From IMG/VR virus record IMGVR_UViG_2915264867_000002, positions 1-64,000 of that record: a stretch of 64,000 bases of DNA. One strand, written 5' to 3'. Numbering within the stretch: position 1 is the first letter of the stretch; each line of letters starts with the position of its first letter. Positions 1 through 64,000 of the stretch are shown one piece after another. The DNA is from a virus. Its lineage: Duplodnaviria > Caudoviricetes. The notes under the pieces were generated by a model. The model was not told the DNA's origin, searched no databases, and saw only the letters and a list, made by a program, of their open reading frames with translations. Both the position numbers and the translations under genes were made by a program.

Positions 1-309
1 TCACGTCGTGCCTTTGCTGGCCAGCTCCACGGCTGCGGCGATTTGTTCTGGAGTCAAAGTACGCAGCAGTGCGTTGAGCTGCTTCTTAGGCGCCCGGGCC
101 GCCACCTTGGCTGCGCGTTTGCGATCGTAGAGGGCCGACGCGCTGTCGGAGCCGCGCAGCAGTACAAGCATAAGGTCTACCACCTCACCTTGCGTAATCT
201 TGTGGGCCTTGGCCAGAACGGCCAACTCCTCCCAGCTCTCGACGGAGAGATCAATCGACCGACGTTGACGCTCCTCGTCAACCGGAAGTTGAATTTCTTG
301 AATGTCCAT
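1..309 (-). CDS. Small putative DNA-binding protein (ribbon-helix-helix-like)
   Basis: ORF track 1..339; ATG at 309 is the likelier start. RQRRSIDLSVESWEELAVLAKAHKITQGEVVDLML fits a strand-helix-helix pattern. Confidence 0.45.
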   Translation of the reverse strand: MDIQEIQLPVDEERQRRSIDLSVESWEELAVLAKAHKITQGEVVDLMLVLLRGSDSASALYDRKRAAKVAARAPKKQLNALLRTLTPEQIAAAVELASKGTT

Positions 310-376
310 ATGTTCCAAAATAAGTATTTTTACGTTCATATGGATTATAGCTCATTAAAAATTTGAATCATTCTTG

Positions 377-394
377 CGTAGGAACACTCCTACG
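377..394. promoter_or_regulatory. Perfect 7-bp inverted repeat CGTAGGA-ACAC-TCCTACG upstream of the RHH-like gene
   Basis: Seen directly in the AT-rich divergent intergenic region; possible autoregulatory operator. Confidence 0.35.
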
Positions 395-709
395 TTGTTT
401 GTCAAGAAACTTAAAATATCAAAGGTCTAACAACGTTACGAAAGTTCACAAACTGACCGGTTGTAGCGCCGCCACGGTTAATGATATCGCTCACATTTGG
501 CCGCAAAGGTGGATAGATCCGTGCTAAGATAGTTGCTTAGAAAATACGCGGGTTTCTCGTGCACAACAGCCAACTTACGGGATGTCGAACCTCCATATAA
601 CCGGAGCTAGACAACAATTGACATCTATTTAGCGCTGCCAAAATCGCAGTCGTTGGATTTTTGCATCCTGAAGATTGACTTTACGCATCGCAACCTGAAA
701 GATAGCCGC

Positions 710-907
710 ATGAAACTGAAAATCGCCTGCTTCAACCCTACCACCCAAGAATACACGCACGAGGAAATCACCCTGACTTCGAAAGTCTTTAAGACGCCTG
801 AAGCAGCCGTGACCGCGCTGCGCGGGATGTACCAAGCCGCAGCTCCGGATGTGGAAGTGTTACATGCTGTTCTAATCGAAGAAATGGAACGCGGCTACTA
901 CGAGTAA
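710..907 (+). CDS. Hypothetical phage protein
   Basis: ORF track 653..907; ATG at 710 follows a purine-rich stretch; a terminator follows. Confidence 0.55.
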   Translation: MKLKIACFNPTTQEYTHEEITLTSKVFKTPEAAVTALRGMYQAAAPDVEVLHAVLIEEMERGYYE

Positions 908-928
908 GCCGCGAATGTGAAATAACTT

Positions 929-950
929 GGCCGCTTTATGCGGCCTTTTT
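929..950 (+). terminator. Intrinsic terminator
   Basis: GGCCGC-TTTAT-GCGGCC followed by TTTTT, between convergent genes. Confidence 0.7.
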
Positions 951-2690
951 CATTTTGGAGAAGCCCAGAGCCTCCAGATCAAAGTCGGCGCCCCGCTCCA
1001 GGATGTGCCGGTCGAAGCCAGGAGTGGCCTTGATGATGCCCAAGCGCGTGAGAGCGTGCTCCTTCAGGTGCTCGTTGAAGGCATCGGCAAAGTCGGTGAC
1101 AAAGCACACGTTTGGCATGCCGTTTTTCTTCTCCCGCAGGCCGCGTCCGATTCGCTGACGCAGCGCCACCTCGGCCTTGCCGCCGCCAGCGAGACAAATG
1201 TGCCCGACTGCCGGCACGTCCACGCCAACGTCGAGGATGCTCGTCCCGATCAGTACATCGATCTCGGCCCCGGCCAACCTGCGCAGCGCCTCCTTACGCC
1301 CTTCCTTGTCGTCTTCACCCTGGATGAATTCAACGCGTAGGCCGGCATTAGCCAGTTTCTGCGCCAGCAAGGCGCCGTGCTGTGTCTGTTGGATCAGCAC
1401 CATCGACGTCAGTCCGTACCCGGCGAAGCGCACGCATTCTTTGACGATCTCCGCATTACGGAACTCGTTCTCGACGATCCCAATGCGGTATGCGGACTGC
1501 CAACCGGTGTGACGCATCAGTTTGGCTGGCTTGTTGCGCAGCTCGATAATACGGAAGTGAGGCTGCGCCAGAATGCCGCGATCGATCAGCAGCTCCTCGG
1601 GCACCTTGATGGCGATCGGTCCGGAGCACGCCATCAAGCGCATGTTGGCCTCCTCATCGCCCTTCATGAATGGGGTTGCCGTAAGCGCCAGGCGGTAGTG
1701 TGCATTTTTGCAGTGGCGCATGATCTCGTAATAGCTGTTGCCCGACGCTTCATGTGCTTCTTCGAGGATCACCAGTTCGAATTTACCCAGGAGGTCGATC
1801 GTCTTGGCGCGATCCTTCATGTGCGCGTCCACCTTCACCGCAGCGGCGGCTTTCAATTCTTTGGCGCCGGCCGCGCGCGCAGCCTTCTGCTTGACCTCAA
1901 GCTCCGCGATCGCCGCGCGTACGGCCGCCGGCGTGGCCCCAACGGCCGTCATCTTCTTTTCCAGCGCCTTGGCGACCTTCACTTCTTTCTTCAGGATTTG
2001 GTCGACCATGCGCTCGATCTCGCCGTCGACCGTTTTCTCCTCGAGACGCGCGACCAGCGTCTGCACCATGGCCACCGACATTTTCTTGATCGCCTGACGC
2101 TCAACGCCATCCTGCACAACGGTGTGCCCGAACTTGCCGTCGCCCAGGATGGACACCTTGATGCCCAGATCGCGTTCAAATGCCTCATGCATCTGGTACA
2201 ACAGGATGCCGCGCGTGGTCAGGAACATCGCCGGCCGGCCAATACGGGCGAACGCCAGCTTGGCGATCCGACTCTTGCCGCCGCCGGTGGCCACTTGGGC
2301 AATGATCTGCCCGAACTTGAGCAGCGCGTCGATCACCTTCGGCTGATAGTCGTAGCGCGGTGCCATGCCGAACTTGTCGACTACGGGAGCGACCGGCCCC
2401 AGCGGCGGCGGCAACTCTTTTCGGGCGAACATGACCGTGTACCCCAGCGCGCGCAGCTTGGCCGCAACGTAGTGGACGAAGCCGGCCGGAAACGTGCCCG
2501 CGCGGAAGTCAAGAAACGAGCTGCGGCCATCCCATGTGCCGCGCTTGAAGGTTATGGAGTGCTCGGCGCCGGAGACCGCGTACGACAGGATCGTTTGGAC
2601 CGCCAGGAGCAAATCACGATCCGGCTTGTGAAGTTTTGCGATCCAGGCGTTGGATGCGATGGTTGCTTGTTTGGTCATTGGGGTTGCCAA
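936..2690 (-). CDS. Superfamily 2 DExH helicase (UvsW/Res-III-like)
   Basis: Walker A ATGGGKS, motif II EEAH, motif III TATP, motif V GVDVP, motif VI QRIGRGLR. Confidence 0.9.
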   Translation of the reverse strand: MATPMTKQATIASNAWIAKLHKPDRDLLLAVQTILSYAVSGAEHSITFKRGTWDGRSSFLDFRAGTFPAGFVHYVAAKLRALGYTVMFARKELPPPLGPVAPVVDKFGMAPRYDYQPKVIDALLKFGQIIAQVATGGGKSRIAKLAFARIGRPAMFLTTRGILLYQMHEAFERDLGIKVSILGDGKFGHTVVQDGVERQAIKKMSVAMVQTLVARLEEKTVDGEIERMVDQILKKEVKVAKALEKKMTAVGATPAAVRAAIAELEVKQKAARAAGAKELKAAAAVKVDAHMKDRAKTIDLLGKFELVILEEAHEASGNSYYEIMRHCKNAHYRLALTATPFMKGDEEANMRLMACSGPIAIKVPEELLIDRGILAQPHFRIIELRNKPAKLMRHTGWQSAYRIGIVENEFRNAEIVKECVRFAGYGLTSMVLIQQTQHGALLAQKLANAGLRVEFIQGEDDKEGRKEALRRLAGAEIDVLIGTSILDVGVDVPAVGHICLAGGGKAEVALRQRIGRGLREKKNGMPNVCFVTDFADAFNEHLKEHALTRLGIIKATPGFDRHILERGADFDLEALGFSKMKKAA

Positions 2691-2713
2691 GTGTTAAAAA
2701 TATGGATAAAGTA

Positions 2714-2731
2714 TAAGTCAGTACTGACTTA
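2714..2731. promoter_or_regulatory. 18-bp palindromic operator, perfect copy
   Basis: TAAGTCAGTACTGACTTA between the divergent helicase and ParB-like genes. Confidence 0.85.
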
Positions 2732-2751
2732 TTATCAATCACACCCATTCC

Positions 2752-3399
2752 ATGTCAAATCCCACCCTTACCACTGCCGATCCCCGCACGCTGACGCCGA
2801 ATCCCTGGAACACGAACATCGTCGGCCCGGACAACGAGGCCAAGATCGATGCCTCGATCAAGCGTCTGGGCATGTTCAAACCTATCGTCGTGCGCACCCT
2901 GGCCAGCGGTGAGCTGCAGATACTGGGCGGCGAACACCGAAATGGTTCGGCGATCCGTCTTGGCATGACGGAAGTCCCTATCGTCAATCTTGGCCAGATC
3001 AGCGACAAGAAGGCAAAAGAGATCGGCCTGGTCGACAACGGCCGCTACGGCAGTGATGACACCCTGCTGCTGACCAAACTCCTGGAGGAGATCGGCACGC
3101 CGGCCGAGCTGGGTGCGTTTTTGCCCTATTCTGACTCGGAATTCGAATCGATCTTTGCAAGCAGCACTATAGCTCTCGATGATCTTGATTTTCCGGATGA
3201 GGGCACCCCTACCCCAAGCCCTTCGACAACTGCCGCACCCCAGACCCACGTCATCATGCGCTTCAAGGTGCCAGTGGGCGATTCGGCCACGATCACCGAC
3301 GCCATCGAGCGGACAATGAAGCGTCAGCGCTTCACCGACGAGGACAGTCTCACCAATGCCGGCCACGCGCTGGTGCACATCATTGGCAACCTGGCATGA
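2752..3399 (+). CDS. ParB/Sulfiredoxin N-terminal domain protein 1
   Basis: LTPNPWNTN, GMFKPIVVR, ILGGEHR (ParB GxxR box), VPIV; acidic linker and short C-terminal domain. Confidence 0.8.
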   Translation: MSNPTLTTADPRTLTPNPWNTNIVGPDNEAKIDASIKRLGMFKPIVVRTLASGELQILGGEHRNGSAIRLGMTEVPIVNLGQISDKKAKEIGLVDNGRYGSDDTLLLTKLLEEIGTPAELGAFLPYSDSEFESIFASSTIALDDLDFPDEGTPTPSPSTTAAPQTHVIMRFKVPVGDSATITDAIERTMKRQRFTDEDSLTNAGHALVHIIGNLA

Positions 3400-3581
3400 A
3401 CATCCGGCCAGCGAACGGCAAGGACTACGTGTACTGCGAGTCCTGCCTCAACTTGGAAATCCCATTCGAGTGCCAGGGGTGCGACGCCGGGAGCAACTAC
3501 TCCGGCGCCGATCCTGACGAACTCGACGCGGCGCCCGCCGAAGCACCCCTCACCTTTATGCCCATTCAGGACGAACAATGA
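3396..3581 (+). CDS. Small CxxC-CxxC (Zn-ribbon-like) protein
   Basis: CESC...CQGC; ATGA overlaps with both neighbours. Confidence 0.55.
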   Translation: MNIRPANGKDYVYCESCLNLEIPFECQGCDAGSNYSGADPDELDAAPAEAPLTFMPIQDEQ

Positions 3582-3775
3582 TCGAAATTCTGTTCATCGC
3601 TGTGATCCTCGGGATCATTGCTGCCACCTACTGTTACTGCTGCATGTCCGAAGCCAGCTTCCCATTTGTCGCCATTTTCTCGATCGTGACAGGCGTTCTG
3701 ACCTCCTCTCTCGTACTGATCTCTGCGTTCATTTTCGTCACCCTGCGCGTGGTCTTGCAGATCCTGCCGCTCTAA
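3578..3775 (+). CDS. Small membrane protein (two hydrophobic segments)
   Basis: Almost entirely hydrophobic 65 aa; translationally coupled to the upstream ORF. Confidence 0.55.
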   Translation: MIEILFIAVILGIIAATYCYCCMSEASFPFVAIFSIVTGVLTSSLVLISAFIFVTLRVVLQILPL

Positions 3776-3790
3776 CATCAAGGAATATTT

Positions 3791-4069
3791 ATGGATAACC
3801 AGCACCGCAAGATCGCCGGCTACAACGAGTTCGACGCCGAGACGATCGACCTGATGAACCAGGTCCGCCAACACAACCACGAGATCGCCAAACTGGTCGA
3901 AATGGTCAAGCAGCGCATCGCTACCCAGCGCACTGCGGCGATCGGCGACGCCGACCTGACCCGCCGCATGAACGCTGCCGAGCCTGAGCGCTGGGCCGCG
4001 CTGGGCCGCACCAGCATCCAGCAAGGCCTGATGTTCCTCACGCGCGCTGTCGCGCAGCCGGAGTTCTGA
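3791..4069 (+). CDS. acb2: Anti-CBASS cyclic-oligonucleotide sponge protein Acb2 homologue
   Basis: MDNQHRKIAGY...IDLMNQV...AEPERWAALGRTSIQQGLMFLTRAVAQP closely follows the Pseudomonas phage Acb2 sequence as recalled (MDNQHKKIKGY...[28 protein letters not shown]); RBS AAGGA. Confidence 0.88.
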   Translation: MDNQHRKIAGYNEFDAETIDLMNQVRQHNHEIAKLVEMVKQRIATQRTAAIGDADLTRRMNAAEPERWAALGRTSIQQGLMFLTRAVAQPEF

Positions 4070-4071
4070 TC

Positions 4072-4734
4072 ATGGCGTCTACTGCAGCAAGCCCTGAAAT
4101 TCAAATGTGGGACACTGGCCGCCCACGCCCATACGCCAAGAACGCGAAAATGCACGACGACAGCCAGGTCGGCAAAATCGCCGCTTCGCTCGAGAAATTC
4201 GGCTGGCGCGGCAATCCGATCGTGGTGGACGAGAACGAAGAGATCCTTGCCGGCCACGGCCGGCGCCTGGCCGCCATCAAGCTGGGCCTGCCTCACGTAC
4301 CAGTGGTGCAGATCACCGACATGACCGAGGATGAAAAGCGAGCGTACCGTCTGGCCGATAACCGCGTCGCGATTTCCAACCTCGATACCGACCTGCTGCA
4401 GCAAGAGCTGGTGGACCTGGACTTCGACTTGAGCGGCTTCTTCGACAAGAAAGAGCTGGACTTCGTCATCGCCGACCTGGGCGAGCTGAACACGGACGCC
4501 TTTGTCACCGACCTCGACGCCGAGATTGCCAAGCAATCAGAGGAGACTGCAGAAACCATCGTGGCATCTGCCATGAAGGACGTCCCGATCGCCAAAGCGC
4601 TGGGCTTCAAGTCCATCAAGGGCGCCGACGAGCGGGCGGTGGCCATGTTCATCGCCCAGCTGGAGCACGAATCGGGCAAGTCGGGCGCCGAGGCCTTCAT
4701 GGAGTTCATCAACACGATGGCGGCCGCCGCATGA
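4072..4734 (+). CDS. ParB/Sulfiredoxin N-terminal domain protein 2
   Basis: RPYAKNAKMHDDSQVGKIAASLEKFGWRGNPIVVDE..ILAGHGRRLAA..VPV..RAYRLADNR, the typical phage ParB-N found near terminase and DNA-modification genes. Confidence 0.88.
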   Translation: MASTAASPEIQMWDTGRPRPYAKNAKMHDDSQVGKIAASLEKFGWRGNPIVVDENEEILAGHGRRLAAIKLGLPHVPVVQITDMTEDEKRAYRLADNRVAISNLDTDLLQQELVDLDFDLSGFFDKKELDFVIADLGELNTDAFVTDLDAEIAKQSEETAETIVASAMKDVPIAKALGFKSIKGADERAVAMFIAQLEHESGKSGAEAFMEFINTMAAAA

Positions 4735-5105
4735 GCCGCAACTTCTACGACACCATCCCAAAGTCGGTGCGCATCGGCAGCTACGACTTCAAGGTCGTTG
4801 TTATGCCCAACTTCGAACAGGCTTCCGACACCGTCTACGGTGACATGAACGCAGTGCTGCAGCGAATCCGCATTTGCGATGATCTGGCGCCGGCGCGCTT
4901 GGCCAATACCTTCATGCACGAGGTCATGCATGCAATCCATATGTTCTATGGCGTGGGCGACAAAACTATCGAGGAGGACACCACATTCCTCACCACCAAC
5001 GGTCTGTGCGCATTCTGGATGAACAACCCGGAGGCGGCCGCGTGGTGGGTGGACTGCGTCCTAAACGCCCCACAGAAACACGAAAATACGGAAACAAAGA
5101 AATGA
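4731..5105 (+). CDS. HExxH zinc-metallopeptidase-like protein
   Basis: NTFMHEVMHAIH motif; coupled ATGA overlaps. Confidence 0.6.
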   Translation: MSRNFYDTIPKSVRIGSYDFKVVVMPNFEQASDTVYGDMNAVLQRIRICDDLAPARLANTFMHEVMHAIHMFYGVGDKTIEEDTTFLTTNGLCAFWMNNPEAAAWWVDCVLNAPQKHENTETKK

Positions 5106-5758
5106 TTTTTACTGTAGATAAGCGCTTCCAGACCGCAGTTACCCGTACTGACCGCGTGCTGGAGATCGCCGAAGCATTCGGCCTGGGCCTGGACGACAAG
5201 GAATTCGTCGTCTTCGATAACCAGCCGATCGAGATCGAACAGGGTGACGTGGTGTACGTGACGGGCCAGTCCGGCGCCGGCAAGTCCACCGTACTACGTG
5301 AGCTGTCGGCCCTGATGACCGGTGCCGGCATGCATGTGGCCGATCTCGACGCCGTTCCGCTGCTCGACGTACCGCTGATCGACCAGATCGGTGCCACCAC
5401 GGCTGCTGCGCTGAACTTGCTGTCCGTGGCCGGCCTCAATGACGCCTACCTGTTCGTGCGCAAGCCTGCCGAACTGTCGGACGGCCAACGCTACCGCTTC
5501 CGCCTGGCCAAGCTGATCGAGTCCGGCGCCAAGGTCTGGGTCGCTGATGAATTCCTCGCCGTGCTGGACCGCACCACTGCGAAAGTGATCGCCTTCAACC
5601 TGCAGAAAATTGCGCGCATGGCCGGCGCCACGCTGCTCGTGGCCACCACGCACACCGACATGGTGCCCGACCTGGCGCCAAACGTGTACATCGAGAAGCG
5701 CTACCGCGAGAAGATCAAGATCGTCCACCGCGGCGGCGTAGTAGGGCAGCCCGCATGA
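5102..5758 (+). CDS. Soluble ABC-family ATPase (no permease partner)
   Basis: Walker A GQSGAGKST, signature LSDGQ, Walker B VADE, H-loop TTH. ATG at 5102, in frame with track ORF 5006..5758. Confidence 0.9.
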   Translation: MIFTVDKRFQTAVTRTDRVLEIAEAFGLGLDDKEFVVFDNQPIEIEQGDVVYVTGQSGAGKSTVLRELSALMTGAGMHVADLDAVPLLDVPLIDQIGATTAAALNLLSVAGLNDAYLFVRKPAELSDGQRYRFRLAKLIESGAKVWVADEFLAVLDRTTAKVIAFNLQKIARMAGATLLVATTHTDMVPDLAPNVYIEKRYREKIKIVHRGGVVGQPA

Positions 5759-6750
5759 TCGTCGCCGATAACGAGGACGTGCTGATCGAGCGCCGCGCGG
5801 TGCCGGCCAAGCACAAGCTGTCGCTGCTGAGCCAGATTTACGTCGAGCGCGGCACGAAGGAAGACTGGGACTTGCTGCACGAGCTGCACTACAAGGCTGA
5901 GAACCTAGGCATTGGCCCGCTGATTTACCGGTGCATCCTCGATGGCCAGGTGATCGGCGTAGGCGTCATGACGGTACCCAAAATGCTGCTGTCTGGCCGC
6001 AACGAGGCGTTTAAGCACATGCGGCCAAACCAGGCCGGCCGTGACACGAAGCTGATGAACCGCCACCGCGCGCTCTGGCTTAACGCTCACAGCTGCACCA
6101 ATTCGCGCCTGGTCCTGGACACGATGTACCGCGGCGCCGGTATTGCCTACCGCATGCAGAACCTCATGATGCGCATGACCGGCTGCCGCTACGTCGAGTT
6201 CCAGTCGTCGATGTCGAAGTTCAACCCGTTTGCCGCGCGCGCCGGCATGAAATTCACGAAGCCGCGGCGCAGCGCCAATTACAGCAAAGGCCTGGACTTC
6301 TTCCGGCGCTGGTTTGCCTCGGCCCCAATGGACTACGTCGGCATCCTCGCCGAGCTGGAGGCGTTCAAGGAACCGGTGCGGGCCAAGTGCGTCGCCGAAA
6401 TGCGCAAGTTCTACTACACCTGCTCGTCCATGGAAAAATCCGGCGACAACCGGGCCAACGGAACGTCGCGCGTGGACGCCATGGAGGTGCGCTACCTGCT
6501 CAAGTCGCTTCAGCAGTTGGTCCTGGCCAGCCCCCTTTACGGTGTGTTCACCAATCCCGACTTCGAAATGGGCGCTGGGACCGATTTTGAGTACCCGCCA
6601 CGCCTTCCATTGGTCGCGTTCGACAACCAGTCGCTAACTGAGCCGCTGGACCTGCAGCGGGCCGCTGAGCAGCTTGCCGCCATCACCATCAAAACCACCA
6701 TCGCTGAACCACAACTGGACGAACATGAACCTGACGACCAAGCAGATTGA
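5755..6750 (+). CDS. GNAT-fold acetyltransferase (Mom-like features)
   Basis: Acetyl-CoA motif A SRLVLDTMYRGAGIAYRM; N-terminal HELHY; coupled to the ABC ATPase. Confidence 0.7.
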   Translation: MIVADNEDVLIERRAVPAKHKLSLLSQIYVERGTKEDWDLLHELHYKAENLGIGPLIYRCILDGQVIGVGVMTVPKMLLSGRNEAFKHMRPNQAGRDTKLMNRHRALWLNAHSCTNSRLVLDTMYRGAGIAYRMQNLMMRMTGCRYVEFQSSMSKFNPFAARAGMKFTKPRRSANYSKGLDFFRRWFASAPMDYVGILAELEAFKEPVRAKCVAEMRKFYYTCSSMEKSGDNRANGTSRVDAMEVRYLLKSLQQLVLASPLYGVFTNPDFEMGAGTDFEYPPRLPLVAFDNQSLTEPLDLQRAAEQLAAITIKTTIAEPQLDEHEPDDQAD

Positions 6751-7042
6751 ACTGATCCGCGTAATCAACGAGGCGCCGTGCGACCTGGACGAGATCCTGG
6801 AGCGCGTGCGCTATTCCACCACCAAGCAAAGCCTGCAGTTCTCCATCCGGGCGCTCATCGGGCATGGCCTGATCGAGAAAAAAGGTCAGGAGAAGCGCCG
6901 CGGCCGCATGCGACAGGTCATCCAGATCACGACCCTTGGCTCCGGCTACGGCGGTAAGCAAATCCAGTTGGAGCCGAACCCTGTGATCTCCAACGTCGAG
7001 GACGATGAATTGGATGTCGACATGGAGATTCTGGAAGCATAA
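6725..7042 (+). CDS. Winged helix-turn-helix protein (MarR-like) with acidic tail
   Basis: LTTKQIELIRVI..DLDEILERV..TKQSLQFSIRALIGHGLIEK..RRGR..VIQITTLG; ATG 6725. Confidence 0.7.
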   Translation: MNLTTKQIELIRVINEAPCDLDEILERVRYSTTKQSLQFSIRALIGHGLIEKKGQEKRRGRMRQVIQITTLGSGYGGKQIQLEPNPVISNVEDDELDVDMEILEA

Positions 7043-7046
7043 ATAG

Positions 7047-7193
7047 TTGTCGTTCCGCTACTTATGCTCGACTTATGCTCGAGACGCGTTTCTATAAATA
7101 ATATATACATTCTATAAGTACATACTTACTATTTATTATTTGCGGAAAACGCAGTCGAGCATAAGTCGAGCATAAGTCCAAACGAACGACAGC
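7047..7193. repeat. Inverted-repeat site: 2x ACTTATGCTCG / AT-rich core / 2x CGAGCATAAGT
   Basis: 11-mers at 7060-7070 and 7071-7081; reverse complements at 7156-7166 and 7167-7177; about 55-bp AT-rich spacer. Confidence 0.85.
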
Positions 7194-7342
7194 GGAAAGG
7201 ATGAACGCCGGAACGGAGCCTCTTAGCCCGGGAAACTGAACCGGATCAGCCCTTCCCGCCAAACCCTGCGATGGCGATGCGGTGCGAGTGCGTGAGGTGC
7301 CCAGCACTCCTTCCTTGAACCTAATCGCCCCTCTACGCCAAA

Positions 7343-7370
7343 AAAGATAAGTCAGTATTGACTTATCTTT
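7343..7370. promoter_or_regulatory. Extended palindromic operator upstream of terminase
   Basis: AAAGATAAGTCAGTATTGACTTATCTTT (core 7348-7365, one mismatch). Confidence 0.85.
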
Positions 7371-7457
7371 GAGGCGGCGTTACAGTGGTGTCCATATGTT
7401 GAATGTTCCATATGGGCGCCCTCCCTGCGCCCATTTTTTTTGCCCGAAGGAATAGCA

Positions 7458-8090
7458 GTGACAGCACCAACGCCGAAAAAGCGCAACCTGACCCCGAAGC
7501 AATGGGCGGAAGCGGAAGCGTTATGGACGTCCGGCGAAGTGACCTACGAAGACCTGGTCAAAAAATACGGCAAGTCCATTTCTACCTTCGAACGACACTT
7601 CCGGGCCAAAGGCCTCTCCAAGGGAGCGACTGCGGCTGCCGTAAAAAAGAAGGTCGAGGAAACGCTCGCCGCGAACACCATCGACGAGGCGACGGTCATT
7701 GCTGCCCGAATCAAGGAGACAAAGGAGCAGCACTACTCCTGGGCGACCAACTTGGCCAAGCTAACCTGGAACGAGATTCTGGAGGCCAAGCGCGCCGGCA
7801 ATCCCCTTTCGGTGGCTACCAACAACCTCAAGGCGCTCGAGTCTGCAGCCAACGTGATGAAGAAGATGCGCGAGGAGCGCTGGGCTGTCCTGGGCTTGGA
7901 TCGCCCTGACGCCGTTGATCCTTCCGAATTGCCGGAACTGCTCATCGCCGAGCTGACCGCCGAGCAGATTCAAGAGCTGCGCGACCGCGACCATTCCGAA
8001 ATCGACGACCTGACGGCGCCACCGCCGGCCGATGACGACGATGCGGACGACGAAGACGGCGACGACGCCGTGGTCGAAGAAGGCGTCTGA
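7458..8090 (+). CDS. terS: Terminase small subunit
   Basis: N-terminal HTH (QWAEAEALWTSGEVTYEDLVKKYG), helical core, acidic tail; overlaps terL start. GTG 7458 follows GAAGGA. Confidence 0.7.
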   Translation: MTAPTPKKRNLTPKQWAEAEALWTSGEVTYEDLVKKYGKSISTFERHFRAKGLSKGATAAAVKKKVEETLAANTIDEATVIAARIKETKEQHYSWATNLAKLTWNEILEAKRAGNPLSVATNNLKALESAANVMKKMREERWAVLGLDRPDAVDPSELPELLIAELTAEQIQELRDRDHSEIDDLTAPPPADDDDADDEDGDDAVVEEGV

Positions 8091-9337
8091 TGGCTGTCGC
8101 GCGAGAGAAGCTGTCCCTTCACACCAAGCAAATGCTGGTGTACCGGTCGAAGGCGCGTTTTCGTGTCGTGGTAGCCGGCCGCCGGTGGGGCAAGACCGCC
8201 CTCTCGCGCGTGCTGATCATCACCCGGGCCAAAAAGCGAAAGTCCAAGATCTGGTACGTCGCTCCGACCTACAAGATGGCCAAGCAGATTATGTGGACCG
8301 ACTTGCTCGAGGCGATCCCGCGTCGCTGGGTCCGCAAGGTCAACGAGACGCGCCTGGAGATCACCCTGGTCAACGGCACCGTGATCGAGCTGAAGGGTGC
8401 CGACAAGGGCGACTCGCTGCGCGGCGTGGGCGTGGACTTCCTGGTCCTGGACGAATTCCAGGATATTGCGGCCGACACCTGGGTCAAAGTGCTGCGCCCT
8501 GTCCTTGCCGACCGTCGTGGCGAGGCCATCTTCATCGGCACCCCGAAGGCATACAACTACCTCTACGAGCTGTTCAAGCGCGGCCAGGAGGCCGGCAACG
8601 TCGCTCGCAACCTGTGGGAGAGCTGGCAGTTCCCGACCATCACCTCGCCGTTCATCCCGGTGTCCGAGATTGAGGCCGCAAAGCAGGATATGGACGAGAA
8701 ATCGTTCAAGCAGGAATTCGAAGCCTCCTTCGAAACCATGTCAGGTCGCGTGTACTACCCGTTCGACCGCAACGAGCATGTCGGCGACTACCCTTTCAAT
8801 CCAAAGCTGCCGATCTGGGTGGGTATGGACTTCAACATCGATCCGATGTCGACAGTCATCTTCCAGCCGCAGCGCGACGGTACCGTCTGGGCCGTCGACG
8901 AGGTCGTGCTGTTCTCGTCGAACACCGAGGAAATTTGCAACGAGCTGGAGAAGCGGTACTGGCGCCACCAGATCCAGGTCGTCGTCTATCCCGACCCTGC
9001 CGGCGGTCAGCGACAGCACGCGCGGGGCGAAACCGACTTGGACATCCTTCGTGAGAAAGGCTTCAAGCGCCTGAAGTTCCGCAAGAAGCACCCGGCCGTA
9101 GCCGACCGCGTCAATGCGATGAACCGCATGCTGAAAGCGGCCGATGGTACCGTTCGCCTGAAGGTCGACGCCAGGTGCAAACACTTCATCGGCGCGCTCG
9201 AGCAGACCATTTACAAGCCAGGTTCACGCGACGTCGACAAGAGCGGCGGTACTGAACACAGCGCCGATGCGGGCGGATATTGCATCGAGCTGGAGTTCCC
9301 TGTTCGGAAGGTGCAGATCGGAGGTATGTCGCGATAG
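8090..9337 (+). CDS. terL: Terminase large subunit
   Basis: VVAGRRWGKT Walker A, LVLDEFQ Walker B, GTPKA, nuclease GMDFN and terminal HSADAGGY. Confidence 0.95.
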   Translation: MAVAREKLSLHTKQMLVYRSKARFRVVVAGRRWGKTALSRVLIITRAKKRKSKIWYVAPTYKMAKQIMWTDLLEAIPRRWVRKVNETRLEITLVNGTVIELKGADKGDSLRGVGVDFLVLDEFQDIAADTWVKVLRPVLADRRGEAIFIGTPKAYNYLYELFKRGQEAGNVARNLWESWQFPTITSPFIPVSEIEAAKQDMDEKSFKQEFEASFETMSGRVYYPFDRNEHVGDYPFNPKLPIWVGMDFNIDPMSTVIFQPQRDGTVWAVDEVVLFSSNTEEICNELEKRYWRHQIQVVVYPDPAGGQRQHARGETDLDILREKGFKRLKFRKKHPAVADRVNAMNRMLKAADGTVRLKVDARCKHFIGALEQTIYKPGSRDVDKSGGTEHSADAGGYCIELEFPVRKVQIGGMSR

Positions 9338-9345
9338 CTTTGGCC

Positions 9346-9375
9346 TTGACATGTAAGTCAGTACTGACTTACTAT
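9346..9375 (+). promoter_or_regulatory. sigma70-like promoter for portal with operator in the spacer
   Basis: TTGACA (9346-9351), 18 nt, TACTAT (9370-9375); perfect palindrome at 9354-9371. Confidence 0.75.
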
Positions 9376-9381
9376 CGCGCC

Positions 9382-11049
9382 ATGAACATGAAAACCTTCA
9401 CGCCAGGCGCTACCGCGACGATCGACCCGACATCGGTCGACGGTACGATTGTCCCGCTGGATGGTGACCAGAAAAAGCTCAAAGCGCTCATTTCTCGTCG
9501 CCATCCTCAGTACGAAGAGAACCTGAAGCACTGGGAGTTTTTGGCGGCCACCTACAAGGGCGGCCGGGATTGGTTCACCGAAGAAAATGTCTTCCGTTAC
9601 GTCAAGGAAGGCGAGCAAGAGTACAAGGACCGCGTCGACCGCGCCTACCGGTTCAACCACTCCCATGAGGTGGTGGACCTGCTCAACAAGTACCTGTTCA
9701 AGCAAAACATCACGCGTAACGACGCGGACGCCCCAGCCTCGGTAAAAGAATTCTGGAAGCTCTCGACCAAGGCCGGCCTGAAGATCAACGACTTCGCGCG
9801 CCAGGTAGGCCGAAAGGCTTCCATTCTCGGCCGCCTGGCTATCGTGGTCGACAACAAGGCCAAACGCCCCACGACCGAGATCATTTCCCAAGCAGATGCG
9901 AAGACCGCCGGCCTACGCACCTACGCCTACGCCGTCGGCCCAGCCCAGCTGCTGGACTACTCGTACGACGAAGACGGCGGCCTGAACTGGGTGCTCATTC
10001 AGGAAGTGGTGCGCGATGACGTGGACCCAATGGAAAGCTCCGGCAAGGAAATGCCGCGCTACCGCATCTGGACCAAGAACGAATGGCGCCTGTTTGAAGA
10101 GCGCCAGGTGGGCCGCACCAACAAGACCCGCGTGGTCGAGGTTGGCCAAGGCATTCACGGTCTGGGCGAAGTGCCAGTAATCATCCACGACCACTTCATC
10201 ACCGATGACGAGTACACCTCGCCAGGTTTGATCGATGACGTCGCCTACCTGGACCGCGCGGTGGCCAATTACCTGTCGAATCTGGATGCCATCATCCAGG
10301 ATCAGACGTTTTCGCAGCTGGCAATGCCGGCTCAAAACGTGCTGCCTGGTACCGACAACTACAACGCCATGTTGGACATGGGCACCAAGCGGATCTTCCT
10401 GTACGACGGCGAAGGTGGCGCCAGGCCTGAATTTATTTCGCCCGACCCGAAACAAGCGCAAATGATCTTGGCCGTTATCGACAAGATCATCAACGAGATT
10501 TACCACACCGTCGGCCTGGCCGGCGAGCGCACCAAGCAGGACAACTCGATGGGCATTGACAACAGCTCCGGCGTTGCCAAGGCCTACGACTTCGAACGCG
10601 TCAACGCGCTGCTGCAAGCGAAAGCAGACAGCCTGGAGCTTTTCGAAAACCGTCTTGCCCGCCTGGTCGCAAAATGGAATGGCGAAGCCCTGACCGACAA
10701 CATCGTCTCCTATCCGGACAACTTCGATACGCGCGGGCTTTACGACGAGTTCGATCTCGCCGCACGCCTGATGCTGATCGACGCCCCTAAAGGCATCCGT
10801 CAAGAGCAGATGAAGTCCGTCATCGACAAGCTGTTCCCGCAGCTGGCCAAAGACCTGAAAGCAAAGATGATGTCGGAGCTGAAGGAATGGCCAACTGATC
10901 CGGTGCAATTGGCGGCGGCCATGACGGCAGCCACCGCGGCCAATTCACCAACCAGCGTCAGCGCCAAGGCCACAGCGAAGGAAGGGGCGGAAGCGCCACC
11001 TGCCAAATCGCCTGCGGGCCAAGGCTCTGTTAAGAAGGACACCAAGTGA
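9382..11049 (+). CDS. Portal protein
   Basis: Position after terL; ISRRHPQY..HWEFLAATYKGG..EYKDRVDRAY N-terminus of SPP1-like portals; start 9382 downstream of the promoter. Confidence 0.85.
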   Translation: MNMKTFTPGATATIDPTSVDGTIVPLDGDQKKLKALISRRHPQYEENLKHWEFLAATYKGGRDWFTEENVFRYVKEGEQEYKDRVDRAYRFNHSHEVVDLLNKYLFKQNITRNDADAPASVKEFWKLSTKAGLKINDFARQVGRKASILGRLAIVVDNKAKRPTTEIISQADAKTAGLRTYAYAVGPAQLLDYSYDEDGGLNWVLIQEVVRDDVDPMESSGKEMPRYRIWTKNEWRLFEERQVGRTNKTRVVEVGQGIHGLGEVPVIIHDHFITDDEYTSPGLIDDVAYLDRAVANYLSNLDAIIQDQTFSQLAMPAQNVLPGTDNYNAMLDMGTKRIFLYDGEGGARPEFISPDPKQAQMILAVIDKIINEIYHTVGLAGERTKQDNSMGIDNSSGVAKAYDFERVNALLQAKADSLELFENRLARLVAKWNGEALTDNIVSYPDNFDTRGLYDEFDLAARLMLIDAPKGIRQEQMKSVIDKLFPQLAKDLKAKMMSELKEWPTDPVQLAAAMTAATAANSPTSVSAKATAKEGAEAPPAKSPAGQGSVKKDTK

Positions 11050-11157
11050 CCCGAAAGGGCATTGGCGGCGCGTAAGCGCAAACCCTAACCCGCAGCGCCA
11101 CGCGACCGGCGCCGCACAACAACTCATTGACCTAGAGACTGGTCTGAAAGGTATCAG

Positions 11158-12021
11158 ATGCACAAGCAGTGGATGTATAAGATGAAATCGTGGCGCTATC
11201 AGAACGCCGACAACGGCGACGGCAACCAGAACGGGGGCGGCGCAACCACCCCACCGGCTGGCGAGAAGAAGGAGCCGACCGCTGAAGAAGTGGCCGCGGC
11301 CGCCGCAGGTGGCGCCAAGAAGCCGACCGACGAAGAAGCGCGCCTGCTCAAGGAAGTCATGCAGAAGAAGGACGCCCTCAAGCGTACCGAATCTGACCTG
11401 GCCAGCGCCCAGGCCCGCCTGAAGGAATTCGACGGCATCGATCCAGCCGCTGTACGCAAGCTGATCGCCGACCAGACCGCCGCCGACGAAGCCCAGCTGG
11501 TTGCCAAGGGCGAGTACGAAACCCTGAAGGCCCGCATGGCCGACGAGCACGGCAAAACCACCAAGCAACTGCAGGACCAGATCGAAGTGCTGCGCGCTGC
11601 GCTGGCCGGCAAAGACAAGGTCGTCGACGAACTGTCCGTTGGCCAGAAATTCGCTCAGTCGAAGCTGATCGCTGAAGAACTGACCATGACCTCGTCCAAG
11701 GCCCGCATCGTGTACGGCACTCACTTCGACGTCGTTGACGGCAACGTGGTTGCCTACGACAAGCCTCGTGGTGAAGCTGGCCGCGCGCCGCTGGTGGACC
11801 AATACGGCACCAACGTCGATTTCGAAACGGCGCTGCGTAAAATCTGCGAAGCCGACCCGGACAAAGAGCACCTGTTCCGTTCGAAGGCCAAGCAAGGCGC
11901 CGGCAGCGAGTCCAAACAGACCGCAAAAGTGCCAGCGCCTGCGCAAGGCCAGCTGGATTCGGTGTCGAAGATCGGCGCCGGCCTGAAATCGATGAATCTG
12001 CTGGGTCAAGCCCCGGCGTAA
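11158..12021 (+). CDS. Capsid scaffolding protein
   Basis: Coiled-coil protein between portal and MCP ending in the SKxKxGAGS-type motif (RSKAKQGAGSES). Confidence 0.8.
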   Translation: MHKQWMYKMKSWRYQNADNGDGNQNGGGATTPPAGEKKEPTAEEVAAAAAGGAKKPTDEEARLLKEVMQKKDALKRTESDLASAQARLKEFDGIDPAAVRKLIADQTAADEAQLVAKGEYETLKARMADEHGKTTKQLQDQIEVLRAALAGKDKVVDELSVGQKFAQSKLIAEELTMTSSKARIVYGTHFDVVDGNVVAYDKPRGEAGRAPLVDQYGTNVDFETALRKICEADPDKEHLFRSKAKQGAGSESKQTAKVPAPAQGQLDSVSKIGAGLKSMNLLGQAPA

Positions 12022-12056
12022 TCAAAGCTGGAAAAGTACTGACTCGCCCTTAAAAG

Positions 12057-12099
12057 TAAGTCAGTACTTATTTACATTTGTGCCTCAAAGTGTTATTGT
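12057..12099 (+). promoter_or_regulatory. Operator overlapping the -35 of the major capsid promoter
   Basis: TAAGTCAGTACTTATTTA (12057-12074); TTTACA (12071-12076), 17 nt, TATTGT (12094-12099). Confidence 0.7.
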
Positions 12100-12176
12100 G
12101 GCGAATTATCGGAACTAGAGCGACTTAGGCCCGTTAGCCAAAACTTTTTTGTAATTCTCTGAAAAGGAATTGAGTA

Positions 12177-13109
12177 ATGCCTCTGTTGCGAACCGAAGCC
12201 GAGCGCCTGAGTGCCAATCAAATGGTACAGGGCGTCATCGAAGAAATCATCGAACGCGATGACCTGTTCTCCATCCTGCCTTTCGTGCAAACCGAAGGCA
12301 AGGCCTACCTGTACAACCGCGAGAAAACCATCGGCGGCGCCGACTGGCTGGACCCGAACGATCCGATCAACGAATCGGCTGCCACCTTCGAAGAAGTGGT
12401 TGCCAAGCTGCGCATTCTGGCTGGCGACGTTGATGTGGACAAGTTCCTGAACCAGACCATGAGCGACACCAACAGCCAGATGGCGACCCAAATCGCCAAA
12501 AAGGCCAAGACCGTCGCGCGCGAATTCCACCGCGCCCTGGCAACCGGCGACAGCTCCGTGAACTCGAAAGTGTTCGACGGTCTGCCGCGCCTGCTGAAGC
12601 AAGCCCAGGACTTCGCCGCCACCGCGGGCGGTAGCCAGATCGTTTCCGCCGGCACCAACGGCAACCCGCTGACCCTGACCATGATGGACGAGCTGTGCGA
12701 CGCAGTGCCGAACGGCGCCGACGTCCTGGTGATGCGCCGCGGCACCATTCGTGCGTACCGCGCCCTGCTGCGCGCCACCTACGGCACCGACGCCGTGATG
12801 CAGATGATGGAAAACTTCGGTCGCCCGATGCTGACCCACAACGGCATCCCGATCATTATGAACGAGTTCCTGTCGGGCGCCGAAGTCAAGGGCACCTCGA
12901 TCGCGACCGCCTCGGTGTACGCGCTGCGTCTGAACGAGCAGGACGGCCTGCACGGCTTGTACGGCGGCGACAACGCCGGTATCGTGGTCGAGAACATCGG
13001 CACCGTGCAGAACAAAGATGCTACCCGCATCCGTCTGAAGTGGTACACCTCGCTGGCCCTGAAGTCGACCCGTTCGATCGCAGCCCTGCAAGGCGTCACC
13101 AACATTTAA
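12177..13109 (+). CDS. Major capsid protein (HK97 fold)
   Basis: 310 aa after scaffold; strong codon bias; QGVIEEIIERDDLFSILPF..YNRE..GDVDVDKF..FDGL..TRIRLKWY pattern. Confidence 0.9.
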   Translation: MPLLRTEAERLSANQMVQGVIEEIIERDDLFSILPFVQTEGKAYLYNREKTIGGADWLDPNDPINESAATFEEVVAKLRILAGDVDVDKFLNQTMSDTNSQMATQIAKKAKTVAREFHRALATGDSSVNSKVFDGLPRLLKQAQDFAATAGGSQIVSAGTNGNPLTLTMMDELCDAVPNGADVLVMRRGTIRAYRALLRATYGTDAVMQMMENFGRPMLTHNGIPIIMNEFLSGAEVKGTSIATASVYALRLNEQDGLHGLYGGDNAGIVVENIGTVQNKDATRIRLKWYTSLALKSTRSIAALQGVTNI

Positions 13110-13118
13110 GTAAAAATG

Positions 13119-13140
13119 TAAGTCAGTACTGACTTATAAT
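13119..13140 (+). promoter_or_regulatory. Perfect operator abutting TATAAT
   Basis: TAAGTCAGTACTGACTTA 13119-13136; TATAAT 13135-13140. Confidence 0.85.
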
Positions 13141-13168
13141 ATAAAGGCGGGCTTCGGCTCGCCTTTAT
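13141..13168 (+). terminator. Hairpin after MCP (terminator or mRNA stabiliser)
   Basis: ATAAAGGCGGGC-TTCG-GCTCGCCTTTAT. Confidence 0.65.
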
Positions 13169-13187
13169 TGCATTCTGAAAGGTGAAT

Positions 13188-13622
13188 ATGAAAATTCGTT
13201 TGACGCAACCAGGCTTTGAAACCTACACCGGGCAAATGGGCGTCGTCTTCTTTGAAGACGGCCTGACCACTGCCGATGTGAAACCTATCGACGCCGTACG
13301 CATCGCGGCCCAGTTCCTGTGTGAATGGGAAGACGGCACCACCGCCTCCGTCGCACAGTCCATTCTGGACCATGCGCATTCCACTACCGGCACCATCCCG
13401 GCCGAGATCAACGCCGACCAGGCGCTGGCCAGCCAAGAAGGCACCCGCAAAGCTCAAGCGCAGCCTGCTGCCCCGGGTTCGCGCGCGTACACGCAGGAAG
13501 AGCTGGAAGCAATCGCTGACGCCTCCGGCATCAAAGGCCTGCGCGCCATTGGTGATGCGCTGGGCGTCAAAGGCAACGCCATTGGTGAGCTGATCAAGTC
13601 CATCCTGACCAAGCAGGCGTAA
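13188..13622 (+). CDS. Head-associated protein with C-terminal small helical (HeH/Rho-N-like) domain
   Basis: Follows MCP; C-terminal YTQEELEAIADASGIKGLRAIGDALGVKG; RBS GAAAGG. Confidence 0.6.
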   Translation: MKIRLTQPGFETYTGQMGVVFFEDGLTTADVKPIDAVRIAAQFLCEWEDGTTASVAQSILDHAHSTTGTIPAEINADQALASQEGTRKAQAQPAAPGSRAYTQEELEAIADASGIKGLRAIGDALGVKGNAIGELIKSILTKQA

Positions 13623-13624
13623 TC

Positions 13625-14464
13625 ATGAACGTGTTCTCCGCAGGGACGCCAGTCACTCTCGCAGTGCCGCTAGTCGACTACGTCGGCAACCAGGTGGACG
13701 TAGCACGTGTCGAGTACCGCGTTACCGACCAGGAAGGCATCGAGATTGTCCCGCTCACCCAGCTCACAGACTTTGTCGCTGGCAGCGATGTGGCGACGGT
13801 CAGTATTGCGCCCTTGGGGAACACGCTCAAGGCCGGCGCCAAGCAAGCGCTGCGGGTCGTCGAACTGAACTGCACGCTTGCCGATTCCAATACCTGGATG
13901 ACGAGTGCGTCGTACGTGATCTCCACGCTCGATCCGCTGGTGGCCGGCGCCAACTCCTTCATGACCTACGCCCAAGCCGAATTCACCTCGATCTCGGTGC
14001 CCAACCTCGACAGCTGGAACGCTGCAGATCCGCGCGCGCGCATCGCCGCACTGATCGACGCACGCGAACACATTTGCCAGCTGAGCTTCACCCCGCTCAA
14101 CGCCGGCGTCAACTGGGGCCAAGACAGCCTGAACTACATCCCGGAAGGCACGCGATCAACGAATTATGTTGGCGGCTTGCTCTCGCCTGGCGGTGATCTC
14201 AGCCAGCTGACCCCGGACCAATTCTCCCAGCTGCCTCCGCGCTTCATCGACGCTCTTGCCAAAGCGCAGTTGGTCGAAGCGGACTCGATCCTCGCCGGCG
14301 ACTCGGTCGAACGCAAACGACGCGATGGCCTTATCCAGGACGTGGTGGGCGAATCGAGCCAAACCTTCCGCCAGGGCAAGCCGCTGGACATGCCGGTATC
14401 CCGCCGCGCCCTGCGCTACCTGTCGCTGTACATCACTTTCGCAAAACGGATCGGACGCGGATAA
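13625..14464 (+). CDS. Head-tail adaptor (connector) protein
   Basis: VAGANSFMTYAQAEF..ALIDA..AKAQLVEA..IQDVVGESSQTF, SPP1 gp15/DnaT-like adaptor pattern, with an N-terminal extension. Confidence 0.7.
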   Translation: MNVFSAGTPVTLAVPLVDYVGNQVDVARVEYRVTDQEGIEIVPLTQLTDFVAGSDVATVSIAPLGNTLKAGAKQALRVVELNCTLADSNTWMTSASYVISTLDPLVAGANSFMTYAQAEFTSISVPNLDSWNAADPRARIAALIDAREHICQLSFTPLNAGVNWGQDSLNYIPEGTRSTNYVGGLLSPGGDLSQLTPDQFSQLPPRFIDALAKAQLVEADSILAGDSVERKRRDGLIQDVVGESSQTFRQGKPLDMPVSRRALRYLSLYITFAKRIGRG

Positions 14465-15108
14465 TGGATTTCGAACAATACGGAACGACCTTGAGCCAGC
14501 AGTACGAGAATTTCGCTGCAAAGCTCAATCTGGATTACCTCACCTACCGCGCGGCGCCGGCGGCCGCTGCTGCCAGCATGCGCCTAACCGGTCTGCTGAC
14601 GGTCGACACCTTTATTACGAGCGCCAAGAACACCACGCTTGAATACTTACGCTCGCTCGGTGCTGGCGCACCCACAGACGGTCTGTTGCCCTACCTGAAC
14701 CAGATCCATGCGATCGCAATGACCAACCTCAACGAGTTGATCACGAAGCTGGGCACAGGCGACCTGAACGTCGGCAGCGTACTGACCCGCCCGGGCGGCG
14801 CAATGGGCGAGATCGCCCGTCGCATCATGGCCAAGCCAGAACTGATGGCGAAAGATACGGCCGGCCGCAACTGGCGTTCTGACAAGCTGGTAGCGCTGCT
14901 GGCGCGGGACTTTGCATATCAGGCCTACATCGACGCGCGCGTCAACCAGGTGGCGGCCGCCGGCTACGACATGGTCGCGCTGATCTACCCTAACCCGGAG
15001 CACCGCAATCAGGGCGTCACGCTTCGCATCGACCAGCTGGAGAGCGTGCGCCATCAATTCTTCCACCCGAATGCGACCGCGCGCCTGGAGGCGTATGTTC
15101 CGGCCTAA
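14464..15108 (+). CDS. Minor capsid / head morphogenesis-like protein
   Basis: DTAGRNWRSD resembles the DKxGRxW motif of phage minor capsid proteins; position. Confidence 0.5.
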   Translation: MDFEQYGTTLSQQYENFAAKLNLDYLTYRAAPAAAAASMRLTGLLTVDTFITSAKNTTLEYLRSLGAGAPTDGLLPYLNQIHAIAMTNLNELITKLGTGDLNVGSVLTRPGGAMGEIARRIMAKPELMAKDTAGRNWRSDKLVALLARDFAYQAYIDARVNQVAAAGYDMVALIYPNPEHRNQGVTLRIDQLESVRHQFFHPNATARLEAYVPA

Positions 15109-15445
15109 TCAGCACTGCCGCATTCAGCTCTCCTCGGGCAAGCACGACATTCACGGCCAGCCGATCCCGGGGCGCTACGTCCCGGAGCGGTGCTCGGTCG
15201 TCAAGCTGGCCACGTCGAACGAGAAGACCACCGTTCGGGCTGACAGCTCCGCCTCGCGCGGCAATGCCCAGGAGCTGGAGACCACCTCGATCATTCTCCT
15301 GCCGGCAAACACGCTTGCGAAGATCGACGACATCATCCAGGTGGCCGCAATCAAGCTGCGCATCGCCACGCGCGAGCCAAAGTATGACGTGACCGGTCGG
15401 CTTGACCATTACCGTATTCAAGCAACCATGTGGAGCCAGAAATGA
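15095..15445 (+). CDS. Head closure (stopper) protein
   Basis: About 116 aa beta-rich; DIHGQP motif; RBS GGAGG before ATG 15095. Confidence 0.6.
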   Translation: MFRPNQHCRIQLSSGKHDIHGQPIPGRYVPERCSVVKLATSNEKTTVRADSSASRGNAQELETTSIILLPANTLAKIDDIIQVAAIKLRIATREPKYDVTGRLDHYRIQATMWSQK

Positions 15446-15828
15446 ACTTGTTGCCTCTTGCGGCCATTCTCTCGAGCGCCAAGCTGGGCATCGAGGGCGA
15501 AACGCTTTTCGTAGACATGATGCCGGCTGACGCCGGCAATGCGGTGCTGCTGCGCAACCCACTGACCGGGACCAAGATCAATCACGAACTGCCCGGCTAC
15601 TTTAAGACCGAGTTCCAGGTGATCGTGCGTGCCACGCTCGGCGGCTACGGCGAAGGCCTGGCGCTGATGGAGCAAGTCGTCGAGGCCTTCACGATGGAGG
15701 AGACGGCCGTGGCCAACATGCACTTCAACTACTGCCGGCCACGCACCACCCCAGTAGTATTCCCACTCTCCGAAGGCAATATTCTGGAGTTCAATGTGAT
15801 GTTCGACTGCTGTTTCGTGCGGAGCTGA
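15442..15828 (+). CDS. Tail terminator-like protein
   Basis: LGIEGETLFVDMMP..FQVIVRA..EFNVMF pattern; position before tail tube. Confidence 0.6.
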   Translation: MNLLPLAAILSSAKLGIEGETLFVDMMPADAGNAVLLRNPLTGTKINHELPGYFKTEFQVIVRATLGGYGEGLALMEQVVEAFTMEETAVANMHFNYCRPRTTPVVFPLSEGNILEFNVMFDCCFVRS

Positions 15829-15829
15829 T

Positions 15830-16303
15830 ATGCCGTTGACCTACAAAGGCATCATGGAGACAGGACAAATGCTAGTGCGCGTCGACACGACCGCCAAGCG
15901 CCGGGTGAAGTCGGCCTTGGTCCAGAAGGCGCGCGAGATCCAGGCCAAGGCCGTGCGGATGGCGCCGCGCGACGTGTCCAACCTGGAGAAGGCGATCAAA
16001 GTGCGCGGCGAAGGAAGCATGCTGCGCGATGACGCCGGCCGCTTCACCCGCGCCGAGGTGGAGATCTACATCGACGAGACAGTGCCGGTGCCCGAGCGGC
16101 CAGGCAAGATGGTGGGCGATTACGCATACGAGATCCACACCCACCTGACGCCGGCCGGCACCATGCAGCTCGGCCCGAAATCGCGGGCAAAGCAGGACGG
16201 CCAGACTGAAGTAGTTGGCGGCGGCTTTATGGAGCGGGCGGTGGCCGAAATAGACGGCGCCATCGACGCGGCACTTGCCGAAGCCCTGGCCTCCATTTTC
16301 TAG
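15830..16303 (+). CDS. Tail completion / neck protein (HK97 gp10-like)
   Basis: AKAVRMAPRDVSNLEKAI..DYAYEIH..GGGFMERAV pattern. Confidence 0.7.
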   Translation: MPLTYKGIMETGQMLVRVDTTAKRRVKSALVQKAREIQAKAVRMAPRDVSNLEKAIKVRGEGSMLRDDAGRFTRAEVEIYIDETVPVPERPGKMVGDYAYEIHTHLTPAGTMQLGPKSRAKQDGQTEVVGGGFMERAVAEIDGAIDAALAEALASIF

Positions 16304-16332
16304 AAATAGCTGACCTTTTGTGCCATAATAGA

Positions 16333-16350
16333 TAAGTCAGTACTGACTTA
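16333..16350. promoter_or_regulatory. Perfect operator upstream of tail tube gene
   Basis: TAAGTCAGTACTGACTTA, just downstream of CATAAT (16324-16329). Confidence 0.85.
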
Positions 16351-16378
16351 TGTACGAACCCTTTGCAAAGGAATTTGA

Positions 16379-16918
16379 ATGGCAACTGCACCAGTGAATA
16401 AGAGCGACACCAAAAACGTCAAGCTTGGCGTCTGCAAGGTCTTCTACGATGGCGTCGACCTGGGCTACACCCAAGGCGGCGTCGATGTCGAGGTGAAGAC
16501 CGACACCCATAAGGTGAACGTCGACCAGTTCGGCAAGACCACCATCAACGAATACATCATGGGTCGCGACGTAACCGTGAAAGTGCCGCTGGCCGAAACC
16601 ACCCTGGACAACATGGTCAAGATCATGCCTGGCGCCACGTTGCATGTCGATCCCGTCGACTCCACCAAACGCTGGGTGGTTGTCACCAATGGCGTGGGCA
16701 CCGACCTGCTGTCGATCGCCAAAGAGCTGCGTCTGCATCCGAAGAGCCTGCCGGATGACAACGTCTCGGAAGACTTCGTGATCCCGAAAGCGTCGACGGC
16801 CGGTGGCCTGAAGTTCGCCTACAAACTGGAAAACGAACGCATCTATGACTGCGACTTCACCGGTTATCCGGACCCAGTTACCGGTGAGCTGTTCGGCATC
16901 GGCCTCGACATCGCCTAA
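16379..16918 (+). CDS. Major tail tube protein (siphovirus type)
   Basis: VKLGVCKVFYDGVDLGYTQGGV..DQFG..LAETTLDN..LRLHP..FAYKLENERIY; strong codon bias. Confidence 0.85.
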   Translation: MATAPVNKSDTKNVKLGVCKVFYDGVDLGYTQGGVDVEVKTDTHKVNVDQFGKTTINEYIMGRDVTVKVPLAETTLDNMVKIMPGATLHVDPVDSTKRWVVVTNGVGTDLLSIAKELRLHPKSLPDDNVSEDFVIPKASTAGGLKFAYKLENERIYDCDFTGYPDPVTGELFGIGLDIA

Positions 16919-16938
16919 TCGACTTTTTAACCAAACCG

Positions 16939-16964
16939 CAACCCCGCCGCCGGCGGGGTTGTTT
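16939..16964 (+). terminator. GC-rich hairpin after tail tube
   Basis: CAACCCCGCCG-C-CGGCGGGGTTG then TTT. Confidence 0.55.
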
Positions 16965-16981
16965 CGCAAGGAACTGCTGTA

Positions 16982-17317
16982 ATGAAAATTTTGAATCTGG
17001 ACAAGCTGAACGTCTCCAGCGGCCGCTTTCTGACCATCGCCAATGTGCGGCACGAAATCATGGCAATGACCGTGGAGAACTTTCTGAAGGTCTCGCATTC
17101 GGCCCAAGAGCTGATCAGCCGCACGGCGTCACCGTCGGAGCACTTCGAAAACGTGCTCGACACCATCATGCTGCTGGTGCCGACCGCGCCGCGCGAAGCG
17201 CTGAGCAAACTCAGCCTGGACGGCCTGAACACGGTGTCCGAGTTCGTGCGTGGCGCCGACGTCGACGAAGCAGAAGTGATCGAAGTCTCGGCAGAAGAAG
17301 GCAAAGCGGGAAACTGA
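16982..17317 (+). CDS. Tail assembly chaperone (gpG-like)
   Basis: Between tail tube and tape measure; ends at slippery G GGA AAC TGA. Confidence 0.8.
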   Translation: MKILNLDKLNVSSGRFLTIANVRHEIMAMTVENFLKVSHSAQELISRTASPSEHFENVLDTIMLLVPTAPREALSKLSLDGLNTVSEFVRGADVDEAEVIEVSAEEGKAGN

Positions 17318-17664
17318 CCGGCCCGACAGTTGAGGAAATCGACTTCGGTTTCTTCTTCTGCCGGGTGAGCCACTACTACGCGATGGGCTTCGACGCCGTG
17401 AGGCGCTTGCCGCTCAAGACATTTTGGATGATGCACAGAAACATCGACCGGATCGAAGCGAAGCGCGACATGCGGGCAATGTCGGTCGCTATGGTCGCCC
17501 AGTCCACTCCGGACACCGCACGCGCCTTCCGTGAAGAACTGGTCATTGAAGCCGGGACCATCATCAAGCTGGGCGGCCCCACAGAGAGTCCGCTCGATGC
17601 TAAGCGCGACGAAGCTGGCTTTGCCGAATTGAAAATGATGGCGGGTCAAAAAATTGGTAGTTGA
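17308..17664 (+). CDS. -1 frameshift extension of the tail chaperone (gpGT-like)
   Basis: GGGAAAC heptamer at 17308-17314; the -1 frame is open through track ORF 17365..17664. Confidence 0.8.
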   Translation, partial: GKLTGPTVEEIDFGFFFCRVSHYYAMGFDAVRRLPLKTFWMMHRNIDRIEAKRDMRAMSVAMVAQSTPDTARAFREELVIEAGTIIKLGGPTESPLDAKRDEAGFAELKMMAGQKIGS

Positions 17665-17677
17665 AACGAGGTAATGG

Positions 17678-20600
17678 ATGTCTCTTGGCAAGGAAATTAA
17701 GGTTGTACTGTCGCTCGACGACGCGGGTTTTAGCTCCAAGGTAAAAGGCGCCAGCGCCGGCACCAAGACTCTCAATCTCGACCTTGGAAACCTGGCCAAG
17801 GGCGTCGACCGCGTCGATACGACCCTCTTGACGTTATCGTCCGACCTGCAGAAGATGACCGGCGCAATGGCCGGCATCACTCAAGGGATGTCCGCTGCTG
17901 TCAACAGTGTGCAGAAGACCGTCAGCAGCCTGGCCGCAATGGACCGGGCGGTTGAGCAAAACACTAAATCCATGAAGGAAGGCGCCGCCTCGGCGATCGA
18001 CCTCAAGCTAAAGTCGCTGCGCAACGAGCTGGAGGGCAATGAGAAGATCATCGCCGGCCGCTTGGCGCTGCATAAGACCCTATCCCGCCTCGAGAATGAA
18101 TACAACGCCAAGGCCTTGTCACAGAGCATTGCGGCCGAAAACATGCGCCGGCAGAAGAAGTCCGGCAGCTCCCGCGAGGCGCTGACCGAACAGAACGTTG
18201 CCAACGGCTATGCTGGTTCCGCTCAGGTGATTCGCCAGCAAACCGAGGCACTGCTGCGCTTGACCAATGCTGAGCGCGCGCAGCAGGACGTGCGTCGCGC
18301 TACGATCGCCCAGTTGGAGCAGCAGCGCGCGATGAACAATGCCGTGGCCGCATCGAATGCCCAGGCGGTGGCCGCAGCACGCTCCGCCGGCGAAGACCAG
18401 CGCCTGATCGCTGAGCGTGCTATCGCCGCGCGCCTGCGCGCCGACCGTGAATCCGAGTCTTCCGCTCAGGCTGCTGCACGCGTGCGGGTGCAGGCAGCCC
18501 GCACCGCTGCGCGCGAGGAGCGTATCCAAGCCGAAATGATCGGTACCATGTGGAAGAGCATGGCGCAGCTGTACGCCTCGAGCAAGATTGGCCAGGGTCT
18601 GATCAAATCGGTATCCGAGGCCGACGAGTATGCGCGCGTGGTCGAGAAGATGAACGCCATGGGCCTTGAGGGCAAACAAGGCAATGCAAACATTCTCTCT
18701 ATTTCCAAGACAGTCGAGGCCCAGAACCCGAACATCAGCCGCTCCGACGCGCTGAAGATGACGCTGGCCAACGCCGCCGGCGCCGTCACTACCGATCCAA
18801 AGATGCTCAGCCAGATCGTGCCTGAGATCGCCAAGATGACGACGGTCATGAGCCGCCTCTTCCCGGAGCAGTCTCACAACATCGAACAGATGGCCCAGAA
18901 CTTGATGGGCGTTATGGAAGCGCGCGGGATCACCAACGACTCGGGCAAGATGCTGAGCGCCCTCGACAGCCTGGCGCGCGCGCTTATTCTGACCCAAGGC
19001 AAGATGACGGTCCAGGATTACGAAACGATTACCCGTCGTGGCGGCGCCGGTAACGCGCAGCTCAAGAACGACGAGTCCGTTCTTTACGACATCGCTGCTG
19101 CCAGCCAGATGAAAGTGATGGGCGGCGGAGGCGGTGGTGCCGGCGGCGTGTCGAGCTTTGCGACGGCCCAGCGCGGCGCCGCCAGTCGAATCAATGGCGG
19201 TACCCGCGAGACGATCTCCGGCACGAAGCTGCTGGTGGAATTCGGCGTCATTGACAAAGACGAGCTGTCGGCAGCGAACGGCGGCAAGCCCCTTACGCGC
19301 AACTACAACACAGTCAAGTACAAAAACTCGGATGCCGCGTCCGAGAACACGACCAAGTTCGCCATGGAGCTGGCCAACAGCGTCAAGGCCAAGCTGGCCG
19401 CAACACCAGAGTCTGACCAGCGATTCTTCGCCAAGGGCGCGGACCGCACCGACGACATGGAACAAGCGAAGGCTTTTGGCGCCTGGGTAGACAAGTCGAT
19501 CGGCAACACCAACGTCCGCGAATTCTACAAACAGTTCGCCACCAAGGGTTCGCAGCACCGTGTCATGGCTGAGGTTGAGGCGGCCGAGCAAGCACCAACG
19601 TACGGAAAAGCCCATGAAGATGCGATGAAGTCCTGGGGCGTAGAGGTTGATACCACCAAAGCAGCGCTCTCCAAATTGGGCGTTGTGGTTGGCGACACTC
19701 TCATCCCAGTGCTGCGCCCCCTACTGGAAACCATCACCAGCATCGTCGATGCGACACGCGAATTTGGCCAGAACAACCCTATGGCCACGAAGCTGCTGGC
19801 AATCAGCGCAGCCGGCGCGATGGTCGTGCTCGGCTTCAAGGGCATGACCGGAATGTTCGGGGTCGTCGGCAACCTGTCGAACGGTCTGAGTGCGCTTGCT
19901 GCCGCGGGCGGTCGCGCCAGCACGACTGGCGGCACCCTGGCCGGATCTACCGCCCGCGTGACTGCGGCGGCAATGGACAACCTGCAGGCGACAGCCCGCA
20001 GCGCCGCAGCGCATAACGACTACGCCCAGATGCAATTGCGCGCCGCCCAGGCCACGGTAGCGAACAGCACCGGCATGGCACGCTTGAGCGCGGTGACGAA
20101 CACCCTCCTGCCGGCCCAGCAGCGGGCCGCCACGGCCGCAGCAGCCAATACCACGGCCCAGACTGCCCTTTCGACCGCGCAAGCCGCCACGACGCGCACA
20201 GCGCGCGTGATGAATGGCGTACTGAGCATGACTGGTGGACCGATCGGCCTGATCATCACTGCGCTGACGCTGGCAACGGTCGCCTGGAGCATGTTCGGCA
20301 CGGCCGCAAGCGAGGCAGCGAAAAAATCTAAAAAGGCGTCCGAGGATTCCGCTGGCGCAGTCCAGTCTTCGCTCAAACGAATGAAGGACGAAACGACCAC
20401 GATTAAGAAAGGCGAGAATGCGGTCGTCATTCAAGATGAGACTGCCGAAATCGCGAAGTTGCGCGCTCAGTTAGGGCAAAAGCAGATTGATCGGACGACC
20501 TTTGCTGGAGCGGAGAAAAGTGCCCGTGCCGGAACGGAAGGCGCGGCCCGTAGTCGCACGGCCGGCGCCGACCAAGAAATTGCGGATCTGAAGATGGCAA

Positions 20601-22498
20601 TCAAGAAGCGTCAGGACGCGCTCGATGCCTTGATAGACGCCGAGGGCGTCCGGAATGCCGCGCGCGCTCAGAAGGAAGCAAAGGACCAGGCCGACGCCAA
20701 AGCCAAGGCAGACGCTGCACTCAAAGGTCTCAAAGTTCGTAAAGGCCCCAAGGGTGACGAGGGCACTGAAACCACCGACACGGACGGACTCTTCCGCACG
20801 CCTCGTGATCAGACGCCGCGCCGCGTGCGTGACCCGCTAACCGAGGCGCTGGAGACTGAGAAAGGCAAGATCGACGCCGCCACCGAGAAGATGAAGTCGA
20901 TCGTAGAGGGTGGGGAGACTCTTGAGTCGCTGCGCGCACAGGCCGCAGCCCTGGTGGAAGGTGAGCGCAAAGCCGGCAACCTCTCGCCCGACCGGGACGT
21001 AAAGAAAAATCCTACCGCGGACGACCCAGAGATCGTTCTGCTCAAAGAACGCACTTACCAAAGAATGCTGCTGGCTGAGCAGCTGAAGGCGCTCGAGTTC
21101 ACGAACGAGCGTGTGGCGGCCACCGGTCTCGACGCAAATATGGCAATGGAGCGCTTCGCCGGCGAGGGCGCGGCAAAGCAAACCGACTCCTTCCGCGCCC
21201 TGGCGCGCGAACTGGAGCGCCTTGAACAGCGAATCGGCGCCGGTACGGAGAAATTCGCGCAGTTCGAAGCGGCAAAAACCGCCGCCCTGTTCAACCAGGC
21301 GCGCGCTGACGCTGCAAGTTTCGGGGCGGGTTACGTGGACAAGAACAAAGCCGACTCGGCCGATCTGGAGCCAAACGAGCGCACCCGTATTGCCCGCCGC
21401 ATTCAGGCCGAAAGTGACGCCGAAGACCGGATCTACCAGACCCGCGTCAACAACATGGAGCGCACGCGCGCTGCGGCGGTAGAGGCCGCCAAGGGGATCG
21501 CCAACAGCGAGGCGAAGATCAAGCAGATCAACGCGGACGCCCAGGACGCGCGCGACCAGCTCGACATTCAGTACGGCGAGCGCCGCCGCATTCGTGCTGA
21601 GCAAGAGGTGCGCGCCACCGAATCTGCTGCAGCGCAGATGACCCGACAGTGGGCGGACGTCAACAAAGCGGTCGACGACGCGGGGGCAAGTGCGGCCAAC
21701 GGGTTTGTGTCGATGCTGACCAGTTCGCTGCAAACGGGCCGCCTGGCGGTAAGCGACTTCATCAAGAACATCCTGATGGACATCGCCAACGCAAAGCTGA
21801 AAGAGACGCTCGCCAACCCGCTTAAGGAGCTTGCCAACGCCGGCGGCGACTGGGTCAAACAGAATGTGTTCGGCCAAGCCGGAAGCGCAACCAAGTCCGG
21901 CGCCGAAGCAGCGGAGGCTGCGGCTATCGCAACGAAGACGTCGGCTGACAGCGCGGCCGCGACGGCCACCAGCATGTTTAGCGTGGCTATCAACAACGCC
22001 GTGTTCTCTGTACAGGCGATGGCTCAAGCGATGTCCATGGCGGCTGCCTCTACCGGGGCCAGCAGCGGGATGGGCTGGATGGGCGCGGTCGGCAGCGCCA
22101 TCGGCAGCGCGTACGGCGGCGGAGGAGGTACGGCCCCATCAAATGAGCTTTTTGCCAACGGCGGCATCATGACCAGCCTTGGCGCGATGGAGCTTCGCAA
22201 ATACGCCAACGGCGGCGTGGCCACCAGCCCGCAGGTGGCGGTCTACGGCGAAGGCTCGATGAACGAGGCCTATGTGCCCCTCCCCGATGGCCGGACCATC
22301 CCGGTGACTGTTTCCGGCGGTGGCGGCGGTGCGGCACCTTCAGTGGTGGTCAACGTAATCAATCAGAGCGGCCAGAACATGAATGCCGATCAGGGCAACA
22401 TGCGCTTCGATGGCAAGCAGTACATTCTCGACACAGTACTGACGGCGGCGGCATCCCCAGGCAGCTTCCGCAGTGGATTAAAGGACGCAGTGAAATGA
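17678..22498 (+). CDS. Tape measure protein
   Basis: 1606 aa Ala-rich helical; IKVVLSLDDAGF N-terminus; C-terminal FANGG..ANGGV..GEG..EAYVPL. Confidence 0.93.
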   Translation: MSLGKEIKVVLSLDDAGFSSKVKGASAGTKTLNLDLGNLAKGVDRVDTTLLTLSSDLQKMTGAMAGITQGMSAAVNSVQKTVSSLAAMDRAVEQNTKSMKEGAASAIDLKLKSLRNELEGNEKIIAGRLALHKTLSRLENEYNAKALSQSIAAENMRRQKKSGSSREALTEQNVANGYAGSAQVIRQQTEALLRLTNAERAQQDVRRATIAQLEQQRAMNNAVAASNAQAVAAARSAGEDQRLIAERAIAARLRADRESESSAQAAARVRVQAARTAAREERIQAEMIGTMWKSMAQLYASSKIGQGLIKSVSEADEYARVVEKMNAMGLEGKQGNANILSISKTVEAQNPNISRSDALKMTLANAAGAVTTDPKMLSQIVPEIAKMTTVMSRLFPEQSHNIEQMAQNLMGVMEARGITNDSGKMLSALDSLARALILTQGKMTVQDYETITRRGGAGNAQLKNDESVLYDIAAASQMKVMGGGGGGAGGVSSFATAQRGAASRINGGTRETISGTKLLVEFGVIDKDELSAANGGKPLTRNYNTVKYKNSDAASENTTKFAMELANSVKAKLAATPESDQRFFAKGADRTDDMEQAKAFGAWVDKSIGNTNVREFYKQFATKGSQHRVMAEVEAAEQAPTYGKAHEDAMKSWGVEVDTTKAALSKLGVVVGDTLIPVLRPLLETITSIVDATREFGQNNPMATKLLAISAAGAMVVLGFKGMTGMFGVVGNLSNGLSALAAAGGRASTTGGTLAGSTARVTAAAMDNLQATARSAAAHNDYAQMQLRAAQATVANSTGMARLSAVTNTLLPAQQRAATAAAANTTAQTALSTAQAATTRTARVMNGVLSMTGGPIGLIITALTLATVAWSMFGTAASEAAKKSKKASEDSAGAVQSSLKRMKDETTTIKKGENAVVIQDETAEIAKLRAQLGQKQIDRTTFAGAEKSARAGTEGAARSRTAGADQEIADLKMAIKKRQDALDALIDAEGVRNAARAQKEAKDQADAKAKADAALKGLKVRKGPKGDEGTETTDTDGLFRTPRDQTPRRVRDPLTEALETEKGKIDAATEKMKSIVEGGETLESLRAQAAALVEGERKAGNLSPDRDVKKNPTADDPEIVLLKERTYQRMLLAEQLKALEFTNERVAATGLDANMAMERFAGEGAAKQTDSFRALARELERLEQRIGAGTEKFAQFEAAKTAALFNQARADAASFGAGYVDKNKADSADLEPNERTRIARRIQAESDAEDRIYQTRVNNMERTRAAAVEAAKGIANSEAKIKQINADAQDARDQLDIQYGERRRIRAEQEVRATESAAAQMTRQWADVNKAVDDAGASAANGFVSMLTSSLQTGRLAVSDFIKNILMDIANAKLKETLANPLKELANAGGDWVKQNVFGQAGSATKSGAEAAEAAAIATKTSADSAAATATSMFSVAINNAVFSVQAMAQAMSMAAASTGASSGMGWMGAVGSAIGSAYGGGGGTAPSNELFANGGIMTSLGAMELRKYANGGVATSPQVAVYGEGSMNEAYVPLPDGRTIPVTVSGGGGGAAPSVVVNVINQSGQNMNADQGNMRFDGKQYILDTVLTAAASPGSFRSGLKDAVK

Positions 22499-22857
22499 CC
22501 GACCCGGTATTCCCTAAAATGGACAAAGAGCAGGACTCCAAATACTACGGCGTCGAGCTGGAAGACCCCGCCATGAAAAGCAAAATGGAGGGCGGCTACG
22601 TCGTCTCACGCGCACGCCACACCCGGAAGCCGCGCAAGACTTTTACCACCGGCTATACCGGCATTTCGGAACCCGATCGCGCGCGCCTTGAGGCCTTCTA
22701 CGAACTGGTGCGAGGCGGAAGCATGATTTTCGATTGGACGGACCCAGTCCAGAAGGCCACCTACAAGGTCCGATTTGCCGAGAAAATTAAATTCAAATAT
22801 ACCGGCATGGGCATGGCAAGGCTCTGGGACGTGTCCCTGACGCTAGAACAGGCATAG
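22495..22857 (+). CDS. Distal tail protein (lambda gpM-like)
   Basis: MEGGYVVSRARHT..FYELVRGG..FDWTDP..VRF..LEQA; directly after the TMP. Confidence 0.75.
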   Translation: MTDPVFPKMDKEQDSKYYGVELEDPAMKSKMEGGYVVSRARHTRKPRKTFTTGYTGISEPDRARLEAFYELVRGGSMIFDWTDPVQKATYKVRFAEKIKFKYTGMGMARLWDVSLTLEQA

Positions 22858-22947
22858 CATTACCGCGAACTTAACTTATAGCACTCCGATGCGCCCCGCC
22901 ACCTCAGCAGCCGACGAGGCTGCTTACGTGGCTATCTGCCGGAACTA

Positions 22948-24627
22948 TTACTTCCAAAACTTTACAGAATATGCAATATGCCTCTGACTTCCATATTTTA
23001 GTCTAGCCCACCCTGTTAATGGATTAACTAAAGTTGAGCCGAACGTCATTCCGGTGCTTGGACCGCCATCGAGGCGAATCGCGTTATCGATTTTTAACAG
23101 GCTAAAAATGGTACACAAATCATAAGCGCTCGTTTCACCATCCGATGTTGATGAAATTACTACGTAGCGACCGTCTTTCTCACCTAAAGCAGACCAGCGA
23201 TTTTTCAAAGTATCGGTAGTACAAACGCCATCTTTACGAATTGATGTCGAAGAGCTAATGACAAATGTATCAGGCAAGAAATTATAAATTTTATCATAGT
23301 CAAGCCACTTGCCGCGATAATTATTATTAACCGTAGCCAATACTCGTTTATTTCCTTGAGAGACGCCCGATGTATAATTAACACCTATCATCTCATTGCC
23401 GAATTTTGCATAACCTGATGGCCTGCCAGTTTGATTGGGGCCGGTGCCTTCGTCTCCAGCCCAATAAAATCCATTAACAGTAATCGCAGATTTACTCAAA
23501 GAATTTAGTTCCGATATAGTCTTTAAGTTCATTACTTCGGGATACTTGGCAGAGTAAGCCAGCCCTGCAGAAGCCTGTACCCCCATAGTATTAATAATGC
23601 CGATATGCACAAATGGGGCAGTATTCTCACACCAGTTCACGTTGAGAAAACCGGTTTGCTGGAGGTAGCTTTCAATGGTGTTCTGGTTTGCCGGATTTGA
23701 CAAAGTTTCCCAACATTGATTGACTACGACTGCGTTAGATGAGGCGTTTAACGAGTTTGCATCCCCTTCACGATCTAATCGTGAAATTTTCAGCAATCCA
23801 GTTTTAGTGAACTTTTTCGTTACCGTTCCCGATGAATCTGATGAAACGGACGATCGAGTCACTCCACTCGTAGGTTCCGGGGTCTGCGGAACAATTGTCG
23901 CGGACTTACCCCTCGCCATCACTTCGGACGTGACGGAGAATTCCTTTTTTGTTTCAATATAAGGAAAAATGTCTATACTTGGGTAAGCATTACCCACGTT
24001 ACGCACAGCGACGCTAAAAATCTGAGCATTTTCGGTAGCTCCAGCAGGGATTCTCAAATTAACCCCAAGCGGAAGCTGAACTGACGCGGCGGAGGCGGGA
24101 TCGTAATATACGACCTCTGCCTCATTATCCAAATATGACGAAACGGCTTGTTGAGGAAAATATACAACTTTACCAGTGCTAATTTTTTTCTTCAACACTA
24201 CTAAAATATCCGCTCCCTGAACGTCTTTTCCGAGAACAAGCGGAGCCTTGAGACTTACCTGGCCACTAACCGTCTTTTGCCCCGGAGTTTCACCAAAATA
24301 AATCGACTTGATTTCCCCATAAGGAACAGAAGAATCAAAGAGGATCGTTGCCCGACCTTCTAAAGTAGAGTGAATAGTGACATAGCTTTTAGGCGATGGT
24401 CTGAAGCAAGCGGTTGAAGAGCAAAATATCAAGTCTCCGATCTTGACATCTTGGTCGGGTTTAAGCCCTTCGGTAGAGATTGCCAGCCGAAGCCTTTTTG
24501 TACTCACATCTCTTGCATCGGTATTGGAATAATCAGCGACTGTAGTGGGCTGGAATGGATAGTGAGCCGCCTGCGCAGATAAGCATAGTGCTGAGGTGAG
24601 GATGAGGGTAGGTAAACTTTTTAGCAT
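22948..24627 (-). CDS. Secreted protein with C-terminal phosphodiester glycosidase (NAGPA/DUF2233-like) domain; moron
   Basis: Signal peptide MLKSLPTLILTSALCLSAQAA; ITVNGFY, RWSALG..YVVISS, NAIRLDGGPST; visibly lower GC; antisense inside the tail operon. Confidence 0.75.
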   Translation of the reverse strand: MLKSLPTLILTSALCLSAQAAHYPFQPTTVADYSNTDARDVSTKRLRLAISTEGLKPDQDVKIGDLIFCSSTACFRPSPKSYVTIHSTLEGRATILFDSSVPYGEIKSIYFGETPGQKTVSGQVSLKAPLVLGKDVQGADILVVLKKKISTGKVVYFPQQAVSSYLDNEAEVVYYDPASAASVQLPLGVNLRIPAGATENAQIFSVAVRNVGNAYPSIDIFPYIETKKEFSVTSEVMARGKSATIVPQTPEPTSGVTRSSVSSDSSGTVTKKFTKTGLLKISRLDREGDANSLNASSNAVVVNQCWETLSNPANQNTIESYLQQTGFLNVNWCENTAPFVHIGIINTMGVQASAGLAYSAKYPEVMNLKTISELNSLSKSAITVNGFYWAGDEGTGPNQTGRPSGYAKFGNEMIGVNYTSGVSQGNKRVLATVNNNYRGKWLDYDKIYNFLPDTFVISSSTSIRKDGVCTTDTLKNRWSALGEKDGRYVVISSTSDGETSAYDLCTIFSLLKIDNAIRLDGGPSTGMTFGSTLVNPLTGWARLKYGSQRHIAYSVKFWK

Positions 24628-24827
24628 GACAATCCTTCATGTCCGTTGAGAAATAGTCAAGAATGTGCGCCGAGCATTAATACGAATGAACTCTATCAGG
24701 TTGCCATTCCGGAAAATGCGTAAATTGTAACTTTTCATAATTTTTTTTGTTAAAACGGGCCTGTCACGCCGCCGATTCAATTTTTATCGGCCCTCCCTTG
24801 CCAAAAGGTCAAGCCACGTGCCATTTG

Positions 24828-24853
24828 TAAGTCAGCACTGACTTACGTATAAT
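24828..24853 (+). promoter_or_regulatory. Operator plus TATAAT restarting the tail-tip operon
   Basis: TAAGTCAGCACTGACTTA 24828-24845; TATAAT 24848-24853. Confidence 0.8.
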
Positions 24854-24861
24854 GGTCGATT

Positions 24862-25494
24862 ATGAGCAAATCCCTATCTGTAGCCAGCGTAGTCGAGAAA
24901 AATCGGATCTCTTCAGATACGCCTTGGCTTATTTGTATTGACATCGACGTCGTCAACCCGGAGACGTCAGCTCTGGTAGAAACCCTCCACCTGGTTCGCA
25001 ACAGCGATCCGATCCAGTTCAACGGCCACGAGTATCTGCCAGCACCACTAGACATCGAGCTGAAGGAAGAGGCCGGCAACCAGCAATCGATCAAGCTGAG
25101 CATCCCGGACTACAGCGGCGCCGTTCAACGCTACATGCAGGACTATGGCGGCGGCGTTGGCTTTATGGTGGGCATCATGGTGGTCAACGCGGACAACTTG
25201 GCCAACCCGCCAGAGATTATCGAATATTTTGAAGTGGTCAGCTCCGACAGTGGCAGCTATACCTGCAACTTCACGCTCGGCGCCGAGAACAACATCACCA
25301 AGGCCTTCCCCCGCCGTCGGCAGACCAAGGATTACTGCCAGTGGCGCTACAAGGGCGAGGAGTGCGGGTACACAGGCGCCCTGCCCTCCTGTGATCTTTC
25401 CCTCAAGGGTGCAAATGGCTGCGCCGTCCATCAGAACGTTGTCCACTTTGGCGCCTTCCCTGGCATTAACGCACGCGACGTCAGCTATGGATAG
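24862..25494 (+). CDS. Minor tail protein L-like
   Basis: C-terminal Fe-S cysteines CQWRYKGEECGY..C..GC..HFGAFPG. Confidence 0.9.
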   Translation: MSKSLSVASVVEKNRISSDTPWLICIDIDVVNPETSALVETLHLVRNSDPIQFNGHEYLPAPLDIELKEEAGNQQSIKLSIPDYSGAVQRYMQDYGGGVGFMVGIMVVNADNLANPPEIIEYFEVVSSDSGSYTCNFTLGAENNITKAFPRRRQTKDYCQWRYKGEECGYTGALPSCDLSLKGANGCAVHQNVVHFGAFPGINARDVSYG

Positions 25495-25858
25495 AGGCGC
25501 AGACCTGGTTGGCATTCCGTTCGAATACGGTGGCCGCGGGCCGGACAAGCTCGACTGTTATGGCCTGGTGATGGAAATGAGCCGACGCAATGGTTACTCG
25601 CTCCCGGACTTTGGCTTTGCTGACAACCAGGCGATGGTCGCTTCAATGATGGGCGTGACGATGCCTCAGTGGGAGGAGATTGCGCCGGGGCCTGGCGCGG
25701 TGGTGCTGATGCGTATCGGCCGGCATATCGCGCATGTCGGTTACATGATTGATCAGCACCGAATGATCCACGCGTGGGAGCAATCCCATGGCGTGACGAT
25801 CGTGACGGTGGACTCTTGGAAACAACGCATCGTAGGATTCTATAAGCATGTCGGATAA
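25487..25858 (+). CDS. Tail assembly protein K-like, NlpC/P60
   Basis: LVGIPFEYGGRGPDKLDCYGLV..HIAHVG..MIHA; ATG 25487. Confidence 0.88.
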   Translation: MDRGADLVGIPFEYGGRGPDKLDCYGLVMEMSRRNGYSLPDFGFADNQAMVASMMGVTMPQWEEIAPGPGAVVLMRIGRHIAHVGYMIDQHRMIHAWEQSHGVTIVTVDSWKQRIVGFYKHVG

Positions 25859-28800
25859 AGTAAAAAAGCCACGCAAGAACGCCAAGCCGGCTCCGGTTGC
25901 GAAGGTCAAGCGACGCGCGACGGTAACGCCCGTCATGATCCCGGTGATTCGCATCACCAATCCATTCAACGCTCGAGAATTTGTGCGTGAAGAGCTGACG
26001 TGGCGCGCGCGCAAGTCGCTAGCTGCGTATTTCCCGGCGCCGGCCGCGGCCGAGAGTGTCATTTCGATCAACGGCAAGATCATCCCTCGCGATCAGTTCC
26101 GAGTAACTTACCTCGATCGGACAGACAACCTGGTCGTCTGCCCTGTGCCAACCGGGGGCGGCGGTGCCAAAGGCATCCTCACAATCGTGGCGATGATTGC
26201 GATTGCGGTCGTTACCGCTGGTGCTGGCCTCGCCATTGCTGGCGCGATGGGTCTGACCGGTACCGCACTCACCGTCGGTGGCGCCATTATCCAGGCCGGT
26301 ATCTCCATCGCAGGCGCGATGCTCGTAAATGCTGCCCTGGCCCCAAGCAAGCCAACCCCAAATCGAAGCGAAGCTTCCAGCGCCACCTACGGTGCCGACG
26401 GCGCTAAAAATACTTCCCTCGAAGGCATTCCAGTACCGATCTGCTATGGCGAGTTCCGCATGGCCGGCAACGTCCTGGGAATGCACACCGAGAATGACGC
26501 CGACGACAACCAGACGCTGTACATGCTCTTGTCGGCGGGCGAGGGGCCGGTCGCTTCCCTTACGGACATCGAGATCAATGACAATCCGCTTGTCGATTAC
26601 AAGAACGTCGAAGTGCAAACCCGCCTGGGTCTGTCGACGCAGGCTCCTATTCCATGGTTCAAGGACAACGTAGTTGCCGACAGCAAGAACCAAAAGATTG
26701 GAGCTGACTGGTTCTATAGCACCACCTCGACGGCGGTCGATCAGTTGCGCTTCGACTTCGTCGCGCCACAAGGCTTATGTAAGATTGATTCGAAGTCCGG
26801 TGAGGCCAATCGGTACACGGTCGACCTGCAAATTCAAATTCGGCCCGCAGGCTCCACGGACGAGTTTAAAGACATCGCTTCGGCTGCGGAAATCATCGAT
26901 TGGGAAGAAGTAACTGGCTCGGTTGTAAGAAAGACCGGCGAGTTCTACGACAGCGCGACGGGCCGCGCGTACCGCTACGATGCCGACGGAAGAATCGTCT
27001 ACACGGATGCGCCGGAGCTATCATGGGTGGATGTGTGGGGCGTAGCTATTGGAAAAGCTACGTCTGCGGGGCAGTTCCTGAGCCAATCCTCCCCTACGCC
27101 AATTCAAACACCTGACGGCGTCCAATACGTTAATCGCGTCCCGGTTTATCGCGTCGGCACAAGCATGACAGCCCATAAGCGCGCTGCAGTGCGCCGCTCG
27201 TTCAATACGGTGACGCTCGACTCCGGAAAATATGAAGTTCGGGTGCGCCGCAATACCCCGAAATCGGACGACCAGACGATCATCGACGACATTTATTTGA
27301 GCGACATCAATGAGATCACTCTCGATACTCTGATCTATCCAAACACCGCCCTTGTGGCGTTGAAGATCAAACTGTCGGATCAAATCTCTGGCATGCCGAA
27401 GGTAACTTTCCTCAATGGCGGCCGGGTCATCAATGTCTTCGGCCGCCCTGGCACGTTTGCGACCGAAGACCAGTGGTACCCCGCCGCCTCGAAAAATCCA
27501 GCATGGATTATCTGGGATATGCTCACGCATCGCCGCTATGGTGGCGCGATGGCCACCTCACGCCTCGACTTCCCGGCATTCCAGAACTGGGCAAAGTACT
27601 GCGACGAGAAAAACCTGCAGTGGAATGGCCCGATCGACACGGAAATGAACGTCTGGGATGCCTCTCAGCTCGTGCTGCGCGTGGGCCACTCTCAGCTTGT
27701 CAACGTCGGCACGCGCTACACGGTTGTGACTGAGCGCCCTTCGGACCCGGTGATGATGTTCTCGGTGGCCAACATGATAGAGGACAGCTACCAGGAAACA
27801 TGGCTGGCCACGAACGATCGCGCCAACGAGATTGACGTCACGTTCTACGACAAGACCAATAGCTATAAGCAGCGTACGATCAAAGTGTACGACCCGGCAG
27901 CGCTCACGGCCGGCGCCAAGCAGCGCACGTCCGCGATCACGCTGTACGGCGTTACCGACCACGAGACGGCCTATAAGGAAGCGCAGTTCCAGCTGAACCT
28001 GAACCGCTACATCCTCAAGACGATCAATTTCTCCGCCCCTCTGGAAGCTGTCGCCTGCTCGGTCGGCGACCTGATCTACGTCCAAACTGACATGACGGAC
28101 TGGGCGCAGGCCGGCCGCCTCGATGCGGGGTCGACCGCCTCTAGGATTCAGCTCGACCGCGAAGTCACGATGGAAAAGGGCAAGCAATACAAGCTCCTGG
28201 TCATGCGGGACAAAGTGCTACGCGCGCGCGGCGTGGTGTACAACGTCGCCGGCACCTCGATCTTTCTGCAAGACTTCCGAGGCGACTCGGTCAAGCGCCT
28301 GCAAATCAACGGCCGTGATCTCCGCGTGTCGGCAAAATTCGCCCAGAATAACGGCTACGGCGTGGTGGTCGATGACGCTGCCGGCATCATGCCTGGGGCC
28401 ACGTACGAGCTTTACGACACTGACGTAGTTGAGGAATTCAACGTCATCAACGTACCAGGCTCCTCTTCGACACTGCAGCTGCAAACGCCAATGTCCGGCG
28501 CGCCGAGCCAGTTCGTCAACTTCATGTTTGGCGAGGCGGAGAAGGTCAAGAAGCCGTTCCGCATTCGTTCGATTACTGGCAGCCACGAGTACAAGCGTGA
28601 TATCTCCGCATTGGAGTACAAGGCTGAGGTCTATGATTTCGACCGCTACGGCAGCAGCACGCCGACCGTGCCGCCGCAGGACGCGATCATCGGTCCAGTC
28701 CGATCGCTCACTACTTACGAAGAATCCTACATCTCCGGCGAAACCATTGCGGTCAGTGTCGTCGCCTCATGGGCCGCACCGATTGCCGGCATGTACGCAG

Positions 28801-31241
28801 GCGCAGACGTGTACGTCCAGCGCAACGATGGACCAGCGGAGATCGTAGACCAGGCAAAGAACCGGACGTCCTCCGTGATAACCGCCAAGCGCGGCGATCG
28901 CCTGGTCGTGCGCGTTGTCGCATACGATATCTTCGGGAAACGAAGCGCCTACGAGAACGCTCCGACCGCAACCTACACGGTCTTGGGTGAAGTGCAAAAC
29001 ATCGAAGTCGGTGATGTAACCGGCGTCGGTTTCGCATGGGCCGGCCGGGACTGCAAAATCTCCTGGCGCTATAATTCGACTACGCACTCCTACGAATTCG
29101 GCAGCGAACCGGTCGGCGCTGACGCCGGCGCGCTCGATCCGCAGTTTAAGGATTACGAGATTCGCGTCTATGACAAGGATCACGCGACCCTGCGCCGAAC
29201 CGAATACACCACGGATAATTCGTACACCTATATTTACGACAAGAACTTCGCCGATGGAGTGACCAGGCACCTGATCTTTGAAGTGCGAATGCGCGACAGG
29301 TTCAACAACTTGGGCAAGCCGGCCCTTCTCGATGCCTATAACGCACCGCCAACTGTCCTCAGAACCTCTATCACGACGACCTTTGAGAGCGCAACCCTGA
29401 GCTACACCCACTCGGGAGATCCTGACTTTGCAGGCGCGGCTGTGTACCTGTCGCTGAAAGAGGATGAGCTGGCAGACCTGACCAAGATCTCGCCAGTCTA
29501 CTCCGGCCCGGATACGGCTATCTTGATTCCGAAGCTCAAGTTCGACACCTCGTATTTCGTTCGGGTGGCACCGTACGACGCTTTTGGTATGACGGAACTG
29601 AAGCCAAGCTCCGTGATCAAATTCCGAACCACGTTCTTAGATGTAAGCGCCATTGCGGACGGCGTACTGAAGGATTCGCAGTTGATGCCTGTGCTGCAGG
29701 ACCGCATCAATTTGATCGATGCGCCGGCCACAGTCGTCGGCTCGGTAGCTGCGCGCGTGGACGCCGAAAGCAAGGCGCGGGTCGCTGCCTTGCTGGAGGA
29801 GGCGCGTGCTCGGGGGACCGAAATCAAGGCCACTCAGCAGCTTATTACTGACGGCGATACACGCGTGGCAAACTCGGTGCAGAGCCTCAGTGCAGCGATG
29901 GGCGACAGTCTTTCGGTTATCCGGAACGAACAGACGGCGCTGGCCAAGGCCGACCTTGCCGAGGCAAGTCAGCGAAACCTGCAAATCGCCGAGTTCGACT
30001 CCGCCATTCGCTCCTACGTCCAGTCTTACACGTACAGTAAGGCCGACAGCAACTCGTCCATCAACGAGGCATACAATACGCTCAGAAGTGAATTTGCCAT
30101 GGGTGACGCGGCGACTTCGGCATATGTTCAGTCCTATGGGTACTCAAAATCGACGGTCGACGGCGCTTTCGCGACGGTCAATAATTCTATCGCCTCGAAA
30201 ATTGCCGACGTGAATTCGGCCGTTCTCAACGAAGCAAAAGCACGATCCGATGCGATCGCTGCCGAAACCTCGCAACGTAACGAGCAATTGGCTAAGTACA
30301 ACGGCGACATCCAAAGCTGGATCCAAAACTACAGCTACAGCCAGGCAACCTCGGATTATTCGATTAATCAGGTCTACAGCACGCTACGCAGCGAGTTTGC
30401 TTTGGGCGACAGCGCCTCGGCCGCCTACGTCCAATCGTACGCCTACTCCAAGGCTGAAACGAACAATGCGGTGGCGCAGCAGGTCAATCAAGTGACGTCA
30501 CGGCTGAACGGCGCCGGCATGGGAGGCGTGACGGTCGAGCAGTACCTGTCCAGTCACGCCTCCGCGCTGCAGGGCTTGCAGGGCCAGTACACCGTCAAGA
30601 TCGACAACAACGGTTATATCTCTGGGTTCGGCCTGGCCTCGACCACCGTCAACGGCGTGCCGCTTTCTGAGTTCCTTATTCGCGCGGATGTATTTGCGGT
30701 CGTCATGCCTGGCTACCAGGCCGCGAAGCCGTTCACGATCGGCGCCGTCAATGGGCTGCCACGCGTCATCATTTCTAGCGCACTGATTGGCGATGCGTCG
30801 ATCAACAGCGCGCAAATTGCTGATGCGGCCATTACGCGCGCCAAGATCGGCGCCGCCCAGGTGGACACGCTCCAGATTGCCGGCAACGCCGTAACGGCGG
30901 CGGCATCGGCCGCCGGCGGCCGGTCGTGCTCCATCACGATGAACTTCCTCGGTGTACCAGTGGCGATTTGGGCATGCGGGAATGGCGCCGTGTATGGCGC
31001 GTTTCAAGTGCAGCTCGTTGTCGAGATTTTCCGGGATGGGATTCTGCTGGCCACCGCCACTGCCAACGGAATCGCGAGCGGGAACAACGACAGCGGCACT
31101 TGGCCGGCGCGAATGACGGCTACGCCGGTATTCATCGACACTCCGCCGCCCGGAGTGCATACCTACACCTTCTACACTAACCGAAACCTGGATGGCGTTG
31201 AGATTCAAACTAATGCCGCACTTATCGAGACGCGCCGATGA
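25848..31241 (+). CDS. Fused tail assembly I + central tail fibre/tip protein J
   Basis: N-terminal gpI-like ubiquitin fold and hydrophobic segment; GIPVPICYGE, LSAGEGPV, YPNTALV, SKNPAWIIWDML, FN3 repeats; C-terminal QYTVKIDNNGYISGFGLAS..FLIRADVFAV. Confidence 0.92.
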   Translation: MSDKVKKPRKNAKPAPVAKVKRRATVTPVMIPVIRITNPFNAREFVREELTWRARKSLAAYFPAPAAAESVISINGKIIPRDQFRVTYLDRTDNLVVCPVPTGGGGAKGILTIVAMIAIAVVTAGAGLAIAGAMGLTGTALTVGGAIIQAGISIAGAMLVNAALAPSKPTPNRSEASSATYGADGAKNTSLEGIPVPICYGEFRMAGNVLGMHTENDADDNQTLYMLLSAGEGPVASLTDIEINDNPLVDYKNVEVQTRLGLSTQAPIPWFKDNVVADSKNQKIGADWFYSTTSTAVDQLRFDFVAPQGLCKIDSKSGEANRYTVDLQIQIRPAGSTDEFKDIASAAEIIDWEEVTGSVVRKTGEFYDSATGRAYRYDADGRIVYTDAPELSWVDVWGVAIGKATSAGQFLSQSSPTPIQTPDGVQYVNRVPVYRVGTSMTAHKRAAVRRSFNTVTLDSGKYEVRVRRNTPKSDDQTIIDDIYLSDINEITLDTLIYPNTALVALKIKLSDQISGMPKVTFLNGGRVINVFGRPGTFATEDQWYPAASKNPAWIIWDMLTHRRYGGAMATSRLDFPAFQNWAKYCDEKNLQWNGPIDTEMNVWDASQLVLRVGHSQLVNVGTRYTVVTERPSDPVMMFSVANMIEDSYQETWLATNDRANEIDVTFYDKTNSYKQRTIKVYDPAALTAGAKQRTSAITLYGVTDHETAYKEAQFQLNLNRYILKTINFSAPLEAVACSVGDLIYVQTDMTDWAQAGRLDAGSTASRIQLDREVTMEKGKQYKLLVMRDKVLRARGVVYNVAGTSIFLQDFRGDSVKRLQINGRDLRVSAKFAQNNGYGVVVDDAAGIMPGATYELYDTDVVEEFNVINVPGSSSTLQLQTPMSGAPSQFVNFMFGEAEKVKKPFRIRSITGSHEYKRDISALEYKAEVYDFDRYGSSTPTVPPQDAIIGPVRSLTTYEESYISGETIAVSVVASWAAPIAGMYAGADVYVQRNDGPAEIVDQAKNRTSSVITAKRGDRLVVRVVAYDIFGKRSAYENAPTATYTVLGEVQNIEVGDVTGVGFAWAGRDCKISWRYNSTTHSYEFGSEPVGADAGALDPQFKDYEIRVYDKDHATLRRTEYTTDNSYTYIYDKNFADGVTRHLIFEVRMRDRFNNLGKPALLDAYNAPPTVLRTSITTTFESATLSYTHSGDPDFAGAAVYLSLKEDELADLTKISPVYSGPDTAILIPKLKFDTSYFVRVAPYDAFGMTELKPSSVIKFRTTFLDVSAIADGVLKDSQLMPVLQDRINLIDAPATVVGSVAARVDAESKARVAALLEEARARGTEIKATQQLITDGDTRVANSVQSLSAAMGDSLSVIRNEQTALAKADLAEASQRNLQIAEFDSAIRSYVQSYTYSKADSNSSINEAYNTLRSEFAMGDAATSAYVQSYGYSKSTVDGAFATVNNSIASKIADVNSAVLNEAKARSDAIAAETSQRNEQLAKYNGDIQSWIQNYSYSQATSDYSINQVYSTLRSEFALGDSASAAYVQSYAYSKAETNNAVAQQVNQVTSRLNGAGMGGVTVEQYLSSHASALQGLQGQYTVKIDNNGYISGFGLASTTVNGVPLSEFLIRADVFAVVMPGYQAAKPFTIGAVNGLPRVIISSALIGDASINSAQIADAAITRAKIGAAQVDTLQIAGNAVTAAASAAGGRSCSITMNFLGVPVAIWACGNGAVYGAFQVQLVVEIFRDGILLATATANGIASGNNDSGTWPARMTATPVFIDTPPPGVHTYTFYTNRNLDGVEIQTNAALIETRR

Positions 31242-31594
31242 TTAGCTACCTGATCCACGACCATGAAGGTCGAATTATTCAAACCGGCACGATCCCGGAG
31301 GACATGCTGGAGCTTCAGCATGTGAATGGCGGGACCGTGATAGCTGGGGTAGCCAACCTAAACACCGACTACGTGGTCGACGGCGCCGTAACGCCGCGCC
31401 CAGCGCAGGACACCAGGCTGATTGCCGGTACCCTGACCCACCTTCCAGTGCCATGCACGATCCATATAGATGGCAACGCCCACGCGTGCACCGATGATGT
31501 GGTCGAGTTGGAGTTCACCTATCCGGCCACCTACGCGGTGCGTGTCGAAGCATTCCCCTATCTCGATGCAGAATTCAATGTGGTGAAAAAATGA
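31238..31594 (+). CDS. Tail-associated protein (fibre assembly-like)
   Basis: GRIIQTG..YVVDGAVTPRP; coupled to J. Confidence 0.6.
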   Translation: MISYLIHDHEGRIIQTGTIPEDMLELQHVNGGTVIAGVANLNTDYVVDGAVTPRPAQDTRLIAGTLTHLPVPCTIHIDGNAHACTDDVVELEFTYPATYAVRVEAFPYLDAEFNVVKK

Positions 31595-31788
31595 AGATTA
31601 CGCACACTGCCGACGTCAACGCCATGCGACGCGCGGCCTATCCTCCCTTGGCTGATTTCGCAGATGCACTGTACTGGCAGTCGAAGGGCGACTCAAGCAA
31701 ACTTGATACGTACCTCGAAGCGATCGAGGAGGTCAAGCGCAGGTTCCCCAAGGAGCAAGCTGATCCGCGTGCCTCGGAACACGCCTAA
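31591..31788 (+). CDS. Small tail-associated protein
   Basis: RRAAYPPLADFADALYW..EVKRRFPK, a motif common in tail-fibre regions. Confidence 0.65.
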   Translation: MKITHTADVNAMRRAAYPPLADFADALYWQSKGDSSKLDTYLEAIEEVKRRFPKEQADPRASEHA

Positions 31789-31793
31789 AATTG

Positions 31794-31811
31794 TAAGTCA
31801 GTACTTATTTA
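31794..31811. promoter_or_regulatory. Operator variant
   Basis: TAAGTCAGTACTTATTTA, identical to the 12057 copy; TAGACT at 31815-31820. Confidence 0.8.
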
Positions 31812-31847
31812 TGTTAGACTCGCCTGATCTTTTTACGTTAAAGCGCC

Positions 31848-32612
31848 ATGGCCCAGATTAAGCAGCTTTGTTCCGTCACTAACGGTCAGCAGATCGTTAC
31901 TTTGCCAGGCGACCAGACGCTCCGCATTAAGCGCAACAGCATCTTCATGGTCGAAAGCGACCTGGTTCCATACACCGTCGCGGCCGACGCCACATTTAAC
32001 GGTCAGGTCACTTCCGTGTATCTGACTGGCATTTACCTGGGAGCGACCTCGGCAGCGGCGCGCGGCGTGTTCGCCACCGATTTCACCTATCCAGACATGC
32101 TGCCCACCATTGCGCAGGGCGATGTCGGCACCGCCGCAGTTTTTACCGCTGCGATGTATCGCCTGCAGCAGATGATCAGGTCGCTTACTCCTGGCGAAGG
32201 CGGGGGCGGTGGTGGCGGCGCCTCGAGCTTCGCCGAACTTACCGACTTGCTGACCTTCGACCTGCCATTAACAAACGCCCCACTTGCTGCTGCGTTGGCT
32301 GGAAAAATGAACGCAAATGCGCAGCTGTCGGAGGGAACTGCCCCCTGGCTGATCTTCAACAGTGACTTGGTGACTTTTGTCGGAACGACGACATTTAACA
32401 CTGAAGGCGCTCGCGCCGGTGGTCGAGTTCAATGGCCCGATGGCAAGGGTGGAACATATACGGCTTCCGTGTATAGCGTGGCGTTCCCGGGCGCTGTCGA
32501 CGCCTACACCATCACGTACGAAGGATCCCCGGTAAGAACCGTTACGCAATCTCTTGTGACCCGTGATTTCATGGGCACGATCACCAATCGCCCTACGCCT
32601 ACAATCGCATGA
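31848..32612 (+). CDS. Tail fibre proximal/adaptor protein
   Basis: SVTNGQQIVT beta-strand start, poly-Gly hinge; position. Confidence 0.55.
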   Translation: MAQIKQLCSVTNGQQIVTLPGDQTLRIKRNSIFMVESDLVPYTVAADATFNGQVTSVYLTGIYLGATSAAARGVFATDFTYPDMLPTIAQGDVGTAAVFTAAMYRLQQMIRSLTPGEGGGGGGGASSFAELTDLLTFDLPLTNAPLAAALAGKMNANAQLSEGTAPWLIFNSDLVTFVGTTTFNTEGARAGGRVQWPDGKGGTYTASVYSVAFPGAVDAYTITYEGSPVRTVTQSLVTRDFMGTITNRPTPTIA

Positions 32613-34639
32613 GCCAACACCTCCAAGTCCCAGCCACTCCTGAAATCGAGTTTGTGAACTCTCCTGACTTCGTACGCAGTTTCATCCCGACCAAGGCGTA
32701 TGGACCTACCATCACTTTCGACGGCATGCAGATGAAGCGCATTCGCACCAGTTCGGGCATTACTCGTTACGCCGCGCATACCGGTACGCGAGTTATGGCG
32801 TCGGTGGCGACGTACAGCTGGTGCCGAGATCGGGACACCAATATCTCCGAACTGACGCGCATTGAGTTGCCCGCAGGATTGATTTTTAACGGCGAGTATG
32901 TGGAATTTGAGTTTCGAGTGGTGGCGCCAATGGGTTTCGGCTCTGCGCAAATTCGCGCCGAGTTCGGCATCATGCCTGGCGCATCCATCGTTTCGCCCCA
33001 ATTGATGCAAGTTTCGCCAGGGGCGACGGCGACCGAATTCGTTGGCCGCATTCGCATGACCGCGATGGATTACAACGCAGCGAAGATTCAAGATATCGGC
33101 TCCACGAGTCCTATGACGTTCGCCTCGGGCGGATCTATTCGAGACCTTAGCCGCACGGTAACGAACACCGTTCGTCTATTGGCTCAGTTTACCGATGGAT
33201 CGCAGCTCTCGAAAGGCCGCTATGTGAAGGCCGACTTCATGAGCGCGGAGATCCACGCACTTTCGCCAAACCCGCGTCGCAGCGTGTCGAACTATGTTGA
33301 CCCAGCCGAGCGCCCCTTCAACAACGAGTCGTTCTGGAACATCCCGCTCGTTCGTTACAATGGGCCACCTGGCAACTTGCAAACCGCATCGGACCCTGAA
33401 ACTGCCGCAATGCGATCCCTGCCCGAAGGCTTCGAGGCATGGGCCGGCAATTCCGTTTTCTTCTACAAGGCGAAAAGTACGGACCCTATGCAGAAGTGGA
33501 ACTACACCTCTCGCTCAGATCCGAACAACTACTGGCCCTTCAAGTCGACCGATTATTACAACGGAGGCAGCCTATGGATGAATACACCCGTCGGCATCAC
33601 TGCGGCCAGCGCAGGCGGCGACAAAAACATCGGGGTGATCACTCCAGATGGCCGCTGGTACGTCGAAGGTATCAACTACATCTACAACCCGGACACGAAA
33701 GAACACTCGGTAGGCAATATGACGTGTCACGATCTCTACGGCTATGGCGCTGTCCGGGTGCATGAGCGGGAAAATCTTGGCGATAGTGGTTCGTCGGTTG
33801 GCGTTCGCGGTGCCGGGGTGCCTCTAATTGGCGGGCTGGTGCGGGGATGGGAGCTGACTGCGGGCAAAATTGACCATGCAATCGTGCTGATCTTGGACGT
33901 ATCCAAACTCAAGAGTCCCAAAAGTCGCACTGTCTCGCAGCTGATTAATCAGCGCCCGGTGGTCGTAAATGGCGGGAGCGGATACCGTCTGGGCGAAGTG
34001 TTGGTTCTGCAAGGAGGTGCCGCTACCCGCAAGGCAGAAGTGACCGTCACCAAGGTCAGCCCCGACAGCGGCGCGGTGCTCGCGGTATGGCCTACCAATA
34101 CCGGCATGTATCCGGCCAATGGCTCGGGGGATATTGTTGGGGCAAGCGCAACTAAGGCGGACAGCACATCGACCGGGGCCGGTTGCACGATTAGTGTGAC
34201 CATGCTCGCGGCGCTTTCGCGTAGTGGATCAAGGGTATGGCCGGCGACCACAGTGGACGGCGCATACACTGAATACACAAACACCATTCCTATGGGTTCC
34301 CTGTGGACCATCCCTCCCTGGGTGGATGTAAGTAGCATCTTTACCTACAAGCCGGCACTGAAGTCGCAAGAGGCTATGACGCTCGCGCGCGCAATCCAAG
34401 AATATGGTGCGTACGTGATGGACGTCTCAGAAGCGGGCGCCATGTACATGGCAGTCTGCGCCCAAGATGTGACGACAGCTCAATTCAATTCGCTAGTAGG
34501 CATGGAAAATTACGTAATGCACAATATGGCGGCGATTCTGAACAACCTCGTGATGGTGCGAAATAACACGCCGGAATCTCCAGGGGGTTGGACTGGTGAA
34601 CGCTACGTGAACCAACGACCGGTTTATCCACTTTTCTAA
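32609..34639 (+). CDS. Putative tail spike / receptor-binding protein with enzyme-like C-terminal domain
   Basis: 676 aa; PFNNESFWNIPL, GDKNIGVI, GVPLIGGLVRGWEL..IDHAI, LARAIQEYGAYVMD; NGGSGY insertion. Confidence 0.55.
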   Translation: MSQHLQVPATPEIEFVNSPDFVRSFIPTKAYGPTITFDGMQMKRIRTSSGITRYAAHTGTRVMASVATYSWCRDRDTNISELTRIELPAGLIFNGEYVEFEFRVVAPMGFGSAQIRAEFGIMPGASIVSPQLMQVSPGATATEFVGRIRMTAMDYNAAKIQDIGSTSPMTFASGGSIRDLSRTVTNTVRLLAQFTDGSQLSKGRYVKADFMSAEIHALSPNPRRSVSNYVDPAERPFNNESFWNIPLVRYNGPPGNLQTASDPETAAMRSLPEGFEAWAGNSVFFYKAKSTDPMQKWNYTSRSDPNNYWPFKSTDYYNGGSLWMNTPVGITAASAGGDKNIGVITPDGRWYVEGINYIYNPDTKEHSVGNMTCHDLYGYGAVRVHERENLGDSGSSVGVRGAGVPLIGGLVRGWELTAGKIDHAIVLILDVSKLKSPKSRTVSQLINQRPVVVNGGSGYRLGEVLVLQGGAATRKAEVTVTKVSPDSGAVLAVWPTNTGMYPANGSGDIVGASATKADSTSTGAGCTISVTMLAALSRSGSRVWPATTVDGAYTEYTNTIPMGSLWTIPPWVDVSSIFTYKPALKSQEAMTLARAIQEYGAYVMDVSEAGAMYMAVCAQDVTTAQFNSLVGMENYVMHNMAAILNNLVMVRNNTPESPGGWTGERYVNQRPVYPLF

Positions 34640-34713
34640 CTTTAGAGGGCGGTTGGCCACGCCCCAAAGTCAGCGTCTCGGCGAACTAATCACATTTTTC
34701 TCGCGCCCCAACA

Positions 34714-34740
34714 TAAGTCGGTACTGACTTATGTTAGAAT
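34714..34740 (+). promoter_or_regulatory. Operator plus -10 upstream of lysis cassette
   Basis: TAAGTCGGTACTGACTTA 34714-34731; TAGAAT 34735-34740. Confidence 0.8.
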
Positions 34741-34805
34741 TCCGGCCAATTCCCTTTGCGAGCGAATGACGAAGGATCGACTTGAATGATTACTGAGGAT
34801 TTTCA

Positions 34806-35132
34806 ATGCCGCCGAACCAAACCGTCTTCGAAAAGCAAATGGAAGAGCTGCGCGCCGATATGCGCGGGATGCGCGCCACGATGGGTCAGATTGCCAATGC
34901 ACTGACCAAGCTCTCCATCTTGGAAGAGCGCAACTTGGCCATGCACCAGTCCGTAGAAAAGATCGACACCCGCCTGGAAAAGCTTGAGGCGAAAATGTCC
35001 GCCATCGAGCTGGAGCAAGTACGTGCGAACGCGACCGTTGACGGCGCCACCAAGACCGTCAAAGTGATGTGGGCCGTAGTGGGCGGCGGCGTACTTTTCC
35101 TGGGTTCCCAAATCATCCAGCGCTTCGCATAA
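34806..35132 (+). CDS. Coiled-coil protein with C-terminal TM helix (holin/antiholin-like)
   Basis: Heptad repeats then VMWAVVGGGVLFLG; first gene of lysis cassette. Confidence 0.6.
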   Translation: MPPNQTVFEKQMEELRADMRGMRATMGQIANALTKLSILEERNLAMHQSVEKIDTRLEKLEAKMSAIELEQVRANATVDGATKTVKVMWAVVGGGVLFLGSQIIQRFA

Positions 35133-35140
35133 GGCTGATC

Positions 35141-35578
35141 ATGAACCTGACTCAACACTTCAGCCTGGCCGAACTGATCGACTCCCAGATCGCCGCGCGC
35201 CGCGGCATCGACAACACTCCAGGTGCCGCAATCGTCCCCAACCTGCGTCGCGTCGCCGAAACCCTGGAACTGGTTCGCGCTCTGGTTAGTCGCCCTGTGA
35301 CCGTGTCCAGCGGCTACCGCTCGCCGGCTCTGAACATTGCGGCCGGCGGCTCACGCAGCAGCGCCCACCTGAAAGGCCTGGCGGCAGATATCAATGTGAC
35401 CGGAATCGCCGCAAGAGACCTGGCCAAGACAATTGCCAAATCCAGCATTGCCTTCGATCAGCTTATTTACGAGGGCACTTGGGTCCACGTCGGTTTGTCC
35501 GAAGGAGCGCCGCGCCGCGAGGTACTCACCGCCTGGTTTAAGCCTGGTGGCGTCACTTACACCAAAGGCATTTCGTAA
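35141..35578 (+). CDS. Endolysin, peptidase M15 family
   Basis: HFSLAEL, SSGYRSPALN, SAHLKGLAADI, WVHVG; ATG 35141. Confidence 0.92.
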   Translation: MNLTQHFSLAELIDSQIAARRGIDNTPGAAIVPNLRRVAETLELVRALVSRPVTVSSGYRSPALNIAAGGSRSSAHLKGLAADINVTGIAARDLAKTIAKSSIAFDQLIYEGTWVHVGLSEGAPRREVLTAWFKPGGVTYTKGIS

Positions 35579-35615
35579 CGACTTGCGGCCGGCAGCCGCC
35601 CAATGAAAGGAAACC

Positions 35616-35831
35616 ATGCTGGACAAATTACGCAACGCCTGGCGCTCGCGCACCATCTGGATAAACGCTACCCTTCTCGGGCTGCTGCCCCTGTTCGACA
35701 TGATCAACTCCGCCCTGCCGCAGTTGCACGAATTTCTTCCGGAGAACATGTACAAGACTGTTGGCGTTGCGACGGTGCTGGTCAACATCTTGCTGCGCTT
35801 CTTCACCTCTACCTCGCTGGAGAACAAGTGA
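35616..35831 (+). CDS. Holin (2 TM)
   Basis: KLRNAWRSRTIWINATLLGLL..VGVATVLVNILLRF..TSLENK. Confidence 0.75.
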   Translation: MLDKLRNAWRSRTIWINATLLGLLPLFDMINSALPQLHEFLPENMYKTVGVATVLVNILLRFFTSTSLENK

Positions 35832-36250
35832 GCACCCGGGCGGTTGCTGTCGCAGCCCTTCTCGGTGTCTCGCTCGGCTGTATAGGCGGCTACTGGGCCA
35901 AAGTGAAGCTTGACCATGCGTCAAGTTCCGCCGCCAGCATCGACGCTCGCCGCGAGACTTCTGTCGGGATCGTGAGGGCGGCCGAAGCAAGCGTGTCGCT
36001 CGGCGCTCAAATTTCTTCCGACAGCACGCGCATCGATCAACTGCGGGTGGCGGCCGCCAAACGGACCGCAAAGTACCTTCTCAAACCCATCGCGCCATTA
36101 AATGAAAACACCGCCCCTGAAGCGCCCTTATCTCCTCTTGATCGAAGCCATTCTGGCCTTGTTCTTGATGCTGGGACTGTTCGGCTGCTCAACGCAGCGC
36201 GCACCGGCCGTCTCGTGGTCGATCCCAGCGGAGACACTGCGCAAGAGTGA
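35828..36250 (+). CDS. i-spanin (Rz-like)
   Basis: N-terminal TM, periplasmic helix, C-terminal LDAGTVRLLNAAR; overlaps the lipoprotein gene. Confidence 0.75.
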   Translation: MSTRAVAVAALLGVSLGCIGGYWAKVKLDHASSSAASIDARRETSVGIVRAAEASVSLGAQISSDSTRIDQLRVAAAKRTAKYLLKPIAPLNENTAPEAPLSPLDRSHSGLVLDAGTVRLLNAARTGRLVVDPSGDTAQE

Positions 36251-36437
36251 TCCGCTGCCTGAGATCGCGCTCGATCCAAAAGCTGCCGACGACGACGCTA
36301 CAAACATCGACCTGCCAGCCATGGTGCAGATTGACTTGGCGCTGACAAAAACATGCCGCGCGGTGATTGCCCGCCACAATTTGCTGGTCGACGAAGTCAT
36401 GGCATATCTGCGCAAGCAAGCAGATGCCGGTCAATAA
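36102..36437 (+). CDS. o-spanin lipoprotein (Rz1-like)
   Basis: Lipobox LGLFGC, Pro-rich, ends CRAVIARHNLLV; overlapped frame. Confidence 0.75.
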   Translation: MKTPPLKRPYLLLIEAILALFLMLGLFGCSTQRAPAVSWSIPAETLRKSDPLPEIALDPKAADDDATNIDLPAMVQIDLALTKTCRAVIARHNLLVDEVMAYLRKQADAGQ

Positions 36438-36454
36438 AATTTTACCCTTGAGAA

Positions 36455-36472
36455 TAAGTAAGTACTGACTTA
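36455..36472. promoter_or_regulatory. Operator variant
   Basis: TAAGTAAGTACTGACTTA before the post-lysis operon. Confidence 0.85.
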
Positions 36473-36503
36473 TTATTCCTAATCTTTTATTTTTGGAAGT
36501 TAG

Positions 36504-36809
36504 ATGATTATCAAGAACCCCCGGGTGCTGCTACATCGAAGCCAGGTCGGACCGGACGACACCATCGAGTCATTCGACTCTCACCAAAAATTTGTCGCCG
36601 TCTTGCAGTCCGGCACGGCTATCACCGTAAAGGTCGAAATGAGTATGGACGGCACTAATGGCTGGCAGGAGGTTTGCACCTTTGACCTGGATACTGTCGG
36701 TCAGGAGCTGGATACCGGCCTGCTGGTAATCCCCATGCGTTTCATTCGCGCAACCGTCATCGCTCAATCCGGCCCTACTCCAAGTGCCATCGTCTACATG
36801 GGGAATTAA
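36504..36809 (+). CDS. Small beta-rich virion-type protein
   Basis: VKVEMSMDG..W..IPMRFIRATV resembles jelly-roll/discoidin-like domains. Confidence 0.5.
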   Translation: MIIKNPRVLLHRSQVGPDDTIESFDSHQKFVAVLQSGTAITVKVEMSMDGTNGWQEVCTFDLDTVGQELDTGLLVIPMRFIRATVIAQSGPTPSAIVYMGN

Positions 36810-37414
36810 TGGGCGCTCTCAAAATCAACTCCGTCGTCACTAAAGCAGGCGCTGGCGGCGTTGCGCCGCAAGTGGTGGTGAGTGGCGGCAATAGCGTCGG
36901 CAGCGTTCTGACGGCTGCGCCTGGCGAGGGCTGGGCTTGGACTGTAGGGACTTGGAAGCGTGACGGCATCGCACTGGTGACGAATTTGCAGTACACCCGC
37001 GCGAAGGCAGACATCGGAAAGCGGCTCACTTTTATTCCCGAAAACCCAACCCCACTGCTGAAAGTTGACGACACGGTACCTGGCATTCCTGGCAGCCCAA
37101 CCATTACTGCAGTCACTGCCGGTGACGGCTTCGTCCAGGTAACTTTCGCAGCGCCGGCTGACGACGGCGGCGGAAATATCTCGCTGTACCGCCTACAGCT
37201 CGACAACGGCGCATTCACGGAAGGCATGCAAAGCCCACTGAAAGTCGCCGCGCAAAACGGCATTAAACGCACTCCGGTGATGTTTGCCAAAAACGAATCC
37301 GGCTGGAGCTTGTCGTCGGTGCCTGGCGCTTCCGTGACGCCATCGGTACCTGCGCCTCAGTCTAAGTCTTCCGCTGCTGTAGGCGCATCTGCAGTCGGCT
37401 CCTCCCCTCTTTAA
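36809..37414 (+). CDS. Fibronectin type III / Ig-like protein
   Basis: PGIPGSPTITAVTAGDGFVQVTFAAPADDGGGNISLY..VPGASVTP. Confidence 0.8.
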   Translation: MGALKINSVVTKAGAGGVAPQVVVSGGNSVGSVLTAAPGEGWAWTVGTWKRDGIALVTNLQYTRAKADIGKRLTFIPENPTPLLKVDDTVPGIPGSPTITAVTAGDGFVQVTFAAPADDGGGNISLYRLQLDNGAFTEGMQSPLKVAAQNGIKRTPVMFAKNESGWSLSSVPGASVTPSVPAPQSKSSAAVGASAVGSSPL

Positions 37415-37430
37415 CCACTGATAGGAAAGC

Positions 37431-38981
37431 ATGAACCAACAAATTTTCGGAAACGGCACAGCCGGCATTGCCCTGGTCGAAGCCATCGGCGCTGCTGCGA
37501 TGTCGATGAAGGTGTCCGTCGCTGACGCGGCCAAGCTGCCGGCGTTGACTAACGGCGACTTCCTCATGCTCACGCTAACGTCAGCTACCCTGGCTGGAGT
37601 GTATGAGGTGGCGAAGGCCAACGCCATCGATACCGCGACCGGCATCATCACGCTCTCCGCGCGCGCTGTAGAAGGCGTAGCGATCGCATGGGCTGCCGGC
37701 GACACAGCCGAGGTACGCGTGACTGCAAAGTTCTTGAACGAGCTGCCCAGCGCCGCATCACTGAAATTGGCAGCTAAGGCCAAGGTAACGACGCGCGGCC
37801 TGATCAAAACTGCAGGCTCTGGTGCCCAGCTTGTTGAGGGGCAAGCCGTTGGCCGCACTATTTTCAAAATCCGCGCACCCGCCGCATTTGATCGTGTTCG
37901 CTTTTGGGCACTCCACCGCAGTCCTCGAGAGGCATTGGGCATTCGCTTTGCAGTTGCGCCTACCGAACAGCCGCTGAACGATACCATTGCCAACGCTTTC
38001 CATCCCCGTCAGGGCGGAAACTCCTTCAACGTTGCGCAAAGTGCGGCAGCTCCGGCCGGCTGGCGCGCAGGCAAGTTCGGCGGCGCCGACTCCATCGATT
38101 TGCTGCCAAGTCATGGATTCCGTGGCGCCTGGGGGCCAACCGGTAGCTACCAAGCGATTCCAGACATCGGCGTATCGGATTGGATCGATTGCCCAAGTAT
38201 TGCGGCACTGGACGGCGGTGGCCCATGTCTGTTGGTGCGCTATCTGGCCAGCGGCACGCCAGCCGGAACGGAAATTACCAATGGCGGTCCGACCCTCAAT
38301 GGCTCGACCACGTTTGGCACTGCCGGCGACTTCGTTTCAGACCTCACCATTGTGCCAACCGCCGTGCCAGGGACCACCAAGTTCTACATTCCCGGCTTCT
38401 GCATCGAGTTCGATTTCCGCGTGAAGGCGCGCTCTTTTGCGGTGCCAGGTGATTCCAACTCGGAAGGTTACGGCTGGATGTATGCCGCGATTGCTGAAAT
38501 GTCCACGCCAGAGCGCCCGTACGTCTCGGCAAATCTCGGTATGTCCACCCACCGCGAGATTGAGTATATGGCCAATTTCCGCCAGTTCCTCAAGCGCGGC
38601 TACCGACCGACCGACGTGCTGATCCCGTCGTTTAGCCACAACGATTTCCAGACCATCCCTAACAAGGTGGGCTTTGATCGCCAGCGTAACCGCATTCTGC
38701 AAGCCCTCGACCTGTGCGACAGCATCGGTGCGAAAGCTTGGATCTGGACTCATTTCCGCGGCACCAATACCGGCGTTTCGCCCGATGACTGGACTTGTAT
38801 CGAGTTCAACCAGTGGATTCGTAATTTGGCAGCCACCACTGGCCGCTTCACGCTGGTGGACGTTGCGAAAGACTGGAATTCCGCGACGATGGTAGCGGCG
38901 GACAAGACTCACTTTAACGAGTTGGGCAAAGCGAAGGCAAAAGCCGACTTCAAAGCCGTACTCATGATGGAGAACGCATAA
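37431..38981 (+). CDS. Tail fibre/spike with C-terminal SGNH/GDSL esterase
   Basis: Fibre-anchor-like N-terminus (LTLTS..YEVA..AIAWAAGD); GDSNSEG, SHND, DKTHFN catalytic blocks. Confidence 0.78.
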   Translation: MNQQIFGNGTAGIALVEAIGAAAMSMKVSVADAAKLPALTNGDFLMLTLTSATLAGVYEVAKANAIDTATGIITLSARAVEGVAIAWAAGDTAEVRVTAKFLNELPSAASLKLAAKAKVTTRGLIKTAGSGAQLVEGQAVGRTIFKIRAPAAFDRVRFWALHRSPREALGIRFAVAPTEQPLNDTIANAFHPRQGGNSFNVAQSAAAPAGWRAGKFGGADSIDLLPSHGFRGAWGPTGSYQAIPDIGVSDWIDCPSIAALDGGGPCLLVRYLASGTPAGTEITNGGPTLNGSTTFGTAGDFVSDLTIVPTAVPGTTKFYIPGFCIEFDFRVKARSFAVPGDSNSEGYGWMYAAIAEMSTPERPYVSANLGMSTHREIEYMANFRQFLKRGYRPTDVLIPSFSHNDFQTIPNKVGFDRQRNRILQALDLCDSIGAKAWIWTHFRGTNTGVSPDDWTCIEFNQWIRNLAATTGRFTLVDVAKDWNSATMVAADKTHFNELGKAKAKADFKAVLMMENA

Positions 38982-39562
38982 TGACTGTAATTACCAAACG
39001 ACAAGGCGCGCCCTACGTGGGGCTTATGACTCCGAGCATTTCGGGTGAAGTCATCAGTGATGCCGTCGCGGCGCCAAGCACTACTATCACCGCAGCAGCC
39101 GGCGCTTTCCAGAACTTGACGACAGCTGACAATACTGGCTTTTCGCCTGGTGATATTGTTGAAATCGTAGGCAGCGGTCCGGCAGGTACGGATGACTGGT
39201 TCACTGCCGTGACTATTGGCAACTCGAATATGACGGCCGATACCACGAAAGTTAGCATCCGGCAACTCAAGCCCATTTCTGCTGCGGTTGCCTCGGCGGC
39301 GATGACGCAGTATCAATTCGTAGATACGGTTTATGCGCCGAACTCGATCACCCTGTTCAATCGCGCAACGCTGGACTCCTACGAATGGAAGCGTGGCTAT
39401 TCGCAAAACACCGCGCTGAAGACCTCCGCTAACGGTGTTCGCACCAAACTCACGTCGGCCGCCATCGTTCAATCGCCAGTCGGCTTTTGGTTCCACCCGA
39501 GCTTGATCGGGCTGAACAACACGCTGGAGTGGTCCGTGACATTCGAAATGCCGGCAGAGTAA
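38981..39562 (+). CDS. Hypothetical virion-associated protein
   Basis: Coupled to the SGNH gene; Thr/Ala/beta-rich. Confidence 0.55.
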   Translation: MTVITKRQGAPYVGLMTPSISGEVISDAVAAPSTTITAAAGAFQNLTTADNTGFSPGDIVEIVGSGPAGTDDWFTAVTIGNSNMTADTTKVSIRQLKPISAAVASAAMTQYQFVDTVYAPNSITLFNRATLDSYEWKRGYSQNTALKTSANGVRTKLTSAAIVQSPVGFWFHPSLIGLNNTLEWSVTFEMPAE

Positions 39563-39568
39563 CTACAC

Positions 39569-39596
39569 AAAAGCCCGCCTAAACAGCGGGCTTTTT
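39569..39596. terminator. Bidirectional intrinsic terminator
   Basis: AAAAGCCCGC-CTAAACA-GCGGGCTTTT. Confidence 0.85.
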
Positions 39597-39617
39597 CTCT
39601 TGCACGGCATTTGTCGG

Positions 39618-39635
39618 TATATAAGTACTGACTTA
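39618..39635. promoter_or_regulatory. Degenerate operator (right two-thirds conserved)
   Basis: TATATAAGTACTGACTTA. Confidence 0.6.
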
Positions 39636-39790
39636 TCATTGGTCCTGTCAACAGGGTGGGCACGTTTCCCGACTTGGGGTTACTTGGGGCCGCCACTAGG
39701 TTTCTATAAGTAATAACTACAATCTGTATAACTGTATATCTTCAATTCATTAAATAAAGAAGTAATTTAGGGAACGGTAAGGCACACCCA

Positions 39791-40507
39791 ATGACCCAAG
39801 CAACCTCAACCGAGCTGACGGAAACCTTCGGCCCCTATTTCGGTTCCGAACTTGACTGGAGCAGCTGCGAGATTTTGGCCATTGCCAAGATCGACCGCAA
39901 GCTTCTCGGCCTGGATACGGCACTATACGAGAAGAAATGGTTCGACTATCGCAACATGCACCCGACAATGGCGACGTACCTGTTTGCGCACCACTTCAAT
40001 CGGGCATATGGCGACTTCATGGGCGAGTGCTTCGACCACAAGAAGCGCTTCATGGCGGCCTTTAAAGGCAAAGACGTGATGGCGGCCCGGGAGGTGAAAT
40101 CGTTTTGGAAGCTCCGCCAGAAGGTGGACGATATGGGAATGCGGTACGACTTTTTCATGCGTGAGGCAATGGCCTGGTGCGCCGGCCGCGGGTGGAAGCA
40201 ACCGCCCCGCCCTGCTCACCTCGCTACCCAGGACGAAGTGCTACTGCATGTGTCCAACATGTGGGAGTTGGAAAAGCGGGCCAAAATCCAATGGGCGGTG
40301 TCCGCCCGTTTTAAGGTCCAGAACTACGTCGGCGCCCCCGACCAGCTGGCCTATGAGCAGTACCTAATCTCGGCAATCGCCTCCCGCGCGCATCCGAAAT
40401 TCAGCTTACACGCCGCTCTGCATCAGTACGAAGCACTGCGGATCGAGGCCGCAATCAGCCATTTCCCCGAGCAGGCAATTCGCGAGGCGTGCGAGATAAG
40501 CCTGTAA
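39791..40507 (+). CDS. Hypothetical replication-region protein upstream of helicase
   Basis: 238-aa ORF after an AT-rich tract; KWFDYR and WKQPPRP motifs; no family recognised. Confidence 0.65.
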   Translation: MTQATSTELTETFGPYFGSELDWSSCEILAIAKIDRKLLGLDTALYEKKWFDYRNMHPTMATYLFAHHFNRAYGDFMGECFDHKKRFMAAFKGKDVMAAREVKSFWKLRQKVDDMGMRYDFFMREAMAWCAGRGWKQPPRPAHLATQDEVLLHVSNMWELEKRAKIQWAVSARFKVQNYVGAPDQLAYEQYLISAIASRAHPKFSLHAALHQYEALRIEAAISHFPEQAIREACEISL

Positions 40508-40510
40508 AAG

Positions 40511-40532
40511 TAAGTAAGTACTGAGCTATAAT
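40511..40532 (+). promoter_or_regulatory. Operator variant plus TATAAT
   Basis: TAAGTAAGTACTGAGCTA 40511-40528; TATAAT 40527-40532. Confidence 0.8.
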
Positions 40533-40567
40533 TCGACCATTGCGAAAGTTCGCACCTCACCCACGTA

Positions 40568-40996
40568 ATGGAGAATCACATGAACGCACCCCTGCACCGT
40601 ACGCCGTCAGTTGATGATCGTGTACGCGCTGATCAAATCGCAGAAGCGCGTCGCTTATCGGAGAGCGAAGGCGTGGCCTTCAATGGCTTTCAACCCCGTC
40701 GCACTCTCACTGCCAACCGCCCTTCTCGCCCCACTCCGGCAGCCAAGAATGGTCCCGCCCCCTTGAAGGGTCACGAAGCGTTCTTGAAGGCGCTCGAGAA
40801 GTCGGGCGCCAACGTGATCGTGCAAAAGATCAGCGACGGCGAAGACATCCAGGGCACGATCGCACACAGCGACAAGTGGACGGTGACCATGCGCTCGGCC
40901 GGCAAGGACCGCGTCATCTTCAAGCACGACATCAGCGAGTTCAGCACCACCACCCCGCGGCTGGCGCCAGCCGCTTCGGAAGGACAGTCGGTATGA
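40568..40996 (+). CDS. Hfq/Sm-like protein with N-terminal extension
   Basis: HEAFLKALEKSGANVIVQKISDGEDIQGTIAHSDKWTVTM..RVIFKHDISEF aligns with Hfq [42 protein letters not shown]. Confidence 0.78.
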   Translation: MENHMNAPLHRTPSVDDRVRADQIAEARRLSESEGVAFNGFQPRRTLTANRPSRPTPAAKNGPAPLKGHEAFLKALEKSGANVIVQKISDGEDIQGTIAHSDKWTVTMRSAGKDRVIFKHDISEFSTTTPRLAPAASEGQSV

Positions 40997-42450
40997 CCGT
41001 CGATGCACCACTGCGCGAGGTCGAAGACGCCTTCGTTGCGACTGTCGGTGCGTCGATGATGGGCACGCCGCACCAACCTGCGGCGCCGGCCGAAATTACC
41101 CTCGGCCCCGATGTATTCGAATTCGATAGCGAGTTCCAGACCAAGATTGTCGTCCACGCCCTACGCAACCTGGACTTCATGCGCAAGACGGCGCACCTGC
41201 TCAAGCCGGATTATTTTGAGAACGCTGGCGAGGCAGCGATGGTCAATATCGCCATTCGCTACTTCCAGCGCTATAGCACGGTCCCGACTGCGATCATTGC
41301 TGGCACGATGCTCAAGGAGGACATCGCAAACAAGGTGATCCGCTCCGACATCAAATCGGTGACGATCGAGGCTTGTCGTGAAGCGTACAAGCCAGGCGCT
41401 GACCTGTCCGACGGCTCCGCAATTGCTGAGCGGGTTGCTGAGTTCGCGCAGCACCAAGCAATGGCAGCAACCATTCTTGAATCAGTGGATCTGCTGGGCA
41501 AGGGGCAATTCGACAAGATTCGCGAAAAGGTGAAGGCTGCATACGAGGTGGGCCTGAACCTCAACGGCGACGAGTACGACTACTTCAAGCGCCTGGAAGA
41601 ACGCACCAACGAGCGCAACGACCGGAAGATGGGAATCCTGCCACCGCAGGGCATCACCACCGGCCATAAGATCATCGACGACCTGCTGTATCACCGCGGC
41701 TGGGGCCGCAAGGAACTGTCGATCATCCTGGGCGGCGCCAAGTCGGGGAAAACGACCGCGCTGATCAACTTCGCCAAGTCGGCCGTGCTGACCGGCAAGA
41801 ACGTTCTGTATGTGACCTGTGAGGTGGCCGCCAAGATCATTTCGGAGCGTCTGGATGCAACCATGTCCGACACCGAAATAAAGCTGCTGGTGGACAGAAT
41901 GCATGACGTAGCGAGCCGGATCAAAGCGCACATGCCGCGATCGGGCCAGCTGCAGATCGCTGAATACCCTTCGGGCACGCTCACGCCCTCCATGCTGCGC
42001 GCCAAGATCGAGTCGTACAAGTCTCCAATGCTGCAACCGGATGGCACCGTCAGACCTGCGATTCAGTTCGACATGGTTGTGGTCGACTACGCGGACATTA
42101 TGGCGCCCGACCACCGCACCACCGACTCCATCGAGAACAGCAAGTCCGTCTACCTTGCGCTGCGCGCGATCGCATCCGAAGAGAACGTCGCGATGCTGTC
42201 GGCCACCCAGACCAATCGGGAAGGCCACCAGGCGACTGTAGCAAAGGCCAGCCACGTCGCTGACGACTTCAACAAGGTGCGGACGGTGGACATCATGATC
42301 TCGATCAACGTCACCGATGAGGAGCGCGCCGCAGGCGAGGCCCGGCTGTACTTCGCAGCCTCCCGTAACCAGGAGGGCGGCTTCACCATTTTCATTAAGC
42401 AGGAACTGGCCAAGATGAAGTTCATCGCCAGCATCGTGAGGATCGAATAG
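40993..42450 (+). CDS. dnaB: DnaB-like replicative helicase
   Basis: GGAKSGKT, YVTCEV, VVVDYAD, SATQTNR, ADD..K..TVDIMI, ASRN; ATG 40993. Confidence 0.92.
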   Translation: MTVDAPLREVEDAFVATVGASMMGTPHQPAAPAEITLGPDVFEFDSEFQTKIVVHALRNLDFMRKTAHLLKPDYFENAGEAAMVNIAIRYFQRYSTVPTAIIAGTMLKEDIANKVIRSDIKSVTIEACREAYKPGADLSDGSAIAERVAEFAQHQAMAATILESVDLLGKGQFDKIREKVKAAYEVGLNLNGDEYDYFKRLEERTNERNDRKMGILPPQGITTGHKIIDDLLYHRGWGRKELSIILGGAKSGKTTALINFAKSAVLTGKNVLYVTCEVAAKIISERLDATMSDTEIKLLVDRMHDVASRIKAHMPRSGQLQIAEYPSGTLTPSMLRAKIESYKSPMLQPDGTVRPAIQFDMVVVDYADIMAPDHRTTDSIENSKSVYLALRAIASEENVAMLSATQTNREGHQATVAKASHVADDFNKVRTVDIMISINVTDEERAAGEARLYFAASRNQEGGFTIFIKQELAKMKFIASIVRIE

Positions 42451-42451
42451 G

Positions 42452-42697
42452 ATGAGGCTCATCTGGGATCGCTCCAAAGGTCTGTCCGGCATCGAGTTCT
42501 GGATCGGACCGCGTGTACTTGTGCTGGCGCAGCTATCGACAACACTGTGGTGGAATCGCTTACCCGGCGACGAGAAGTGTTACAGCATCGCAACGCTCTG
42601 CTGGCACACTCGAGGTGACACACCTGGCGTGACGGTGCTTTCCCTGATCGTCCTGTGGGCGTGCCTGCGCGTGGGCATTGATCGAGGCGTCAAATGA
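42452..42697 (+). CDS. Hypothetical protein
   Basis: Fills the gap between helicase and primase with coupled start and stop. Confidence 0.4.
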   Translation: MRLIWDRSKGLSGIEFWIGPRVLVLAQLSTTLWWNRLPGDEKCYSIATLCWHTRGDTPGVTVLSLIVLWACLRVGIDRGVK

Positions 42698-43794
42698 CGT
42701 CCGTCCATATCAGTCGGCGCGGCGGCAGTGACGAGCTGCAGGAAGTGCTGGCCACCATCGACATCGAAGCCTGGATGGACCGCGAGGGCATCAAATACCG
42801 GAACACTCGCGGCAGCCGCGGCGCCCAGCTCAACGTCAAGGAGTGCCCTTGCTGCGGCAACACCAACTACAAGGTGTACATCAACGCCAGCTCAGGCCTG
42901 GGCAACTGCTTCGTGGGCGACTGCGAGGTCAAGTTCAACAAGTGGAAGTTCATCAGCGCGACGCTTGGCGGCTCGACCCGAGAAGCCATCGAGCACGTCA
43001 AGGCGGTGGCGCGCGAACAGGGCTGGCGCCCGCCCAGAAAGGCCGCAGCCGTTTCCGTAGTACGCGGCGACCTGACGCTGCCGGAGTCGGTACCACTGCC
43101 GCACGGCGGCCGCAACCTGAAATACCTGGACAACCGCAATATCGGCGCGGAGATAGCGGCGTACTTTGAGCTTCGCATGTCCGTACGCGGCAAGTTCGAC
43201 TATCTCACCGAAGATGGCGATCCGATGAGCCAGGACTACGCCAACCGGGTGATCATTCCGATCTTCGACCTGGAGGGCAAGCTGGTGTCGTTCCAGGGGC
43301 GCGACATCACAGGCACGGCAGACAAGAAGTACCTGTTCCCGCCAGGGTTCGCCAGCACCGGTGAGCACCTGTACAACGGCCACAACGCGATCGGGGCGGA
43401 GCATGTGGTCATCGGCGAAGGCGTGTTCGACGTAGCGGCGATCAAGGTCGCTCTCGACCAGGACGTGAATCTGCGTGAGGTGGTACCGGTGGGAGGCTTC
43501 GGCAAGAACCTTTCCGTCGGCGACGAAAAGAGCCAGCTTGCCAAGCTCATGCGGTTGCGGATGTTCGGACTGAAGATCATCACGATCATGTGGGACGGCG
43601 AGGCGCGCGCACTGCAGGATGCGGTCAGGACTGCGCTCATGCTTAAGAGCGTCGGCTTTATCGCCAGGGTGGCAGTGCTGCCCAAGGACAAAGACCCGAA
43701 CGAGGTAACGGCAGTCGAGGTGCGAAACGCTTTCTACCGGGCCGAAGCGGTAACGCCGGCATTGGCCACGAAACTACTTCTGGCACGCCGTTAA
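42694..43794 (+). CDS. DNA primase (Zn finger + TOPRIM)
   Basis: CPCC..GNCF..C Zn finger; RVIIP..FQGR..KYLF; GEGVFD; WDGE; KDPNE. Confidence 0.92.
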   Translation: MTSVHISRRGGSDELQEVLATIDIEAWMDREGIKYRNTRGSRGAQLNVKECPCCGNTNYKVYINASSGLGNCFVGDCEVKFNKWKFISATLGGSTREAIEHVKAVAREQGWRPPRKAAAVSVVRGDLTLPESVPLPHGGRNLKYLDNRNIGAEIAAYFELRMSVRGKFDYLTEDGDPMSQDYANRVIIPIFDLEGKLVSFQGRDITGTADKKYLFPPGFASTGEHLYNGHNAIGAEHVVIGEGVFDVAAIKVALDQDVNLREVVPVGGFGKNLSVGDEKSQLAKLMRLRMFGLKIITIMWDGEARALQDAVRTALMLKSVGFIARVAVLPKDKDPNEVTAVEVRNAFYRAEAVTPALATKLLLARR

Positions 43795-43808
43795 TTTATC
43801 CAAAAAGA

Positions 43809-43826
43809 TATGTCATTACTGACTTA
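43809..43826. promoter_or_regulatory. Degenerate operator
   Basis: TATGTCATTACTGACTTA (two mismatches). Confidence 0.7.
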
Positions 43827-43896
43827 TCTATCCAGCGCTCAGTGCGTAAGATTTAGAGATCAAAGGGCGCAACGTAGCGCAGCGGGGGAATAAGCA

Positions 43897-44370
43897 GTGA
43901 CTTACACAATTCATACAGAGTACTTAGAGCACAGCGGCGGCACTAAGTTCTACGAGGTGGTGCTGATCAATGAGGAGCCTGACGGCCCGTGCATTTTGCT
44001 TAAACGCTTCGGCAAGCTTGCTGACAGGATCGGCGGCGGCCAAGTTCAAATCAGTCGCGGAAATCTGAACGCTTGCCTGGACGAATATCAGAAAACGCTT
44101 CACGCCAAGCGCAAAGGGAAGTCGGGCCAAGGGCATTACGCAAGCGTAGAGCGACCCGAATACGGCCTCCACAAGCGCAACGGCAAAAGCATCTTCGGGG
44201 TCGCGCTGCACAAGTACACGGAGGAGCACTACCCAAGCCAGCACGCCGCGTCGATCTTTTCCTATTTCGACCTCAAGACTGAGGGCTACGACGAGCCGCC
44301 GGCCGACATCGAAGCTGACGACGCGAAGCCGGAAGCGGCCGCAACTGACGCCTCCTGGGGGAGCTGGTGA
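43897..44370 (+). CDS. WGR-domain-like protein
   Basis: GGTKFYEVVL..LKRFGKL..GGQVQ..KTLHAKRKG. Confidence 0.7.
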   Translation: MTYTIHTEYLEHSGGTKFYEVVLINEEPDGPCILLKRFGKLADRIGGGQVQISRGNLNACLDEYQKTLHAKRKGKSGQGHYASVERPEYGLHKRNGKSIFGVALHKYTEEHYPSQHAASIFSYFDLKTEGYDEPPADIEADDAKPEAAATDASWGSW

Positions 44371-44561
44371 TGGTGACGCAACCGGTAATCGAACTGCTGC
44401 CGCGTCTCTCGCCAGCTGTGCAAGAAATCATTCGTCTGGATCTCATCCAGGCAGTGGGAAATGCTCTGCGTTTGCGCCAGCGCGAGAAGAACGAAACGGC
44501 AGAGCTTGAGGAATTCCTCGCTGAGCAAGAAAAGCTTGGCGAGCAGTGGGGATCTTTTTAA
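44367..44561 (+). CDS. Hypothetical protein
   Basis: Coupled small ORF. Confidence 0.5.
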   Translation: MMVTQPVIELLPRLSPAVQEIIRLDLIQAVGNALRLRQREKNETAELEEFLAEQEKLGEQWGSF

Positions 44562-44570
44562 AGGAACATC

Positions 44571-45233
44571 ATGATCAACGAACAAATCCAGCATGACACG
44601 CACCACCTGCCGGCAGCCAGCGCCGGCGGCAACAACGCCTATTACCTTAAAGGCTGCGACACGGTCCAGCGCAGCCCATCGTACGCCGCCTGCCTATTCA
44701 AGATCGTCGAGATCGAGGCAGGCCGCGAAACCGATTACAACCGGGAATGCGGCGTCGCCATCCGCTCGCGCCAGTGCCGCGCGGTAGGCATGCACCAGGA
44801 AGAGCAATTAAAGGGCCAGGCGCTGTACTTCTTCCCGCGCAAGAAGGCGCACCTGCCGATGAAGGTTACTGGTGATTTTGGCGTCCCGATCACCAACCTC
44901 ACCGACCCGGCTCTCATTCCGAGCGATCGTGCGCCTGTACAGCGTTCTGCGCCGCTGAGCAAGCCAAAACCAGCAGCTATTCCCGATGTGTTGGGCTTGC
45001 CTCAAGACGGCTACGCCGCCGCAATCAACGCCGCCATTGCTGCCGCGCCACCTGCACCTGCACCTGCACCTGCACCAGCACCAGCGCCAGTACAAGCAAC
45101 CGCCGCACCGGTACCGCAGGCCAAGCCAGCTCTCGCCGCGCATGTAGCGCCGGCCGCGCGCCCTGCCCTGCAGCCAGGCGAAACCCCTTTGCAGTACGCC
45201 CGCCGCTTGGCGGCACTTAAAAACCCAACCTAA
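44571..45233 (+). CDS. Hypothetical protein, Cys-containing N-domain and Pro-Ala linker
   Basis: RBS AAAGGA; (CCTGCA)4 repeat at 45051-45074. Confidence 0.65.
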   Translation: MINEQIQHDTHHLPAASAGGNNAYYLKGCDTVQRSPSYAACLFKIVEIEAGRETDYNRECGVAIRSRQCRAVGMHQEEQLKGQALYFFPRKKAHLPMKVTGDFGVPITNLTDPALIPSDRAPVQRSAPLSKPKPAAIPDVLGLPQDGYAAAINAAIAAAPPAPAPAPAPAPAPVQATAAPVPQAKPALAAHVAPAARPALQPGETPLQYARRLAALKNPT

Positions 45234-45242
45234 GAGGAATAC

Positions 45243-46655
45243 ATGGAAGTCCAAATGAACACAGACGAAGTCTTTGGCCTGATCGAAGCCATCGCCAACA
45301 CGCCAGGCAAGAACGACAAGCTGGCCATGCTCAAGAAGTGCTCGAGCAGCGCCACATTAAAGCGCGTGCTCAAGATGGCGAACGACCCGCTCATCAGCTA
45401 CGGCATTCGCAAAGTGCCGGCCCGGACCGCGCTGCGTGATACAGGCGAACTGTTCAACGACCGTACGTGGGAGATCCTGGACTCGATGAGCAACCGTACG
45501 CTGACCGGTAGCGCAATGCAGTCGGCGATCGCGTACGAAATTGACCGCCTGTCGCTGTACTCGGCAGAATTGTTCAAGCGCATCATGCTCAAGGACATGC
45601 GCGCCGGCTTCGCCGAAGAATCGACCAACAAGACCTGGCCAGGACTGCTGCCGGACTTTCCGTACATGCGCTGCTCACTGCCCAAACACGCGAAAATGGC
45701 GGACTGGGATTGGGCCGCTGGCGTGTTCTCGCAAGAGAAGGCCGACGGCATGTTCACCAACGTCAACCACGAAGTCACCGGCGCCGTCTTCATGTACAGC
45801 CGTCAGGGTTCGATGTTCCCGATGGAGAGCTTCGGCGAGCTGGTCGACGCCATTCGCCTGACCCTAGCGCCAGGCACCCAGACGCACGGCGAAATGCTCG
45901 TCATGCGCGACGGCGCCGTGCTGGCGCGCGAGATCGGCAACGGAATCCTCAACAGCGTGCTTCAGGGTGGTCAATTCGGACCCAGCGAGAAACCGATCTT
46001 CATGGCGTGGGACCAAATCCCTCTGGCCTCGGTTGTTCCGAAAGGCTCGTTCGAAACGCCGTACCGCGATCGCCTGCGCGTACTGCTGGGCCAGATCACG
46101 GCGGCACACTCGCCGGTGATCAAGCTCGTGCCGACCCGCTTGGTGCGCTCCCTCAAGGAAGCGTACGCCCACTACGCAGAACTGCTGGCAAAGGGCAAAG
46201 AAGGCACCATCGTTAAGAACCCGGTCGCAATCTGGCGCGACGGCACCAGTAAGGACCAGGTCAAGCTGAAGCTGGAGTTCGAGCTGGATATGGAAGTGAC
46301 CGCGGTGGTGCTGGGCAAGGCCAACAAGAAAACGGCTGGCCGGCCTGGCTCCCTGACTTGCTCGACCGCCGGCGGCATGCTCGTGACCGACGTGGCGATC
46401 AAGGGCGAAGCCATGCGCGACGATGTAGAAGCGAACCCCGAAAAATACGTCGGTGCGATCATGCCCGTCACGGCCAATATGATTCTGCGCCCTTCCCAGT
46501 CGAACCCGCTGCATTCGCTGTTCCTGCCGCGCTTCTCCCAGTCGACGCCACGCATGGACAAGACGGTGGCCGACTCGCTCGAGCGCGCCTTTGAAATCGA
46601 AGATGCAGCTAAAGAAGGCGCGGCCATCAACGAAGAAATGAAGGCCGCAGCATGA
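45243..46655 (+). CDS. lig: ATP-dependent DNA ligase
   Basis: QEKADGMF (KxDG), HGEML, AWDQI, EGTIVKN, KLKLE, SLFLPRF. Confidence 0.93.
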   Translation: MEVQMNTDEVFGLIEAIANTPGKNDKLAMLKKCSSSATLKRVLKMANDPLISYGIRKVPARTALRDTGELFNDRTWEILDSMSNRTLTGSAMQSAIAYEIDRLSLYSAELFKRIMLKDMRAGFAEESTNKTWPGLLPDFPYMRCSLPKHAKMADWDWAAGVFSQEKADGMFTNVNHEVTGAVFMYSRQGSMFPMESFGELVDAIRLTLAPGTQTHGEMLVMRDGAVLAREIGNGILNSVLQGGQFGPSEKPIFMAWDQIPLASVVPKGSFETPYRDRLRVLLGQITAAHSPVIKLVPTRLVRSLKEAYAHYAELLAKGKEGTIVKNPVAIWRDGTSKDQVKLKLEFELDMEVTAVVLGKANKKTAGRPGSLTCSTAGGMLVTDVAIKGEAMRDDVEANPEKYVGAIMPVTANMILRPSQSNPLHSLFLPRFSQSTPRMDKTVADSLERAFEIEDAAKEGAAINEEMKAAA

Positions 46656-46990
46656 ACATCACGGTACAGGAACTGGTTGCAGCGTTCATCGAAACCGGCC
46701 AATCGCTTCAATGGCTGAGCGTTGGCAAAGACCGTGAGCGCATGCCATGCACCGCCGGCACATTCGGGCTGGAAAAGATCGTCAAGGCCTTTGAAGTAGC
46801 GCTGCTGAAAAAGAGCGTGCGCACCGACGAAGAATTGGCCCTCATTGAGCGTGCGCGCGAGAAGTATGCAGTGCCGTCCGACGACGATGTTTTGATCAAC
46901 GACGACGCGAAGGTGTCAAAGGCGGGCGACGAAGGCGTGTGGGTAGAAGCGTATGTGTTCTTGCGCAACGGTGAATCGAATGACGCCTGA
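46652..46990 (+). CDS. Hypothetical protein
   Basis: Coupled ORF; ends EGVWVEAYVFL. Confidence 0.6.
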   Translation: MNITVQELVAAFIETGQSLQWLSVGKDRERMPCTAGTFGLEKIVKAFEVALLKKSVRTDEELALIERAREKYAVPSDDDVLINDDAKVSKAGDEGVWVEAYVFLRNGESNDA

Positions 46991-47165
46991 GCGATTCCAA
47001 GCCCTCAAGGCCACGATGCCCTGGACCAACCACGACATCATCATGGGGCGGCAAACCCGGATCTCTGTTCGGGATCGCTTCGGTAACGAAGTTCCACTGC
47101 TCGACATGGTGGACTTCGTCAAACACATCACCGCGCACCTGGCCCGCCAGGGCGAGAAAGGATAA
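46980..47165 (+). CDS. Hypothetical protein
   Basis: ATG 46980 overlaps the upstream stop. Confidence 0.5.
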   Translation: MTPERFQALKATMPWTNHDIIMGRQTRISVRDRFGNEVPLLDMVDFVKHITAHLARQGEKG

Positions 47166-47167
47166 CC

Positions 47168-47827
47168 GTGGGCCGCATCGTCGCAATCACAGGGCCGTCT
47201 TTCAGTGGCAAGTCCACGCTGGCGCACCTGCTTGGGCATCGCGGCTTCGGCCGCGTTCTCGCCTCGCTCACCCCAGGCGCCGACGGTAATACCGCCGACG
47301 GCATCGATCACCGCGTCATGCAGGCGCGCGACTTCAACAACCTGGTCGCCGCCGGCCAGATGGTCATCGCGATCAACATGGGCGCGCAATCGTTCGGCGT
47401 TTCGGCGAAGGAGATCGAGGCCGCCCAGCTGGAAAGTGAGAATGTGGTGATCGTGTGCGAACCGGCCGGCATCAGGCAGCTTGACGCCTGGTGTAAGCAG
47501 CGATCGGAGATATCGCTCACGCGCGTGTTCTTGGACAACCCGTCTCAGTTCATTAACCAGCGCTTCCTCGAGCGGGCAACGGAAGAGATCATGCGTTCGC
47601 GTATGGCCGGCGCCAGCGTTCAAAACCGCGTGCTCAAGCACTATGCCGAACTCATGAAGGTAATGGCCACGACTGAGAACGAATGGCGCAATCAAGCATA
47701 TTTCCAGGTCGATGAAGATTCTGCCGGCGGCTCGTTCCGCTTCGATTACGTGATCTCTCGCTTCGACACTTTCAACGCGAAGGAAATAGCCGACCAGATC
47801 GCAAAAGGCCTGCCAGCTTTTTGCTGA
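47168..47827 (+). CDS. Guanylate-kinase-like P-loop NMP kinase
   Basis: ITGPSFSGKST; DGIDHRV..F; FGVS; VIVCEPAG..QL. Confidence 0.75.
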   Translation: MGRIVAITGPSFSGKSTLAHLLGHRGFGRVLASLTPGADGNTADGIDHRVMQARDFNNLVAAGQMVIAINMGAQSFGVSAKEIEAAQLESENVVIVCEPAGIRQLDAWCKQRSEISLTRVFLDNPSQFINQRFLERATEEIMRSRMAGASVQNRVLKHYAELMKVMATTENEWRNQAYFQVDEDSAGGSFRFDYVISRFDTFNAKEIADQIAKGLPAFC

Positions 47828-47841
47828 ACTGATATCCTTCC

Positions 47842-48450
47842 GTGCTGGAGGAAACAACTATGCCAGCACTGAAGGAAATCGTAGCCGACACGATCGGCAC
47901 ATCACTGCTCGCCGCCTCTCCCATGTGGGACCAGGCGGTCGACAAAATTATCCCCGCACAAATTACAGCCTTCGTGGATCGCAACGCCGAGTTGGGCCTG
48001 CGTGACGCTGCGGAGTCGGCAATCAGTATCGCAATTGAGCGGGTAGCTGCGGCCGTCGACGCCGGCGCAATGCCGCGACCATCAATGCTGTCATACTCCC
48101 GTCCAGAAAAACAAGAAGTGTCGCGACAAGAGCTAACGGGTGGCATGCAGTACCTGGGTGATCTCCGAACGGCTATGGTTCTGTTCGCGCTGGAGACGGG
48201 GCTAGACGTCGCGGAGGTCTCTCAACTGACGTACCTACGCCTTAAGGCTCTTCGCATCGAGCGTCGGTTCAGCGTACTGGCGGAGGCATGCTTGGAATGC
48301 GCGCCGCCACGCCAGCTGTCATTGCAATATGTATTCTGGGAGAATTCGGAGCTTGGCATGCCGGCGCCAGTGTTTGGACTAGACGCCGATATCTTCGACG
48401 CATTTGGGATGGTCTGGGCGGAGCTAAATTACGCCTACCGTAATATGTAA
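47842..48450 (+). CDS. Protein with degenerate tyrosine-recombinase-like fold
   Basis: LRTAMVLFALETGLDVAEVSQLTY..QYVFW resembles box I but has D at the catalytic R; no HxxR found. Confidence 0.45.
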   Translation: MLEETTMPALKEIVADTIGTSLLAASPMWDQAVDKIIPAQITAFVDRNAELGLRDAAESAISIAIERVAAAVDAGAMPRPSMLSYSRPEKQEVSRQELTGGMQYLGDLRTAMVLFALETGLDVAEVSQLTYLRLKALRIERRFSVLAEACLECAPPRQLSLQYVFWENSELGMPAPVFGLDADIFDAFGMVWAELNYAYRNM

Positions 48451-48457
48451 GACGTAG

Positions 48458-48482
48458 AAAAGGCGCCCAACGGGCGCCTTTT
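48458..48482. terminator. Bidirectional intrinsic terminator
   Basis: AAAAGGCGCCC-AAC-GGGCGCCTTTT. Confidence 0.88.
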
Positions 48483-48499
48483 GCAGAGGCAAAAAAAAG

Positions 48500-48985
48500 T
48501 TATGATGGTTTCAGCGAAGAAACAACTTCCCGAAGTCTTTTTTTGTCTACCTCTGTCCGCAACTTTGGGTTAGGCACGCCACTTTCCCGAATCACTTCTA
48601 TCATTTCAATCTCCGCCGCAGTTAGCACCGGCTGGTGTTTGAAAATCGTCTCGAAAGTCGCCCACAGATCAGGATCGTACTCAGCCACGCACAGCGTGAA
48701 CAGATAGAACGGCTCGACATCCAAAGCTATCGCCATTGGAGCTATCTTTGCCATTGGCAACCTTGTCGCACCCGATTTAATCATCGAAATTACGTTTTGG
48801 GATTTGATGCCACAAGCCTTTGCTAGATCTTTTTGGGAAATGCCTGTCAAGTTTATCAACGCTGCTAGGTATTCATGGACCAGCGGCTTTACTTTGTGGC
48901 TATATTTCCTGCCTATGTACTGAGTCTGTTGCTCATCTTGCTTTTCTGCAGCTACCTTGCCGGCATCCATTGCCATTGCGCTCAT
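48500..48985 (-). CDS. XRE/cI-like HTH repressor
   Basis: ISQKDLAKACGIKSQNVISMIKSGATRLPMAKIAPMAIALDV; divergently transcribed; lower GC. Confidence 0.85.
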   Translation of the reverse strand: MSAMAMDAGKVAAEKQDEQQTQYIGRKYSHKVKPLVHEYLAALINLTGISQKDLAKACGIKSQNVISMIKSGATRLPMAKIAPMAIALDVEPFYLFTLCVAEYDPDLWATFETIFKHQPVLTAAEIEMIEVIRESGVPNPKLRTEVDKKRLREVVSSLKPS

Positions 48986-49016
48986 CGTTGAACTCCTTTA
49001 ATTAAATTGGACAGTG

Positions 49017-49194
49017 TCACTCACTGCTGACTGAGTGTCAGATCGTAATGATTATAGATTATACATCAGTACTTATTGACACTTGGGGATGTGTTAGGCC
49101 CCAACTTATGTGGATTTCGTGTGACTCCCGCTTCCATTTTAGCCCAAAATCCGTGACTTACAAGTGCAAAAGTAAGTCAATACTGAGCTATAAT
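49017..49194. promoter_or_regulatory. Divergent control region with one good and two degenerate operators
   Basis: TCACTCACTGCTGACTGA 49017-49034; TACATCAGTACTTATTGA 49062-49079; TAAGTCAATACTGAGCTA 49173-49190 with TATAAT 49189-49194; minus-strand TATAAT at 49051-49056 and 49058-49063. Confidence 0.7.
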
Positions 49195-49251
49195 TGCAGC
49201 GATCAGTAGCGAAAGCTACCACGTCCAATACAAGACTAGGAGCAGCAAGAA

Positions 49252-49464
49252 ATGAGCGTCGAAGTGACACAGAGCAACACCGAACAAGCCGAGAAGTTCC
49301 AGATCGTAGACATCGACTTTGTGGCCGATATCCTCGCGGAGTCGCATATTTGCGAGACTGCAGACTTAGGAACCACACTGGTACACAAGGTAAAGCACCC
49401 AGTTCGTGGCATGCTCATCATCATCAACACCATCGGTTCTAAGCACATCGTATTGCCTGCTTAA
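49252..49464 (+). CDS. Small hypothetical protein divergent from the repressor
   Basis: RBS AGGAG; first gene after the operator/TATAAT. Confidence 0.6.
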   Translation: MSVEVTQSNTEQAEKFQIVDIDFVADILAESHICETADLGTTLVHKVKHPVRGMLIIINTIGSKHIVLPA

Positions 49465-49557
49465 CACGTCAAACATAAGTCAGTCCGTATGTATATCACG
49501 AATCGTTTGTTTTGCCGATTACATTTAGACCATTACTGAATAAACTTAGGGCGATCG

Positions 49558-49599
49558 GAGCGATGCAACGTCAGCTTGCAGTTCCATATCGCTCTTTTT
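49558..49599 (+). terminator. Two-part hairpin with U-tract (possible sRNA 3' end)
   Basis: GAGCGAT..TGCAA-CGTCAGC-TTGCA..ATCGCTC-TTTTT. Confidence 0.5.
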
Positions 49600-49613
49600 A
49601 AAATCAATATTCA

Positions 49614-49631
49614 TCAGTCAGTACTGACTTA
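49614..49631. promoter_or_regulatory. Operator variant
   Basis: TCAGTCAGTACTGACTTA just before the CobT-like gene RBS. Confidence 0.8.
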
Positions 49632-49646
49632 ACAAAGGGGAAGAAT

Positions 49647-51623
49647 ATGAACGCTTCGCACGATCGCATCCACATCATTCGTGAGGCCGTCACCAAATTG
49701 GTGCCGATGCTCACCGACAAGAAAGTATTAGTGACACAGCGCGGCATTAGCGCCTTCGTCAAGACAGACGCATCCGGCCGGCCAATACAGGTCAACCTGC
49801 CCTACATCCCCGACAATGCGACCGAAGAGCTGATCGACGCCATTCAAGGCTTTCTCGACCATGAAGTGGCTCACATTCTGTTCACGGACTTTAGCGTGCT
49901 TCCGAAAGCCGCCCAGATGGGTGTGCACAGTCTGTTTAACATCATTGAAGACGCTCGGATTGAGAAGGCAATGGCCGACCGCTTCCGCGGTTCGGGCACT
50001 AACATCGGCAACACTGCGAAATTCTTCTTGGAGAAGTTCACGAAGCCAAAAATGGAAGAAGCAATCGCTGCCGGCGACGAGGCAATGCTGACGTCGGTCC
50101 TGATGGTTCCGCTGATTCGCGGCATGGCCGGCCAAACCGTGTGGAGCGATTTCATGGCAGACAAGATGCACCACGTCCAGGACACCTACGACAAAATCAA
50201 GGGCACTGTGAAAAGCATCAGCGGGGCAAAGTCGAGCGCTGACGCTTTGAAGGCCGCTGGCAAGGTAATGGAGGCGATGACGGGTCACTCTCCCGCAGCG
50301 CCAAGCGCAACGCCACCGGCACCACCGCCACCGCCCAAATCCTCCGGTACTAGCGGCAAGCGCGGAAAGCCGGGCGCTGGCGTGAAGGCGGCCCCCAAGC
50401 ATGGCCCGTCGGAAGAAGATGCCCCGCCAGCTGAAGAGGAAGACGACGACGCTCCGACCTCTGCAGCCACCGCAGCGCCGGCTGAAGAAGGTACCCCGGA
50501 TGATGAGGATGATGGCGCCCCGGCTGAAGCCGACGAAGACGACGCCTCGATCGCTGGTTCCGGCGACGAAGAAATGGCCAGCGAGCGTGACGATGAAGCC
50601 ACTGAAGATGTGGCGGAAACCAATGACGAGGGTGGCGTAACGTGGGAGAAGATCGAAAAGCACATGGCGGCTGACTTTGACGATACCACCTCCAACCTGA
50701 TCACGAATGGCGTGTCCGAAGCGGCAAAGGGCGCCGACTATCTGGTCTTCACGCGCGACAAAGACATCGTCGAGCCACTGGTGATCGGCAAGCAATATGC
50801 TCCGGAAATGTTCAAGCGTATCAGCGATGATGTGGACCACATGGTAGGCCCGCTGCAAAAGGACTTGGAACGGGCCATTAGCGCCCGTAGCCTGTCGAGC
50901 TGGTCGCCTGGCCACCGCAGCGGTCGAGTCAATGCGTCATCCCTGCATCGCCTGGCCACCGGAGACGACCGCGTGTTCCGCCGTAAGCAAATCACAACGA
51001 CGAAGGACGTTGCCGTTGAACTGGTCATCGACATGTCCGGCTCCATGAGCGGTTCTAAGATTCACACTGCGGCAAAGGCCGCCTACGCCCTGGCCTCCGT
51101 ACTCGATCGTATCGGCATTGCCAACGAGGTAATCTGCTTCACTACCGGCGAAGCCCTCTACTCCGACGAGTCCGAAATGAACCGGGAAGAGGCTAAGCTG
51201 GGGCGCCGCTACAGCCGCCGCGAGTCGCTGTACATGCCGATCTTGAAAAAGTTCGCGGAGCGCATGAGCACGGACGTGAAGTCGCGCTTCGGTTGGCTGC
51301 CGAACACTTCGTCGATGTCTGGAAATGTTGACGGCGAGTCGATCGAAGTCGCCGCCCGCCGTCTCATGGGTCGCAAGGAAAAGGGCAAGATCATGATGGT
51401 GCTGTCGGACGGCGCGCCGGCCGCCTCCGGCGACTGCAGCGAACTGCAGGAGCACTTGAAAAAGACGGTCGAGAACATCACTCGAGCCGGAGTCAACGTC
51501 ATCGGCATCGGCATCCAGTCGACTGAGGTGAAAAAGTTTTACCCTAAAAGCCTGATCCTCAACGACGTGAAGGATCTGCCAATTGTGGTCATGAAGCAGT
51601 TGCGCGAACTGATCCTCAAATAG
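49647..51623 (+). CDS. CobT-like protein: HExxH N-domain, acidic linker, vWA domain
   Basis: FLDHEVAH..FNIIEDARIE; MIDAS DMSGSMS; MVLSDGAP; VIGIGI. Confidence 0.88.
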   Translation: MNASHDRIHIIREAVTKLVPMLTDKKVLVTQRGISAFVKTDASGRPIQVNLPYIPDNATEELIDAIQGFLDHEVAHILFTDFSVLPKAAQMGVHSLFNIIEDARIEKAMADRFRGSGTNIGNTAKFFLEKFTKPKMEEAIAAGDEAMLTSVLMVPLIRGMAGQTVWSDFMADKMHHVQDTYDKIKGTVKSISGAKSSADALKAAGKVMEAMTGHSPAAPSATPPAPPPPPKSSGTSGKRGKPGAGVKAAPKHGPSEEDAPPAEEEDDDAPTSAATAAPAEEGTPDDEDDGAPAEADEDDASIAGSGDEEMASERDDEATEDVAETNDEGGVTWEKIEKHMAADFDDTTSNLITNGVSEAAKGADYLVFTRDKDIVEPLVIGKQYAPEMFKRISDDVDHMVGPLQKDLERAISARSLSSWSPGHRSGRVNASSLHRLATGDDRVFRRKQITTTKDVAVELVIDMSGSMSGSKIHTAAKAAYALASVLDRIGIANEVICFTTGEALYSDESEMNREEAKLGRRYSRRESLYMPILKKFAERMSTDVKSRFGWLPNTSSMSGNVDGESIEVAARRLMGRKEKGKIMMVLSDGAPAASGDCSELQEHLKKTVENITRAGVNVIGIGIQSTEVKKFYPKSLILNDVKDLPIVVMKQLRELILK

Positions 51624-51654
51624 CACCGAAAGCCCGTCATTTTGCCAAGAAAGA

Positions 51655-51672
51655 TAAGTAAGTACTGACTTG
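51655..51672. promoter_or_regulatory. Operator variant
   Basis: TAAGTAAGTACTGACTTG. Confidence 0.8.
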
Positions 51673-51764
51673 TATATCCTGACGGGTTTGCGTATCATTC
51701 TCTATGTCGATTCAACAGACACCCACTAACACCGGGCATGTGCCCAACCAAAGGAGAGTAAGTA

Positions 51765-52979
51765 ATGACTGAAGTCAATGGCAAAATCGAATGCAAATTG
51801 TGCGGCGCTCAAGTGCATGTGATGCAGAAGCACTTACTGGATAACCACCCCGAATACACGCCGGCAAGCTACCAAGAAGAATTCCCTGGCGCGCCGATGC
51901 TTTCGGACTTGGCCAAGCAAAAGGTTGCCGAAAGCAATGCAGCTAAAGCGGCAGCTGCAGCTCAGCAAGCGCAAAATGATGCTGGTCAAGTTCATATGGC
52001 GGCAAGCGCAGCGCCTGCGGCTTCCGTCGCGTCGGTAGTCCCGCGCGGCACCATCGTTAAAAAGCCTCTGCATGAGGTGTTCGATCTCGGCGCGGCAAAA
52101 GCGGCGCTCAGCGCAAAGGGAACCCCGATTCCAATCTCGGTACTGACTGCTCACGACCACCAGGACATGGTGCCGGAAGTGTCGAGCATTTACGTGTACG
52201 ACATCAACGAGCTGAAAAACGTGATACTGGGCCTCGAGTGCAGCATTCCAGTATACGTACACGGCCACAAGGGCACCGGCAAGTCCGAGCTGCTGGCCCA
52301 AGTAGCGGCGCGCACCAACCGCCCTCAAATCCGCGTACAACACACCGCCAACACCGAAGAAAGCCACATCGTCGGCCAGTGGACCGTCAAGGGCGGCGAA
52401 ACCGTCTTCGCACTCGGCCCACTCGCTGAAGCGATGAAGCACGGCTGGATCTACTGCGCCGACGAATACGACTTCGGTATGCCCTCCGTACTGGCCGTCT
52501 ATCAGCCTGTCCTCGAAGGCAAGGCGTTGGTGATCAAAGAAGCTCCACCTGAGCTGCGCATCATCAAGCCACACCGCGATTTCCGCTTTGTAGCAACCGG
52601 TAACACCAATGGCTCCGGCGACGAGACCGGTCTCTATCAGGGCACGCTGATCCAGAACAGTGCCAATTACGACCGCTTCGGCATGGTCATCCACAAGAAG
52701 TACATGGACAAGAAGGCCGAGGTCCGCATTTTGATGGGTCGCTGCGGTCTGACCGAAAAGGATGCCGAGAAAATGGTCGAGTTCGCCACCACGGTGCGTG
52801 AAGCGTACGACGGCGCCAAGCTCAGCGATACCATTTCGCCACGCACGATGATCTACGCGTCGGAGATTGGTGTGAAGCGTGGTTCCTTCCGCGAAGGCCT
52901 GGCCCTGTCGTTCCTCAACAAACTCACCACCGTAGATCGCGAAGTAGCCGACGGCCTGGCTCAACGCATCTTCTCGTAA
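51765..52979 (+). CDS. CobS-like MoxR AAA+ ATPase with N-terminal C2H2-like Zn finger
   Basis: CKLC..HLLDNH; GHKGTGKS; ADEYD; FRFVATGNT; NYDRF; ISPR. Confidence 0.9.
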   Translation: MTEVNGKIECKLCGAQVHVMQKHLLDNHPEYTPASYQEEFPGAPMLSDLAKQKVAESNAAKAAAAAQQAQNDAGQVHMAASAAPAASVASVVPRGTIVKKPLHEVFDLGAAKAALSAKGTPIPISVLTAHDHQDMVPEVSSIYVYDINELKNVILGLECSIPVYVHGHKGTGKSELLAQVAARTNRPQIRVQHTANTEESHIVGQWTVKGGETVFALGPLAEAMKHGWIYCADEYDFGMPSVLAVYQPVLEGKALVIKEAPPELRIIKPHRDFRFVATGNTNGSGDETGLYQGTLIQNSANYDRFGMVIHKKYMDKKAEVRILMGRCGLTEKDAEKMVEFATTVREAYDGAKLSDTISPRTMIYASEIGVKRGSFREGLALSFLNKLTTVDREVADGLAQRIFS

Positions 52980-52990
52980 TCGAGGTCGCC

Positions 52991-53740
52991 ATGACCCGGG
53001 CACTGAAAATCGAGGAGAACATCGGTCTGGTCCACTTTCACGCCAAGCGTGGCTTCAAGTGGGCTGACGGTGCCGGAAGCGGGCTTACCTACGAGGATAT
53101 GTTCCAAGTGGCCAGCCTGGCCTTCTGGACCGCCGTACAGGGGTTCAACCCCGACAACGGCAACGGCTTTGCCGCTTACTACGGCATGGTCGCGTACAGC
53201 GAGTTTCGCAAGGAAATTGGCGTCATGACAGGCGTCAAAAACTTGAACCCTGGCCAGCGCAGCGATATCGAGGCGCGCAAACAAGAAAACGCCCGCCGCC
53301 GCGCTGCCGGCGAGGCTCAGCTGCCAGAAATGAACTACGGTTTGGCGCCAGTGAGCTTTGGCGAAATCGGTGGTGGAAACGAAGATGGCGACTTCACCCC
53401 GTTCGAAGACACATTGGCCTCCCCCGAGCGTACCCCGGAAGAGATCGTCGAATTTCGCCAGCAGTGGGAACTGGCAACGGCCGGTATCAGCCCACTGGCG
53501 GAACTGGTGATCGACTGGCTGCGTGACCCGCCCCCTGCACTTCAGCAGGAGCTAGCCAGCCAGGCCGCCCATGCCGACCTGATTACGGCCGCCGGTGGCC
53601 GGGCACACGGACTGCGTGACGGCGTGAGCGTCAAGGCCGTGATCAAGTTTCTGGCAATGGTAGGGGATGTCTCCCGCGAAGAATTAATGATGGTCGAGGC
53701 TGAACTGCGCGGCATCGTCAGTAAATTGGAAAAAGCATAA
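52991..53740 (+). CDS. Sigma-70 region-2-like protein (putative phage sigma factor)
   Basis: NIGLVHFHAKR..YEDMFQVASLAFWTAVQGFNPDNGNGFAAYY parallels NLRLV..AKRY..DLIQEG..GL..AV..FD..G..FSTYA. Confidence 0.7.
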   Translation: MTRALKIEENIGLVHFHAKRGFKWADGAGSGLTYEDMFQVASLAFWTAVQGFNPDNGNGFAAYYGMVAYSEFRKEIGVMTGVKNLNPGQRSDIEARKQENARRRAAGEAQLPEMNYGLAPVSFGEIGGGNEDGDFTPFEDTLASPERTPEEIVEFRQQWELATAGISPLAELVIDWLRDPPPALQQELASQAAHADLITAAGGRAHGLRDGVSVKAVIKFLAMVGDVSREELMMVEAELRGIVSKLEKA

Positions 53741-54468
53741 TGAATATGACAAGCACTGTAGAACAGCTCGCGCCTGGCTGCTTTGGCGCTGCCAGCGTCT
53801 ACAGCATGGACTCCGACGTCTGCAAGGCCTGCCTCGCCTTCGACACTTGCAGTGCCCGGTCAATGGAAAACCTGCAAGCGATCCGCCAGCAGGTGGACGT
53901 CGCCGACATACTCAAGCGACACCAGGCCGCCCTGGCACGCAACCGCAACAACGCCGCGCGCCCAGCAAGCCCCAAGTCGGAGCCGCTGATGGTCTCGCAC
54001 GTCGCCATCGCGCAGCCGCTACCAATCACCAAGCCGGTCGCGCGCAGCACCTCGTCGGAGCGCGTGACGTTCGACCTTGCTGCCGCCGACGAAGCCATCA
54101 TCGCTCAAATCGCCCAGGCGAACAAGAAGACGGCATTCCAGGCACAGCAGCTGGCCAAAGCGGGCAAGCTTGACGCGATGCGCGCCCTTCTCCCTCGCGG
54201 TGAAAACCCGTTCGCTCAGACGGGGCCATCGTACCTTCGCGTAGCGTGCGACATGATCACATCTGGCGGTTTTATCAGGGCTGAGCTGAAAGCCGAATTG
54301 ATGGCGCGCCTGGGCTGGACCGACGGCACGGCCGGCGCCCACGTTTCGATCGCAACCGCATTGCTGTTCGCCTTCGGGATCACCCGCAAGGATCACAACG
54401 AGCGCTTTGTTCTCAATCCAGTTCTGGCGGGCGACAATAATTTCAACCAACTGAAAGCAGCAGTATGA
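53740..54468 (+). CDS. Hypothetical protein with N-terminal Cys cluster
   Basis: PGCFG..CKAC..C; coupled to the sigma-like gene. Confidence 0.65.
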   Translation: MNMTSTVEQLAPGCFGAASVYSMDSDVCKACLAFDTCSARSMENLQAIRQQVDVADILKRHQAALARNRNNAARPASPKSEPLMVSHVAIAQPLPITKPVARSTSSERVTFDLAAADEAIIAQIAQANKKTAFQAQQLAKAGKLDAMRALLPRGENPFAQTGPSYLRVACDMITSGGFIRAELKAELMARLGWTDGTAGAHVSIATALLFAFGITRKDHNERFVLNPVLAGDNNFNQLKAAV

Positions 54469-54566
54469 ACAAGCGCAACAAAAACGCCACTCGCGCCCTG
54501 CGGATAATGATGGGCGGCTTCGTCCTCTTATCGCTGATCGGCATCGCCCTGGGGGATGGCAAGTGA
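54465..54566 (+). CDS. Tiny single-TM protein (33 aa, not in ORF track)
   Basis: ATG 54465 to TGA 54566: MNKRNKNATRALRIMMGGFVLLSLIGIALGDGK; ATGA/GTGA overlaps on both sides. Confidence 0.45.
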   Translation: MNKRNKNATRALRIMMGGFVLLSLIGIALGDGK

Positions 54567-57500
54567 ATTTAAACCACGCCCTGTCCGTCCGATCCGACTT
54601 CTCGATCGGCCAATCGCTCCTGCAGGTGGATCACATCATCGAAGAGGCAGTCAAACACGGCTACAAGTCCGTCGCGCTGGTCGATGACATGAGCATCCAC
54701 AACCTGGTGGACTTCACCTTGAAGGCTAAGAAAGCTGACATCAAGCCAATCATCGGCTGCCGCATTCGCGTGGTCGATGACCCGCTGCACCGTAAGCCGC
54801 CCAAAGCCTCCGGCCTGGCCGACAAGCCAAACCCGCTGGTGATGATCAAGGCCTATGCGGTAGACGAGACGGGCATCACGTCCTTGCTCAAGCTGCTGTC
54901 CAAGGCTAACAGCAAGGAATACTTCTACTACCACAGCCGTGTTGGCTGGGAGGACGTCGAGCAGCTGGAAGGCGTCATTCTGACCTCGGGCGACTTCTAT
55001 AACGTGTTCTCGCACCCGCACGGCGCTGAGATTTGGCATAACCTGGCGCACAAGTTCACCGGCCGCATTTACACCGAGCTGGTACCGGTTGATACGCCTC
55101 TGTTCGACACGCTCAATGCTAAAGCGCTGGACGTGATCGGCAAGTACGGCATTCCGCCGCTTGTCACGTACCCATTCATGTACCGCCAGGACGAAGACGC
55201 AAGCACGCTGGAAGTGCTGAACGTAATTACCAGCCAGCAGAAAATCTCCACGTCATGGCGGCCGCGCCAAACGGTGCGCAACTTCAGCTTTCAGCCGTCG
55301 CTGGAACTGACCCGCAAGATGGTGGGCGCGGCCAAGCGCGTGGCGAAGTGGAACGGCATCGTGGCGCCGGCAGCATGGAAGTCAGGTCTGGAAAACATCG
55401 AAGCGCTGGCCGACGCCTGCGTCTACGAGTTCAAGAAGCTGCCGGTATCGCTGCCAACCATGGCGCCGAACGAGTTCGAAGCGCTCGGCAAGAAGTGCAT
55501 CGAAGGCTGGAAGCGCCGCTTCAGTCAGTCGTTCCTGGGCCACATGCCTACCGCTGCGGAGATCCCCCAGTACACTGCGCGCCTGAAGTACGAGCTTGGC
55601 GTGCTCAAGACCATGGGCTTCTCTGGCTACTTCCTCCTGGTCGAGGACTTGGTCATGTGGGCTAAGAACAATGGCATCATCGTCGGGCCTGGTCGCGGTT
55701 CGGTCGGCGGCTCACTCGTGGCGTACCTGATCGGCATCACCGACGTGGACCCGATCCGCTTCAACCTACTGTTTGAGCGCTTCATCAATCCCGAGCGCCT
55801 TGACTTGCCCGACGCCGACTTGGACTTCATGTCCACGCGGCGTCACGAGGTCATCACGTACCTGGCCAACAAGTACGGCGCCGATCGTGTGGCTGGCATT
55901 TCCAACTTCTCGACCCTCGCCTCGGCTTCTGCCCTGCGCGATACGGGCCGGGTGTACGAGCTGGACCCGCTGACGCTGTCGGCAACCAAGCTGGTACCGA
56001 AAGAGCACGGCATGTCCTACTCGCTCACCGACGCCGCCCTGGCCGTGCCGGAGCTGGAGAGCTTCCGCGACACGCAGCCCGAGATCTGGAACCACGCGTT
56101 GAAGCTGGAAGGCGTCATGCGCAGCTTCGGCAAGCACGCCGCTGGCGTTGTCGTGGCCGGCGAACCGCTGATCAACCGGGCCGTGATCGAGTCGCGCGCC
56201 AGTGATGAAGACTCCGGGGTGCCGGTGGTCAACTGGGACAAACGATTTGTGGAAGAATGGGGACTGGTCAAAATGGACATTTTGGGCCTGTCCACGCTCG
56301 ACGTGCTGGAGATCGCCCGAAAGTACATCAAGGACCGCCACCGCGTCGATGTGAGCTATGTGAATCTGCCGCTGGAAGAAAGCGACATCATGGAAGCGTT
56401 CGCGCGCGGCGACACCACCGGCGTGTTCCAGTTCGAATCGGGCGGCATGAAAAAGCTGTTGCGCGACCTGGCCAAGGGCGGCCCTCTGACGTTTGAAGAC
56501 ATTACGGCCGCCACCGCGCTGTACCGCCCCGGTCCAATGGATTCGGGTCTGATGACGGACTTTGTCCAGATCAAGCAGGGCAATCGTTCGCCGTATTACG
56601 ACCACCCCAACATGGAAGCGGCGCTTAAGGACACCTACTCGGTCATCGTGTACCAGGAGCAAGTCATGCAGCTTGCCGTCGACGTGGCCGGCTTCACCCG
56701 GGCCGAAGCTGATCACCTGCGTAAGGCGATGGGCAAGAAGGACAAGGTCAAGATGGGCGAAATGCGTGACAAGTGGGTGAAAGGCTGCGACATCACCTCC
56801 AGCATGGATGCGGGCACCGCCGGCGACCTGTTCGACAAGATCGAGGCTTTCGCGGGCTACGGCTTCAACCGCAGCCACGCTGTCGAGTACTCGGTGATCT
56901 CCTATTGGACAATGTGGGTACGCGTGCGCTACCCGGCCGAATACTTCGCTGCCTGTCTCTCGGTCGTCGACAAGGAAGAGAAAATCCCCGCGCTGGTCAA
57001 TGATGCGCGCTCCTACGGCATCGAAGTGCTGCCGCCGGACATCAACCTGTCCTCGGACCGCTTCACCATCCCCGACGACAAGCACCTGCTGGCGCCCTTC
57101 TCGGCCGTCAAGGGGATTTCAGAGAACACCGCGCGCCGGATCGTCGAACTGCGAAACACGCAGACGGCCAACTGCAGCAGCTTCGCCAGCATCACGGAGC
57201 TGGAAGATATCTGCACTGCGAAAGGAAGCAAGGTCAACGTCAAGGTGCGCGACGTGCTGAACCGCGTCGGCGCGCTGGTAGCGCTCCAACCTGGCGAGAA
57301 GCCGGCCCGAGATATGAGCAGGCGCCGGGACCAGATCGAACTGATGCCTGGCTTGATGGTCGACACCGTCAAAGCGGATCGCCAAACGGACACCAAAGAG
57401 CCGTTCCTGCGCGCGAAGATCATTCACCTGGTCCAGGAATATCGCGAGTGCGAAGGCTGCGACCTCAAGACTCAGCCGCACCCAGCCATCCGAACTGGCG

Positions 57501-57955
57501 GCACCGTCAAATTCATGGTCGTGTCGGATTGCCCGACCTGGCAGGAAGAGAAGGCAGGCAAGTTCCTCGAAGGGGATGCGGCCGCTTGCGTGAAATCGGC
57601 GCTGACTGCCGCAGGGTTGAAGCCTGGCGATGGTTACTTTACCTCGCTGGTGAAGGCCAAAAAGAGCGACAAGTTCTTGAGCAACGGGCAAATCAATGGC
57701 TGCTCTGAATTCATCAAGCGAGAGATAGAACTGGTCAAGCCTGCGATCATCATTGCGCTGGGCAGCGCGACGATCAAGCACTTCCTCCCCGGCGTAAAAG
57801 GCTCGACAGCCGAGCTAGCCGGCAAGGTCCATTTCGATCCGAAGCTTGACGCCTCGATCGTATGCGGCATCAACGCTCAGCAGGTCCATTTTGACCCAAG
57901 CAAGCAGGACGTCCTCGATGCGGTTTTTGCCAAAGTGGCAGAGATCCTCGAGTAA
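54563..57955 (+). CDS. dnaE: DNA polymerase III alpha (family C) fused to a C-terminal UDG-like domain
   Basis: PHP domain (SDFS..D), GPGRGSVGGS, ERLDLPDADLDF, GVFQFES, YQEQVM, YGFNRSH; C-terminal CEGCDL..FTSLVK..C..IKREIELVKP..IIALG. Confidence 0.95.
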   Translation: MNLNHALSVRSDFSIGQSLLQVDHIIEEAVKHGYKSVALVDDMSIHNLVDFTLKAKKADIKPIIGCRIRVVDDPLHRKPPKASGLADKPNPLVMIKAYAVDETGITSLLKLLSKANSKEYFYYHSRVGWEDVEQLEGVILTSGDFYNVFSHPHGAEIWHNLAHKFTGRIYTELVPVDTPLFDTLNAKALDVIGKYGIPPLVTYPFMYRQDEDASTLEVLNVITSQQKISTSWRPRQTVRNFSFQPSLELTRKMVGAAKRVAKWNGIVAPAAWKSGLENIEALADACVYEFKKLPVSLPTMAPNEFEALGKKCIEGWKRRFSQSFLGHMPTAAEIPQYTARLKYELGVLKTMGFSGYFLLVEDLVMWAKNNGIIVGPGRGSVGGSLVAYLIGITDVDPIRFNLLFERFINPERLDLPDADLDFMSTRRHEVITYLANKYGADRVAGISNFSTLASASALRDTGRVYELDPLTLSATKLVPKEHGMSYSLTDAALAVPELESFRDTQPEIWNHALKLEGVMRSFGKHAAGVVVAGEPLINRAVIESRASDEDSGVPVVNWDKRFVEEWGLVKMDILGLSTLDVLEIARKYIKDRHRVDVSYVNLPLEESDIMEAFARGDTTGVFQFESGGMKKLLRDLAKGGPLTFEDITAATALYRPGPMDSGLMTDFVQIKQGNRSPYYDHPNMEAALKDTYSVIVYQEQVMQLAVDVAGFTRAEADHLRKAMGKKDKVKMGEMRDKWVKGCDITSSMDAGTAGDLFDKIEAFAGYGFNRSHAVEYSVISYWTMWVRVRYPAEYFAACLSVVDKEEKIPALVNDARSYGIEVLPPDINLSSDRFTIPDDKHLLAPFSAVKGISENTARRIVELRNTQTANCSSFASITELEDICTAKGSKVNVKVRDVLNRVGALVALQPGEKPARDMSRRRDQIELMPGLMVDTVKADRQTDTKEPFLRAKIIHLVQEYRECEGCDLKTQPHPAIRTGGTVKFMVVSDCPTWQEEKAGKFLEGDAAACVKSALTAAGLKPGDGYFTSLVKAKKSDKFLSNGQINGCSEFIKREIELVKPAIIIALGSATIKHFLPGVKGSTAELAGKVHFDPKLDASIVCGINAQQVHFDPSKQDVLDAVFAKVAEILE

Positions 57956-57972
57956 AAATTTAGCTCGGACAG

Positions 57973-58005
57973 TAAGTCAGTACTGATTTATGTCCGGGCT
58001 ATAAT
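57973..58005 (+). promoter_or_regulatory. Operator variant and TATAAT
   Basis: TAAGTCAGTACTGATTTA 57973-57990; TATAAT 58000-58005. Confidence 0.8.
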
Positions 58006-58047
58006 CTGTAATATAAATATTCGATAGACTAACCAAATGGAGAATGT

Positions 58048-58974
58048 ATGAGCACCCAACAAGCAACCCCGATTGAAGACGCGGAACTGGACGCCTTAAT
58101 GGCGGAGCTGGAGGAGCAGACGGCCACCGCTGTCACGGTAGCGAAGGTTGCGCCTGCGGCAGCCCCGGTCACTGTCGTCGTGGAAGAAGATGATTTGTCA
58201 GGCTTGGATTCGCTCGACGGCGAGCAGTCGACGGCAGCAGTAGCTCCAACCAAACCGGCGGCTGCGCCGGCCATCCTGGACGAAGACGCGGAAATGGCAG
58301 CACTGGAGGCCGAGCTGGCTGCCACTGCGCCGGCTGCCGCACCGGTTGCGATGCCTGCGCCAGTTACGAAGCCGGCACCGATCGAGAAGCCTGCACCTGC
58401 ACCTGCACCGACGCCAGCAGCACCCGCAGCTTCAACACCTTCCCCCGCACCTTCTACCGTAGCGAAACCAGCGGCAGCAGCCAATCGCCCAGCCTTTGAG
58501 CTGAAGTTCCACATCGATGTGGAGAAATTCCGCGATGACACGCGCGTGTCCGAAACTACCCTGGACGACTGCATGATGCAGCAAGCCAGCTTGCGCGCTT
58601 ACTACGGTGCCCAGGCGGCACACTCCGAAGCGCAGCACTCGCGCTTGAAGCTCAAGTCCGAAGTACTCGAGGCGGCGCTGTACAAGAAATTCCGCAAAGA
58701 GCTGCTGGATGCGGGCGAAAAGCCAACCGAGAAATTGATCGACGCATACGTGAAAGATGACGCCAACTACCGCGCGCTGGAAAACTTGGTGATCGAAGCC
58801 CAGACCATCGCCAACATCAATAAAAGCCTGGTCGATTCCCTCAAGGACCGCCGCGACATGATCATCCAGCTGGGCGCCGATCGTCGTGAAGACGGCAAGG
58901 GCCAGGCCCGTGTCATGGCACAAGAACAAGCTCACCAGGACTTGAAAGCACGCGCTCTGAAAGCCGCAGCATAA
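58048..58974 (+). CDS. UvsY-like recombination mediator with long acidic/Pro-Ala N-terminal extension
   Basis: C-terminal helical QQASLRAYYG..KPTEKLIDAYV..D..Y..LKDRRDMIIQLG; adjacent to gp32- and RecA-like genes. Confidence 0.55.
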   Translation: MSTQQATPIEDAELDALMAELEEQTATAVTVAKVAPAAAPVTVVVEEDDLSGLDSLDGEQSTAAVAPTKPAAAPAILDEDAEMAALEAELAATAPAAAPVAMPAPVTKPAPIEKPAPAPAPTPAAPAASTPSPAPSTVAKPAAAANRPAFELKFHIDVEKFRDDTRVSETTLDDCMMQQASLRAYYGAQAAHSEAQHSRLKLKSEVLEAALYKKFRKELLDAGEKPTEKLIDAYVKDDANYRALENLVIEAQTIANINKSLVDSLKDRRDMIIQLGADRREDGKGQARVMAQEQAHQDLKARALKAAA

Positions 58975-58994
58975 GACCATTTTGCCTAAAAAGA

Positions 58995-59016
58995 TAAGTA
59001 AGTACTGAGCTATAAT
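58995..59016 (+). promoter_or_regulatory. Operator variant plus TATAAT
   Basis: TAAGTAAGTACTGAGCTA 58995-59012; TATAAT 59011-59016; same sequence as the 40511 copy. Confidence 0.8.
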
Positions 59017-59076
59017 TAATGCGCTGAACGACGAAAGTCTAAAGGCAACAACCCTACCAAAAACTGAAAGAGAAAA

Positions 59077-59904
59077 ATGGATACTTCCAAACTGATGGCA
59101 CTGATGGCGGCGAAAAAAGCCGCAATGAAGGTTGCCGAAAAGACGGTGAAGATCGAACCCGGCAAAAACCGCATACGTCTGCTCCCGGGCTGGCGCGTGG
59201 GCGAAGAACACGTCTGGTTCCACGACTTCGGTCAACACTTCATCAAGGACGCTTCGGACAAGATCCAGGCTGTGTACATGTGCGCAAGCGCTACCCACGA
59301 CCGCGACTGCGACGTCTGCAAGGCGCTGACCCAAGCCGGCGTAGCGGCGGCCGACGACGCAACCAGCGAAGTGCTGGCGAAGGCGAAGGCATCGCGCACC
59401 GTCCTGATCAATGCGCTGATGCTCGACAGCAAAGAACCGAACACGCCCGTGATTCTGGAAATCAAGCGCGGTGTGTTCGGCCAGTTGGTGGACATCATCG
59501 AAGAAAACGGCGCGCTGGTCTTCGCTGAAAACGGCAACGAGATCATCATCAACCGCGAAGGCAAAGGTCTGAATACGAGCTACACGGCTCAGATCAGCCT
59601 GAAGACCTATACGGTCCCGCCGGCCGCCCTGGCTAAGCTGAACAACCTGGATGAATACGTCAAACAGGAATCGGCCGAGCAAGAGCGCCGCGCGATCGCC
59701 GCAGTCAACACCGTCGCGGGCATGCTGCCTGCACCTGGCGCCGGCGGCGACCGTCCGGAAACGACTGCAAGCCGTCTGGCTGCGCCGTCCAAGTCGAATG
59801 ACCTGAGCGACGTGATGGACCTCGACGAAACTCCACCAGCTACCCCGGCTGCGGAAGTTGAAGATGATGCGGACCTGACCGCGTTGCTGGCTGACCTGGG
59901 CTAA
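59077..59904 (+). CDS. Single-stranded DNA-binding protein (gp32-like)
   Basis: RIRLLP, H..C..CDVC Zn ligands, IIINREGKGLNTSY, acidic C-tail DDADLTALLADL. Confidence 0.8.
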   Translation: MDTSKLMALMAAKKAAMKVAEKTVKIEPGKNRIRLLPGWRVGEEHVWFHDFGQHFIKDASDKIQAVYMCASATHDRDCDVCKALTQAGVAAADDATSEVLAKAKASRTVLINALMLDSKEPNTPVILEIKRGVFGQLVDIIEENGALVFAENGNEIIINREGKGLNTSYTAQISLKTYTVPPAALAKLNNLDEYVKQESAEQERRAIAAVNTVAGMLPAPGAGGDRPETTASRLAAPSKSNDLSDVMDLDETPPATPAAEVEDDADLTALLADLG

Positions 59905-59912
59905 GAACCAGC

Positions 59913-59945
59913 AAAAAGGGCCGACACGTAGTCGGCTCTTTTTTT
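59913..59945. terminator. Intrinsic terminator
   Basis: AAAAAGGGCCGAC-ACGTA-GTCGGCTCTTTTTTT. Confidence 0.85.
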
Positions 59946-59947
59946 CT

Positions 59948-60982
59948 GTGGAGAACAATTTGAAAAATCACACCCTCCTGATCGACGGAAACTCGATCGG
60001 CTACGCCGCTCAGCAAGCGACCAAATTAATCAGTGGCGGCATGGAAACCCAAGCTGCCTTCGGCATGATCCGCGAATTGCGCTCACTGCGTCAGGTTCAT
60101 CCCGAATACACTCCTTTCGTCCTCTGGGACGGCCGCGCTCAGTGGCGCTTTGACCTTTACCCTCCGTACAAAGGCAGCCGCAACAGCACGCCGGAGCAAG
60201 TTGCGATGAAGGAGTCTTACAAAAGGCAGCGGCCGTACATCGCGCGCCTCCTGCGACACCTCGGCGTGCGCCAACTGACCGTGACCTCCGCAGAGGCCGA
60301 CGACATGGGCGGCTACTTTGCAAAGCTGCTCTCCTCCGCGCCTGGCTCGAAAGTGGGCCTTATCACCGGCGACGAAGACTGGATGCAGCTGGTGCGCGCG
60401 GCAACGGCCACCAGCGGCGAAGTGTGGTGGAAAGATCCGCGCTCGGACGGCAAATTCACCAACCACAAAAACTTCTACGACAAGACCGGCTGCCGTACGC
60501 CCTTTGCGTTCTTGGAAACCAAGATTCTGATGGGCGACGGCTCCGACGAGATCACTGGCGTCGGAGGTATCGGTGAGAAGGGGGCGCCAGAATTCATCGC
60601 TGAATTCGGTAGCGTGCGCGAGTTTTGGCGACGCTGTGACGCGGGTGAGTTCGTTCCCCGTCTCAAGGCGCACAAGCGACTCTACGAGGGCATCTGCCCG
60701 CTGGATATCGATCAGTGGATGACGAACTACCCTGGCGATCCGGCGGACGCCAAAGCGCTGAAAAAGTACAAAGATTCTTGGCCTGGCCAAGGTCGCTTGA
60801 TATACAAGCGCAACTTCCAGCTGATGCAGCTGCTGAAAGTTCCGGCGCCGGCCAAAGCCGATGTCCAGCTCGATGCCGGCAAGTTCGACAAGGAAGCATT
60901 CGCAGAGGTGTGCCAAGAACTGGCCTTCGCCAGCATCTTGAAGAACCTAGACGAATTCACCAATACATTTTTGCAGAAATAA
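59948..60982 (+). CDS. 5'-3' exonuclease / flap endonuclease (T4 RNase H / Pol I N-domain-like)
   Basis: LLIDGNS, WDGRAQWR..YPPYKGSR, EADD, ITGDEDW, LMGDGSDEITGVGGIGEKGA. Confidence 0.92.
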   Translation: MENNLKNHTLLIDGNSIGYAAQQATKLISGGMETQAAFGMIRELRSLRQVHPEYTPFVLWDGRAQWRFDLYPPYKGSRNSTPEQVAMKESYKRQRPYIARLLRHLGVRQLTVTSAEADDMGGYFAKLLSSAPGSKVGLITGDEDWMQLVRAATATSGEVWWKDPRSDGKFTNHKNFYDKTGCRTPFAFLETKILMGDGSDEITGVGGIGEKGAPEFIAEFGSVREFWRRCDAGEFVPRLKAHKRLYEGICPLDIDQWMTNYPGDPADAKALKKYKDSWPGQGRLIYKRNFQLMQLLKVPAPAKADVQLDAGKFDKEAFAEVCQELAFASILKNLDEFTNTFLQK

Positions 60983-60992
60983 GGAAACACAG

Positions 60993-62063
60993 ATGGCTAC
61001 CTCTCCAAAGAACTCTGGCACCGCCGAAGACCTGATGAAGCTGCTCGATGCAGCGATCGGTGAGAATGACGGCAATTCCCGCGTCACCCAGTTCATCGAT
61101 ACCGGCTTTGCGCCGCTCAACGAAGCGCTGTCGGGCCGTCCTGATGGAGGTCTTCCGTTCGGCCGCATGGTTGAAATGTTTGGCGAGTCGTCCTCGGGCA
61201 AAACCGCCCTGGCCACCGAATGGATGGTGCAAGCGCAAAAGATGGGCGGCGTGGCCGGCTTCATCGACTGGGAACGCTCGTTCGACGTCGGCCTGGCCGA
61301 GGGCTTCGGCTTGAACAGCGCGCGCCCGTACTGGCTCTACAACAAGGCGGAGACGTGGGAAAGTGGCAACGCTTGGGCTGGCAAGGCCTGCCGTGCAATC
61401 CGCGCATCGAAAGCTATCCCTGACTCGGCACCGATTTTGTTTGTGTTTGATTCGATCGCGTCGGCTATTCCGATGTCGATGCTGTACGACGCCAAGGGCG
61501 TGCGCCGCGAGATCGACACCTTCACCATGAACGACACGTCGGCGCTGTCTCGTGTGACGTCCACTACGCTCAAGGTGATGGCGCAGTACTGCGAGGAATA
61601 TAACGCCACCTTCCTGTACCTGAACCAGATTCGCCTCAAGATCGGCGTCGTGTTCGGCGACCCGCGCACCACCCCGGGCGGCAAGGCGATGGAATACTAC
61701 GCCACCAACCGCATTTCGCTCGGTCGCGAAAAGATCATGTTGCAGTCCAAGGGCGGCAAGGAATTCGTGGGCCAGAACATCAAGATCGAAGTCACCAAGT
61801 CCAAGCTGACCAAGCCATTCAAGAAGACGGAGCTGCGCATGTCCTTCGACGAAGACGGCGTGGCGCGCTTCGACCGCGACTATTCGCTGGTGGAGCTGAT
61901 GCTGGAGCAAAAGCTGCTGGACTCACCATCGAACGGCTACGTTACGTGGGATGGCAAGCGTTTGTCCAAGCGCAGCATGGCTGATCTGATCGGCGCCGAA
62001 ACTGGTCTGCGCGAGAAACTGGTCGCGATGATGTTCCCCGAAAACGACGACGCTACCGCCTAA
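60993..62063 (+). CDS. recA: RecA/UvsX-like recombinase
   Basis: IDTG..LN..L..GGLPFGRMVEMFGESSSGKT, FVFDSIA, LNQIRLKIG..FGDPRTTPGGKAMEYYA. Confidence 0.93.
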   Translation: MATSPKNSGTAEDLMKLLDAAIGENDGNSRVTQFIDTGFAPLNEALSGRPDGGLPFGRMVEMFGESSSGKTALATEWMVQAQKMGGVAGFIDWERSFDVGLAEGFGLNSARPYWLYNKAETWESGNAWAGKACRAIRASKAIPDSAPILFVFDSIASAIPMSMLYDAKGVRREIDTFTMNDTSALSRVTSTTLKVMAQYCEEYNATFLYLNQIRLKIGVVFGDPRTTPGGKAMEYYATNRISLGREKIMLQSKGGKEFVGQNIKIEVTKSKLTKPFKKTELRMSFDEDGVARFDRDYSLVELMLEQKLLDSPSNGYVTWDGKRLSKRSMADLIGAETGLREKLVAMMFPENDDATA

Positions 62064-62133
62064 GAATCAGCTGGAGTCATAACTATAATGCAACCGCGCG
62101 GCAACATCGTCGCGGTTGTTTATAGGAGTTCGC

Positions 62134-62484
62134 ATGCACGTACAAGTTATCGGTTTCATCCCGCCGCACGTTGGCCTGGAAGGCGAATTCAACACAGTCC
62201 GTCTGGGCGGCAAGATGGCGAAAGTTTTGACACCGGGTCAGGAAGTGTTCCTGATGGACGAGAAAGAAAAGGCCGTATTTGGGCGCGCTGCGGTGATCAG
62301 CGTTGAAATGGGCAAGCTGGAAGAGCTTTGCGAGGTCCACGCACACAAGAATCACACCGAGCTGGCAAACGATCCGGCTGGCGCCCCGCAGCGTCTGATG
62401 ACCTTCATCCAGAAAATCTTTGGCCCGCACATCGCCCCACCACACAAGCGTACTTGTGTGGTGTATTTGAGGAGGATTGAGTGA
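62134..62484 (+). CDS. ASCH/PUA-like protein
   Basis: FNTVRLG..PGQEVFL..FGRAAVISV..L..HA..N..IFG..VVYL; RBS AGGAG. Confidence 0.6.
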   Translation: MHVQVIGFIPPHVGLEGEFNTVRLGGKMAKVLTPGQEVFLMDEKEKAVFGRAAVISVEMGKLEELCEVHAHKNHTELANDPAGAPQRLMTFIQKIFGPHIAPPHKRTCVVYLRRIE

Positions 62485-62810
62485 GTGATATCGGATTAGA
62501 AAACACCCTCCCTTGGGGAAAGTACAAGGGACAAAAAGTCGCAGAAATATTCAAGAAGGACGCGGCCTACCTCTGCTGGCTTCGTGAGCAGCGGAAGAAA
62601 GAAAGCAGCGACACGAAATTCTTCGCCCGGGAAGTTCACCTCCTGTTGGACGCGGCAATCGACAGCGAAAAATCGCTTCGATTCCACTACACGTCCTGGG
62701 GTACCAATCTCGTCGCTGAGCACGAGGTAGCTCAAGACATGGCAAGGCAGCGGGCCGAACGGGCGGCAATTGACGCGGCCTGTTACGACGAATCCTGGGG
62801 GATGTTTTGA
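62481..62810 (+). CDS. Protein with ExoX C-terminal-like (DUF3820-like) motif
   Basis: LPWGKYKGQKVAEI..DAAYLCWL. Confidence 0.7.
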   Translation: MSDIGLENTLPWGKYKGQKVAEIFKKDAAYLCWLREQRKKESSDTKFFAREVHLLLDAAIDSEKSLRFHYTSWGTNLVAEHEVAQDMARQRAERAAIDAACYDESWGMF

Positions 62811-63172
62811 GCGTCCGTACCGAAAACCGTCTGATGGGCAAGCTGACTGGCGTGTTCTACGAGACGGCCGGCGGCAGCAAGCTGTACCTGGCGCTGCGCA
62901 GCAAGCGCGAGATCATGCGTGCCAAGTACGCCTGGTGCATCGAAGCATCGGCCCTGCAGAAGTGCCGCGACGCCGGCATTACAGCGGTCGGGGTTCTTTG
63001 GAAGGACGGCAGCAAGCGAATGGTCCACCTGACGCATATCGACGACTGGGAAGGGCCAAACAGTTTCCCCCTATTCACCCACTGCAAGCAGCGATGCCTT
63101 CCCATGAAGGCGTTTCGAGTTGATCCAATGCGATCCGAAGCGGTCATCGCAAAAGCAATCAAACTGCGCTGA
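62807..63172 (+). CDS. Hypothetical protein
   Basis: Coupled ORF, basic. Confidence 0.6.
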   Translation: MSVRTENRLMGKLTGVFYETAGGSKLYLALRSKREIMRAKYAWCIEASALQKCRDAGITAVGVLWKDGSKRMVHLTHIDDWEGPNSFPLFTHCKQRCLPMKAFRVDPMRSEAVIAKAIKLR

Positions 63173-63186
63173 TCCGCGGTCAATTG

Positions 63187-63216
63187 TAAGTAAGTCCTGA
63201 CTTACTAGACTATAAT
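63187..63216 (+). promoter_or_regulatory. Operator variant and TATAAT
   Basis: TAAGTAAGTCCTGACTTA 63187-63204; TATAAT 63211-63216. Confidence 0.78.
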
Positions 63217-63247
63217 GACCATTGATACAGAGATTTTGAGGTACCGC

Positions 63248-63625
63248 ATGGGCATTTCAGCAGCATTGATGTGCCTCGCGCTCAACATTTATAACGAGGC
63301 GCGAGGTGAGGTTTTAGGAGGTCAGCAAGCAGTTGCGCTAGTCACGATGAACCGAGCGGGATGGGAACCCAAACGGGTTTGCGAGGAGGTACATAGGCCG
63401 GGGCAATTCAGCTGGACAACCGGGAAGCAAGGGCCGCCGAAGGAAAAAGAGGCCTGGGATTTAGCGCTGGAAGTGGCGCGCGACGTAATGAACCGCCGGG
63501 TACCAGACTTCACCGACGGAGCGACCTTCTTCCACGCCAAGCGTGTGCGCCCGAAGTGGCGCCACACTGAGCAATACGTGATGACTCTAGGTAGTCATCT
63601 TTTTTATAAATCCAGTAATAAGTAA
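63248..63625 (+). CDS. SleB-like cell wall hydrolase (Hydrolase_2)
   Basis: CLALNIYNEARGE..QQAVALVTMNR..QFSW..DFTDGATFFHA..PKW..LGSHLFY; RBS GAGG before ATG 63248. Confidence 0.9.
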   Translation: MGISAALMCLALNIYNEARGEVLGGQQAVALVTMNRAGWEPKRVCEEVHRPGQFSWTTGKQGPPKEKEAWDLALEVARDVMNRRVPDFTDGATFFHAKRVRPKWRHTEQYVMTLGSHLFYKSSNK

Positions 63626-63636
63626 GTACTGACATA
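63619..63636. promoter_or_regulatory. Operator variant
   Basis: TAAGTAAGTACTGACATA, overlapping the hydrolase stop codon and abutting the next RBS. Confidence 0.8.
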
Positions 63637-63649
63637 GGAGCAACACCCA

Positions 63650-64000
63650 ATGAAGCCATTTGGCGTTATCAGTGACACTCACCATCACGGCTGGTCCGCG
63701 TTTGCGACGACCACGCCGGATGGCATCAACAGCCGCCTGGCCGAAACATTAAGCGAGACGCGCCGCTGTGCCGACGCGGTGCTCAAGGCGGGTGGCAACA
63801 CCATCTACCACGGCGGCGACCTGTTCCACGTACGCGGCTCGATTGCGCCGTCGGTGCTCAACCCGACCATGGACTGCTACAAGGAACTGATCGCCAAGGG
63901 CATTCGCTTCGTCATCAACGCCGGCAACCACGACCTGGAAGGCAAGGAAGCGGCCCGCGTGAGCAGTGCCATCACCTCGCTGGAGGGCATCGGCTGCCAC
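63650..64000 (+). CDS. Mre11/SbcD-like metallophosphoesterase nuclease (truncated by window end; not in ORF track)
   Basis: ATG 63650 after AGGAG; ISDTH, GGDLFH, AGNHD motifs; frame open to the end. Confidence 0.88.
   Translation, partial: MKPFGVISDTHHHGWSAFATTTPDGINSRLAETLSETRRCADAVLKAGGNTIYHGGDLFHVRGSIAPSVLNPTMDCYKELIAKGIRFVINAGNHDLEGKEAARVSSAITSLEGIGCH

Follow-up and report, generated by a model that had tools for sequence, protein, structure and literature searches.

In the phage-plasmid P1, many scattered operons are under the control of C1, which acts at more than 15 promoter-overlapping operators; these are asymmetric 17-mers, and the late structural operons are controlled indirectly via Lpa. 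RK2 has about a dozen dispersed copies of the KorB/KorA palindromic operator, placed at different distances from promoters; the regulator itself is autoregulated, and KorB is homologous to ParB. Proteins of the P22 c2/434 Cro type act as dimers that bind palindromes of 14–18 bp. Silencing of a whole genome by a single repressor is a known strategy, and one not previously described for the SSU5-like phage family. Judged from sequence, an 18-bp palindrome is a family-wide element located at the promoter of almost every operon in the SSU5-like prophage analyzed here and in its temperate relatives.

We scanned the window (the first 64 kb of a record of 86,941 bp) for the palindrome TAAGTCAGTACTGACTTA, allowing up to three mismatches, with 100 dinucleotide-preserving shuffles of the window as a control. 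The scan returned 20 matches with starts from 2714 to 63619, where the chance expectation was 0 and none of the shuffles contained a match. The original prediction had listed these 20 copies, and all were recovered at their exact starts. Four were perfect (2714, 9354, 13119 and 16333). The weaker copies that it had named at 49017, 49062 and 49476 are real, with five mismatches each, as is another degenerate copy with five at 51755. The rest of the record added five palindromes (68201, 68762, 72168, 80126 and 80980), giving 25 in the full prophage of ~87 kb. On our gene map the prophage is 93.3% coding, and all 25 sites lie in the 6.7% that is non-coding (P ~4e-30 for chance confinement); 24 are fully intergenic, and the copy at 63619 shares 7 nt with the end of the preceding ORF. 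The predicted placement between genes or at junctions extends to the full replicon. The promoter hexamers quoted earlier are likewise present, namely TATAAT at 13135, 24848, 40527, 49189 and 59011, TTGACA at 9346 and TTTACA at 12071. One variant, TAAGTAAGTACTGAGCTA, is identical at three sites (40511, 58995 and 72168), and its right arm TGAGC also occurs at 49173 and 68201. The sites in the window, together with the genes discussed below, are as follows.

2714..2731: perfect palindrome separating the divergent helicase gene (936-2678, minus strand) from the ParB_N operon (2752 onward, plus strand), shortly downstream of a rightward -10 (TTGCCA-17-TAAAGT) and a leftward -10 (TTGACA-16-GATAAT)
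6725..7042, plus strand: PadR/MarR-like winged-helix protein, 105 aa, rival candidate binder; final gene ahead of terS
7348..7365: palindrome, 1 mismatch, upstream of terS; right arm is the -35 TTGACT of TTGACT-17-TACAGT; palindromy runs 5 bp beyond the 18-mer on both sides
9354..9371: perfect palindrome at the terL/portal junction, within the 18-bp spacer of TTGACA...TACTAT
12057..12074: palindrome, 2 mismatches, upstream of the major capsid gene; overlaps the -35 TTTACA (12071)
13119..13136: perfect palindrome, 9 nt past the capsid gene stop; its final TA opens TATAAT, and an intrinsic-terminator-like hairpin follows immediately
16333..16350: perfect palindrome, 3 nt past the -10 CATAAT and ahead of the major tail gene
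24828..24845: palindrome, 1 mismatch, upstream of the tail-tip operon; TATAAT 2 nt downstream
31794..31811: palindrome, 2 mismatches, 5 nt past the upstream stop codon
34714..34731: palindrome, 1 mismatch, ahead of the lysis region, whose Peptidase_M15 gene is at 35141
36455..36472: palindrome, 1 mismatch, within TTGAGA-17-TATTAT
39618..39635: palindrome, 3 mismatches, within TTGTCG-17-TATCAT; start of the replication arm
40511..40528: variant TAAGTAAGTACTGAGCTA followed by TAAT, ahead of the Hfq-like/DnaB operon; no hairpin fold
43809..43826: palindrome, 2 mismatches, downstream of the primase gene
48500..48985, minus strand: XRE protein, Cro/CI-type (HTH_3), 161 aa, preferred candidate binder; among the few leftward genes
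49017..49034: degenerate copy, 5 mismatches, XRE upstream region
49062..49079: degenerate copy, 5 mismatches, XRE upstream region; adjoins a minus-strand TATAAT, possibly the XRE promoter
49173..49190: palindrome, 3 mismatches, its right arm TGAGC running into TATAAT; at the cro-position gene's promoter, where this variant is conserved in relatives
49252..49464, plus strand: cro-position gene, 70 aa, divergent from XRE and syntenic with CYRAN_46
49476..49493: degenerate copy, 5 mismatches, past the cro-position gene
49614..49631: palindrome, 1 mismatch, immediately upstream of the ribosome-binding site of the CobT-like gene
51655..51672: palindrome, 2 mismatches, upstream of the operon for the CobS/MoxR-like ATPase and the sigma factor
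52991..53740, plus strand: phage sigma factor (Sigma70_r2)
57973..57990: palindrome, 1 mismatch, past dnaE; additional flanking inverted repeat CGGACA/TGTCCG
58995..59012: variant TAAGTAAGTACTGAGCTA plus TAAT; downstream operon syntenic with the nickie SSB, exonuclease and RecA genes
63187..63204: palindrome, 2 mismatches, upstream of the cell-wall hydrolase gene
63619..63636: palindrome, 2 mismatches, 8 nt downstream of TATAAA and immediately before the ribosome-binding site GGAG

The placement of the palindrome relative to the promoter varies: it lies in the spacer, on the -35 hexamer or shortly downstream of the -10. In the first 20 kb, 12 sigma-70-like matches were found (5.4 expected), seven of which touch a palindrome, and five of the six palindromes in this stretch coincide with one. 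A match was present at only one of the eight palindromes in the replication arm (39.5-59.4 kb); at those sites the -10 hexamer is good, the -35 region is A-rich and poor, and the layout reads T3-4GCC box, A-tract, palindrome, TAnnnT. Among 267 non-redundant palindrome instances from 80 related loci, 49 lie within a 17-bp spacer from cTTGcga to TAgAAT, 49 adjoin a TTGACA hexamer and 18 lie ~8 nt past TATAGT. Because the palindrome lies in the spacer, on the -35 or just after the -10, its placement is compatible with repression. The earlier argument that variable geometry favors repression over activation holds at the sequence level, as the offset to the -35 and -10 varies. The lack of a usable -35 at many replication-arm sites means that some of them might depend on an activator.

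With moderate confidence, we interpret the palindromes as operators of a phage-encoded dimeric repressor, the most likely binder being the XRE protein. One operator would lie at or beside the promoter of nearly every rightward operon, covering DNA modification/ParB, packaging, head, tail, lysis, replication, recombination and nucleotide metabolism, with one more between the divergent helicase and ParB promoters. In the lysogen, a repressor dimer on each site would block RNA polymerase by masking the start site, the -35 or the spacer, and might act as a roadblock at very short gene junctions. Perfect copies fall at the ParB, portal, post-capsid and tail junctions, and the imperfect variant (right arm TGAGC plus TATAAT) falls at the cro-position, helicase and recombination promoters. 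Such a mixture of copies would provide graded affinities, so that early genes would escape first upon induction, and the degenerate copies upstream of the XRE gene may allow XRE autoregulation.

The distribution of the motif follows the phage lineage. Temperate relatives keep AGTCA-N4-TGACT at syntenic gene junctions, SSU5-like elements of E. coli, Klebsiella and Salmonella carry TAAGTA-N6-TACTTA (~26 copies in SSU5), and one Rhizobium phage has AATCA-N4-TGATT. No copy was found in whole-genome scans of the virulent relatives nickie, BUCTxx99 and JGB6. Since conservation of the symmetric arms spans Salmonella/E. coli elements and Rhizobium phages, with hosts from Enterobacteriaceae to Rhizobium, the binder is expected to be a phage-encoded dimer rather than a host factor.

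By co-occurrence, the XRE gene tracks the motif best, which supports its original choice as the best candidate. Homologues were found in 16 of 17 near-complete relatives, in RHph_Y2_11, in Cyrano (41% identity, synteny conserved) and in eight further E. coli/Klebsiella phage-plasmids, and none was found in nickie, BUCTxx99 and JGB6, the three motif-free virulent genomes. SSU5 yielded no XRE homologue despite its palindromes, even in a profile search; we assume a recent deletion of the int-XRE-cro block with retention of the sites. Another genome, G017, is also without a detectable XRE, but its record begins 333 bp ahead of the CobT-like gene, in the stretch expected to hold XRE. Sites are packed most densely in the XRE-cro region (five in ~600 bp), and in Cyrano a good copy lies ~35 nt upstream of the XRE start codon. 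In the structural model, the five-helix HTH superposes on the DNA-binding domains of P22 c2 and 434 Cro (TM 0.79-0.83, rmsd 1.4-1.9 A). The E. coli orthologue CYRAN_45, named a putative repressor by the Cyrano authors, is transcribed 10-fold above the prophage background in E. coli LF82 lysogens, and ciprofloxacin induces Cyrano 39-fold (PMC9928086). The first residues of the recognition helix differ by clade (NKP, KSQ, STP, KRP, TQS) and track the flank and center bases of the local motif, a correlation confounded by shared ancestry. Counting against XRE, this helix is far more variable than the invariant AGTCA arms.

The winged-helix protein, also named in the original prediction as a possible binder, is an unlikely but serious alternative, in which XRE would be confined to the local switch. 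Its gene ends the ParB operon, whose promoter has a perfect palindrome, which would give negative autoregulation, and homologues occur in 20 of 20 relatives as well as in SSU5 (49% identity) and the Klebsiella phage. Two elements of the protein are near-invariant where the arms are AGTCA, namely the predicted recognition helix, TK(Q/A)S(L/I)QFSIRAL, and an Arg-rich wing, EKRRGR; position 37 is Met in the genomes with AGTAA arms (SSU5, Klebsiella, G017), and the protein is strongly diverged in RHph_Y2_11 (arms AATCA) and in motif-free nickie. Over residues 1-70 its structural model is of high confidence (block mean pLDDT 91-97), with matches to PadR/MarR regulators, and the symmetric AT-rich flanks of the palindrome would suit minor-groove contacts by the wing. 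However, the gene is retained, with a fairly similar helix, in palindrome-free BUCTxx99, JGB6, L025 and L059, so its conserved role cannot depend on the palindromes. In addition, its helix in G005 is identical to that of G001 and G004 although the motif flanks differ, the fold has no obvious dimerization helices, and the gene lies just ahead of terS, beside a large symmetric repeat (7047-7193), a location suggestive of a role in packaging. The arm-linked conservation of the helix stands in favor of this candidate, and retention of the gene in motif-free genomes stands against it.

A role of the palindrome as a positive promoter element is improbable; it would be recognized either by the phage sigma factor or by an activator making up for the poor -35 of the replication-arm promoters. 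Such a reading would fit the directional extended consensus, in which TAnnnT begins at the last two bases of the palindrome at 17 of 25 sites, the replication-arm sites without sigma-70 -35 hexamers, and 49 sites in relatives whose center lies near -41.5 relative to a TTGACA/TAnaGT pair, where class II activators classically bind. Yet the sigma gene was not found in motif-bearing G014, SSU5 or the Klebsiella phage (G014 is 100% complete, and its ATPase and the following gene leave no space for one) and is present in motif-free BUCTxx99, and sigma-less SSU5 has the upstream box too. Moreover, the offset to the promoter hexamers is not fixed, and sigma factors are not expected to read a symmetric element. 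Showing no co-occurrence with the motif, the sigma factor may at most provide a second control layer. The proposal of one repressing regulator with dispersed operators holds up at the sequence level, but its addition that this replaces a cascade is unproven, because the phage encodes a sigma factor and many replication-arm promoters have no usable -35, so that there is room for such a layer.

Action as a nucleic-acid hairpin (5' stem-loop, RNA processing site, weak terminator or DNA cruciform) is very improbable. Perfect copies do form hairpins, with energies of -8.6 to -13.9 kcal/mol (z -2.2 to -6.9), eight of 213 instances prolong the palindrome by 5-9 site-specific base pairs (~0.2 expected), and several would sit at the extreme 5' end of a transcript, adjoining the ribosome-binding site. 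However, the TGAGC-arm variants, including TAAGTAAGTACTGAGCTA, fold no better than shuffles (-0.7 to -1.5 kcal/mol), arm changes in this prophage are uncompensated (left AGTAA with right TGACT), most relatives keep the arm sequence and not merely its pairing, and no T-run follows the palindrome, genuine terminators being separate elements. Least probable of all is binding by the ParB_N protein (2752-3399) in a KorB-like manner, another candidate of the original prediction, or by a host global regulator: a perfect palindrome lies immediately upstream of the ParB_N gene, but ParB-like genes lack co-occurrence, being kept in motif-free nickie, BUCTxx99 and JGB6, and the motif follows the phage lineage across hosts from Enterobacteriaceae to Rhizobium, with the exact 18-mer in only seven stretches among genomes of 185,579 species, about the chance expectation.

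Returning to the XRE protein as a repressor with dispersed operators, the L5 stoperator system is the closest analogue as much as P1 C1 or KorB. As proposed for this prophage, L5/Bxb1 (Cluster A) carry 25-35 copies of one repressor site over both genome arms, in short intergenic gaps that also occur among the late structural genes, and the whole prophage is silenced through them directly. D29 is a lytic derivative whose repressor gene was deleted (PMC5712189, PMC9283540), a loss that parallels SSU5 versus Cyrano. Stoperators, however, are asymmetric 13-bp sites bound by a two-domain monomer, are orientation-dependent and mainly stop elongation, whereas the 18-bp palindromes here imply a dimer and mostly overlap promoter hexamers; the candidate repressor is a Cro/CI-type HTH_3 protein, and the hosts are Proteobacteria.

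P1 likewise belongs to a phage-plasmid lineage and uses one repressor for many scattered operons, as proposed here, but in this prophage the site is present directly at the head, tail and lysis junctions, it is a palindrome rather than an asymmetric 17-mer, and C1 and the candidate repressor are non-homologous. RK2 KorB/KorA likewise repeat a palindromic operator at varying promoter distance, but KorB is able to act at a distance, whereas the sites here lie within or beside the core promoter. With lambdoid CI/Cro, P22 c2 and 434, this locus shares the HTH fold, a repressor gene divergent from a small cro-position gene, and palindromic operators, 14-18 bp long, in which the outer bases are conserved and the center varies. 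Lambdoid repressors use two or three operator clusters and a cascade (N, Q), and the XRE protein differs from them in that its domain annotation shows no S24 peptidase (autocleavage) domain and in its predicted ~25 single operators spread genome-wide.

The 18-bp palindrome (core AGTCA-N4-TGACT) recurs at gene junctions along the whole prophage, in which we counted 25 copies against an expectation of 0. All 20 copies that the original prediction had listed in the window were recovered in place, with none arising in 100 shuffled sequences, and the three weaker copies it had pointed out near the XRE gene were real, with 5 mismatches apiece. Its view that the element keeps to intergenic regions and gene junctions also held: 24 of 25 sites were fully intergenic though 93.3% of the genome is coding (chance probability about 4e-30), and the remaining site overlapped the end of an ORF by 7 nt. 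Many palindromes were located in very short gene junctions, 3-35 nt from the preceding stop codon. More than 10 copies, far above chance and confined to intergenic or promoter regions, are the pattern of dispersed-operator regulons of the P1 C1 or L5 gp71 type. Alignment of the 25 sites gave an extended consensus of tTTt.GCCt.AAAAgA, the palindrome and T.aTt, and in 17 of them a TAnnnT hexamer began at the final TA of the palindrome. No copy was present in the approximately 3.3 kb of host left flank examined. Just 2 contigs of IMG/VR and 7 from genomes contained the exact 18-mer, roughly the chance expectation. The regulatory genes discussed here are as follows.

2752-3399 (+), ParB_N gene
6725-7042 (+), winged-helix protein, PadR/MarR-like, last gene before terS
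48500-48985 (-), XRE, Cro/CI-type HTH_3 gene
49252-49464 (+), cro-position gene, divergent neighbour of XRE
52991-53740 (+), phage sigma factor

The provirus record (G000; 86,941 bp, 58% G+C), of which the window covers the first 64 kb, sits within a chromosomal contig of 1.29 Mb (WHIV01000002.1). Host ABC-transporter genes start within 1 kb of the left edge of the window, an integrase-like gene forms the right end, and nearly all genes lie on the + strand. By gene order and protein similarity, G000 belongs with SSU5 and nickie in a group of siphophages and phage-plasmids. It is collinear with nickie and SSU5, and from portal to tail its nucleotide identity is 68-73% to Stenotrophomonas phage BUCTxx99, Pseudomonas phage nickie, Rhizobium phage RHph_Y2_11, and Klebsiella and Salmonella SSU5-like phages. 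No near-identical record was found in phage or plasmid collections.

The -10 and -35 hexamers quoted in the original prediction were present, and when the first 20 kb of G000 was scanned with a consensus, 7 of 12 sigma-70-like matches fell on palindromes. In the replication arm, a recognisable -35 hexamer was found at 1 of 8 sites; these sites carried a good TATAAT, an A-rich -35 region and, farther upstream, a T3-4(G/A)CC box, as they do in SSU5.

Palindromes and promoter elements in the consensus scan
2714: two face-to-face promoters (helicase gene, ParB operon), perfect copy downstream of both
7348 and 12057: -35-hexamer type (first 20 kb)
9354: spacer type (first 20 kb)
16333: directly downstream of the -10 (first 20 kb)

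Among 267 non-redundant palindrome instances in relatives, 49 lay within a 17-bp spacer running from cTTGcga to TAgAAT, and another architecture, also with 49 instances, had the palindrome adjoining TTGACA with TAnaGT 17 bp on, which puts the palindrome centre at about -41.5. A third order, TATAGT, about 8 nt, palindrome and ribosome-binding site, accounted for 18. Neither a sigma element nor an activator working from a fixed distance is compatible with such variable placement across the core promoter. Position varies as it does for repressors and, as had been proposed, would favour repression over activation. A MerR-type activated promoter, with a dyad in a 19-20 bp spacer, was rejected because spacers were 17-18 bp wherever both hexamers were recognisable. 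An L5-type stoperator, which is asymmetric, set in one orientation and bound by a monomer, was likewise rejected: the site is a palindrome, with direction in its flanks only. For G000 itself, we infer binding, repression, promoter activity and the route of induction.

A T3-4(G/A)CC box with an A-tract was observed 8-15 nt upstream of the palindrome, with an apparent TTGCC-N23-TAnnnT spacing, at window positions 40511, 51655 and 58995, at 68201 and 72168 of G000, and at 45125, 55696 and 63081 of SSU5. It is common to G000, which bears the sigma factor, and SSU5, which lacks it.

To follow the element across the family, we collected 80 IMG/VR loci via the capsid protein (67-86% identity). AGTCA-N4-TGACT occurred in these loci at the same junctions as in G000, namely before the ParB operon, terS, portal, capsid and major tail genes, and also directly 3′ of the capsid gene. 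Copies were counted in 20 related records, 17 of which were at least 90% complete: GTCA-N4-TGAC was present in 9-38 copies per record (17-38 in 18 of the 20), and the reversed control pattern in 0-10, barring records in which the control overlaps the motif itself. Several relatives carried their own form of the motif. Whole-genome scans of the virulent relatives nickie, BUCTxx99 and JGB6 returned zero copies, as did the partial contigs L025 and L059.

Motif variants in relatives
G014 (related IMG/VR record): CAGTCr-N4-TGACTG
G017 (related IMG/VR record): AGTAA-N4-TTACT
SSU5, Cyrano and a Klebsiella phage: TA(A/G)GTA-N6-TAC(T/C)TA
Rhizobium phage RHph_Y2_11: AATCA-ATAT-TGA(T/C)T

The 4-nt centre was uniform inside a genome and differed among genomes. 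In some relatives (loci L046, L055 and L060) it was asymmetric (AAAC), and all 6 intergenic sites of a locus had it in one orientation with respect to transcription. The centre may be a determinant of immunity specificity.

The preference of the original prediction for XRE as the best candidate binder stands in so far as XRE appears, by sequence comparison, to track the motif across relatives; the winged-helix protein stays the main rival. XRE homologues were found in 16 of 17 near-complete relatives, in RHph_Y2_11 and in the phage-plasmid Cyrano, and searches of nickie, BUCTxx99 and JGB6 found none. XRE and the motif are present together in temperate members and both missing from the three virulent genomes. 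The Cyrano orthologue (CYRAN_45) shares 41% identity with XRE across the HTH region within the same int-XRE-cro-cobT arrangement, and 8 more full-length phage-plasmids of E. coli and Klebsiella encode orthologues of it. An orthologue about 97% identical to CYRAN_45 is encoded by Escherichia phage PhiR41_1, for which the recorded host is E. coli K-12 MG1655. The densest palindrome cluster of G000 is its XRE-cro region, and Cyrano has a good motif copy about 35 nt upstream of the XRE start codon. In E. coli LF82 lysogens, CYRAN_45 was transcribed 10-fold over the prophage background, and Cyrano was induced 39-fold by ciprofloxacin (PMC9928086).

XRE scored 29.5 bits for Pfam HTH_3 (cut-off 23), and its model combined a five-helix Cro/CI HTH with a helical C-terminal domain (TM 0.79-0.83 to P22 c2 and 434 Cro). 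A LexA-like autocleaving CI was rejected, S24 being absent in Pfam and the modelled C-terminal half all-helical. Homologues share only 34-48% identity, the fast divergence shown by immunity repressors, and a word-based homologue search, a method unsuited to so rapidly diverging a gene, returned just 2 proteins. Residues at the start of the XRE recognition helix fall into groups that match the flanking and central bases of the local motif, a grouping confounded by phylogeny.

The one clear exception to this co-occurrence was SSU5, which has about 26 sites without XRE. Comparison of SSU5 (NC_018843, 41.7-42.8 kb) with Cyrano (OV696614, 41.0-43.1 kb) revealed that the int-XRE-cro block is missing from SSU5; in Cyrano, as in 8 other phage-plasmids of E. 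coli and Klebsiella, it lies between tRNA genes and cobT. The loss fits a view of SSU5 as a lytic deletion derivative. SSU5 was isolated as a plaque former. A parallel is mycobacteriophage D29, which derives from a temperate parent by deletion of the repressor (PMC5712189). No regulator was exclusive to the XRE-less motif carriers SSU5 and G017, to which tail genes and a lipoprotein alone were common. The annotated 'transcriptional repressor' SSU5_121 was rejected as an FljA-like moron.

The main rival explanation holds that the palindrome is bound by the winged-helix protein, a 105-aa product present in every relative and with 149 database homologues. It scored 24.3 bits for Pfam HTH_27 (cut-off 22.2), and its confident winged-helix model (mean pLDDT 82) gave PadR and MarR proteins as top PDB matches. 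Its recognition helix is near-invariant wherever the arms read AGTCA, position 37 is Met in all three genomes with arms of the AGTAA type, and RHph_Y2_11 and nickie carry strongly diverged forms of the protein. However, the gene is kept, barely changed, in four motif-free genomes, and the related record G005 has a helix identical to that of G001 and G004 yet differs in its motif flanks. Retention in motif-free genomes and the G005 mismatch make its core function seem independent of the palindrome, and we consider this explanation unlikely. Between the winged-helix gene and terS (7047-7193) we observed a 147-bp symmetric structure, consisting of two tandem ACTTATGCTCG, an AT-rich core with the mini-palindrome TAAGTACATACTTA, and both 11-mers inverted; G001 has a repeated GCATAAGT ahead of its terS site. 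The structure is a candidate packaging site or winged-helix binding array, and the core function of the protein may be tied to this repeat adjoining terS.

It is also conceivable, at very low probability, that two unrelated proteins bind one palindrome, with the fast-evolving XRE reading flanks and centre (immunity specificity), the near-invariant winged-helix protein reading the invariant arms, and position (-41.5, spacer or +1) setting activation versus repression. If so, a single 18-bp word would programme both lysogenic silencing and lytic timing of an entire genome of 90-110 kb, and throughout the SSU5 supercluster it would stand in for most of a regulatory cascade.

As for a hairpin element, perfect palindrome copies have predicted folding energies of -8.6 to -13.9 kcal/mol, and long site-specific perfect extensions occurred at 8 of 213 sites in relatives against about 0.2 expected, as in GCTGCATC-AGTCA-N4-TGACT-GATGCAGC. 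The recurrent variant TAAGTAAGTACTGAGCTA, identical at three sites, folds no better than shuffles, and arm changes in G000 are uncompensated; the hairpin was therefore rejected. Two other sites share the TGAGC right arm of this variant, which is conserved at the cro-position promoter in relatives.

Extended palindromes in related records
G004, 8118 and 99692: 6-9 extra site-specific bp (perfect 11-14-bp stems)
G005, 64682: 6-9 extra site-specific bp (perfect 11-14-bp stem)
G002, 77182 in the stored record (32442 in the reverse complement): 6-9 extra bp

Directly 3′ of the capsid stop (13119-13175), the palindrome and a -10-like hexamer are followed by a strong intrinsic-terminator hairpin with a T-run, which a transcript initiating at that hexamer would hit immediately. 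The order palindrome then terminator is kept family-wide (loci L003, L005 and L006; SSU5 5472; RHph_Y2_11 10566), and motif-free BUCTxx99 and JGB6 have the terminator alone at this position.

ParB-like proteins had been offered as alternative binders; their genes survive in motif-free nickie, BUCTxx99 and JGB6, so ParB_N was rejected, and the co-occurrence of a ParB-family protein with its operators expected of a KorB/ParB-type system was not found. The sigma factor (Sigma70_r2) was rejected because its phyletic pattern mismatches that of the motif: BUCTxx99 has the gene without the motif, and G014, SSU5 and the Klebsiella phage have the motif without the gene. Its overall distribution is patchy, with the gene in 18 of 20 IMG/VR relatives, BUCTxx99 and RHph_Y2_11, and missing from G014, SSU5, nickie and the Klebsiella phage.

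Several other genes drew attention. The ORF at 40568-40996, first gene of the DnaB helicase operon and conserved among IMG/VR relatives, has a basic N-terminal extension ahead of a match to Pfam Hfq (E 4e-9, residues 70-128). Inside the ParB/ABC-ATPase operon, 3791-4069, a gene called on the host contig, matches Acb2_Tad1_hairpin (Pfam; anti-CBASS sponge family). Pfam, PHROGs and ESM Atlas gave no function for the conserved ORFs 39791-40507 and 44571-45233. The 559-aa gene at 22948-24627 separates the tape-measure module from the tail-tip module and is encoded on the opposite (-) strand; it is low in G+C, with a GC3 of 0.40 compared with about 0.75 in its neighbours. It had a homologue in none of the relatives compared and only a weak NAGPA (phosphodiester glycosidase) match, and it looks like a recently acquired moron.

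SSU5-like phages and phage-plasmids form a large family, found in Enterobacteriaceae as well as in Proteobacteria of soil and plants, some members of which carry antibiotic-resistance genes (PMC9600943). The searchable literature contained no description of the palindrome or of lysogeny control in SSU5-like elements, including pHCM2. Should a single repressor govern all operons through a single 18-bp operator, the lysogeny switch of the whole family becomes directly testable. The XRE recognition helix and the flanks of the operator would then allow immunity groups to be predicted, sequence alone would distinguish temperate from virulent members, and the operator/promoter set would offer a compact gene-control toolkit.

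P1 C1 and RK2 KorB each act through many copies of a single operator. The same logic applies to the stoperators of Cluster A mycobacteriophages, where one repressor silences all operons directly through many copies of one operator (PMC9283540, PMC6550527). In contrast to stoperators, the element described here is palindromic and promoter-centred; in contrast to P1, the operators lie directly at head, tail and lysis junctions; and in contrast to KorB, the candidate binder belongs to a different protein family. No new principle is revealed, dispersed-operator silencing being already known from P1, L5 and RK2; what is new here is the family-wide conservation of the palindrome and a testable repressor-operator pairing.
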